Positions 1 to 32,000 of a stretch of 32,000 nt of DNA are shown one piece after another. Positions within the stretch are counted from its first letter, which is position 1. Every line of letters begins with the position of its first letter. The translations under genes and the position numbers were made by a program. The notes under the pieces are model-generated. The model saw only the letters and a program-made list of their open reading frames with translations, searched no databases and was not told the DNA's origin. Source of the DNA: Geotalea uraniireducens Rf4 (lineage in GTDB: Bacteria; Desulfobacterota; Desulfuromonadia; Geobacterales; Geobacteraceae); contig NC_009483.1 of assembly GCF_000016745.1 (NCBI RefSeq), forward strand, positions 90,001 to 122,000. Direction: 5' to 3'.

Positions 1-1
1 C

Positions 2-2233
2 CCAACGAACCAGGACAGCCAGCCCGTAAGCGGCACCAGGGAAGAGGGGGCATCGATTGTCGTATCCTGCGCAACGGCCACCGTTGGAGCTGTGGAATAC
101 CCGACCTCCACCAGCTGGCGTGCCGCATTGGGCGGGCTGAGCGCAGGCATCAACACCATCAGCGTCTTTGCCTTGGATGCCGCCACAAACCAGAGCACGG
201 CCACCACCCAGATTTTCTACGACACAACCCCTCCAGTCGGCAGCATTGCCATCAACAACGGAGCAGGAGCCACCGCCTCCAGTCAGGTCACCTTGACGCT
301 TGCGGCAGGCGACGAGAGCGGTGTATCCAAGATGCGCATCAGTAACGATGGCAACGTATGGAGCGATCCAGAAAATTATGTCACAACTCGGGGCTGGTAC
401 CTTACCCAAGGTGACGAACTCAAACGGGTTTACGTCTCCTATCAGGACCTGGCCGGCAATTGGTCTGTGCCCGTAGTCGCCGAAATTGTGCTCGACACCA
501 CACCTCCTGCGCTCTCCGTCTCCCCTGCGGGAGGCATCTATAATACTGCCCGCAGTGTCATCCTCTCAGCCAATGAGCCTTCCGTCATCCGCTACACTGT
601 CGATGGCTCCACACCCGATGCTACTTCGGTCGTCTACCAGACGCCGATTCAGATAGCAGCCAGCACAACCCTCCGCTTCTTGGCTATCGATAACGTCGGC
701 AACGACAGTGAAGTGAAAACCGAAGACTACATAATCGACACCGTTCCGCCATCCCTCACTGTCTCCACCCTGGCCGATGGCGCCTACACCAACATCCAGG
801 TACTCAACGTTGCCGGTTCAGCAACAGACTCCTCCGGAATCAAGTCACTCGTCATCAATGGTGTCGACATGGCGCTGAACCAGGACGGCAGCTTCAGTCA
901 GGCTCTGGTGCTTCAACCAGGTCCCAACGCCCTAACCGTCGTCGTCACGGACCTGGCGGGCAACAACAGCACCGATGTCCGTATCATCAACCTGGACATG
1001 ACCGCGCCGTTGCTCACAATCATCGCTCCGGCCGACAACGCCAAGACCGCGTCGGCCATCATGAGCGTCACCGGGACAGTCAACGAGACCTCGACCGTCA
1101 CGGTCAAACTGGGGGCATCCGTCCAGCAGGCCGCCATGGACGGCACCGGATTCAGCGCCTCGGTCAGCCTGATCCCCGGCATCAACACCATCGAAGTCAC
1201 CGCAACCGATCTGGCCGGCAACACCAGCAGCCAGAAGCGGACGGTGATCTACGACGACCAGAAGCCGTCCCTGGCCGTCATCGATCCGCCCCAGGATATC
1301 CGCACCAACCAGTCCGGTTTGATCCTCATGGGTACTGCCTCCGATCCCTACACCCAGGTCGGCGTCACCATAACCATGGACGGGCAGAGCTACACGCCCC
1401 AGCTGGTCAACGACAGCTTCCAGCAGGCGCTCACCTTCACCCAGGAAAAGAGCTATGCCATCGTGGTTACCGCCGCCAACGAGGTGGGGAGCAGCACCAC
1501 GACCCAACGCAACGTCATCTACGACACCACCCCGCCGGCCCTGGCCATCAACCCGGTGCAAAGCCCGATCACAGCCAGTTCCGTACTGCTCAGCGGCACC
1601 AGGGAAACCGACCTCACGGTCACCGTCGCCTGCCCAACCGCGACGGTAGGCACGATCATCTACCCCACACCCACTACCTGGCAGATACAGGTGAGCGGCA
1701 TGTCGCTGGGCGAGCATATCGTCACTGCAGAGTCCACCGATACCGCCAACAACACCTCTATCGTATCGGTCAGGATCGTGGTGCAGCAATCTGGAGCGGA
1801 CATTGTCCTGACGCCGTCTCCAACGATCATTTGGCCACCCAATCACAAAATGGTGCCGGTTACCATCAACGGCGTGCTGAACGTGCCCCCTGCCGATCTC
1901 AAATCGCTGAATATCACCCTGACCGATGAATACGGCGAGTACAACTTCACGAAACTCACTTTGGGGAGCATCGTGCTTCTGGAGGCTTGGCGAAACGGCA
2001 ACGACATGGATGGAAGGAAATACACCTTCACCGCTGTTTTAACGCGAAAAGATGGCAGCAAAACATTTGCAAGCGCAGTTGTGTTGGTTCCCCATGACAT
2101 GTCGAGTGACGGGAACTGCGGCGACAAGGGTGATGACAAAGATGACAAAGATGACAAGGATGACAAGGATGATGATCACCACCAAGATGACGATCATAAG
2201 GGAGAAATAGATAAGAACGACAGGGGCAGGTAA
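2..2233 (+). CDS. Large secreted/cell-surface repeat protein, 5'-truncated at the window edge (tandem Ig-like beta-sandwich modules plus an acidic D/K/H-rich tail)
   Basis: The frame of the listed 92..2233 ORF stays open back to nt 2 with no stop, so the N-terminus lies upstream of the window. Stop is TAA at 2231-2233. The translation shows about 7 successive ~80-100 aa modules. Each opens with a TTPP / DTVPP / DMTAP / DQKPS-type boundary and closes with D(L/N)AGNxS, as in bacterial Ig-like surface repeats. 'IRYTVDGSTPDATSVVYQTPIQIAASTTLRFLAIDNVGN' resembles a chitobiase/hexosaminidase C-terminal-like module. Family names are from memory, not searched. Confidence 0.8.
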   Translation, partial: PTNQDSQPVSGTREEGASIVVSCATATVGAVEYPTSTSWRAALGGLSAGINTISVFALDAATNQSTATTQIFYDTTPPVGSIAINNGAGATASSQVTLTLAAGDESGVSKMRISNDGNVWSDPENYVTTRGWYLTQGDELKRVYVSYQDLAGNWSVPVVAEIVLDTTPPALSVSPAGGIYNTARSVILSANEPSVIRYTVDGSTPDATSVVYQTPIQIAASTTLRFLAIDNVGNDSEVKTEDYIIDTVPPSLTVSTLADGAYTNIQVLNVAGSATDSSGIKSLVINGVDMALNQDGSFSQALVLQPGPNALTVVVTDLAGNNSTDVRIINLDMTAPLLTIIAPADNAKTASAIMSVTGTVNETSTVTVKLGASVQQAAMDGTGFSASVSLIPGINTIEVTATDLAGNTSSQKRTVIYDDQKPSLAVIDPPQDIRTNQSGLILMGTASDPYTQVGVTITMDGQSYTPQLVNDSFQQALTFTQEKSYAIVVTAANEVGSSTTTQRNVIYDTTPPALAINPVQSPITASSVLLSGTRETDLTVTVACPTATVGTIIYPTPTTWQIQVSGMSLGEHIVTAESTDTANNTSIVSVRIVVQQSGADIVLTPSPTIIWPPNHKMVPVTINGVLNVPPADLKSLNITLTDEYGEYNFTKLTLGSIVLLEAWRNGNDMDGRKYTFTAVLTRKDGSKTFASAVVLVPHDMSSDGNCGDKGDDKDDKDDKDDKDDDHHQDDDHKGEIDKNDRGR
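2132..2167 (+). repeat. 4 x 9-nt in-frame tandem repeat GATGACAAR encoding (DDK)n in the tail of the surface protein
   Basis: Read directly: gatgacaaa gatgacaaa gatgacaag gatgacaag, followed by gatgatgat. The encoded tail is ..GDDKDDKDDKDDKDDDHHQDDDHKGEIDKNDRGR. Confidence 0.9.
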
Positions 2234-2422
2234 GAATGTTATGGCGATCAGCCTGGTTGCAGAGCTGTCCCTGAATCGATTTTGATTATTTCCCTCGTAG
2301 CGTAATTCTGGGGAGATATCGAACTGCCTTGCGTGATTATCATATTCTTCTCATATTGACTGCGGACCATACAGCGCTAAGCTTTGTAAGTGTACGCAAA
2401 ACAGAATCCCGGAGAAGTCGAC

Positions 2423-3313
2423 ATGAACGTTAAGCACACTCCAGGCGGATTGCTGCGTGCTGCTCTCAGCGAGGAAAAGCCGCTGCAGGTTGCCGGGGTT
2501 ATCAATGCCTATGCAGCCCTGATGGCGGAGCAAAGCGGATTTCGTGCCCTGTATCTTTCCGGGGCCGGCGTGGCCAATGCTTCCTTCGGCCTCCCCGATC
2601 TGGGGATGACCACTCTTACGGATGTACTGGAAGATCTGCGGCGAATAACCGGTGCCACCGGTCTGCCGCTCCTGGTTGACGTGGACACCGGCTGGGGACA
2701 CGCGTTCATGATCGGCCGCACCATCCGGGAGATGAGCCGGGCAGGAGCCGCCGGGGTACATATTGAGGATCAGGTGGTTACCAAGCGGTGCGGACATCGG
2801 CCGGGCAAGGCTCTGGTCGGCGCCGAAGAGATGGTGGATCGGATCAAGGCGGCGGTAGATGCCCGGATCGACCCCGATTTCGTCATCATGGCCCGGACCG
2901 ATGCGGTGGCGGTGGAAGGACTGGAAGCCGCCATCGAGCGGGCCTGCCGCTACCGTGACGCCGGAGCGGACATGCTCTTCCCCGAGGCACTCACCGAGCT
3001 TTCCCACTATCGGCGGTTTGCGGATGCAACCGGCCTGCCGGTGCTCGCCAACATGACCGAGTTCGGCGTCACCCCCTTGTTTGATATCGAGGAACTCGCC
3101 GCCGCCGGTGTGAGCCTGGCCCTCTATCCGCTCTCGGCATTCCGTGCCATGTCTGCCGCAGCCCTGCGGGTTTACCGGGCGATCCGGGAGGAGGGGACGC
3201 AGAAGAGTGTCGTTGACATCATGCAGAGCCGTGCCGAACTCTATGCGTTCCTCGGCTACCATGACTACGAACGTAAACTGGACGAGCTGTTCGGAAAGGA
3301 GGAAAAACTATGA
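2423..3313 (+). CDS. prpB: 2-methylisocitrate lyase (PEP mutase / isocitrate lyase superfamily)
   Basis: ATG 2423 is preceded by GGAGAAG (2411-2417). The listed start at 2390 is 11 codons upstream and lacks an RBS. The translation carries superfamily hallmarks (DVDTGWG, EDQV..KRCGH) and resembles PrpB over its full length. The TGA stop at 3311-3313 overlaps the prpC ATG (ATGA), suggesting translational coupling. Confidence 0.9.
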
Positions 3314-4428
3314 ACGGGACTTACAGCCCTGGGCTGGAAGGGGTAGTTGCAGGTGAAACGGCGATCAGTACGGTGGGGAAAAAGGGGCGGGGCCTCACCT
3401 ACCGCGGCTATGCAATCGACGATCTGGCCCGGCAGTCGACCTTCGAGGAGGTGGCGCATCTTCTGATCCACGGCAAACTTCCCAACCGGGAAAATCTGGC
3501 GCTCTTCCGGAATCGGCTCATGGCCCTGCGCAGCCTGCCGGCCGAACTGAAGACGGTTCTCGAACAGTTGCCGGCGTCAGCCCACCCCATGGACGTGCTC
3601 CGCACCGGATGTTCAGCCCTCGGCGCCATCGAACCTGAGGCTACGAGTTCTGAAATCCGGGTAGCGGAACGGCTTCTCGCCTCTTTTCCTTCCATGCTCC
3701 TGTACTGGCACCATTATCAAACAGGCGGCCGGCGCATCTCTACGGAATCCGGCGAGGAGAGTATGGCAGGGCACTTCCTGGCGCTGTTCCACGGGAAAAA
3801 ACCGGAGGACCTGCAACGCCGGGCAGTGGATGCTTCCCTCATCCTCTACGCAGAGCATGAGTTTAACGCCTCCACCTTTTCCGCCCGTGTTACCGCTTCC
3901 ACCCTGTCCGACTTCTACTCGGCCATTACCTCCGCCATAGGGACGCTGCGCGGGCCGTTGCACGGCGGCGCCAATGAGGAGGCGATGCGCCTGATCAGCC
4001 GCTTCGGCTCGGCGGATGAGGCAGAACAAGGTCTTCTTGAAATGCTGGCACGCAAGGAAAAGATCATGGGGTTCGGTCACAGGGTTTACAAGGAAATGGA
4101 CCCGCGTTCTCCCATCATCCGGAAATGGTCGCAAAAGCTCTCTGAAGCCGGCGGCAACATGCTGCTTTACCAGGTATCCGAGCGGATCGAGAAAGTAATG
4201 CTGCGCGAGAAGCGGCTCTTTCCCAACCTTGATTTTTACAGCGCCTCCGCTTACCACCTCTGCGGCATCCCGACGACCATGTTCACACCGCTCTTCGTTT
4301 TTGCCCGTGTTGCCGGCTGGTCGGCCCACGTCATGGAGCAGCGCGCCGCAAACCGCATCTTCCGGCCGATCGCCGAATATACAGGGCCGGAACCGATGGC
4401 GTATCTGCCCATGGATCAGAGGGGATAG
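3310..4428 (+). CDS. prpC: 2-methylcitrate synthase (citrate synthase family)
   Basis: Citrate-synthase signature [14 protein letters not shown] and N-terminal [22 protein letters not shown]. Its position between prpB and prpD argues for the methylcitrate enzyme rather than the housekeeping citrate synthase. Confidence 0.88.
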
Positions 4429-4435
4429 AAAAGCC

Positions 4436-5881
4436 ATGACGACCCTGGCCGACATGAACATCCGCCCCTCTCCGGACCCGGAGATGGCGGCGATAGCCGA
4501 CTATCTGTGCGATTGCGAGATAACGAGCGAAGAGGCTTATGAAACCGCCCGCCATTGTCTCATGGACAGCCTGGGGTGCGCCATGCTGGCGCTACGCTTT
4601 CCGGAATGTACGAAGCTTCTCGGTCCCCATGTCCCCGGCTCCACGGTGCCGCTCGGGGTAAGAGTCCCCGGCACCGGCTTTGAACTCGATCCGGTCAAGG
4701 CAGCTTTCGACATCGGCGTACTCATCCGCTGGCTCGACTTCAACGATACCTGGCTCGCCGCCGAATGGGGGCACCCCTCCGACAACCTCGGGGGGATTCT
4801 GGCGGTGGCCGATTTCATCTGTCGCCGGAGGGTTGCCGAAGGGAAGGCCCCACTGGTGATGCGCGATGTACTGACCGCCATGATCAAGGCCTATGAGATC
4901 CAGGGGGTGATGGCGCTGGAAAACGGCTTCAACCGGGTGGGACTCGATCATGTGGTGCTGGTCAAACTCGCCTCCGCGGCGGTGGCAACCCGGATGCTGG
5001 GCGGCGGCAGGGAGGAAATCATCAATGCTGTTTCCCAGGTCTGGGTGGATGGTCAGAGTCTCCGCACCTACCGTCACGCTCCCAATACGGGAAGCCGCAA
5101 GTCGTGGGCTGCAGGAGACGCCGCGAGCCGGGGAGTCCGCCTGGCGCTTCTCACCATGGCGGGTGAAAGCGGCTATCCAGGCGCCCTTACCGCCGGAACC
5201 TGGGGGTTTTATGACGTTTCCTTCCGGGGGGAACGGTTCCGCTTCCAGCGACCCTATGGTTCCCATGTCATGGAGAACATTCTGTTCAAAATCGCCTTTC
5301 CCGCCGAGTTTCACGCCCAGACAGCAGTGGAGTGCGCCATCAAGCTTCATGGCCAGGTCAGGGGAAGGCTCGACGACATCGAGCGGGTCGTCATAACCAC
5401 CCAGGAATCGGCCGTCCGGATCATCAGCAAGAGCGGCCCGCTTTACAACCCAGCAGACCGCGACCACTGCATTCAGTATATGGTGGCCATCGGCCTCATC
5501 TTCGGCGAACTGACCGCCGACCATTATGCGGCTGCCGTGGCTGCGGACCCACGTATCGACCGGTTGCGCGAGAGGATGGAAGTAATGGAAGACCCTCGTT
5601 ACAGCAAGGAGTACCTCCACCCTGACAAGCGTTCTATCGCCAATGCCGTAGAGATATTCTTCAAGGATGGCGGCAGCACCGGGAAGGTGGAGGTGGAGTT
5701 TCCCCTCGGCCATCGCCGGCGTCGGGCAGAAGGTCTCCCTCTCTTGTTGCAGAAATGCGAGTCGAATCTTGCCGGTCGTCTCCCCGCCGGACAAGTGGAG
5801 AAGATAATGGCACTCTGCCTCGACCGGCAGCGCCTGGAGAGCATGACTGTCGAGGCGTTCATGGGGCTGTTCGTGGGCTGA
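4436..5881 (+). CDS. prpD: 2-methylcitrate dehydratase (MmgE/PrpD family)
   Basis: ATG 4436 lies 7 nt after the prpC stop. The listed start at 4229 overlaps prpC in another frame and is rejected. The protein looks PrpD-like over its full length (..[12 protein letters not shown].., ..[17 protein letters not shown]..). Confidence 0.88.
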
Positions 5882-6021
5882 AGTGCAGGGAACGATTCCA
5901 GTCAAGACCTTTGAACCGCAAAGCCGCCAAGGACGCAAAGAGAACTAACCCGCGATTCGCCGCAGGGGGACATCTACATTGCCAGTAGCGGGGTATGCAA
6001 GGTAGGGGATAATGTGTTTTG

Positions 6022-6603
6022 TTAATAATCGATTCCTGGCTGAGGCTCGATCCTCTTGCGGTAGGCGTGCTTGATCTCTTGAATCTCGCTGACTGTGTCG
6101 GCCAGCTCGATCACCTGCGGGTGGGCATCTCGGCCGGTGAGGATCAGATGCATCATCGGCGGTTTAATGCGGAGGATCTCCAGAACCTGTTCCAGGTCGA
6201 CCAGCTTGAGCTTGATGGCGTTGTTGATTTCGTCGAGGATCATAAGGTCATAGTTATGGGATGATATCTTCTCCTGGACGAGGTCGATGGCATCCTGGGC
6301 GTTGGCCCTGTGCTCGTCCCACGGGTAAGGGTTTCCCAGGATGCCGCAGAACCCCTTGCCGGTGGCGTGCAGCTCGATGGCGCAGTTCATCCGCTTGATG
6401 CTGTCCCACTCCCCGGCGTAGAGGTCACCCTTCATGAACTGGATGATGCAGACCCGCATGCCGTGGCCGCAGGCACGCAACGCCATCCCAAGCGCCGAGG
6501 TGGTCTTCCCCTTGCCGTGACCGGTGATGACCACGATCAGCCCCTGACGCACCTTGGGTTCGAACCGTTCGATCGTGTCGGGTGGTGTACCGCGTTTGAC
6601 CAT
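6022..6603 (-). CDS. cobO: Cob(I)yrinic acid a,c-diamide / cob(I)alamin adenosyltransferase (CobA/CobO/BtuR family)
   Basis: P-loop ITGHGKGKTTSALG followed by IQFMKG... and ILDEI, typical of the CobA/CobO family. ATG is at 6601-6603 on the minus strand with GGAGG 6 nt upstream. The gene is convergent with prpD. Confidence 0.85.
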   Translation of the reverse strand: MVKRGTPPDTIERFEPKVRQGLIVVITGHGKGKTTSALGMALRACGHGMRVCIIQFMKGDLYAGEWDSIKRMNCAIELHATGKGFCGILGNPYPWDEHRANAQDAIDLVQEKISSHNYDLMILDEINNAIKLKLVDLEQVLEILRIKPPMMHLILTGRDAHPQVIELADTVSEIQEIKHAYRKRIEPQPGIDY

Positions 6604-6847
6604 TGTTTCGCCTCCAGCTAATCTCTTACCTTCGCCATCTCAAGACCCGCCCCCAAGTCTTAACTCCCGCTCCGCTCTTTTGCCTCGGCCATCTCCTTCA
6701 GGCTCAGTACTGCTCGGGCATGTTCTCCTGGATAAGTTTTTCCGCTCATAAAGTGTAGCAGGATTACCTGAATTGTATATCGGGAAAAATGCGACAATCA
6801 CCGGAAAACAGACGTTCATTGTACACCTCTGTATACGCATAAAATGT

Positions 6848-6863
6848 TGGCATTAATTGTGCT
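6848..6863 (+). promoter_or_regulatory. Candidate sigma-54 (-24/-12) promoter upstream of the cytochrome operon
   Basis: TGGCATTAATTGTGCT compared with the consensus TGGCACG-N4-TTGCW. GG (6849-6850) and GC (6861-6862) have exact consensus spacing. It sits in the AT-rich 6840-7030 stretch, ~210 nt upstream of ATG 7075. This is pattern match only. Confidence 0.35.
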
Positions 6864-7005
6864 TAACATAACCTGTTAATTGCAATGTTTGAATGTAATC
6901 AGAGTGATAATAGCCAGTTAGCAAAATTATCTCATAATAAATTAAATCTAATTAGCGTGATTAGGCGGAGCTTGCCGTTATATTTCAAGGGTTTTTCCGG
7001 GCCTG

Positions 7006-7011
7006 TATAAT
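7006..7011 (+). promoter_or_regulatory. Candidate sigma-70 -10 hexamer (TATAAT), an alternative promoter for the cytochrome operon
   Basis: Perfect TATAAT at 7006-7011, ~64 nt before ATG 7075. Only a weak -35 (tttcaa, 6983-6988) is present at 17-nt spacing. Confidence 0.25.
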
Positions 7012-7074
7012 GATTTAAGCTTAATTAAATTATTGGTGCGGGGCCGATTCGCAGTCAAAGGGGAGAGAAACTAT

Positions 7075-10000
7075 ATGAGACACCGGATAGTGGGAAATGT
7101 TGCTGCAGAGAGCAGCAAAGCCCGGATAAGTGTCATGGCAGTTGTTGGCATGGCCATTCTGATCATTGGTTTTTTTATAGCGGATAATATTTCCCCCGCA
7201 ACTGCAAATGCCGCCGCTCCCCAATTGATCCATAACAGCGTTAACAGTGCTTCTGGCAAATATGGTACTTGGGGAACCGAGTATACCTGCGGCACCTGCC
7301 ATAACAAACTGGCGAAAAACAATATAAAGTATGTCAACTATACCATTGCCACCCCGACCGGAAAAAGGCGGGTCATCTTTGACCGCTATACCGCTACGTC
7401 CAATGCTGTGACCGGTGTGTTCGGCAATGACTTACGGACGAGCTATGTCGACGGCTCCCGCAATGTCTGCGAGGTTTGCCATCACAGGACTATTTACCAC
7501 AACTACAGTGCCACCAAACTCGTTCAAACCGGAAACTCTCTGACTCACCCGGAACACAAGAGCAACAAGAAGGACTGCAATGCCTGCCATAAGCACAACC
7601 TGGGTTATCGTCCCCCACAGCCCGGGTTGTGTACGGACTGCCACGGCGTCCCGCCGACCAATCCATCACAGCTTATAAGCAACGCCCTCGGTCCCATTCC
7701 CCCCGTCGATGCGGGTGCGCACGGCACCCACCGTTCACAGGAAGGGATGGAGTGCAGCACCTGCCACAACAATTTTGGCCATGGTCTGCTTGGCAACAGC
7801 ATGATCGAATTCGGCTTCAGGATCGACAGGAAGACCTGGACGGCATTTTCCGGCATCTCCACAGTAATGTCCGGTACAATCACTGCCACCGATAATGCGG
7901 CGTTCAACAACAATTTTGCCGTTGCTCCAGGGAACCCTGGTACGGTGCTCAACCGCACCACTGCGTGGGGAACGACATGCAGTGTTTACTGTCATGGCGA
8001 TGGGTGGGCGGCTCCATCGGGTAAGGCTCTCACGGGAGAGATTTCCTGGGCAAACGGACCCCTTGGTTCCTGCAGTGTCGCGGCTTGTCACGGCACCACC
8101 TCTGCGAACCCGCCGAACCCGGGGATCCCCGGTGCACATACGAGGCATGTGGGTGACCTGCAGTTGGCCTGCACCAAGTGCCACCCCGACTACGTCAGCC
8201 CACACATGGTCAATGGGCATGTGACCTGGAATATGTCCGGTCAGGGTGCTGCCGCCACATATAAAGGGTATCAGCATTTTTCAACTGCAACACTTCCCGG
8301 TGTCGCCCCCTACGGGGATTGCGACAACATATACTGCCACAGCAATGTCCAGCCGCAGGGAGGAGTCGGCGGGCCGGATAATTACAAGCTGGTCAGATGG
8401 GGCAGTTCAACAACATTGACATGCGACGGCTGCCACGGCGGCAAGCGGACCGATGCTGCGCCGATAGGTACCGGCGCCCATCCCAAACATATCAGCAATT
8501 ACGCCTATGTCTGTGGTGACTGCCACTTCGGTGCCGGCGCCGACGGCACACTCATGAACCACCTGAACAATAATGTCGAGGTTGTCTTCAACACCTATAG
8601 CGGAAGTTACGGCCAGATGCCGACCAACACACCAGGCAACGGCTACGATAACTGCTCGGCAAACTACTGCCACAGTGATGGTAAAGGGAATAAGAGGGTG
8701 ATTGGTTGGGGAACTGCAGGTCCTCTGGCATGTACAGCCTGCCACAAGGCAGATCAGGCTGGGAATGCCGTAAATACCGGCAAGCATACCGCCCATGTGG
8801 ATAATGCCGGTTTCCTCGGCACAAACTACGGCTGCGTCACCTGTCACGCCAATACCGTCAGTGATAATACTACAATCAGCAATATCTCAAAGCACGTCAA
8901 CAAACTGGCCGACTACTCTGGCGCCAGGGCCGGGCGCTACAATTCTTCAACCGGCACCTGTTCCGTCTCTTACTGCCACAGTGACGGCAAGGGGGGCTCA
9001 CCGGCCATAGCTGTCAGCTGGAAAGACGGCTCGGTAATAAATGATTGCAAAGGATGCCACGGCAACTCATCAGGAGGGACCTTTGTCAGCGCCTCGGGTG
9101 AGCCAAATTACGCGAACACGGGTGCCGATACCACCTTCGCCAACAGCCACGATCGCCACATGGGCGGTGTAGGCATGTCTACCTGTGTCTATTGTCACAA
9201 TGACACGGTGTCGGATACGGGTCTCAAGACCAATACATTCCATCTCAATGGCTCCAAGAACGTTGCAGCCGGTGGAGGCAAGAGCTTTACATATCTGGGT
9301 AACCGGACTTGCTCGAACATCAGCTGCCATGGTGGCCCCTCCAGCATCAAATGGGGGCAGTCTCTCCCTGCAGACTGTACCGGCTGTCATGGCAACAACG
9401 CCCTGAGCTTCGCCCCGATAAGCTCTGGCAAGCACAAGGCCCATATGAACAACGAAACAGTGCTCGGCAAAAACAGCCGTTGTGCAACCTGCCACGCACT
9501 GACTGCCAATTCCGATGACAGAAGCATTGCCGATGTTTCTGTTCACGGCAACGGCTTCAAAAACTACACCGGCTCGCTGGCCGGCAGCAGGAGCAGCTAC
9601 TCGACCGCTACCGGCGTCTGTTCGGCCAGTTACTGTCACACCGACGGTAAAGGAGTACAGAATCTGCCCTTCACCAGCCTCAACGGCTGGAAATCCACTG
9701 CTACCCTCGATTGTACCGGGTGTCACGGCAACAGCAGTCCGGCAGACTTTGCCTCTACCGCTGGCGAACCTAACTATGTCAGCGCCGGTGCCGGGACGTT
9801 ACGGGCCAATGACCATAAAAACCATGTGGACAGTGGAGCAGCCAGCTGTGTCTTCTGTCATGCCGATACGGCTTCCGTTACCGGGAGCATTTTTCTCAAC
9901 TCCAGTACCCATGTCAACAGGCGTATCGATGTCAAGGCAGGCAATGGTAAAACATTTACCTACAGCGCCGGCAAGACCTGCGGCGACATCAGCTGCCATG

Positions 10001-13000
10001 GCGGCAAAGGCTCCTTTACCAAGGTCTGGGGCACTCCGGTTACAGCCGACTGTACCGGATGTCACGGCAACAACGCAGTCAGCTTTGCCCCGATCAGTTC
10101 CGGTCGGCACAAGTCCCACATCAACAATGCCGATCTCGGCAGCAACTACAACTGTACCGCCTGCCACGCCAAGACCATCAACGCCGATGAACGTTCCTTT
10201 TTCAACCGGAACCTCCACGGCAACGGTTATGTCGATTACTCCGGGGTGCAGGCGGGCAAGAGTCCGAGCTACGATCCGGCAACGGGTGCCTGTTCAGCCA
10301 CGTATTGCCATACCGACGGCAAAGGCAAGCAGAACGTTGCATTTGGCCTTACCAACGGCTGGAAGTCGGCAACAGTCTACAGCAACTGTGCAGGTTGCCA
10401 CGGAAACGATACGGCGCCCGCCTTCGGCAGCACCGCCGGCGAGCCGAACTATCCAAACGCCGGTGAATCGCAGCTGCGGGCCAACAGCCACGAGCGGCAC
10501 ATGGGTGGAGTTGGCGGAACAACCTGCGTCTACTGCCACAACGACACGGTGACGGCGGCTGGCTCTCTCAAGTCCGGCGCTTTCCATACCAACAGCACGC
10601 GTGATGTGGCGGCCGGCGGCGGCAAGAGCTTCAGCTATGACCCCGGCACCGGTACCTGCGCCAACATCAGCTGCCACGGTGGCCCGGCGCCCGCCAGGTG
10701 GGGACAGCTCTTCCCGGCCGACTGTACCGGGTGCCACGGCAACAACGCGCTGAGCTTCGCGCCGATGAGCTCGGGCAAACATAAGGCCCATATCAACAAC
10801 AAGATCGTGCTCGGCAAAGACTATGCGTGCGCCAACTGCCACGCCCTGACCGCCAATGCCGATGACCGGAGCATCGCCGACGCCTCGGTTCACGGCAACG
10901 GCTTCAAGAACTTTACATCACCGCTGGCCGGCAACAGGAACAGCTACACCACAGCGACCGGCGTCTGCTCCGCAAGTTACTGCCACACCGACGGCAAGGG
11001 GCAGCAGAACGTAGCGTTCACCAGCGGCAATGGCTGGAAATCTTCAGCGGCCGTACAGCTTGACTGCAAAGGGTGCCACGGCAACAATTCTCCGGCAGAC
11101 TTCGCCAGCGTGAACGGCGAACCGAACTACGCCAGCACCGGGGCCGATACGGCCCGCGCCAACAGTCACAAGAACCATGTGGACAGCGGTGCGGACAGCT
11201 GCGTATTCTGCCACGGCGCGACGGTGACGGCCGCGGGTGCGATCATTCAGGACAGCACTTCTCACGTTCTCAACAAGACCATCGATGTCATTGCCGGCGG
11301 AGGCAAGACCTTTGTTTACGGGGCAGGCAAGAACTGCAGCGACATCAGCTGCCATGGCGGCAAGGGTTCCTTCACCCAGACCTGGGGCGCTCCCATATCC
11401 GCAGACTGCACCGGTTGTCATGGCAACAATGCCGTAAGCTTTGCCCCGATCAGCTCGGGTCGTCACAAGTCCCATATGAACAACCTCGATCTCGGCTCCA
11501 ACTACAGCTGTACTGCATGCCATGCCAAGACAATCAATGCCGATGAGCGCTCCTTCGCCGACCGGAACCTCCATGGCAACGGCTATGTCGATTACTCCGG
11601 GGCACGGGCGGGCAAGAGCTCGAGCTACGACACGGCAACGGGAGCCTGCTCCGCCAGCTATTGCCACAGCGACGGCAAAGGGGCGCAGAATGTTGCGTTT
11701 GGCCTTGGCAATGGCTGGAAATCGACGACCGTCTTCAGCAACTGCGTGGGGTGCCACGGCAACGACACGGCACCTGACTTCTCCAGTGCAGCGGGCGAGC
11801 CTAACTACGCCACCCAGGGTGCCGGCCAGCCACGGGCCAACAGCCACAAGATCCACGTAGGTAGCGCTGGCGCAGCAACCTGCGTATATTGCCACACAAA
11901 CACGGTAAATACCGATGGCACGACCATCAAAGGGAACCACACCAATGGTGTGATCAGCTACGAGAATTCCGCCATTGCGGGCAAGACCTTCACGCCCGGC
12001 GCGGGGAAAACCTGTTCGAACATCAACTGTCACGGCTCCGGTTCACCGGCGGCAACATGGGGTGACACCCTCGGCTGCTCCGGCTGCCACGGCGGCAATG
12101 CGGGCAACGGCCCGATCAGCACCGGCAAGCACACGGCCCACATCAACAACCCGGACATCGGCAATAATCTCGGCTGCGCCGACTGCCACGCCAATGTTGT
12201 CAATACCGATACCTCCTTCAGCAACAGGATGCTGCACGCCAATGGCTTCGCCAACTACTCGGGCGTGATGGGGGGGAGCAGCAAGACTGCCTGCAACGCC
12301 GCATACTGCCACAGCGATGGAAAGGGAAGCACGGGTGTGGCGGTTGACTGGAATACCTCCCCGGCATTTTCCAACTGCATCGGCTGCCACGGTGCCGCAA
12401 CCGGCTCAGGTACCTTCGCCGCCACGGCAGGTGAGCCAAACTATCAGAACCAGGCCGGACTCCGGGCAAACAGTCACCAGAGCCACGCATCTGCCGGCGC
12501 ATCAAGCTGCGACACCTGCCATATCAATACCGTCGTCCCGACAGGCACCGCAATCAAGCCGGGATCGCTCCACCTGAACAGCTCCATTAACGTTGATTTC
12601 AACACAAGCAAGGCCGGATTATCTGCTTGGTATGATTCGCCGAACAAGACCTGTAACAATATAAGCTGTCACGGTTCGGGAACCCCAAAATGGGGTGACG
12701 CGTCTACTACCGGCTGTACGGCTTGTCATCCCAACCTCAGCGCGACCCATGCCAAGCATGTCGGTAATCTGTTCACCTCCGGCTCGGTTACTTTCTACAA
12801 CTTTACCGCCAACCGCTCCGTCGGTACCTATTATAGCTTCGGCTGCGCCAACTGCCATCCAACCGATCCGGCCAAACACCGCAACAGCTACATCGACATC
12901 ACGCTCAACAAAAACAAGGCAGGTGCCGGTTTCCTGTCGACCCTCAACAACCTGGTTAGTGACGATGCCAACGGCTACACCAGGGGAGGAGCAAACAACA

Positions 13001-13743
13001 TCAGCTGCGAAACGGTCTACTGCCATTCGAACGGCCGGACTCTCAGCCTCGCGGCCGGCGATTACAAGCAGACTCCAAACTGGTATGGCGGATCGTTTGG
13101 TAATAACCGTTGCGGCGGTTGCCACGATAACCCGCCCCAGTATGCCGGTCAGTCCCATTACGTGGCAGCGTCCAGCATGGGCAATAACGGTTCGCCTCCC
13201 TATAAGGAGAGCGGCCACATGGTCGGCATCCACTTCCGCAACAACTCCAGGGGGAACAATCTGAACGGTTTCCTCGGTTACTCCTCGAGCGGGAGCATGG
13301 CCCACGGCAATCCTGCCATGGCGACGACCATCAGCTGCTATACCTGCCACAGCGGCATCGTGGACAGTACGCAGATCGATACCTACGCCATGACCGGTAC
13401 CGGCAGCTACTTCCGTTGCGCCAACTGCCATACCTCGAACAGCAGAACACCGCTGCAGCCGGGCCAGATCGTCAACACCGCCCTGCACATCAACGGCACC
13501 AAGAATGTCGCCTTTGCGCCGATTACATTTAAAACCAAGGCCCAGTTGGCCAATGTTGGCAATGCCCTTGGCTGGTCTCGCAACAGCAACTACAAGGCGG
13601 ATGATTCCTATGACAGCTCTGACCTGAGCATCTCCACCTGGGATGTCCAGACCAAGACGTGCCTCACGGCGTGCCATGTGAACCAGCCCGGCATCACCTG
13701 GGGTGCGCAGCTGAAGTGTGTAAGCTGCCACGCCAACCAGTAG
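7075..13743 (+). CDS. Giant multihaem c-type cytochrome 1 (~2222 aa, ~56 CXnCH motifs), Geobacter CxxxxCH...CxxCH-repeat type
   Basis: ATG 7075 with GGAG at 7062-7065; the TTG at 7033 used by the ORF track has no RBS. The N-terminus has a charged stretch, a hydrophobic helix (VMAVVGMAILIIGFFI) and ATANA|AAP, which reads as a Sec signal or anchor with no lipobox Cys. Hand count: 38 CxxCH, 16 Cx4CH and 2 Cx3CH. Stop is TAG at 13741-13743. Confidence 0.93.
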   Translation: MRHRIVGNVAAESSKARISVMAVVGMAILIIGFFIADNISPATANAAAPQLIHNSVNSASGKYGTWGTEYTCGTCHNKLAKNNIKYVNYTIATPTGKRRVIFDRYTATSNAVTGVFGNDLRTSYVDGSRNVCEVCHHRTIYHNYSATKLVQTGNSLTHPEHKSNKKDCNACHKHNLGYRPPQPGLCTDCHGVPPTNPSQLISNALGPIPPVDAGAHGTHRSQEGMECSTCHNNFGHGLLGNSMIEFGFRIDRKTWTAFSGISTVMSGTITATDNAAFNNNFAVAPGNPGTVLNRTTAWGTTCSVYCHGDGWAAPSGKALTGEISWANGPLGSCSVAACHGTTSANPPNPGIPGAHTRHVGDLQLACTKCHPDYVSPHMVNGHVTWNMSGQGAAATYKGYQHFSTATLPGVAPYGDCDNIYCHSNVQPQGGVGGPDNYKLVRWGSSTTLTCDGCHGGKRTDAAPIGTGAHPKHISNYAYVCGDCHFGAGADGTLMNHLNNNVEVVFNTYSGSYGQMPTNTPGNGYDNCSANYCHSDGKGNKRVIGWGTAGPLACTACHKADQAGNAVNTGKHTAHVDNAGFLGTNYGCVTCHANTVSDNTTISNISKHVNKLADYSGARAGRYNSSTGTCSVSYCHSDGKGGSPAIAVSWKDGSVINDCKGCHGNSSGGTFVSASGEPNYANTGADTTFANSHDRHMGGVGMSTCVYCHNDTVSDTGLKTNTFHLNGSKNVAAGGGKSFTYLGNRTCSNISCHGGPSSIKWGQSLPADCTGCHGNNALSFAPISSGKHKAHMNNETVLGKNSRCATCHALTANSDDRSIADVSVHGNGFKNYTGSLAGSRSSYSTATGVCSASYCHTDGKGVQNLPFTSLNGWKSTATLDCTGCHGNSSPADFASTAGEPNYVSAGAGTLRANDHKNHVDSGAASCVFCHADTASVTGSIFLNSSTHVNRRIDVKAGNGKTFTYSAGKTCGDISCHGGKGSFTKVWGTPVTADCTGCHGNNAVSFAPISSGRHKSHINNADLGSNYNCTACHAKTINADERSFFNRNLHGNGYVDYSGVQAGKSPSYDPATGACSATYCHTDGKGKQNVAFGLTNGWKSATVYSNCAGCHGNDTAPAFGSTAGEPNYPNAGESQLRANSHERHMGGVGGTTCVYCHNDTVTAAGSLKSGAFHTNSTRDVAAGGGKSFSYDPGTGTCANISCHGGPAPARWGQLFPADCTGCHGNNALSFAPMSSGKHKAHINNKIVLGKDYACANCHALTANADDRSIADASVHGNGFKNFTSPLAGNRNSYTTATGVCSASYCHTDGKGQQNVAFTSGNGWKSSAAVQLDCKGCHGNNSPADFASVNGEPNYASTGADTARANSHKNHVDSGADSCVFCHGATVTAAGAIIQDSTSHVLNKTIDVIAGGGKTFVYGAGKNCSDISCHGGKGSFTQTWGAPISADCTGCHGNNAVSFAPISSGRHKSHMNNLDLGSNYSCTACHAKTINADERSFADRNLHGNGYVDYSGARAGKSSSYDTATGACSASYCHSDGKGAQNVAFGLGNGWKSTTVFSNCVGCHGNDTAPDFSSAAGEPNYATQGAGQPRANSHKIHVGSAGAATCVYCHTNTVNTDGTTIKGNHTNGVISYENSAIAGKTFTPGAGKTCSNINCHGSGSPAATWGDTLGCSGCHGGNAGNGPISTGKHTAHINNPDIGNNLGCADCHANVVNTDTSFSNRMLHANGFANYSGVMGGSSKTACNAAYCHSDGKGSTGVAVDWNTSPAFSNCIGCHGAATGSGTFAATAGEPNYQNQAGLRANSHQSHASAGASSCDTCHINTVVPTGTAIKPGSLHLNSSINVDFNTSKAGLSAWYDSPNKTCNNISCHGSGTPKWGDASTTGCTACHPNLSATHAKHVGNLFTSGSVTFYNFTANRSVGTYYSFGCANCHPTDPAKHRNSYIDITLNKNKAGAGFLSTLNNLVSDDANGYTRGGANNISCETVYCHSNGRTLSLAAGDYKQTPNWYGGSFGNNRCGGCHDNPPQYAGQSHYVAASSMGNNGSPPYKESGHMVGIHFRNNSRGNNLNGFLGYSSSGSMAHGNPAMATTISCYTCHSGIVDSTQIDTYAMTGTGSYFRCANCHTSNSRTPLQPGQIVNTALHINGTKNVAFAPITFKTKAQLANVGNALGWSRNSNYKADDSYDSSDLSISTWDVQTKTCLTACHVNQPGITWGAQLKCVSCHANQ
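8731..12714 (+). repeat. Six tandem coding modules (~215-228 aa, six haem motifs each) inside cytochrome 1; modules 1-4 form an A-B-A-B higher-order duplication
   Basis: The first Cys codon of each module falls at 8731, 9376, 10051, 10723, 11407 and 12076, giving periods of 645, 675, 672, 684 and 669 nt. Modules at 9376 and 10723 share ..CHGNNALSFAP(I/M)SSGKHKAH... Modules at 10051 and 11407 share ..CHGNNAVSFAPISSGRHKSH... So 9376-10722 is duplicated as 10723-12075. Confidence 0.9.
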
Positions 13744-13751
13744 GGGGGAAC

Positions 13752-16700
13752 ATGAGTACGTTGATATCCGGGATTAAAGGTAAAGTGACCATGATGATGA
13801 TAAGACAGAATCCCAAGATGGGTGTGCAGAGAATAAAGCGGGTGGGATGGTTGTCCGCCACTATCCTCGGTCTTTTCTTTGCTTCCGTTATCAGTGTCCG
13901 GGCAGCTGACCTTCTTCATAACAGTGCCGATACCGCATCGAAAAAATGGCAGGCCCAGGGAGGCTGGGGTGTAACAGGGGGGAAGTATGGCAAGTTCGAT
14001 TGCGCTACCTGCCATGAACCCGATGCGGCCAACCTCAGGAACATCCGTAAAACCATAACCACCCAGAACGGAGAAAGCTGGCCAAGCGGCTCGCCTTCGG
14101 TAGATGTAACCTTTCTCAACTCCACAAGCATGGGCTATGACAAGGGGGGGCACGCAGCTTCCAGCCGCATATGTGAGGTCTGCCACAGTGCCAACCAGTT
14201 CCATAACTTCAATACCGCCAATAACACGGGCGGCCTTTCACATCCGACGCCCAATGCGGTCTGTACTTCCTGCCACAAGCATAACACCGGCTTCAAGGCG
14301 GCCTGTGGCGGGTGCCACGGCAACCCTCCCACTGCTGCCGTACTTGGCGGTGATTACGGCCTGATCGGCACTCCCCGCGCCTCCAACGCCATGGCTGCCG
14401 GACAGGTGGGTGCCCATGCCACCCACACCCAGACCCGCAACATGGTTTGCGACACCTGTCACTATATCAACAACGGCACCATCAAGATGCCCAATCTGAG
14501 CAACACCATCGATATCGGCTTTTATGGTTTTGGCGGCAAGGTAACCAGCGGCACCTATGTTCCCTATTCTTCCACCAGTCGTGGCTACCGCATTGCCTCG
14601 GGCACAGCCAATACGACCATGGCAACGGTGGTAACCAGCTATGCCAATGCAAACAAATGTTCCGGGGTCTACTGCCATGGCGGCGGGGTGAAAGTAGGAG
14701 CTACCCAGGTAAAAGCACCGCTTACCGGGGGTAACAATATTGCCCCGCAATGGACCGCGGTTTCCCAGAACCAGTGCGGCAGCTGCCATGGAGTAGATGC
14801 CGCCAGCCCGCCGACAATGGGGAGCCATGTCAAGCACGTGGTGCCGGTCTGGTCGGCCCAGAGCGGCAACTGCGACCTCTGTCATCCGGCCATAGACATG
14901 TCCCACGTCCAGGGAAGCTTGCGCTGGGAGATGAAGGTAACTGACGCCAGAGTCGGCGCAAATGCAACATACAAAGGTCTGGACAAGGGTGCTACCGGAG
15001 ACTTGGCCCCCAGCGACACCTACGGCCAATGCACAAACGTTGCCTGCCACACCGACGGCAAGGGGGGAGCACCGAGGCTGGATGCCACCTGGGGGAGCAG
15101 CACCTTCAATGCCGATTGTTCAGGTTGCCATGGCGGCAATGCCGGAAGTAGCGCACCCATTGCCTCCGATATGCACGGACAGCACATCAACCAGATCGGA
15201 GTAAACGGCGTCAACTTCGGCTGCGTCGAGTGTCATGCCCAGACAGTAACAGCTGACAGAACAATCGGTGTTCTTGGCAATCACCTTAATCAGCTTGTCA
15301 ACTATTCCGGGGCCAGGGCGGGCAAAAACAAGGCTGCCTGCAACAGTGCCTATTGCCACAGCGATGGCAAGGGGAATGCCGGCATGGCAGTCAGCTGGTC
15401 TGGTGGAACCCCCATCGATAACTGTATCGGCTGTCACGGCTCAGCCAGCCCTGCCGATTTTGCAAGTGTCTATGGCGAGCCCAATTATGCGAGTACCGGT
15501 GGTGGTGCAGCACGGGGCAACAGCCATAAAAAGCATGTGGCCGCCGGTTCCGCCAGCTGTATCTACTGCCATGGCGGAACCGTAACAGGAACAGGCGCTT
15601 TGACAGGTGCCAATCATATCGACATGACTATCCAGGTGGCCCCCGGTGGTGGCGAGAGTTTCGGCTATCCGGGAGGCAAGACCTGCTCGACCATTTCCTG
15701 CCATGGTTCAGGCTCTCCCAATGCCGTCTGGGGCGCCACCCTGCCGGCCGACTGTACCGGCTGTCACGGCGGCAATGCAGCAGTGGCACCCAATGACATC
15801 AAGACCGGCCAGCATACCCGGCACATTAACAATGTATCGGTGAACGGAGTGAATTACGGTTGTGCCGAATGTCATGCCCAGACGGTAAATGCCGATCTGA
15901 CGATCAGCAATTCCACCCTCCATGTCAATAAGTTTACCAACTATTCCGGAGCCCGCGCCGGCAAAAACACGGCTGCCTGCAATGCCGCTTACTGCCATTC
16001 AGACGGAAAAGGGAGCGCAGGCATCGCGGTAAACTGGGCAACAGGACCGGCCATAGACAACTGCACAGGTTGCCATGGTGCAGCCAGTCCGGCGGATTTT
16101 GCCAGTGTTTACGGCGAGCCGAACTACGCCGGCACCGGTAGTGGAGCCGAGCGCGCCAACAGCCATAAGAAGCATGTGGGAACTTCAGGCTCTTCCACCT
16201 GTATCTATTGTCATGCAGGGACAGTGGCTGTGGACGGCAAACTTGCCGGCGCCAATCATATGGATAAATCTATCCAGGTCTCACCGGGCGGAGGGAAGGA
16301 TTTCGGTTATCCCGGCGGCAAGACCTGTTCAAACATTACCTGTCACGGTGCCGGTTCACCAGATGCGGTCTGGGGTGCGACCATGCCTGTCGACTGCACC
16401 GGTTGCCACGGCGGCAACAGCGCCAGTTTCAAACCGATCTCCTCGAACATGCATAAACCACACGTGAGCCAGTCCGGCTTGAATGGGGAGAATTACGGTT
16501 GTGTCGAGTGCCATGCCCAGACGGTCAATGGAGACCGGTTGGTGTCGAATCAGGGCAACCACGGCAACCAGTTCCCCAACTATTCCGGTGCCAGGGCAGG
16601 CAAGATTGTTGCGTCCTGCAACGCCTCCTACTGCCATGGCGACGGCAAGGGGAGCGCCGGTATGGCTGTAAGCTGGGCGGGCGGCACCCCCATAAACAAT

Positions 16701-18068
16701 TGCATCGGCTGTCACGGTGCTGCCAGTCCGGCCGACTTCACAAGCATTGCCGGCGAGCCGAACTATGCAAACGCCGGTATCGGCCTCTACAAGGCCAACA
16801 GCCACAGGAGCCATACTGCGGCCGGCGCCTCCACCTGTGAAACATGCCACATCAATACGGTGACCACTGACGGTACGGCCATACTCGGGACCGGCCTCCA
16901 CATCGACAGGTCCATCAACGTCAACTTCAATACAACCAAGGCCGGTGCCACGGCCAACTACGATCCTGTTACCCGGACCTGCAACAACATTTCCTGCCAC
17001 GGCGGCGGGAACCCCAGATGGGGCGATATCAGCGCCGGATGCAGTGCCTGCCACCCGAATCCGGCAGGGCTCCACACCGTACATATCCGCGATATGCTCT
17101 CGGCCGGCATGGTTGCATTTTATAACTTCACCGGCAATCGTTCCGTTGGTACATACTATCGCTTTGGTTGCGCGAACTGCCACCCGACCGATACCGCGAA
17201 ACACCGTAACGGCCAAGTCGAAGTGACTTTCAACAAGAACAAGGCTGGCGCAGGCTATCTCACAACCCTCAACAATCTGGTCAGCGACGATACCGGTGGC
17301 TACACCAAGGGGGGAGCCAACAATTTCACCTGCGAGACAGTCTACTGCCACTCGAACGGCCGAACCCTTTCACTCGTTGCCGGAGACTACCGGCAGACCC
17401 CCAACTGGTACGGCGGCAGCTTTGGCGGCAACCGTTGCGGCGGCTGCCACGACAATCCGCCCCAGTACGCCGGTCAGTCCCATTACGTTGCCGAGTCCAG
17501 TCTTGGTGACAACGGGACCCCCCCATATGCGGAGAGCGGTCACATGGTCGGCATCCACTTCATGAATACCTATGTGGGTAACAATATGAACGGTTATCTC
17601 GGCTATTCTTCCAGCGGGAGCATGGCCCATGGCAACCCGGCCCTGGCGACGACCATCAGCTGCTACACCTGCCATAGCGGTATCGTGAGCAGCTCGCAGA
17701 TCGACACCTATGCAATGAGCGGCACCAGCAGCAATTTCCGCTGCGAGGCCTGCCACACCTCGAGCAGCAGAACGCGACTGCAGCCGGGCGAGATTGTCAA
17801 CGCGTCCCTCCACATAAATGGTGCCAAGGATGTGGCGTTTGCTCCCATCAGTATAAAAACCAAGGCCCAATTAGCCAATGTTGCCAATGCTCTCGGCTGG
17901 TCACGTAGCGGTAACTACAAGGCAGATACTTCTTACGACAGTGCCGATCTGAGCGTTGCCACCTGGAATGCCCAGACCAAAACATGCCTCACCGCGTGCC
18001 ACGTAAATCAACCGGACATTACATGGGGTGCGCAGCTTAAGTGTGTGAGTTGTCACGCGAACCAGTAA
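13752..18068 (+). CDS. Giant multihaem c-type cytochrome 2 (~1438 aa, ~35 CXnCH motifs)
   Basis: ATG 13752 lies 8 nt after the cytochrome 1 stop and is preceded by GGGGGG (13744-13749). The listed start at 13659 would overlap cytochrome 1. Signal peptide ..WLSATILGLFFASVISVRA|ADLLHNS. Hand count: 25 CxxCH, 9 Cx4CH and 1 Cx3CH. Stop is TAA at 18066-18068. Confidence 0.92.
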   Translation: MSTLISGIKGKVTMMMIRQNPKMGVQRIKRVGWLSATILGLFFASVISVRAADLLHNSADTASKKWQAQGGWGVTGGKYGKFDCATCHEPDAANLRNIRKTITTQNGESWPSGSPSVDVTFLNSTSMGYDKGGHAASSRICEVCHSANQFHNFNTANNTGGLSHPTPNAVCTSCHKHNTGFKAACGGCHGNPPTAAVLGGDYGLIGTPRASNAMAAGQVGAHATHTQTRNMVCDTCHYINNGTIKMPNLSNTIDIGFYGFGGKVTSGTYVPYSSTSRGYRIASGTANTTMATVVTSYANANKCSGVYCHGGGVKVGATQVKAPLTGGNNIAPQWTAVSQNQCGSCHGVDAASPPTMGSHVKHVVPVWSAQSGNCDLCHPAIDMSHVQGSLRWEMKVTDARVGANATYKGLDKGATGDLAPSDTYGQCTNVACHTDGKGGAPRLDATWGSSTFNADCSGCHGGNAGSSAPIASDMHGQHINQIGVNGVNFGCVECHAQTVTADRTIGVLGNHLNQLVNYSGARAGKNKAACNSAYCHSDGKGNAGMAVSWSGGTPIDNCIGCHGSASPADFASVYGEPNYASTGGGAARGNSHKKHVAAGSASCIYCHGGTVTGTGALTGANHIDMTIQVAPGGGESFGYPGGKTCSTISCHGSGSPNAVWGATLPADCTGCHGGNAAVAPNDIKTGQHTRHINNVSVNGVNYGCAECHAQTVNADLTISNSTLHVNKFTNYSGARAGKNTAACNAAYCHSDGKGSAGIAVNWATGPAIDNCTGCHGAASPADFASVYGEPNYAGTGSGAERANSHKKHVGTSGSSTCIYCHAGTVAVDGKLAGANHMDKSIQVSPGGGKDFGYPGGKTCSNITCHGAGSPDAVWGATMPVDCTGCHGGNSASFKPISSNMHKPHVSQSGLNGENYGCVECHAQTVNGDRLVSNQGNHGNQFPNYSGARAGKIVASCNASYCHGDGKGSAGMAVSWAGGTPINNCIGCHGAASPADFTSIAGEPNYANAGIGLYKANSHRSHTAAGASTCETCHINTVTTDGTAILGTGLHIDRSINVNFNTTKAGATANYDPVTRTCNNISCHGGGNPRWGDISAGCSACHPNPAGLHTVHIRDMLSAGMVAFYNFTGNRSVGTYYRFGCANCHPTDTAKHRNGQVEVTFNKNKAGAGYLTTLNNLVSDDTGGYTKGGANNFTCETVYCHSNGRTLSLVAGDYRQTPNWYGGSFGGNRCGGCHDNPPQYAGQSHYVAESSLGDNGTPPYAESGHMVGIHFMNTYVGNNMNGYLGYSSSGSMAHGNPALATTISCYTCHSGIVSSSQIDTYAMSGTSSNFRCEACHTSSSRTRLQPGEIVNASLHINGAKDVAFAPISIKTKAQLANVANALGWSRSGNYKADTSYDSADLSVATWNAQTKTCLTACHVNQPDITWGAQLKCVSCHANQ
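15117..17039 (+). repeat. Three tandem six-motif haem modules (~212-215 aa) inside cytochrome 2
   Basis: Module-initial Cys codons are at 15117, 15753 and 16395 (periods 636 and 642 nt). Each module reads ..DC(S/T)GCHGGN...H..H...GC(V/A)ECHAQTV...NYSGARAGK...C N(S/A)(A/S)YCH(S/G)DGKG...NC(I/T)GCHG(S/A)ASPADF(A/T)S..GEPNYA....NSH(K/R)(K/S)H...C(I/E)(Y/T)CH...H(I/M)D..I.V...GG...C S(T/N)I(S/T)CHG. Confidence 0.9.
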
Positions 18069-18081
18069 GAGGGGAAGGCAC

Positions 18082-21000
18082 ATGATCAAGAACGGCATAA
18101 AAAGATTTTTCATAAAGGGTGAAGATGCGATGAAGATACGGACTGTTATGACTATTTTTCCGGGTAGAGTGTTAAAAGGGTTGACAGCACTGGCGATTGC
18201 CTGGGCAATAAGCTTGACCCCTTTACCATCAGGTGCCGTTGATCTCATGCACAACAGTGATCCCAGTGGGGGTACCGGCTCGACAAAATGGGCAGCCCAG
18301 GGAGGATGGGGGGTGACCGGCGGCAAGTACGGCAAGTTTGAATGCTCTACCTGTCATGAACCGAATAAAAAGCCGAACATCAAGAATGTCCGTCGTGTAA
18401 TTACCACCCGGAACGGCGAGAACTGGCCCAACGGCTCATCTTCTGCCGCCATATCGTTCAGCAACGTGACCAGCATGGGCGAGGATACCGGCGGCCACTC
18501 AACCTCCAGCCGCATCTGCGAAGCCTGTCACAGCCAAAACAAATTCCATAATGCAAATACTGCAAACAATATAGCAAACGGTGGAAACCTCAGCCACCCG
18601 ACTCCCAAGGCCATATGCACCTCCTGTCACAAGCATAACACCGGCTTCAAGGCCGCCTGCGGCGGTTGCCACGGCAATCCACCCACGGAAGCGGTCATTG
18701 GGGGAGACACTGGCCTCGTTGGCACCCCCCGGCCCTCAAATGCGCTCACATCCGGTCATGCCGGTGCCCATGTCACTCACACCGAGACACGGGGCATGGT
18801 CTGCGACACCTGCCATTATATAAACAACGGCGGCATCAAGATGCCGAATCTCAGCAACAGCATCGATATCGGTTTTTTCGGTTTCGGCGGTAAGGTGACA
18901 AGCGGCACCTATGTTCCCTATTCCTCGGCCAATCGCGGCTACCGGGTCGCATCGGGCACTGCCAATACCACCATCGCAACAGTTGTAACCGATTACACCA
19001 CCGCAAATATCTGCTCCAATGTGTACTGTCATGGCGGAGGCGTCAAAGTCGGTGCGACCCAGGTGAAAGTGCCGCTGACCGGCGGAAGTAATCAGAATCC
19101 CCGTTGGGACGCAGCCAGCCAGAACCAGTGCGGCAGTTGCCACGGCACCACACCGGCCACGCCCCCTGCCATGGGGAGCCATGTCAAGCATTCCGGCTCG
19201 ACCGGCTACAGCTTCTCCTGTGATCTCTGCCATCCGGCCATTGACGTAACCCATGTCCAAGGGAGTGTCCGTTGGAGCATGAAGACTTCGGATTCCCGGG
19301 TGGGAGCTGCTGCTGCCTATAAAGCTGCCGGATCTCTTGAAGCATTGCAGCAGGGAGCAACCAATGACCTTGCCCCAAGTGCGGCCTACGGTCAGTGCTA
19401 TAATCTTTACTGCCACAGTAATGGAAAGGGCGGAACGCCACGCCAGGATCCAACGTGGGGTGACGGCAATTATTCCACCGGCTGCACAAACTGCCACGGC
19501 AACAACGCCGGTGCTGTCTCCACCATGGCCAGTAACGGCCACAAAGCCCACGTTGCAAATACAAGTGCCCGCTTTGGCGGGTTTGATTTCCGCTGTCAGG
19601 AATGTCACAACGCTACGGTAAATGCCACCGATACTGCAGTGATATCCACCTCTCTTCATGTCAATGCAGCTGCTGATGTGGCTTGGGGCCCGGACGCATC
19701 GTACGTGCCTAACGGCGGTACGAGCACCCTGCCGTACAATTCGGCCCAAACCTGCACGGTTTACTGCCATTCCAATGGTCAGGGTAAATACAAGGCTCCC
19801 CCGCAGACCTGGAACACTATTGGCGATAACCAGGAGGGGACCATTGAGTGCAATTACTGCCACAACGGCCTGGCTGGCGTGCAAAATCAGATGAGTTCGG
19901 GACGGCATCTGAATCACATCAATGGCGGCCCGCTGCCGCACAGGCCCATTGCCTGTAACTGGTGCCACTCGAACACCGTAGCCTCTAACGGCCAATCGGT
20001 ATACAACGGTACCGATGTCAAGCACATCAACCGCACGATCGACGTCTCGTTCATAAAAATGGCTAATTTCTCCGGAAGTTATAGCACCTCTAACCACGTC
20101 TGTTCAAACACGTACTGTCATACCAACAATGCAACCACCTCTACCCGGGACTGGGATACCACCACGGTCAATACCTGCGGCAACTGCCATGAGGCGAACA
20201 ATACGACCACCGCGTCAGCCACACTGTCACCCGCACACCGCAAACATTACAACAGGTCGACACGTCCTTCCAATACGACTGAGCAGGGGTGGACCAACGT
20301 CAATCTGTCCGCCAGCACCAATATCTTTATGTGCGGTATCTGCCATCCCGGCACTCCGACGACCAGCCACCTTAACGGGCCGCCGGCAGGCGTTACCAAC
20401 GGGTCTGTGGCCGAAGTGGCGATCCGCCTCCCGTTTACGCCCCCTGTCGGTGCCACCAGACCCGAGATAGTAACCCGCGGCACCGGTGTCAATTACGATG
20501 GTCGAGGCTATGGTTATTCTACCGGGACCACCTGCGATACTTACTGCCATTCCGACGGCCGGGGCAACCCGGGAAAACGCAACAGCACCAGCACGCCGAG
20601 GCTGGAATGGACTACCGCCACCGGAGTCGTCTGCGGCAACTGTCATAACCAGTATGGCGATGCTAACCCCACCTGGTCAGGTTCCCATACCAAGCATCTC
20701 TCCGGTTCACGAAGCACCAATGCCACTTGCAACGCCTGCCATGCGGCCACGGCGGCGGACAATACCACTCTGATAGCCGGCAGGCGCGACAAGCATCCCA
20801 ACGGTTTCCGCAATGTGACCGGCAACAGCATTGCCGGTGCCATCCGTTGGGACAGCAGCGTCCAGCAGTGTACCAACGTCTACTGCCATTTCAACAAGCC
20901 CGTTACCTGGGGCGGCTCTCTCCCAGCGGGTTGCATTGGCTGTCACGGCTACAACGCCGGTTCCGGAGACCCGATCGCCACCAAGGGGCACACCGCCCAT

Positions 21001-24000
21001 GTCAACAACACCAGCACCAGATTCGGCAACTTCAACTTCAAGTGCAACGAATGCCACGCTTCAACAGTAAATGCATTTGACAATGTTACTGCTGTCTCGC
21101 TTCATGCCAACAAAGTTAATAATGTGAGCTGGGGTGCCAAGTCAACGGGAGGACTCGCCTACGCAACAAACGGCTGCACGCAGATATACTGCCACTCCAA
21201 CGGCACCGGGGTATACAAGGCGCCGCCGACCACCTGGAACAACATTGCTTCGGGACAGCAGGGAACCATTGAGTGCAATTACTGCCACAACGGCCTGGCC
21301 GGTATCCAGAGACAGATGAGCACCGGGCGGCACATCAACCATATCAATGCCGGACCGCTGCCCCACAGGCCCGTTACCTGCAACTGGTGCCACTCCGGCA
21401 CCGTAGCCTCCAACGGCCAATCGGTATACAACGGTACCGATGTGAAACACATCAACCGCACGATTGACGTATCCTTCATCAAGATGGCCAACTTTTCGGG
21501 GAGCTACTCCACCTCGAACCATGTCTGCGCCAATACCTATTGCCATACGAACAATGCGACGACCTCCACCCGTGACTGGGATACCGCGACGGTCAATACC
21601 TGCGGCAACTGCCACGAGGCCAACAATACGACGACAGCGTCAGCCACACTGTCCCCGGCACACCGCAAGCATTACAACAGGTCAACACGTCCTTCCAATA
21701 CGACAGAACAAGGATGGACCAACGTCAACCTGTCGGCCAGTACCAATATCTTTATGTGCGGCACATGCCACCCGGGCAGCCCAACTGAAAGCCATATTAA
21801 CGGTCCCCCCGCAGGTGTCACAAACGGTTCAGTTGCCGAAGTGATTATGCGACCGCCGTTCTCGACGCCCCAGGGTGCCGGACGCCCTGAAATCGTGTTC
21901 CGCGGCACCGGTGTGAACTATGATGGCCGGGGCTATGGCTACTCCACCGGTACATCCTGCGATACCTATTGCCACTCCGACGGACGTGGCGGCCTTGGTA
22001 AACGGAATTACGCAAATACGGCGTTTACTCCGGTCACCAGTGTACTGCGTTGGACAGGCAGGGCTGCCGCCTGTGGAGACTGCCATAACAAGGCCAGTGA
22101 CAATCCGGCAACCACAACCTGGTCACAGCCCCACAACAAGCATGCCAACACCTATGGCAACGGCGGCACCATAGGCAGCAACAACACCACAACCAATAAC
22201 ACATTGGTAACCTGCGCCGCCTGCCATGCATCCACCGCCTCCAGCAATACGGCTCTTGTCTCCGGTAGCCGAGCCAAGCACCCGAACGGCTTCCGCAACA
22301 TATCGGCCAGCAGTACCGTAGGCTCTGCCGCATTCCGCTGGGATCCGGCAAACAACCAGTGCAAGAACGGTTACTGCCACAGCAGAGCCTATTCGTTTAC
22401 CGACTATTCCACCCCCTCGATCAAGTGGGATACGGTACAGGCGGACATTCACTGCGGCAGCTGCCACAACAGCTATCCGGTTGGTCCTGATTATGCCAAC
22501 GGCTATAAGGGAAAGGCCAACAGCCACCCCAAACATGCGGTTTTCTGGGGGTTCACCTGTGACTGGTGCCACAATGGAACCACCACAACCGGCAATACCA
22601 TCACCAACGTCAGAAACCATGTCAACAAGAACTACAACGTTGTGGCCAACGGCACCAAGACCTTTATCGGCAAGGCCAACACCTTCACCGCTACTGCGAC
22701 TACCAATCCGCCGAGCGTGAAGACCACCTGCACCAACGTCAACTGTCACGGCGGCAATACCTCAACCGTCTTCACCTGGGGGGGGACCAACAAGTGCAGC
22801 GACTGCCATCTGACCACCGCCGCCGACACGATCAACTATGCCTTCAAGAACAGCACCATGGCGACTATCAATTCTGTCGAATGGACCTACTCCGGTCATG
22901 GCAAGGCCAGCGGCACATACGACGTGACCGGGTCCAATGCGGCCAATTTCCCCGGAGCGGCCGGCACCGGCGACCCCTGTCTCTATTGTCACGACTACGA
23001 CGTGATCCACGGCGATAGCGGGAACCCGCTCCGTTTGAGAAACTTTGCCGATCCTGCCTGGGGCAAGAACGGCGTCTGTCTCATCTGCCACGCCACGGGT
23101 CAGGGTAACTATGACCCGGACGGCACAGGACCCATGACGGCCAAAGGTGCGAGCAAGAAGATCGACAAGTACCATTACGGCTTGAAGCACTCGACAACTC
23201 TTAACAGTGGCCAGTTCTGCTGGGATTGTCATGACTCCCACGGCGATCGGAACAGCACCAATGCCGGGCCGATTGCCATGGTACATCTGAAGCCTGCCGT
23301 CACCTCTGATGGCGTCACCGGCATACCAACAAGCTTTACGGCGAATAACGTTTCCTTTGTTGCCAGGGCGGCAGCCTCTGACTGGGCCAAAACAGTTGCG
23401 CCTTTCAACGGCATCTGCAACGTCTGCCATACTTATAAGTCTGCCGACCCGAACAAGATGGTGCACTTCACCGCGACCAATTCTGATGCCATCCACAATA
23501 CGACCACGGTCTGCACCCAGTGCCATCTGCATAGCTCTACGACTACCTACGATGGAACCGCATATAAAGGTGATCCTAAGGTCTGCGACGGCTGTCACGA
23601 CGGCAACAATAACGGCGGTCTTTCTCCGGGCATTGCCGGCACTCCTTCCACCAATGCCGGCCATGCCATCCATTACAACCAGGCGACCGTCTTCAACCAT
23701 TACACCGGCAACAACAAGCATACGGCCACAGCCTATGGTTTTGCCTGCAAGAATTGCCATGTGAAAACTCTCGTGAATCACCAGAACGGTGGCACAGCAG
23801 AGATGCTCGGGTCCATAGGCTATGTCCAGGGGGGGACGTCGACCCCGGACGGCCGCGATTACAACTACTATAACGCCGATACCTGCGGCACGAACAGCTG
23901 TCACCAGGATGGCAGGCTCGGAACGCCGCAAACAACCTCATTCGCGTGGTCGGGAACCAGGACATCAAACTGCGGCAAGTGCCATGTCGATATGTCTTCC

Positions 24001-25629
24001 AGCGCTTCTGCTACAGGCAGTCATGTCAAGCATGCCCAGGCATCCGGCATCGCTTATGCCTGCAGCACGTGCCATGGCACGGGGTACGGTTCGACGGCAA
24101 TCTTTAATCCGACCCACGTGAACAACCAACTGACCCTGTCTTTCACCGGCAGCGCAGCAGGCACGACGTACCAGAAGGGGACAAGCTTCCCTCTCGGGAC
24201 AGCCTTCGACACTTGTACCGTCAGCTACTGCCACAGTAGCGTCCAGGGTACCAACGGCAGCGGCGTTCCCACCTCGTACAAGACTACCCCGGCATGGGGC
24301 AACGCGGCGTCTCTCGCCTGCAGCGCCTGCCATACCGACATGACCGCTAGCGGCAGCGGCACCCACCTGAAGCATACTGCCAAGTATGCTTGCGCTACCT
24401 GCCACAGCACTGCCGGGAGCGGCACTGTCAAGCATGCCGACGGCTTCATCGACGTCACATTCAGTGGCGCAGGTGCCGGCTCCGCTTACACCCAGTCGCG
24501 TACGGCAGCAGGGAGCGACGGCTACGGAACCTGCTCCAACATCGCCTGCCACTATAACGGCACAGCCACATGGGGCGTCGGCACCCTCGCCTGTGTCAGC
24601 TGCCATCCGCTGGCGACACTCCAGGCGAATGGCGCCCACGGCAAGCATGTCAGCGCCGTGCCGACCTTCTACAACTTCACCGCCAACCGCTCAACCTTGG
24701 CGGCATACAACTACGGCTGCTCCAACTGCCATCCGCAGGATAGCTTGCTCCACGCCAACGGCAGCGTGAACGTCACGCTGAACGCTGCCAATACCGGTGG
24801 CGGCGGCAATGTGGGTAGCCTGCGAGCAAGGAACAGCGCCACTGCGGACGGCCTTGCCGCCAGCAATGGGCCTTCCGGTATATACGGCACCACCAGGGTG
24901 AGCGTGCGCTGCTCGGCCGCTTACTGTCACAGCAACGGCTACGCCGTCAACCTGAAGTACATGATAACACCCGACTGGTACGGACCTGCCTACACAGGCG
25001 ACAAGTGCGCCATGTGCCACGGCAACTCACCAAACGCCAACGATCCACTCAACCAGCCCGGCTCACCGGCCCATTACAGCAAAAACTTCCTGGGCTTTGC
25101 CAACGTCAGCGGCGGCCACCTGAGGGGTATTCACACGAACCAGATCTTCACAGGGACCATCGGCCTCGCTCCGGCCGGCAACACGGCGACCGGCAGCCAC
25201 GGTAACGCCGGCACGTCAACGACAATTAACTGCAACATCTGTCATAACAAAACGGTTACCAGCAGTGCCAATGACAAGAACGTCGCCTGCGTAGTCTGCC
25301 ACACGGCTCTGCCGAAGAACCCGGCAGACCTGATTGCCGACAAGCGCTTCCATGTCTCCGGGAACGTGGACGTCTCATTCGCCTCAATCAGGGTCAAGTC
25401 CAAGGCCCAGCTCAGGAGCGGCAGCTATGATGCAGCCATCTGGTCCCGCCAGGTGGGCTACAAGGCTTCAGGCGCATACGACGCGGCGTTCAAGACCTTC
25501 ACCACAGCGACCCAGTGGGATAGTGCCACCAAGACCTGTTCCAACATCTCCTGCCACAACGGCAAGACGGTCAAGTGGGGAGATACCGGCGGCACTACTT
25601 CCTGTGCAAGCTGCCACAGCTCGCTCTAG
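18082..25629 (+). CDS. Giant multihaem c-type cytochrome 3 (~2515 aa, ~59 CXnCH motifs)
   Basis: ATG 18082 lies 13 nt after the cytochrome 2 stop, with GAGGGGAAGG just upstream. An alternative ATG at 18130 (MKIRTV..) is possible. Signal peptide ..LTALAIAWAISLTPLPSGA|VDLMHNS. Hand count: 43 CxxCH, 13 Cx4CH and 3 Cx3CH. Stop is TAG at 25627-25629. Confidence 0.92.
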   Translation: MIKNGIKRFFIKGEDAMKIRTVMTIFPGRVLKGLTALAIAWAISLTPLPSGAVDLMHNSDPSGGTGSTKWAAQGGWGVTGGKYGKFECSTCHEPNKKPNIKNVRRVITTRNGENWPNGSSSAAISFSNVTSMGEDTGGHSTSSRICEACHSQNKFHNANTANNIANGGNLSHPTPKAICTSCHKHNTGFKAACGGCHGNPPTEAVIGGDTGLVGTPRPSNALTSGHAGAHVTHTETRGMVCDTCHYINNGGIKMPNLSNSIDIGFFGFGGKVTSGTYVPYSSANRGYRVASGTANTTIATVVTDYTTANICSNVYCHGGGVKVGATQVKVPLTGGSNQNPRWDAASQNQCGSCHGTTPATPPAMGSHVKHSGSTGYSFSCDLCHPAIDVTHVQGSVRWSMKTSDSRVGAAAAYKAAGSLEALQQGATNDLAPSAAYGQCYNLYCHSNGKGGTPRQDPTWGDGNYSTGCTNCHGNNAGAVSTMASNGHKAHVANTSARFGGFDFRCQECHNATVNATDTAVISTSLHVNAAADVAWGPDASYVPNGGTSTLPYNSAQTCTVYCHSNGQGKYKAPPQTWNTIGDNQEGTIECNYCHNGLAGVQNQMSSGRHLNHINGGPLPHRPIACNWCHSNTVASNGQSVYNGTDVKHINRTIDVSFIKMANFSGSYSTSNHVCSNTYCHTNNATTSTRDWDTTTVNTCGNCHEANNTTTASATLSPAHRKHYNRSTRPSNTTEQGWTNVNLSASTNIFMCGICHPGTPTTSHLNGPPAGVTNGSVAEVAIRLPFTPPVGATRPEIVTRGTGVNYDGRGYGYSTGTTCDTYCHSDGRGNPGKRNSTSTPRLEWTTATGVVCGNCHNQYGDANPTWSGSHTKHLSGSRSTNATCNACHAATAADNTTLIAGRRDKHPNGFRNVTGNSIAGAIRWDSSVQQCTNVYCHFNKPVTWGGSLPAGCIGCHGYNAGSGDPIATKGHTAHVNNTSTRFGNFNFKCNECHASTVNAFDNVTAVSLHANKVNNVSWGAKSTGGLAYATNGCTQIYCHSNGTGVYKAPPTTWNNIASGQQGTIECNYCHNGLAGIQRQMSTGRHINHINAGPLPHRPVTCNWCHSGTVASNGQSVYNGTDVKHINRTIDVSFIKMANFSGSYSTSNHVCANTYCHTNNATTSTRDWDTATVNTCGNCHEANNTTTASATLSPAHRKHYNRSTRPSNTTEQGWTNVNLSASTNIFMCGTCHPGSPTESHINGPPAGVTNGSVAEVIMRPPFSTPQGAGRPEIVFRGTGVNYDGRGYGYSTGTSCDTYCHSDGRGGLGKRNYANTAFTPVTSVLRWTGRAAACGDCHNKASDNPATTTWSQPHNKHANTYGNGGTIGSNNTTTNNTLVTCAACHASTASSNTALVSGSRAKHPNGFRNISASSTVGSAAFRWDPANNQCKNGYCHSRAYSFTDYSTPSIKWDTVQADIHCGSCHNSYPVGPDYANGYKGKANSHPKHAVFWGFTCDWCHNGTTTTGNTITNVRNHVNKNYNVVANGTKTFIGKANTFTATATTNPPSVKTTCTNVNCHGGNTSTVFTWGGTNKCSDCHLTTAADTINYAFKNSTMATINSVEWTYSGHGKASGTYDVTGSNAANFPGAAGTGDPCLYCHDYDVIHGDSGNPLRLRNFADPAWGKNGVCLICHATGQGNYDPDGTGPMTAKGASKKIDKYHYGLKHSTTLNSGQFCWDCHDSHGDRNSTNAGPIAMVHLKPAVTSDGVTGIPTSFTANNVSFVARAAASDWAKTVAPFNGICNVCHTYKSADPNKMVHFTATNSDAIHNTTTVCTQCHLHSSTTTYDGTAYKGDPKVCDGCHDGNNNGGLSPGIAGTPSTNAGHAIHYNQATVFNHYTGNNKHTATAYGFACKNCHVKTLVNHQNGGTAEMLGSIGYVQGGTSTPDGRDYNYYNADTCGTNSCHQDGRLGTPQTTSFAWSGTRTSNCGKCHVDMSSSASATGSHVKHAQASGIAYACSTCHGTGYGSTAIFNPTHVNNQLTLSFTGSAAGTTYQKGTSFPLGTAFDTCTVSYCHSSVQGTNGSGVPTSYKTTPAWGNAASLACSACHTDMTASGSGTHLKHTAKYACATCHSTAGSGTVKHADGFIDVTFSGAGAGSAYTQSRTAAGSDGYGTCSNIACHYNGTATWGVGTLACVSCHPLATLQANGAHGKHVSAVPTFYNFTANRSTLAAYNYGCSNCHPQDSLLHANGSVNVTLNAANTGGGGNVGSLRARNSATADGLAASNGPSGIYGTTRVSVRCSAAYCHSNGYAVNLKYMITPDWYGPAYTGDKCAMCHGNSPNANDPLNQPGSPAHYSKNFLGFANVSGGHLRGIHTNQIFTGTIGLAPAGNTATGSHGNAGTSTTINCNICHNKTVTSSANDKNVACVVCHTALPKNPADLIADKRFHVSGNVDVSFASIRVKSKAQLRSGSYDAAIWSRQVGYKASGAYDAAFKTFTTATQWDSATKTCSNISCHNGKTVKWGDTGGTTSCASCHSSL
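19483..22452 (+). repeat. Internal ~1.45-1.5 kb tandem duplication in cytochrome 3 (copy 1 19483-20931, copy 2 20932-22452)
   Basis: Both copies start GC(T/I)(N/G)CHG(N/Y)NAG...H(K/T)AHV(A/N)NTS(A/T)RFG.F.F(R/K)C(Q/N)ECH. Both contain the near-identical block YKAPP.TWN.I....QGTIECNYCHNGLAG.Q.QMS.GRH(L/I)NHIN.GPLPHRP..CNWCHS.TVASNGQSVYNGTDVKHINRTIDVSFIKMANFSGSYSTSNHVC.NTYCHTNNATTSTRDWDT.TVNTCGNCHEANNTTTASATLSPAHRKHYNRSTRPSNTTEQGWTNVNLSASTNIFMCG.CHPG. The offset is 1425 nt in that block. Confidence 0.92.
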
Positions 25630-25791
25630 GAGCCTGTCGGACTTAGGGAATCGTAGCGAGAGAATGGCAAATCGAGGACAGATTTTCGGAAATTTGAGAG
25701 CGAATAGTGGACCTATTTGTCGAAAATTTCCGGAAATATGGACCGATTTGCCATTCTCGCAGTAGATTCATTCCTAAGTCCGACAGGCTCC
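25629..25791. repeat. 163-nt imperfect inverted-repeat element (MITE-like or structured RNA) with 19-nt perfect termini
   Basis: GGAGCCTGTCGGACTTAGG (25629-25647) is the exact reverse complement of 25773-25791. An internal 15-nt arm GAGAATGGCAAATCG (25660-25674) pairs with 25744-25758. Further partial pairing (..TTTTCGGAAATTT.. with ..AAATTTCCGGAAAT..) leads to an apical hairpin AATAG-tggac-CTATT (25703-25717). No plausible coding frame. The first G is the last base of the cytochrome 3 TAG stop. Confidence 0.8.
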
Positions 25792-25818
25792 TGACAGCCC
25801 CGTTTTTTGACGCAAAAA

Positions 25819-25848
25819 AGCCCCGGTTCCGTTTGGAGCCGGGGCTTT
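25819..25848. terminator. Rho-independent, probably bidirectional terminator
   Basis: AGCCCCGGTTCC-gttt-GGAGCCGGGGCT forms a 12-bp stem with one G-T pair. It is followed by TTTCTGTT on the plus strand and preceded by AAAAAA, which reads as a U-tract for minus-strand transcripts. It lies between the convergent cytochrome operon and the minus-strand gene 25981-26289. Confidence 0.75.
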
Positions 25849-25980
25849 CTGTTGAAGCAGCATGCAGTCTTCCCCCTCAGGCGATTTCTTACTGCCTGTT
25901 TTCAGAGACTGAACCCGTTTTTAGTGTTCCGGCTGCACGCCGGGTTTAACGCGCTCCCGTCTCATACACCGTGCATTTGA

Positions 25981-26289
25981 CTAGCTCCGACTGCAAGCCG
26001 GAAGACCATATTTCTGTGCAACGACATTGATCTTGTCTTTAAGATCTTTCAGTTCCGTCTCAAGCACGCTTACTTTGCGGATATCGATACCCTCATACGT
26101 GTATTGTTTCCGAAGTTCGATATCCTTGGCTTTTAACGCGCTGGTCAGGGCGGCAGTTTCTTGGATAAACTGCTGGACGGCCTGTTTGTCGGCACATTTA
26201 CCGCATGAGTCGACGGCTGAAGCCGATAACGCACCGAATGAGAGCATCCCTGCCGCCACTGCAATCCCGACTATCATGTTCTTTTTCAT
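25981..26289 (-). CDS. Small secreted protein (102 aa), signal peptide plus coiled-coil, N-terminal CxxC and one C-terminal Cys; function unknown
   Basis: ATG at 26287-26289 on the minus strand with AAGGAGAA upstream. MKKNMIVGIAVAAGMLSFGALSASA|VDS is a Sec signal peptide. The mature part is heptad-like (..ALKAKDIELRKQ..LETELKDLKDKINVV..). I recognise no family. Confidence 0.65.
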   Translation of the reverse strand: MKKNMIVGIAVAAGMLSFGALSASAVDSCGKCADKQAVQQFIQETAALTSALKAKDIELRKQYTYEGIDIRKVSVLETELKDLKDKINVVAQKYGLPACSRS

Positions 26290-26550
26290 GTGTTGTTCTC
26301 CTTTTCCTGAAATTTTCTGACAAGGGCCAGATTATGATCATTTATATAACAACATGCGTGCCACATCCGGACAAACATGGTAACATATTGATTGTACGCA
26401 ATAAAACGCCTTTGGCCGTCACGGGGGTTGATTGTTTTGGTAATGAATATGCTACATGGCCCCTCTGAAATCGGGGGATTTTCTGCAGTTACCCGTCAAG
26501 CGCAGCATGATGTGCTACGTTCAAAAGCTGCATTGGATTGAGCAAGGGGG

Positions 26551-27519
26551 ATGCTGGTGAGCAAACAAAACGGATCCAGGAACAAGATCATTGTTCTGGC
26601 GAGTGTAATTGGGATAATCGCCCTGCTGCATTATCTGACGCCGACCGAGCCCCATGCATATCACAAGCTGCACATCATTCTGAGGAAGCTCTACTTCCTC
26701 CCGCCGGTCATGGCAGCGGCCTGGTTCGGGCTAAGGGGTGCATGTGCAACGGCTTTGGCCGTGAGCCTGCTCTTTATCATGCATGCGTTTCTGGATTGGC
26801 CGGGCAATTACATGGAACAGGCAAACCAGGTGGGAGAGCTGGCGGGATTCTGGGTGGCGGGTGTCATCCCTGGCTGGCTGTTCGACCGGCAACGGTCACT
26901 TCTTCAGGAACTTGCCAATGCCAATGAGGAGACCCTTCTCTGCCTGGTCTCGGCGCTGGATCTCCGCGAGCACAACACCCGCCTGCATTCTCAACGGGTG
27001 AGGGAATATACCGAGTTGATCGCCAGCCGATTTGGCGTTGATGAAAAGACGCGCCGGGAGATAGGTTTCGGGGCTTTGCTGCACGATGTCGGGAAGATGG
27101 CGGTGCCGGACCAGATTCTCTTGAAGCCCGACAAGCTGACGGATGAGGAATGGCAGGAGATGCGCAAGCACCCTGAGGCAGGATACCGCATTGTAAAACG
27201 CATAGGTTTCCTCAGGGACGCGGCGGAGATAGTTCATGCCCACCACGAGCGGTATGACGGTGGAGGATATCCCCGCGGTCTGAAGGGAGACGAAATCCCT
27301 CTGGGGGCACGGCTGTTCATGGTGGCTGACGTCTACGATGCATTGACGTCACAGCGCCCCTATAGATCGCCCCTGTCACATGAAGAGGCGGCGGCTGAAA
27401 TTCGCAAACAGAGCGGATATCACTTTGATCCGGCGGTGGTAGCAACATTTATGGCAATAGCACCAGAAGAGCTGCGGTTGATTGCAGAACGCTATTGGAA
27501 CGGAGAATTGCCCGACTAA
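26551..27519 (+). CDS. Membrane-bound HD-GYP domain protein (putative c-di-GMP phosphodiesterase) with an uncharacterised multi-TM N-terminal module
   Basis: ATG 26551 follows AAGGGGG. The C-terminal part has ..HSQRV..LLHDVGKMAVPD.IL.KP.KLT..E...M.KHP..G......HAHHERYDGGGYPRGLKG..IPL.AR...VADVYDALTS.RPYR, which are the HD and GYP signatures. The N-terminal ~115 aa are hydrophobic (about 3-4 TM). Confidence 0.88.
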   Translation: MLVSKQNGSRNKIIVLASVIGIIALLHYLTPTEPHAYHKLHIILRKLYFLPPVMAAAWFGLRGACATALAVSLLFIMHAFLDWPGNYMEQANQVGELAGFWVAGVIPGWLFDRQRSLLQELANANEETLLCLVSALDLREHNTRLHSQRVREYTELIASRFGVDEKTRREIGFGALLHDVGKMAVPDQILLKPDKLTDEEWQEMRKHPEAGYRIVKRIGFLRDAAEIVHAHHERYDGGGYPRGLKGDEIPLGARLFMVADVYDALTSQRPYRSPLSHEEAAAEIRKQSGYHFDPAVVATFMAIAPEELRLIAERYWNGELPD

Positions 27520-27560
27520 ATCGACATAGATCTGCATAACCTTCCTCAATCCACGCAGTA

Positions 27561-27595
27561 GAATATTCCCCACCCCACTTCGAATATTCTCCACC
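27561..27595 (+). promoter_or_regulatory. Two 14-nt direct repeats GAATATTCYCCACC spaced 21 nt apart (candidate enhancer/UAS for a sigma-54 activator)
   Basis: gaatattccccacc is at 27561-27574 and gaatattctccacc at 27582-27595. Each begins with the 8-bp palindrome GAATATTC. The centre-to-centre distance of 21 nt is about two helical turns. The repeats lie 83-117 nt upstream of the -24 element at 27678. Confidence 0.45.
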
Positions 27596-27677
27596 AATTT
27601 GAACAATCAAAGTAAAATCTCATAAGCCCACATGACAATAAGCTGTAATATCAGCATGTTAGAGGTGCTGGATTGTT

Positions 27678-27692
27678 TGGCACGACATTTGA
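27678..27692 (+). promoter_or_regulatory. Candidate sigma-54 promoter for the HMA/DUF2318/ABC/two-component operon
   Basis: TTGGCACGACATTTGAT compared with the consensus YTGGCACGrNNNTTGCW. The -24 half is perfect with correct spacing, and the -12 half is TTGA instead of TTGC. It sits 39 nt upstream of GTG 27731, leaving room for a short leader with GGAGG at 27720-27724. Confidence 0.5.
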
Positions 27693-27730
27693 TATAACTT
27701 TGTTGTCGATGTAAGGATCGGAGGTTTGTC

Positions 27731-28162
27731 GTGAACGCAAAAAGAATATCTACCTCGCTTCTCGTCATCGCGGCCGTTACTGTCTTGGTGGTTTTTGCAT
27801 TTCGTGTCAGGATCGGCGCAACAGCGGACTCCGTTGCCGTTCTGAGGACAACCGGCATGACCTGCGGCAGTTGCTCAAGCAAAATCGCAAAAGCACTTGA
27901 GTCGTTGAAAGGTGTCGCGGTTACCGAGGTGGACGTTGAGGGCGGTTGGGTGGTCGTGGGCTATGACACAAAGGCGGTCAAGCCGGAGGCCCTGGCCGAG
28001 AAGGTCAGCGGCGCCGGCTTTGGCAGTAATGTGCATCTGGTACTGACACCGGCGCGGTTCAAGCAGATGACCGGCAGGGATATCGGCATGAACGCCTCGC
28101 CTTCGGGGGGCTGCGGTGGTTGCGGCACCAAAGGCGGCTGCGGCACTAAAAAACAAAGCTGA
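27731..28162 (+). CDS. Membrane-anchored heavy-metal-associated (HMA) domain protein, MerP/CopZ-like, with a Gly/Cys-rich C-terminal tail
   Basis: GTG 27731 with GGAGG 6 nt upstream. N-terminal MNAKR plus TM (ISTSLLVIAAVTVLVVFAF). The HMA fold motif is LRTTGMTCGSCSSKIAKALESLKGV..VDVEGG.VVV. The tail is ..SPSGGCGGCGTKGGCGTKKQS. Confidence 0.85.
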   Translation: MNAKRISTSLLVIAAVTVLVVFAFRVRIGATADSVAVLRTTGMTCGSCSSKIAKALESLKGVAVTEVDVEGGWVVVGYDTKAVKPEALAEKVSGAGFGSNVHLVLTPARFKQMTGRDIGMNASPSGGCGGCGTKGGCGTKKQS

Positions 28163-28169
28163 ATACACC

Positions 28170-28188
28170 TTCTGCAAAAAATGCAGAA
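28170..28188 (+). terminator. Weak AT-rich hairpin between the HMA and DUF2318 genes (possible intra-operon attenuator)
   Basis: TTCTGCA-aaaaa-TGCAGAA forms a perfect 7-bp stem, followed by AATATTTT. The stem is short and AT-rich, so termination efficiency is doubtful. Confidence 0.25.
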
Positions 28189-28219
28189 AATATTTTCCAA
28201 CTTACTAAAGGAGACTGAA

Positions 28220-28684
28220 ATGGCAACAAATCGCACGAAACAGGTTGTATGGGGAGGTATTGTTACTGTGGCGCTGTTGGTTGGAGCAGTCAGTGTATTT
28301 GCCTTTTCGTTGGGGAAATATGAAAAGGTCAGGACGAATGGCGGTGTCGTATCGATACCTGTTGCCAAGCTGTCCGACGGCAAGGTCCGATTTTACAAAT
28401 TCGAGGACGGCGGTAAGGAGATCGACTTTTTCGCCGTCAAGGCGCCCGACGGCAGCTACAAGACAGCCTTCGATGCCTGCGACGCCTGTTATCGAGCCAA
28501 AAAGGGCTATGAGCAGCAGGGGGACAAGATGAACTGCAAAAACTGCAACCAGAAGTTTGCCATCAACCGCCTCGGTCCCAACGCCACCGGCGGCTGCAAT
28601 CCCGGCTACCTGCCGCACCAGCTGAACGGCAACACCATTTCGATCAAGGTCAATGACCTGAAGGGTGGGGCGAGGTACTTCTAA
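28220..28684 (+). CDS. DUF2318-like membrane-anchored protein with a CxxC-X15-CxxC metal-binding knuckle
   Basis: ATG 28220 is preceded by AAAGGAG (28208-28214). The listed start at 28181 has no RBS. The protein has a single N-terminal TM (VVWGGIVTVALLVGAVSVFAF). It then reads ..VRFYKF..GGKEIDFFAVKAPDGSYKTAFDACDACYRAKKGYEQQGDKMNCKNCNQKF....GGCNP, the pattern I associate with DUF2318 (from memory). The stop overlaps the next start (TAATG). Confidence 0.75.
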   Translation: MATNRTKQVVWGGIVTVALLVGAVSVFAFSLGKYEKVRTNGGVVSIPVAKLSDGKVRFYKFEDGGKEIDFFAVKAPDGSYKTAFDACDACYRAKKGYEQQGDKMNCKNCNQKFAINRLGPNATGGCNPGYLPHQLNGNTISIKVNDLKGGARYF

Positions 28685-29844
28685 TGAAACTGCACACCAT
28701 ATCCATCAACAACCTTAAGCGTCGTAAGGCCAAAATGGCATTTTTGACCATCGGCCTGATGGTGGGAATCGCCACCATCGTCACCCTGGTGACCCTGACC
28801 CGCTCCATGTCCAGCGACATCGAACGCAAGATGGACGAGTTCGGCGCTAATATCCTTGTCACCCCCCAGAGCAACGGCCTGGCCATGAACTACGGCGGCA
28901 TCAGCCTGGGCGGAGTGACCTTCGATCAGCGCGAGATCCGCGAAGAGGATCTGGCAAAGATCAAGACCATCAGCAACAGCAAGAACATCTCGGCCATCGC
29001 GCCAAAGGTGCTGGGGGGGATCAAGGTTGGGAGCCGCGACGTACTGCTGGTAGGGGTCAACTTTGATAGCGAGCTGAAGATGAAGCAGTGGTGGAAGATC
29101 TTCGGTGATGCTCCCAAAGGTGACAACGAGGTGTTGCTGGGCAGCGACGCATCCAAGGTGCTCGATGCCGGTTCCGGTGACAGCATCAAGATAAAGAACG
29201 AAACCTTCAAGGTCGCGGGTGTGCTTGACCAGACCGGCTCCCAGGATGATTCGCTCGTCTTTGCATCACTAGGTAAAGCCCAGAAACTGCTCGGCAAGGA
29301 GGGCAAAATAACCCTGGCCGAGGTGGCGGCCCTCTGTTCCGGTTGCCCCATCGGCGACATGGTGACCCAGATCGCCGAGAAGTTGCCCGACGCCAAGGTG
29401 TCGGCCATCCAGCAGGTGGTGGAGGGGCGCCTCAAGGCCTTGGACCAGTTCAAGCGCTTTTCCTACGCCATGGCCGGCGTGGTGGTATTCATCGGCTCGC
29501 TGATCGTCTTCGTTACCATGATGGGGAGTGTCAACGAGCGGACCACCGAAATCGGCGTCTTTCGCGCCATAGGTTTCAGAAAGAGTCACATCATGCGGAT
29601 CATCCTGCTGGAAGCCGCCCTGGTCAGCCTGCTGGCCGGCTTTCTGGGCTATGCCGTCGGCATGGGGGGGGCCAAACTGGCCCTGCCGTTCATGGCGGAG
29701 AGCAAGAATGCCCACCTGATCTGGGACTCGACCGTGGCCTTTGGTTCAATCGGGCTTGCTCTGACGCTGGGCCTTTTGGCGAGCCTCTACCCGGCGCTGC
29801 ACGCCAGCAGGATGGACCCAACGGAAGCTTTAAGGGCATTGTAG
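28684..29844 (+). CDS. ABC transporter permease, FtsX/MacB type (4 TM with a large periplasmic loop)
   Basis: N-terminal ..NNLKRRKAKMAFLTIGLMVGIATIV (TM1) is followed by a ~220-aa soluble loop. The C-terminal FtsX core is ..FRAIGFRKSHIMRIILLEAALVSLLAGFLGYAVG... Stop is TAG at 29842-29844. Confidence 0.88.
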   Translation: MKLHTISINNLKRRKAKMAFLTIGLMVGIATIVTLVTLTRSMSSDIERKMDEFGANILVTPQSNGLAMNYGGISLGGVTFDQREIREEDLAKIKTISNSKNISAIAPKVLGGIKVGSRDVLLVGVNFDSELKMKQWWKIFGDAPKGDNEVLLGSDASKVLDAGSGDSIKIKNETFKVAGVLDQTGSQDDSLVFASLGKAQKLLGKEGKITLAEVAALCSGCPIGDMVTQIAEKLPDAKVSAIQQVVEGRLKALDQFKRFSYAMAGVVVFIGSLIVFVTMMGSVNERTTEIGVFRAIGFRKSHIMRIILLEAALVSLLAGFLGYAVGMGGAKLALPFMAESKNAHLIWDSTVAFGSIGLALTLGLLASLYPALHASRMDPTEALRAL

Positions 29845-29915
29845 GGGCAGGTCTTGTACCTGCCCGAAGGCGGGCGCCCACAAGGGGACGCCCCTACAAT
29901 AGGTACAACCTGCCG
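29841..29915. repeat. REP doublet (REPIN/BIME-like): two inverted GTAG-headed palindromes plus a degenerate third copy
   Basis: REP-A on the plus strand, 29841-29865: GTAG-GGGCAGGT-cttgt-ACCTGCCC, a perfect 8-bp stem. REP-B on the minus strand, 29872-29897, reads GTAG-GGGCGTCC-ccttgt-GGGCGCCC. The two share the head GTAGGGGC and the loop CTTGT, and are tail-to-tail with a 6-nt spacer. ggtacaacctgcc (29902-29914) is a partial inverted copy of the REP-A stem-loop. Confidence 0.8.
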
Positions 29916-29948
29916 TTTCATGCGACAGTTGAAGTTTGAGAGGACATT

Positions 29949-30635
29949 ATGGCACTTATCGAGATTAAAAACGTGAAGAAACACTATACCAGCGGCGATG
30001 ATGTGGTCGAAGCGCTGCGTGGTGTGGACATAACCATTGAGGCTGGTGAATTCATCACCATCATGGGACAGTCCGGTTCCGGCAAGAGTACCCTGCTGTC
30101 CGTACTGGGGGGAATGAACCATCCCACAACGGGAGACGTGGAGATGGCCGGGGTCAAGCTGTATCAACTCCCCGGCGAAAAACTGGCCGACTTCCGGGCG
30201 CAAAACCTGGGGTTTGTGTTCCAGTCATTCCACCTGATCCCTTATCTGACCGCCATCGAGAATGTCATGCTGCCGCTGGCCATCGTCAAGACGAGCACAC
30301 CGGCAAAAAAGACCGCCGCCCGGCAGGCCCTCGAACGGGTCGGTCTCGGCACCAAGCTGGACCGTCTCCCCAACCAGCTCTCCGGAGGAGAACAGGAACG
30401 GGTGGCCATTGCCCGGGCCATCGTCAATAATCCCCACATACTCCTTGCGGACGAACCGACCGGCAACCTGGATTCAAAGACCAGCGAGGAGGTTATGGCG
30501 CTCTTCCGTGAACTGAACGACGCCGGCCAAACCGTTGTCATGGTAACGCATAACCCTGAGAACGGAACTTATTCCGATCGAACCATCAGCTTGAAGGACG
30601 GCATGGTAATGAATCAGGTGCTTGGCTGCAATTGA
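29949..30635 (+). CDS. ABC transporter ATP-binding protein (MacB/LolD-like)
   Basis: ATG 29949 with GAGAGGA upstream. Walker [10 protein letters not shown], signature [14 protein letters not shown], Walker [13 protein letters not shown] and H-loop VTHN are all present. Confidence 0.92.
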
Positions 30636-30704
30636 ACAGTAGAGTGGTAAGCGTTATTGATTGGATGGAATTGTCGTCATTGGTGAGGGGTATGTAAAAA
30701 TCGC

Positions 30705-31823
30705 ATGGAAAAATCATCAATAGTCCGGCCACTTATTCTAATATCCTTCATTATTGGTATCAGCTTACTGCACTATTTGACGCCGCTTCATCTCCCCTAT
30801 CTGCATGCCATCTTCCAACGTTTCTACTATCTGCCGATCATCCTGGCTGCTCTCTGGTATGGCTTTCGTGGCGGATTGCTCTGCTCGCTCATCGTCAGTG
30901 TCGCCTATGCCCCCCATCTGCTTTTTCAGTGGGGTGGATGCCTGACCATGGAGATGGAAAAATACCTGGAGATCTTACTTTACAATACGGTCGGCGGAGT
31001 GACCGGCCTGCTGTCGCAACGGGAGCGGGAGCGGACGGTAGAACTCCAGAGAACCGCCCGGGGTCTTGAGGAGTCCTACCAGAAACTGCAATATCAATCG
31101 GAGCGGATCATCGTCATTGAAGAGCAATTGCGTCGCGCGGAGAAGTTGTCCACCCTGGGAGAGATGGCGGCGGTTTTGGCTCACGAGATCCGCAATCCAC
31201 TCGGTTCCATACGAGGAACTGCCGAAATCCTGAAGGACGATTACAATCCGGGGGATCCCAAGCATGAGTTCATCGAGATCCAGATCAAGGAGACGGAACG
31301 GCTTAATCGGGTTGTTGAGGATTTTCTTCACATGGCGCGGCCGCAACCTGCTGACCTGCGGCCATGCCCGGTCCAGGATGAACTGGAAACAATAGTGACC
31401 CTGGTAGCGAACGATGCCCGGGATCGGCAGATCAAACTCGTGTTGCAACCGCCACCTTTCCCGGTGATCATCCGCGCCGATGGCGAGAAGCTTCGCCAGG
31501 CCTTTCTGAACATCATCATCAACGCCTTGCAGGCCACGCCGCCAAGTGGCAGCGTAATAATCTCCACAACGATTTATCAGGCAGCATTATGTGAGATCCG
31601 TTTCCGTGATAGCGGTCCAGGGATTGATGCAGAGACGCTGGGGCGGATATTCGAGCCCTTTTTTACCACCAAGCCGGACGGAACCGGACTGGGACTGGCG
31701 ATCACCAGAAAAATTATCGAGAGTCATGGCGGCACGATGATGGTCGAGAGTGAGTCAGGGCACGGCACAACCGTTACGGTCAGATTGCCGATGCAGGATG
31801 AAGCTGGCGGAGGAGCACTTTGA
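30705..31823 (+). CDS. Membrane sensor histidine kinase (HisKA + HATPase_c) whose N-terminal multi-TM module is homologous to that of the HD-GYP protein
   Basis: H-box LGEMAAVLAHEIRNPLGSI, N-box FLNIIINALQA, G1 FRDSGPGI and G2 GTGLGLAITRKIIE. The N-terminal ~110 aa are hydrophobic. The TGA stop overlaps the next TTG start (TTGA). Confidence 0.9.
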   Translation: MEKSSIVRPLILISFIIGISLLHYLTPLHLPYLHAIFQRFYYLPIILAALWYGFRGGLLCSLIVSVAYAPHLLFQWGGCLTMEMEKYLEILLYNTVGGVTGLLSQRERERTVELQRTARGLEESYQKLQYQSERIIVIEEQLRRAEKLSTLGEMAAVLAHEIRNPLGSIRGTAEILKDDYNPGDPKHEFIEIQIKETERLNRVVEDFLHMARPQPADLRPCPVQDELETIVTLVANDARDRQIKLVLQPPPFPVIIRADGEKLRQAFLNIIINALQATPPSGSVIISTTIYQAALCEIRFRDSGPGIDAETLGRIFEPFFTTKPDGTGLGLAITRKIIESHGGTMMVESESGHGTTVTVRLPMQDEAGGGAL

Positions 31824-32000
31824 AAGCGAAGATACTTGTAATTGACGATGATAGCTCGTTGCGGCGTGTGTTGGAATACAATCTCCAGGAGGAAGGCTAC
31901 GAGGTCCAGGCAGCCTCATCGGGTGAGGAAGGCTTGTATCTGTTCGGACAGTCCCGACCCAGCCTGGTCATCACCGACATGAAAATGTCCGGCATGGATG
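31820..32000 (+). CDS. Response regulator, receiver domain only (3'-truncated by the window edge; possibly NtrC-type)
   Basis: My own translation from TTG 31820 (GGAGGAG at 31809-31815) gives LKAKILVIDDDSSLRRVLEYNLQEEGYEVQAASSGEEGLYLFGQSRPSLVITDMKMSGMD. This is the canonical receiver pattern (DD...D..MP/SGMDG). The ORF is absent from the supplied track because fewer than 61 codons fall within the window. The output domain is not visible. Confidence 0.8.
   Translation, partial: MKAKILVIDDDSSLRRVLEYNLQEEGYEVQAASSGEEGLYLFGQSRPSLVITDMKMSGMD

What the first reader, a model, noticed from the sequence alone, without database searches (positions are those of the whole stretch)
7075..25629. Operon of three giant paralogous multihaem cytochromes carrying ~150 haem-attachment motifs
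Three co-oriented ORFs are separated by only 8 and 13 nt, so they probably form a single ~18.5 kb transcript. They encode proteins of about 2222, 1438 and 2515 aa.

Hand counts of motifs:
- cytochrome 1: 38 CxxCH, 16 Cx4CH, 2 Cx3CH
- cytochrome 2: 25 CxxCH, 9 Cx4CH, 1 Cx3CH
- cytochrome 3: 43 CxxCH, 13 Cx4CH, 3 Cx3CH
- total: about 150, or roughly one per 40 residues

The repeat grammar (C-x4-CH ... CxxCH) matches what I remember as the Geobacter 'CxxxxCH...CxxCH' repeat family (TIGR01904-type). The sizes, the tandem arrangement of three paralogues and the modular length variation suggest a family of very long electron conduits or electron-storage proteins. If the haems are stacked linearly at the sub-nanometre spacing seen in known multihaem wires, each protein could span tens of nm. 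That last point is pure inference.
Basis: partly seen in the sequence, partly recalled or inferred. Interest (0 to 1): 0.8.

Follow-up and report, generated by a model that had tools for sequence, protein, structure and literature searches.

The report
Three giant multihaem cytochromes, one operon
Three adjacent genes of the metal-reducing bacterium Geotalea uraniireducens encode secreted proteins with 56, 35 and 59 haem-binding sites; they are real and conserved, but they are already annotated members of a large known family whose function has never been tested.

Summary
There are three co-oriented ORFs (7075-13743, 13752-18068, 18082-25629) separated by gaps of 8 and 13 nt. They carry 56, 35 and 59 haem motifs, against fewer than 1 expected by chance, and every cysteine lies inside a motif.

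The window is Geotalea (Geobacter) uraniireducens Rf4. The genes are ABQ24291-24293, which RefSeq already names "CxxxxCH/CxxCH domain c-type cytochrome". TIGR01904 membership is confirmed at 319-604 bits against a cut-off of 27.

- Each protein is a strict array of trihaem modules (Cx4CH, CxxCH, CxxCH plus HxxH and H), paired into 6-haem supermodules of about 215-225 aa.
- Protein B has exactly 35 invariant non-motif histidines for its 35 haems, which implies bis-His ligation throughout.
- The three are distinct orthogroups, kept together as a trio in at least 9 genomes or MAGs with unrelated flanking genes. Motif counts are 32/44/56, then about 35, then 38-59.
- A sigma-54-type promoter is conserved about 200 nt upstream.
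- There is no porin, lipobox or riboswitch.

Relatives with 100-151 motifs exist, so these proteins are mid-sized for the family. Function (a long electron conduit or an electron store) remains inference, because the structure predictions were not usable.

The parts
6848..6863 (+). Sigma-54 (RpoN)-type -24/-12 promoter element, TGGCATTAATTGTGCT, 227 nt upstream of the start of gene A.
   Evidence: It is the only match to TGGCAY-N5-KTGCW in the 32-kb window. TGGCAY-N6-TGCT lies at -196 to -227 in 6 of 9 orthologous gene-1 upstream regions that are otherwise unalignable, where shuffles predict 0.0125 regions. The published Geobacter RpoN consensus is TTGGCACGGTTTTTGCT (PMC2725144). Function not tested.
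7075..13743 (+). Gene A (ABQ24291 / WP_011937020; probably Gura_0075). 2222 aa, 56 haem motifs, about 260 kDa as the holoprotein.
7075..7212 (+). Predicted Sec signal peptide of A (46 aa, cleavage after ANA). There is no lipobox cysteine.
   Evidence: Read by eye from the translation. No cysteine lies outside the haem motifs. No signal-peptide predictor was available.
8254..12939 (+). Array of seven 6-haem supermodules in A. Each is two trihaem modules, and the DNA period is 660-681 nt.
   Evidence: Motif order 422422... and the alternating spacing. DNA repeat families with 660-681 nt spacing. Block coordinates.
10132..11493 (+). 12-haem block (two supermodules, A residues 1020-1473) that is absent from the 44-haem G. 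toluenoxydans orthologue.
   Evidence: The global alignment is 69% identical, with essentially one indel of about 451 aa. DNA copies 1347-1356 nt apart are 77-84% identical.
13752..18068 (+). Gene B (ABQ24292 / WP_011937021; probably Gura_0076). 1438 aa, 35 haem motifs, about 164 kDa as the holoprotein. Predicted signal peptide of 51 aa (13752-13904).
   Evidence: In 20 orthologues all 35 motif positions and exactly 35 non-motif His are conserved.
14592..17264 (+). Array of four 6-haem supermodules in B. The DNA period is 639 nt.
18082..25629 (+). Gene C (WP_157046096; ABQ24293 uses a later start; probably Gura_0077). 2515 aa, 59 haem motifs, about 294 kDa as the holoprotein. Predicted signal peptide of about 53 aa.
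   Evidence: An internal 1425-nt duplication is 82% identical.
23779..25626 (+). C-terminal ~600 aa of C, which is mosaic. It is only 25-50% identical to the orthologues of G. toluenoxydans and G. daltonii, against 64-96% upstream. Its last 480 aa are 41% identical to the shared C-terminal cap of A and B.
   Evidence: Windowed identities and C-terminal comparisons. Motifs in this region are not conserved in the orthologues, which explains 59 versus 53 motifs.
25628..25792 (+). 165-nt near-perfect palindrome that starts inside the stop codon of C.
   Evidence: Nested inverted repeats of 20, 15 and 17 nt. RNA fold of 25620-25860: -135.9 kcal/mol, z = -13. Role unknown; a 3' mRNA-stabilising hairpin is a guess.
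25817..25848 (+). Intrinsic-terminator-like hairpin (14-nt arms, 93% complementary) followed by TTTCTGTT.

Best explanation
This is a self-contained, probably sigma-54-dependent operon. Its three products are very large c-type cytochromes that are Sec-exported and not lipid-anchored.

Each protein has three parts: an N-terminal cap, a C-terminal cap, and a central array of trihaem modules. The module reads Cx4CH - W - CxxCHG - HxxH - CxxCH - H. It supplies three covalent haem sites and three distal histidines, so essentially every haem should be low-spin bis-His. That suits electron transfer rather than substrate binding. Modules pair into 6-haem supermodules.

Evolution changes the length of protein A in 12-haem steps (32, 44, 56). 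B stays at about 35 haems. The three proteins are distinct orthogroups that are kept together.

The most likely role is a set of long, single-polypeptide haem chains. They would work beyond the inner membrane, on the outer surface or in the matrix or possibly the periplasm, as conduits and/or buffers for electrons during extracellular electron transfer.

Shown here: the genes, the motifs, the family, the module grammar, the conserved ligand count, the conserved trio and the conserved promoter motif.

Inferred: export and haem attachment, a continuous haem chain, location, physical length (tens of nm if extended) and physiological role.
For: - Motif counts are exact and far above chance, and there are no free cysteines.
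- TIGR01904, PF09698, PF14522 (cytochrome c7) and PF14537 all score above their curated cut-offs.
- The motif order is strictly 4-2-2 with alternating spacing.
- The module consensus holds across 53-144 repeat copies.
- B has 35 motifs and exactly 35 invariant non-motif His in 20 orthologues that are 54-82% identical.
- All three N-termini look like signal peptides. The mature proteins have no hydrophobic run of 16 or more residues and no lipobox cysteine.
- The trio is conserved in Rf4, G. toluenoxydans, Geobacter sp. OR-1 and several MAGs, with different neighbours each time.
- The 12-haem indel is documented.
- The sigma-54 motif is conserved in 6 of 9 upstream regions.
- In the literature, 35-motif Desulfuromonadia cytochromes are all predicted extracellular, and 56-motif ones periplasmic or extracellular (PMC11492766).
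- Large G. sulfurreducens cytochromes GSU0702 (35 haems), OmcN and GSU2887 respond to electrode potential. [quoted passage not shown]
Against: - I found no expression, proteomic or genetic data for these three genes. No held paper cites Gura_0073-0078, and Aklujkar 2013 is not held.
- No usable structure. AlphaFold2 on 1200 aa gave pLDDT 33. One supermodule gave pLDDT 63.5 and no Foldseek match in the PDB. A continuous haem chain and the physical length are therefore unverified.
- No outer-membrane porin, secretion gene or other partner is linked in any of the loci examined. How a 160-290 kDa holoprotein would leave the periplasm is unexplained.
- No haematite-binding-type motif is present.
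Confidence: 0.6

Rival explanations
1. Periplasmic electron store, not an extracellular conduit. The proteins would stay in the periplasm and act as a capacitor or as periplasm-spanning wires. This is the role proposed for the dodecahaem c7-domain polymers GSU1996 and GSU0592.
For: - There is a Sec signal peptide but no linked porin, secretion system or lipid anchor.
- The tandem trihaem, c7-like modules resemble the GSU1996 design. There is a weak profile hit to 3ov0, E = 5.7e-3.
- 56-motif cytochromes are predicted either periplasmic or extracellular.
- Electron storage is one of two rationales given for very long cytochromes (PMC11492766).
Against: - 35-motif Desulfuromonadia cytochromes are all predicted extracellular.
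- If extended, 35-59 haems would far exceed the ~17 nm periplasm width quoted in PMC11492766.
- The low-Glu, Asn/Ser/Thr/Gly-rich composition looks more like a surface protein, in my judgement only.
Confidence: 0.25
2. Accessory role. [quoted passage not shown]
For: OmcG and OmcH contain Cx4CH motifs and sit next to a third such gene, GSU2884 (table in PMC9961858). They are listed among the cytochromes needed for optimal Fe(III) reduction (PMC2825233).
Against: - According to the same table, the closest Rf4 relatives of OmcG and OmcH are Gura_3427 and Gura_3428, not this locus.
- Maintaining 150 haem sites, each with a conserved ligand, is expensive for a purely accessory role.
- I could not compare the sequences directly.
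Confidence: 0.08
3. Not functional. The ORFs could be repeat-driven assembly artefacts, or decaying and unexpressed genes.
For: The genes are highly repetitive. No expression data were found.
Against: - The reading frames are intact over 18.5 kb.
- The same 56 and 35 counts occur in independent assemblies.
- All 35 motif positions and all 35 distal His are conserved in 20 orthologues that are 54-82% identical, and 19 of the 20 carry 35 motifs.
- The DNA repeats are only 62-85% identical, which is too diverged to collapse or expand in assembly.
Confidence: 0.02

Closest known systems
TIGR01904 / PF09698 'CxxxxCH...CxxCH' cytochromes of Geobacteraceae (for example G. sulfurreducens OmcG, OmcH, GSU2884, GSU0702, OmcN)
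   Same: - The same domain models score far above their cut-offs.
- The same mix of Cx4CH and CxxCH motifs, with tens of haems per chain.
- G. sulfurreducens also has three such genes side by side, GSU2882-2884.
- The G. sulfurreducens proteins are likewise functionally obscure.
   Different: - These proteins are about 1.5-2 times larger than the named G. sulfurreducens examples.
- They are not the closest Rf4 relatives of OmcG and OmcH, according to PMC9961858.
- Here the trio has a fixed composition (32/44/56, then about 35, then 38-59 motifs) that is conserved across genera.
Geotalea daltonii FRC-32 'cytochrome c, 53 heme-binding sites' (P0071). The figure '53 heme-binding motifs' is quoted in PMC11492766 among the largest known; that this protein is the one meant is my inference.
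   Same: It is the orthologue of gene C: 71-95% identical over the first ~1600 residues and 55-84% over residues 1600-1900.
   Different: From about residue 1900 identity drops to 25-37%. Rf4 carries a different C-terminal region that resembles the cap of A and B. This gives 59 rather than 53 motifs.
GSU1996 / GSU0592 dodecahaem 'c7-domain polymers' (PDB 3ov0)
   Same: The design principle is shared: tandem trihaem class-III-like domains in one chain. PF14522 hits support this, along with a weak profile hit to 3ov0.
   Different: - There is no significant sequence similarity with phmmer.
- From my own knowledge, each GSU1996 domain has one His-Met haem. B has only 3 conserved Met in total and one conserved His per haem.
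- These proteins have 3-5 times more haems.
- The first motif of each module here is Cx4CH.
OmcS / OmcE / OmcZ cytochrome filaments
   Same: The proposed purpose is the same: a long, continuous chain of bis-His haems outside the cell.
   Different: Those are polymers of 4-8-haem subunits. Here the length would be encoded in a single polypeptide. There is no sequence match to any solved structure and no fold match.
MtrC / OmcA decahaem outer-surface cytochromes
   Same: PF22113 (MtrC/MtrF domain II/IV) scores 59-83 bits against a cut-off of 30.
   Different: There is no lipobox cysteine, no adjacent MtrA/MtrB-type genes and no PDB sequence hit to MtrC. The Pfam hit probably reflects haem-motif spacing only.

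Membership tests
TIGR01904 / PF09698 (CxxxxCH...CxxCH domain c-type cytochromes) | The domain HMM scores above the curated cut-off. | tested here: met
   TIGR01904 scores 604, 319 and 382 bits against 27, in 15, 10 and 16 stretches. PF09698 scores 152, 105 and 128 bits against 21.7.
TIGR01904 / PF09698 (CxxxxCH...CxxCH domain c-type cytochromes) | Repeated pairing of a Cx4CH motif with a following CxxCH motif. | tested here: met
   The motif order is (4,2,2) repeated throughout A and B and through most of C.
Class III multihaem cytochromes (c3 / c7) | Match to the family profile. | tested here: met
   PF14522 scores 189, 121 and 130 bits against 24.8. PF14537 scores 90, 67 and 72 against 25. 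PF02085 scores 33.7 against 22.9 in A.
Class III multihaem cytochromes (c3 / c7) | Bis-histidine axial ligation of the haems. | tested here: inconclusive
   At the sequence level only: 35 invariant non-motif His for 35 motifs in B, and HxxH plus H in each trihaem module. No spectroscopy or reliable model.
Class III multihaem cytochromes (c3 / c7) | The c3/c7 fold. | tested here: inconclusive
   The supermodule model has pLDDT 63.5. Foldseek against the PDB returned 0 matches.
Polymerising nanowire cytochromes (OmcS, OmcE, OmcZ) | Homology to a filament subunit. | tested here: not met
   phmmer of B and C against all PDB chains gave no hit at E <= 0.01. The profile search gave only weak motif-level hits.
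Polymerising nanowire cytochromes (OmcS, OmcE, OmcZ) | Inter-subunit haem stacking or ligation that forms a filament. | not testable with these tools
   This needs cryo-EM or a reliable multimer model with haems.
MtrC / OmcA outer-surface decahaem lipoproteins | An N-terminal lipobox cysteine. | tested here: not met
   No cysteine lies outside the haem motifs. The first cysteine is at residue 72-88.
Porin-cytochrome (Pcc / Mtr) trans-outer-membrane conduits | A gene cluster that includes a beta-barrel porin and a periplasmic multihaem partner. | tested here: not met
   The window neighbours are prpBCD, cobO, an HD-GYP-type protein (PF13487/HDIG), an HMA protein, an FtrD-like protein and ABC transporter genes. 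The flanks in the other loci are unrelated to one another and contain no porin.
GEMM (c-di-GMP / cGAMP) riboswitch-controlled Geobacter cytochrome genes | A GEMM riboswitch in the 5' leader. | tested here: not met
   No Rfam family reaches its gathering score anywhere in the window. There is nothing credible in 6550-7150 at E <= 1.
RpoN (sigma-54)-dependent operons | A -24 GG / -12 GC element with correct spacing upstream of the first gene. | tested here: met
   TGGCAT-N5-GTGCT at 6848-6863. It is conserved at -196 to -227 in 6 of 9 orthologous loci. The consensus comes from PMC2725144.
RpoN (sigma-54)-dependent operons | Dependence on RpoN and an enhancer-binding protein. | not testable with these tools
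   This needs 5'-RACE and genetics. No enhancer-binding protein gene was identified in the window.

The most novel reading that the evidence does not exclude
The three proteins may not be redundant wires. They could be the parts of one defined hetero-assembly, for example an end-to-end or bundled cable of about 150 haems whose length is set genetically in 12-haem steps. Three observations prompt this. The trio is always inherited together, with B fixed at about 35 haems. B orthologues have an invariant histidine at residue 5 of the predicted mature protein, and A and C carry the same L-x-H-N-S motif at their mature N-termini. In Rf4 the last haem motif of all three sits three residues from the C-terminus. 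This geometry would allow a histidine to ligate a haem in a neighbouring chain, as is known for OmcS. The whole assembly would be switched on by a sigma-54 enhancer-binding protein.
Probability: 0.1. Interest if true: 0.75.

Novelty: already known. Interest (0 to 1): 0.35.

Why it matters
Giant multihaem cytochromes are among the most iron-expensive proteins a cell can make. They are abundant in metal-reducing bacteria that matter for uranium bioremediation and for bioelectrochemical systems. None has been purified or solved, and authors who see them change expression say their function outside the cell is unclear.

This locus does not reveal a new kind of system. It does offer a well-defined experimental target:
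- a conserved three-gene unit with no confounding partner genes;
- a predicted sigma-54 switch;
- a simple 6-haem building block of about 215 aa that could be expressed on its own;
- natural length variants (32, 44 and 56 haems) for testing how chain length relates to function.

Tried and rejected
- **Riboswitch.** A GEMM paper mentions OmcG and OmcH, so I looked for a c-di-GMP/cGAMP riboswitch in the 470-nt leader. Rfam found none.
- **AlphaFold2 on mature B.** Residues 52-1251 with 22 orthologues gave pLDDT 33, which is unusable.
- **AlphaFold2 on one supermodule.** With 53 repeat copies it gave pLDDT 63.5 and pTM 0.56. Foldseek against the PDB gave 0 matches, so no fold assignment was possible.
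- **PDB sequence searches.** B and C gave nothing. The supermodule profile gave only weak, motif-driven hits to NrfA, reaction-centre cytochromes, 6qvm and 3ov0.
- **Tandem Repeats Finder.** It found nothing because the repeat period exceeds its 500-nt limit. The repeat finder recovered the periodicity.
- **Protein search with the N-terminal cap of B.** The 282-aa query returned only 9 short fragments and no G. sulfurreducens protein. Orthology to GSU0702 or other named proteins could not be tested.
- **Literature by locus tag.** No paper matched Gura_0073-0078. Aklujkar 2013 is not held, and the supplements of PMC11492766 are not held.
- **Conserved accessory genes next to the trio.** None found.
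- **Haematite-binding-type motif.** Absent.
- **Sigma-70 promoter and terminator scan inside the operon.** Not different from shuffles.
Full report
**1.

The window has three long + strand ORFs: 7075-13743 (A, 2222 aa), 13752-18068 (B, 1438 aa) and 18082-25629 (C, 2515 aa). They are separated by 8 and 13 nt, and each start codon follows a purine-rich Shine-Dalgarno-like stretch.

| Protein | CxxCH | Cx3CH | Cx4CH | Total |
|---|---|---|---|---|
| A | 38 | 2 | 16 | 56 |
| B | 25 | 1 | 9 | 35 |
| C | 43 | 3 | 13 | 59 |

That is 150 motifs in 6175 residues, or one per 41. Shuffling the residues of each protein gives fewer than 1 motif on average and at most 5.

A stronger check is the cysteine count. 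All 112, 70 and 118 cysteines sit inside haem motifs, and none is free.

One caveat concerns the start of C. GenBank starts it 16 codons later (2499 aa) than RefSeq does.

**2. Identity.**

An exact-sequence look-up places the window in the finished chromosome of Geotalea (formerly Geobacter) uraniireducens Rf4.
- The proteins are ABQ24291/WP_011937020, ABQ24292/WP_011937021 and WP_157046096 (ABQ24293).
- RefSeq names all three "CxxxxCH/CxxCH domain c-type cytochrome".
- From the accession-to-tag offsets in PMC11787507, and a table in PMC9961858 that lists "Gura 0076" as a cytochrome, the locus tags are probably Gura_0075-0077. This is inferred, not verified.

| Model | A (bits) | B (bits) | C (bits) | Cut-off |
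|---|---|---|---|---|
| TIGR01904 | 604 | 319 | 382 | 27 |
| PF09698 | 152 | 105 | 128 | 21.7 |
| PF14522 (cytochrome c7) | 189 | 121 | 130 | 24.8 |
| PF14537 | 90 | 67 | 72 | 25 |
| PF22113 | 83 | 60 | 81 | 30 |

**3. Anatomy.**

The motif order is not merely dense. It is strictly periodic: (Cx4CH, CxxCH, CxxCH) repeated.

Two spacing types alternate, so the real unit is a 6-haem supermodule.
- One type reads "C...YCH", with offsets of about 30 and 75 aa.
- The other reads "CSNISCH", with offsets of about 22 and 58 aa.
- The supermodule is 213-227 aa long, or 238 aa for the last copy before the C-terminal cap.
- At the DNA level the period is 660-681 nt in A and 639 nt in B.

Aligning 53 to 144 copies of the supermodule from many proteins gives the module consensus:

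Cx4CH - (7-13) - W - (6-8) - CxxCHG - (12-28) - HxxH - (7-12) - CxxCH..T - (~11) - H

So each module carries three haem sites and three conserved histidines.

In an alignment of B with 19 orthologues (54-82% identical):
- all 35 motif positions are conserved, and 19 of the 20 sequences carry 35 motifs (one has 34);
- of the 36 non-motif histidines, exactly 35 are invariant;
- only three methionines are conserved.

The simplest reading is one distal His per haem. That means low-spin bis-His haems built for electron transfer, with no open catalytic site. The HxxH...CxxCH...H...Cx4CH grammar is that of class III cytochromes c3 and c7. That comparison rests on my own knowledge of PpcA and c3, supported here only by the Pfam hits.

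All three N-termini look like Sec signal peptides: a basic stretch, a hydrophobic stretch, then ANA/VRA/SGA. This was read by eye.
- There is no lipobox cysteine.
- The mature proteins have no long hydrophobic run.
- Calculated holoprotein masses are about 260, 164 and 294 kDa.

**4. Three old paralogues kept as a trio.**

A and B share their N- and C-terminal caps and are 52% identical over the C-terminal 1236 aa. B and C are 36% identical, and A and C are 26%.

A database search with B found 303 relatives at E <= 1e-10, with recurring size classes. Fetching loci shows the same three-gene order in many places:

| Source | Motifs in genes 1 / 2 / 3 |
|---|---|
| G. uraniireducens Rf4 | 56 / 35 / 59 |
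| G. toluenoxydans | 44 / 35 / 53 |
| Soil metagenome contig | 44 / 34 / 53 |
| Geobacter sp. OR-1 | 44 / 35 / 38 |
| MAGs | 44/35/47, 44/35/57, >=43/35/57, 32/29/52 |
| One MAG contig with two trios back to back | 56/35/47 and 56/35/45 |

- Gene 1 comes in steps of 12 haems.
- The Rf4 protein differs from its 69%-identical G. toluenoxydans orthologue by essentially one ~451-aa indel, which is two supermodules.
- Copies 1347-1356 nt apart in gene A are the most similar, at 77-84%.
- Gene 2 is fixed at about 35. Gene 3 varies.
- In Rf4, the C-terminal ~600 aa of C has been exchanged for a region like the cap of A and B. This explains 59 motifs here against 53 in the G. daltonii protein annotated "cytochrome c, 53 heme-binding sites".

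Flanking genes differ in every genome and never include a porin, a secretion system or a smaller cytochrome.

These counts match published peaks. A survey of 4716 Desulfuromonadia cytochromes reports a broad maximum around 35 motifs and a "lone spike at 56" (PMC11492766).

**5. Regulation and transcript ends.**

No Rfam family matches anywhere in the window or in the leader. The GEMM riboswitch idea, raised, is therefore rejected.

The 470-nt upstream region contains TGGCATTAATTGTGCT at 6848-6863, and this is the only such site in the window.
- The upstream regions of nine orthologous trios are otherwise unalignable.
- Six of them carry TGGCAY-N6-TGCT at -196 to -227 from the start codon.
- Shuffles predict 0.0125 regions.
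- This matches the sigma-54 -24/-12 consensus and the Geobacter RpoN consensus TTGGCACGGTTTTTGCT (PMC2725144).
- A sigma-54-dependent promoter, and so control by an enhancer-binding protein, is therefore likely but untested.

Inside the operon, sigma-70-like and terminator-like sites are no more frequent than in shuffles.

Directly after the stop codon of C lies a 165-nt near-perfect palindrome (25628-25792). A canonical terminator hairpin follows at 25817-25848.

**6. How common, and how large.**

A profile of the supermodule finds 5770 representative proteins (clusters at 50% identity) at E <= 1e-3, and 1685 at E <= 1e-30.

Among the best 150 hits (136 of them not seen in earlier searches), the median of those 136 is 51 motifs and six have 100 or more. 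The largest is a 5264-aa metagenomic protein with 151 motifs.

The family also occurs in Geomonas, Desulfuromonas, Pelobacteraceae, and Nitrospirota and Desulfarculales MAGs. The Rf4 proteins are therefore mid-sized members of a big family.

**7. Function.**

I found nothing experimental on these three genes.

For relatives, the literature says the following.
- Large G. sulfurreducens cytochromes GSU0702 (35 haems), OmcN and GSU2887 change expression with electrode potential. [quoted passage not shown]
- The Desulfuromonadia survey proposes electron storage or long-distance transfer for the long tail of haem counts. It models a 27-haem relative as a ~35 nm wire.

My own structure predictions failed, and no relative has been solved.

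The best-supported mechanism is the one given under the best explanation: exported, bis-His, single-polypeptide haem chains that act as conduits and/or buffers in extracellular electron transfer.

The main rival is a purely periplasmic storage role. The absence of any linked export partner keeps that rival alive.

If the chain is extended at the 0.8-1.3 nm per haem seen in OmcS, GSU1996 and the published 27-haem model, the lengths would be roughly 30-45, 45-70 and 50-75 nm. This is arithmetic on an assumption, not a result.

**8. Verdict.**

The finding is accurate and its interpretation is sound. However, the genes, the family and the existence of such giants are already on record.

- the trihaem and 6-haem module grammar;
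- the one-to-one ratio of conserved ligand histidines to haems;
- the conserved three-gene unit with 12-haem length steps;
- the mosaic C-terminus of C;
- the conserved sigma-54-type promoter.

Interest is moderate. It is a good experimental handle on an open question, not a new kind of system.

Noticed in passing
Not in the window: proteins P0144, P0147, P0179, P0160, P0143, P0177: The same repeat family includes single predicted proteins with 151 (5264 aa, JGI metagenome contig of 44 kb), 126 (MBI4817592.1, Deltaproteobacteria MAG), 111, 108, 108 and 103 haem motifs. That is well above the maximum of 87 quoted for Desulfuromonadia genomes in PMC11492766. Repeat-driven misassembly was not excluded.
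   Followed up: partly
window 25628-25792: A 165-nt near-perfect palindrome begins inside the stop codon of gene C and precedes the terminator. The RNA fold of 25620-25860 is -135.9 kcal/mol, z = -13. One arm (TAAGTCCGACAGRCTCC) recurs just upstream of the G. toluenoxydans trio (L001:4215-4231, L008:5114-5130), so it may belong to a dispersed repeat family.
   Followed up: partly
L003 and L009 (same contig, CAYSMK010000015.1): One uncultured Geobacter MAG carries two complete trios in tandem (56/35/47, then 56/35/45 motifs). A Geobacteraceae MAG (JANOEC01) has two trios on different contigs (L006, L007).
   Followed up: no
window 23779-25626: The C-terminal ~600 aa of gene C is mosaic. It is 25-50% identical to the orthologues, against 64-96% upstream. 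Its last 480 aa are 41% identical to the C-terminal cap of A and B. This suggests recombination between the paralogues.
   Followed up: partly
window 18082 versus 18130: The start of gene C is ambiguous. RefSeq uses 18082 (2515 aa, 13-nt gap) and GenBank uses 18130 (2499 aa, 61-nt gap). Both are preceded by purine-rich stretches.
   Followed up: partly
L002:10001-14353 (P0019): One orthologue of B has 34 rather than 35 haem motifs, so single haem sites can be lost.
   Followed up: no
window 2390-5881 and 6022-6603(-): The methylcitrate-cycle genes prpB, prpC and prpD and a cob(I)yrinic acid a,c-diamide adenosyltransferase gene lie directly upstream. They are unrelated to the cytochromes.
   Followed up: yes
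window 92-2233: A large ORF of at least 713 aa, possibly cut off at the window start, encodes a surface-type protein with Ig-like, glucodextranase-B and OmpL47-type domains. Geobacter sp. OR-1 also has an Ig-like protein just upstream of its trio (L005:1336-3657, minus strand). This may be coincidence.
   Followed up: partly
window 26551-31823: The downstream cluster comprises an HD-domain protein (PF13487/HDIG; best NCBIfam match a c-di-GMP phosphodiesterase response regulator, below cut-off), a heavy-metal-associated (CopZ/MerP-like) protein, an FtrD-like membrane protein, a MacB/FtsX-type permease with its ABC ATPase, and a sensor histidine kinase. It looks like a metal-handling or efflux unit. 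It is not conserved next to the trio elsewhere.
   Followed up: partly
window 25981-26289 (-): A 102-aa ORF with a signal-peptide-like N-terminus has no Pfam match.
   Followed up: partly

Follow-up and report, generated by a model that had tools for sequence, protein, structure and literature searches.

The window, by which we mean the whole 32 kb stretch of DNA that was analyzed, carries three adjacent genes for giant multihaem cytochromes on the plus strand. Cytochrome 1 (7075..13743) is an ORF of 2222 aa that starts at an ATG at 7075, with a GGGGAG ribosome-binding site ahead of it, and it contains 56 CXnCH motifs (38 CxxCH, 16 Cx4CH and 2 Cx3CH). Cytochrome 2 (13752..18068; about 1438 aa when ATG 13752 is taken as the start) has 35 such motifs (25 CxxCH, 9 Cx4CH and 1 Cx3CH), while cytochrome 3 (18082..25629; 2515 aa) has 59 (43 CxxCH, 13 Cx4CH and 3 Cx3CH). 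The longest ORF for cytochrome 2 begins at 13659, within the 3′ end of cytochrome 1, and this start is probably not the real one. By eye, the N-termini of all three proteins consist of a basic and then a hydrophobic segment, signal-like in cytochrome 1, followed by a common (L/M)HNS sequence, which is the pattern of an export signal. Together the three proteins have 150 CXnCH motifs (106 CxxCH, 38 Cx4CH and 6 Cx3CH), and the 38 Cx4CH and 6 Cx3CH sites add up to exactly the roughly 44 non-standard sites out of about 150 given in the original prediction. There is no free Cys in the 6,175 residues of the mature cytochromes 1-3, the only Cys outside the motifs being three that precede the start codon considered likely for cytochrome 2, and in each of the three whole proteins the non-motif His are at least as numerous as the haems. 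The C-terminal region of cytochrome 1 (12715..13743, plus strand) contains a Cx3CH motif (CLTACH) and a final CxxCH three residues before the stop; it is shared with cytochrome 2 (17040-18068) as a DNA repeat (D6) of 71% identity and, more distantly, with cytochrome 3. Nothing in the window matched Rfam in a scan that covered elements such as a cyclic-dinucleotide riboswitch upstream of the cytochromes.

Cytochrome 1 contains six consecutive six-haem modules (8731..12714, plus strand; starts at 8731, 9376, 10051, 10723, 11407 and 12076), and cytochrome 2 contains three (15117..17039, plus strand; starts at 15117, 15753 and 16395). Position 8731 marks the first Cys codon of a CTACH motif in cytochrome 1, and the base at 17039 immediately precedes a CSACH motif in cytochrome 2. 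The nine modules are 212-228 aa long. At the DNA level, cytochrome 1 has a super-period of about 1350 nt, because of which its modules 1/3 and 2/4 pair up, and the cytochrome 2 modules form a repeat with a period of 639 nt and 71-72% identity. The count of exactly 12 His per module, made earlier in three of them, was found to be true for all nine, each of which also has 12 Cys. In a MAFFT alignment of the nine modules all 12 His and all 12 Cys columns were invariant, His occurred in no other column, and Cys and His accounted for 24 of the 50 invariant columns; each module also has 1-3 Met. The predicted fixed order of motif spacings (2,2,4,2,2,4) was seen in every module, although the consensus sequences proposed for them describe most modules rather than all. 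The opening CxGCH is replaced by CTACH in the module at 8731, the first Cx4CH, given as C(S/N)A(S/A)YCH(S/T)DGKG, is CSVSYCH or CNSAYCH in one module each and is followed by G rather than S or T in one, and the second, given as CxN/DI(S/T/N)CHG, reads CSTISCH in one.

The six-haem module is itself two three-haem units of alternating types, A and B. The true repeat is this three-haem unit, which comprises HxxH, CxxCH, a lone H, Cx4CH (rarely Cx3CH), W and CxGCH, and is about 100-115 aa long, extending up to 157 aa (range 100-157). As an example of type A, the unit at 9391..9726 (plus strand) has HxxH as GKHKAH, CATCH, a lone H in VHGNG, the first-type Cx4CH site CSASYCH (9619..9639, plus strand) followed by TDGKG, then W and CTGCH. 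The type B unit that follows it (9727..10065, plus strand) has GEPNY, HxxH as NDHKNH, CVFCH, a lone H in STHV, the second-type Cx4CH site CGDISCH (9979..9999, plus strand) followed by G, then W and CTGCH. Cytochrome 3 has the same three-haem grammar with other unit types, as well as eight CxxCH in a row in the middle of the protein. All 38 Cx4CH motifs are followed by a CxxCH 18-30 residues later, and the spacing strings are periodic (2-2-4). When 26 three-haem units from all three proteins were aligned (mean column identity 32%), invariance was confined to six Cys, six His and one Trp column, so that no Met is conserved and the invariant His of a unit exceed those in its motifs by exactly three. 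Exactly 6 His were present in 35 of the 44 units of the three proteins. A few units have more (7-8), and the final, C-terminal unit of each protein has only 4 for its 3 haems. Given these exceptions, not every haem need be bis-His.

All three proteins matched the NCBIfam model TIGR01904, whose cut-off is 27 bits, with 604, 318 and 382 bits for cytochromes 1, 2 and 3, respectively, each protein having 10-16 matching stretches (15 in cytochrome 1). They also matched the Pfam model PF09698 (152, 104 and 128 bits against 21.7), which is named 'GSu_C4xC__C2xCH' and describes CxxxxCH/CxxCH domain c-type cytochromes of Geobacter. Relatives in databases are named 'CxxxxCH...CXXCH cytochrome family protein', and GSU2884 and GSU0702, two large cytochromes of G. 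sulfurreducens, presumably belong to TIGR01904/PF09698 as well. A word-indexed homologue search returned 8 matches only, and the relatives were collected by an exhaustive profile search, which gave 1567 representatives, 343 of them at E<=1e-30. The nearest representatives of the cytochromes are 62-68% identical, cytochrome 1 being collinear with one of them (P0009) at 68% identity, and the closest relative in a genome shares 75% identity over the module. The 69 related loci found in genomes all belong to Geobacteraceae or Desulfuromonadales, and orthologous 56- and 35-haem proteins are present in other Geobacteraceae. Peaks at 35 and 56 haem motifs per protein have been reported for Desulfuromonadia, and family members reach about 150 haem motifs in one polypeptide.

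We next assessed conservation across the family, using 126 unrelated public representatives that supplied 236 copies of the module (median identity 36%). All 24 Cys and His columns were at least 93% conserved, while only 9 of the 194 other columns reached 90%. The alignment check proposed for the six non-motif His thus came out in favor of the original prediction: they are invariant in the nine modules and 93-99.6% conserved family-wide, and their apparent losses are mostly shifts in spacing to HxxxH or HxxxxH. The first Cx4CH site had Cx4 spacing in 215 of 233 copies (92%) and Cx3, the main alternative to Cx4 in the family, in 16, and its second Cys is preceded by Tyr in 216 of 236 copies; the second site had Cx4 spacing in 225 of 235 (96%). 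This conservation of the His and of the spacing shows that the Cx4 spacing itself is under selection.

Every sequence test that we ran fits the Cx4CH motifs being genuine haem sites, with six bis-His haems per module, although this is sequence evidence rather than proof. We therefore consider it probable (roughly 85%) that these proteins are giant Geobacteraceae CxxxxCH/CxxCH cytochromes with a haem at every CXnCH, essentially all of them bis-His, arranged as a chain of three-haem units. There is precedent for such attachment, since haem was detected by mass spectrometry on both the CXXXCH and the CXXXXCH peptides of MmcA (PMC11024163), and genome surveys accept and count Cx3CH and Cx4CH as haem motifs. 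Haem counts have been left as ranges in older annotations, which would fit the view that the Cx4CH sequences are structural disulfides or metal-binding Cys that resemble a haem motif by chance and carry no haem. We regard this as extremely improbable, because the two Cys and the His show the same invariance in Cx4CH as in CxxCH, the Cx4CH spacing is fixed, one matching extra invariant His accompanies each site, the proteins have no spare Cys, and MmcA shows that haem can be attached to this motif.

It is less far-fetched, though still quite unlikely, that the Cx4CH sites bind haem but that some of the haems are His/Met or five-coordinate and thus serve as special redox or catalytic centers. 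Some multihaem wires do have a His/Met haem, as in the c7-type domains of GSU1996, and the 1-3 Met in each module together with the C-terminal units, which have fewer His than needed, could be read in this way. However, the number of invariant non-motif His in the modules equals the number of haems exactly, and no Met column is conserved anywhere; in the 236 copies the frequency of Met at the ligand-His columns was close to zero, with no enrichment. These findings argue for bis-His coordination of essentially all haems in the modules.

If this reading is right, each CXnCH, including Cx4CH, would most likely be joined to one haem c by two thioether bonds, and the motif His would be the proximal ligand. 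The three non-motif His per unit would supply the distal ligands, and essentially all haems would therefore be low-spin and bis-His. By analogy with c7, the haems at CxxCH, Cx4CH and CxGCH might be ligated by the first His of HxxH, its second His and the lone His, respectively. With one haem per approximately 40 residues, the proteins may act as single-chain haem wires or electron stores of 35-59 haems, with a probable role in extracellular or periplasmic electron transfer. In published AlphaFold models, members of the family form long haem wires. Our own AlphaFold2 models, of a six-haem module (17-row alignment; pLDDT 50) and of a three-haem unit (37 window-derived rows; pLDDT 58, pTM 0.46), were too poor to use, and Foldseek searches of the PDB with these low-pLDDT models gave zero matches. 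When the PDB was searched by sequence, neither a double module nor the profiles built from the nine modules and from the 26 units gave any match below E=0.1; what they did match, over short stretches centered on CxxCH, were reaction-centre cytochromes. We found no solved structure or biochemical study of the family in the literature or the PDB.

The non-standard motifs raise the question of which maturation system attaches their haems. Attachment would be expected to occur via System II ResB/ResC, which related loci and the literature suggest is encoded elsewhere, in several copies in Geobacter. Indeed, G. sulfurreducens and G. metallireducens each have four ResB/ResC pairs, several of which adjoin very large cytochromes with haem ranges of 24-27 and 26-35, and the authors who described them in 2009 already posed the question of the extra lyases and proposed that each pair serves the neighboring cytochromes (PMC2700814). 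This suggests the possibility that Cx4CH needs a dedicated lyase, one ResB/ResC pair being specific for Cx4CH or for giant substrates. Among the related loci, a ResB-ResC pair lies directly upstream of two PF09698 cytochromes on the same strand in one (L047), and pairs lie within 10 kb of family cytochromes in two others (L014 and L015). Nonetheless, no ResB- or ResC-like gene is present in the 32 kb window, and a WWD-motif scan of the window and the 69 related loci found ResC-like genes in 3 loci only; ResB/ResC within 10 kb in 3 of 69 loci is little above chance for about four pairs per genome, and we rejected the idea that linkage of a lyase gene to the cytochrome cluster is general. The general maturation systems also handle the Cx4CH sites of Desulfovibrio c3, which counts against a dedicated lyase, and the Cx4CH of MmcA is matured by an ordinary archaeal Ccm system (PMC11024163). 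A dedicated lyase is thus doubtful, and slightly more so is the specific proposal that the Cx4CH haems are installed by a substrate-specific System II lyase, namely one of the accessory ResB/ResC pairs found beside giant cytochromes in some Geobacteraceae. There is a parallel with Wolinella, where MccA (CX15CH; lyase CcsA1) and NrfA (CXXCK; NrfI) likewise combine a non-standard motif with several System II lyase paralogues, whereas no lyase gene accompanies the cytochromes in the window. We know of no study in which lyase specificity for Cx4CH has been shown. Were the proposal true, motif-specific haem lyases would include a third class in addition to those acting on CXXCK and CX15CH, and the retention of four or more ResB/ResC pairs in these bacteria would be accounted for.

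The Cx4CH motif as a haem site, its fixed position and the Geobacter-typical family are all already in curated databases and the literature, the domain being curated as TIGR01904/PF09698, and the observation is thus not new; because these basic facts have been curated or published, our finding confirms an annotation and raises no new question. The family provides some of the densest single-chain haem arrays known, and some of the longest, and His bookkeeping offers a cheap way to fix haem counts that have been left as ranges (24-27, 26-35).

Among known systems, the original prediction had likened the Cx4CH sites to those of tetrahaem cytochrome c3, which holds as an analogy only, since the motif order here is that of trihaem c7. 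The tetrahaem c3 of Desulfovibrio (class III) does have genuine Cx4CH haem sites with bis-His ligation, and our proteins showed weak Pfam matches to Cytochrom_CIII and Cytochrom_c3_2 that were below or near threshold per module. However, a c3 domain of approximately 110 aa holds four haems and two Cx4CH, and the three haems and one Cx4CH per unit found here rule out membership. Trihaem c7 (PpcA, PDB 1OS6) has the same order of HxxH, CxxCH, H, CXnCH and CxxCH, and its three bis-His haems per unit match what we propose for ours, although its middle site is CxxCH rather than Cx4CH or Cx3CH, and its domain of about 70 aa is free-standing, while the units here are 100-157 aa and fused in tens; they do not fit the c7 definition of three CxxCH in about 70 aa. 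Pfam Cytochrome_C7 (PF14522) matched cytochrome 1 with 189 bits and single modules with 25.7-35.2 (gathering threshold 24.8), its positions 4-66 of 67 spanning one whole unit in the module after the type A example at 9391..9726. On the other hand, hhalign of the unit profile against PpcA (sequence identical to 1OS6) was out of register and not significant (probability 10%), and the PDB profile search returned no c7 better than E=2.2. The Pfam match and the motif order are thus the only two observations that suggest a relationship with c7. Membership in the MtrC/OmcA group of decahaem outer-surface cytochromes was considered and not adopted, the signals being mixed: for PF22113 (domain II/IV) the whole-protein sums were 59-84 bits and single modules scored 23-26 bits against a cut-off of 30, and PDB matches to MtrC had E>3. 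The c7 polymers of the GSU1996 type (the dodecahaem 'nanowire') likewise consist of tandem trihaem domains that form a long haem chain in a single polypeptide. GSU1996 has CxxCH only and one His/Met haem per domain, and it was not retrieved by the PDB sequence searches. The TIGR01904/PF09698 family likewise has Cx4CH with a CxxCH at a fixed distance behind it, and it occurs in the same taxon; the cytochromes described here show no essential difference from it and are longer members, with 35-59 haems.

The translated cytochromes 1, 2 and 3 contain 56, 35 and 59 C-x(n)-CH motifs, respectively, with n = 2, 4 and 3 at 38, 16 and 2 sites in cytochrome 1, at 25, 9 and 1 in cytochrome 2, and at 43, 13 and 3 in cytochrome 3. 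The 150 sites include 44 other than CxxCH, exactly as in the original prediction of 44 non-standard sites among about 150, and no Cys lies outside a motif in the three proteins, bar three at the N-terminus of cytochrome 2 as translated from its longest ORF. Nine six-haem modules (six in cytochrome 1, three in cytochrome 2) were excised at the coordinates implied by that prediction and aligned. They are 212-228 aa long and 44-75% identical to the first module. All nine have the same motif order and exactly 12 Cys and 12 His, every one of them in an invariant column, and no His occurs in any other column; the 24 Cys and His columns are among 50 that are invariant overall. The proposed fixed motif order and the 12 His per module thus hold in nine of nine, with the non-motif His positions invariant. 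The proposed consensus strings were correct overall, except for single-residue deviations (CTACH in the first module, CSVSYCH, CNSAYCH and CSTISCH). The observed pattern is far beyond chance.

The nine modules are paralogous to one another and reach up to about 80% identity at the DNA level, so the pattern was tested in proteins from elsewhere. A profile of the nine modules, searched against 1.84 billion representative proteins, gave 1567 matches at E<=1e-3, of which 343 reached E<=1e-30. From the best 150 of the 1567 matches, together with 8 matches of a separate homologue search, we obtained 236 near-full-length module copies in 126 proteins (median pairwise identity 36%). In these copies the conservation of His in the six non-motif columns is 93-99.6%, and most apparent losses in the weakest of them reflect a change of spacing to HxxxH or HxxxxH. 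His makes up at most 15% of any other column, the ligand columns contain essentially no Met, and only 9 of 194 other columns are conserved at >=90%. Twelve Cys were counted in 226 of the 236 copies, 12 His in 147 and 13 His in 71. The constraint on the extra His is thus as tight as that on the haem motifs. Spacing is unchanged at the four CxxCH sites in all copies; the first long site is Cx4 in 215/233 copies, with Cx3 as the main alternative (16 copies), and the second is Cx4 in 225/235, which indicates selection on the unusual spacing itself. Haem motifs and invariant extra His are exactly equal in number, and there is no spare Cys. This conservation of Cys, His and spacing supports the original proposal that the Cx4CH motifs would be genuine haem sites, and a module with six bis-His haems is likewise a well-supported reading of the sequences.

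The real repeat is half a module, that is, a three-haem unit. The strings of motif spacings are periodic (2-2-4) across most of cytochromes 1-3, and the unit was defined as running from the end of one CxGCH through the end of the next. There are 44 such units centred on Cx4CH or Cx3CH, 35 with exactly six His and six Cys. When 26 units drawn from all three cytochromes were aligned (23-79% identity to the first, mean column identity 32%), only 13 columns were invariant, namely six Cys, six His and one Trp, giving the grammar HxxH, CxxCH, H, Cx4CH, W, CxGCH. Type A units are marked by YCH(S/T)DGKG and type B units by GEPNY and ISCHG, and the six-haem module arises because the two types alternate in cytochromes 1 and 2. 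The exact slot of Cx4CH is taken by Cx3CH in cytochrome 3 and at a few other sites. The C-terminal unit of each cytochrome has four His for three haems, suggesting that a few haems may have other ligation or ligands from a neighbouring unit.

Longer repeats were also observed. Cytochrome 1 has a super-period of ~1350 nt, equivalent to two modules or 12 haems, with 77-79% identity (9298-9597 versus 10645-10944, and 9914-10213 versus 11270-11569), and cytochrome 3 contains an internal duplication at an offset of 1425 nt (19831-20130 versus 21256-21555, 82% identity over the 300-nt stretch reported). Over their last 1189 aa, cytochromes 1 and 2 align collinearly at 55% identity. A distinct C-terminal region is common to all three (12715-13743, 17040-18068 and 24592-25629); it has one Cx3CH or Cx4CH, and its final CxxCH lies 2-3 residues before the stop codon. 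At 22795-23990, cytochrome 3 departs from the three-haem grammar, with eight CxxCH in a row, no Cx4CH and several extra His. Just past this run, aa 1962-2114 gave a weak NCBIfam match to the DmsE decahaem family (E=3e-4, far under the cut-off).

The three long ORFs lie head to tail on the + strand (7033-13743, 13659-18068 and 18082-25629). The likely start of cytochrome 1 is the ATG at 7075, preceded by GGGGAG, and the AT-rich intergenic stretch of ~470 nt upstream of it (6604-7074) is likely a promoter or regulatory region. The longest ORF of cytochrome 2 opens at 13659, 85 nt ahead of the cytochrome 1 stop and inside its end; translation almost certainly begins further downstream, likely at the ATG at 13752, just past that stop, or at the MMM a few codons on. 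The extension at 13659-13751 is the source of the three non-motif Cys. All three N-termini are basic, followed by a hydrophobic signal-like segment and then (L/M)HNS. None of the flanking genes is related to haem attachment. They comprise prpB/prpC/prpD-like genes at 2390-5881, a minus-strand corrinoid adenosyltransferase (6022-6603), an HD-domain protein and, downstream of the cytochromes at 28181-30635, an FtrD-like membrane iron-sulfur protein, then a MacB-type permease with an ABC ATPase, and a histidine kinase. Upstream of the prp-like genes, a 713-aa ORF (92-2233) with Glucodextran_B, CHB_HEX_C and bacterial Ig-like domains probably encodes a surface or secreted protein. An Rfam scan of the whole window found no family at gathering score, e.g. 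no cyclic-dinucleotide riboswitch.

Cytochromes 1-3 are textbook members of a curated Geobacter family, and the feature is therefore already known. NCBIfam TIGR01904, 'CxxxxCH/CxxCH domain c-type cytochrome', scores 604, 318 and 382 bits, respectively, against a cut-off of 27, all three are far above the cut-off of Pfam PF09698 ('Geobacter CxxxxCH...CXXCH motif'), and their public relatives bear the CxxxxCH/CxxCH family name. All 69 related loci recovered in a scan of genomes belong to Geobacteraceae or Desulfuromonadales, including Geobacter sp. OR-1, Geotalea toluenoxydans, Geomonas species and Citrifermentans bremense, with a best match to a module of 75%. The tandem of 56, 35 and 59 haems (7075-25629) is kept in order in G. 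toluenoxydans and two uncultured Geobacter metagenome bins (loci L004, L001 and L008), with the N-terminal parts 66-86% identical. The nearest representative proteins are collinear orthologues (68% for cytochrome 1, then 62% and 63%), and that of cytochrome 1, P0009, also has 56 motifs. The family includes enormous members, P0019, P0149 and P0058 among them; P0019 has ~151 CXnCH motifs (118 CxxCH, 31 Cx4CH and 2 Cx3CH) in one predicted polypeptide of 5264 aa, and several others exceed 100. A 2024 survey of Desulfuromonadia cytochromes, with peaks of abundance at 27, 35 and 56 haem motifs, counted CXXXXCH as a haem site; in its AlphaFold models, large cytochromes of this type that are uncharacterised (a 27-haem cluster, and GSU2884/OmcH/OmcG) form long haem wires within one chain (PMC11492766). 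Cx3CH and Cx4CH are likewise counted in other surveys (PMC10734462), and in MmcA mass spectrometry shows haem on CXXXCH and CXXXXCH peptides (PMC11024163).

No ResB, ResC/CcsA or Ccm-type genes are present in the window. Of the 69 related loci, only three yielded ResC-like genes in a WWD motif scan; in these, ResB plus ResC pairs (System II haem lyase) adjoin CxxxxCH-family cytochromes (L047 1411-3565, L014 2367-5185 and L015 4622-5536). Pfam, run on L014 and L047 only, identified a ResB plus Cytochrom_C_asm pair in both, and the L047 pair immediately precedes two PF09698 cytochromes on the same strand. With some four pairs in each genome, chance would give only slightly fewer than three of 69. 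The G. metallireducens genome paper records four ResB/ResC pairs in G. sulfurreducens and in G. metallireducens, several adjoining very large cytochromes (haem counts given as ranges), and suggests that each pair acts on the cytochromes beside it (PMC2700814). Together with the related loci, this suggests that the CxxxxCH/CxxCH family uses System II. The old question of a ResB/ResC pair dedicated to Cx4CH is beyond the reach of this window.

In the proposed arrangement, each CXnCH would carry a haem c and all module haems would be bis-His, and at ~40 residues per haem they may line up as one unbroken chain that transfers electrons in multiple steps or stores them. Sequence searches found no solved relative, a comparison of the unit with PpcA by hhalign lacked significance, the two AlphaFold models (pLDDT 50 and 58) were of too low a quality for use, and Foldseek returned no match. 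The Pfam c7 profile spans one whole unit (positions 4-66 of 67) above its gathering score, and trihaem cytochrome c7 has the same motif order. The His-haem ligand pairs of PpcA (1OS6) are established. By analogy with them, we hypothesize that the first His of HxxH would bind the CxxCH haem, the second the Cx4CH haem, and the lone His the CxGCH haem. The original comparison with tetrahaem cytochrome c3 should give way to that of a c7-like three-haem unit with a Cx4CH middle site.
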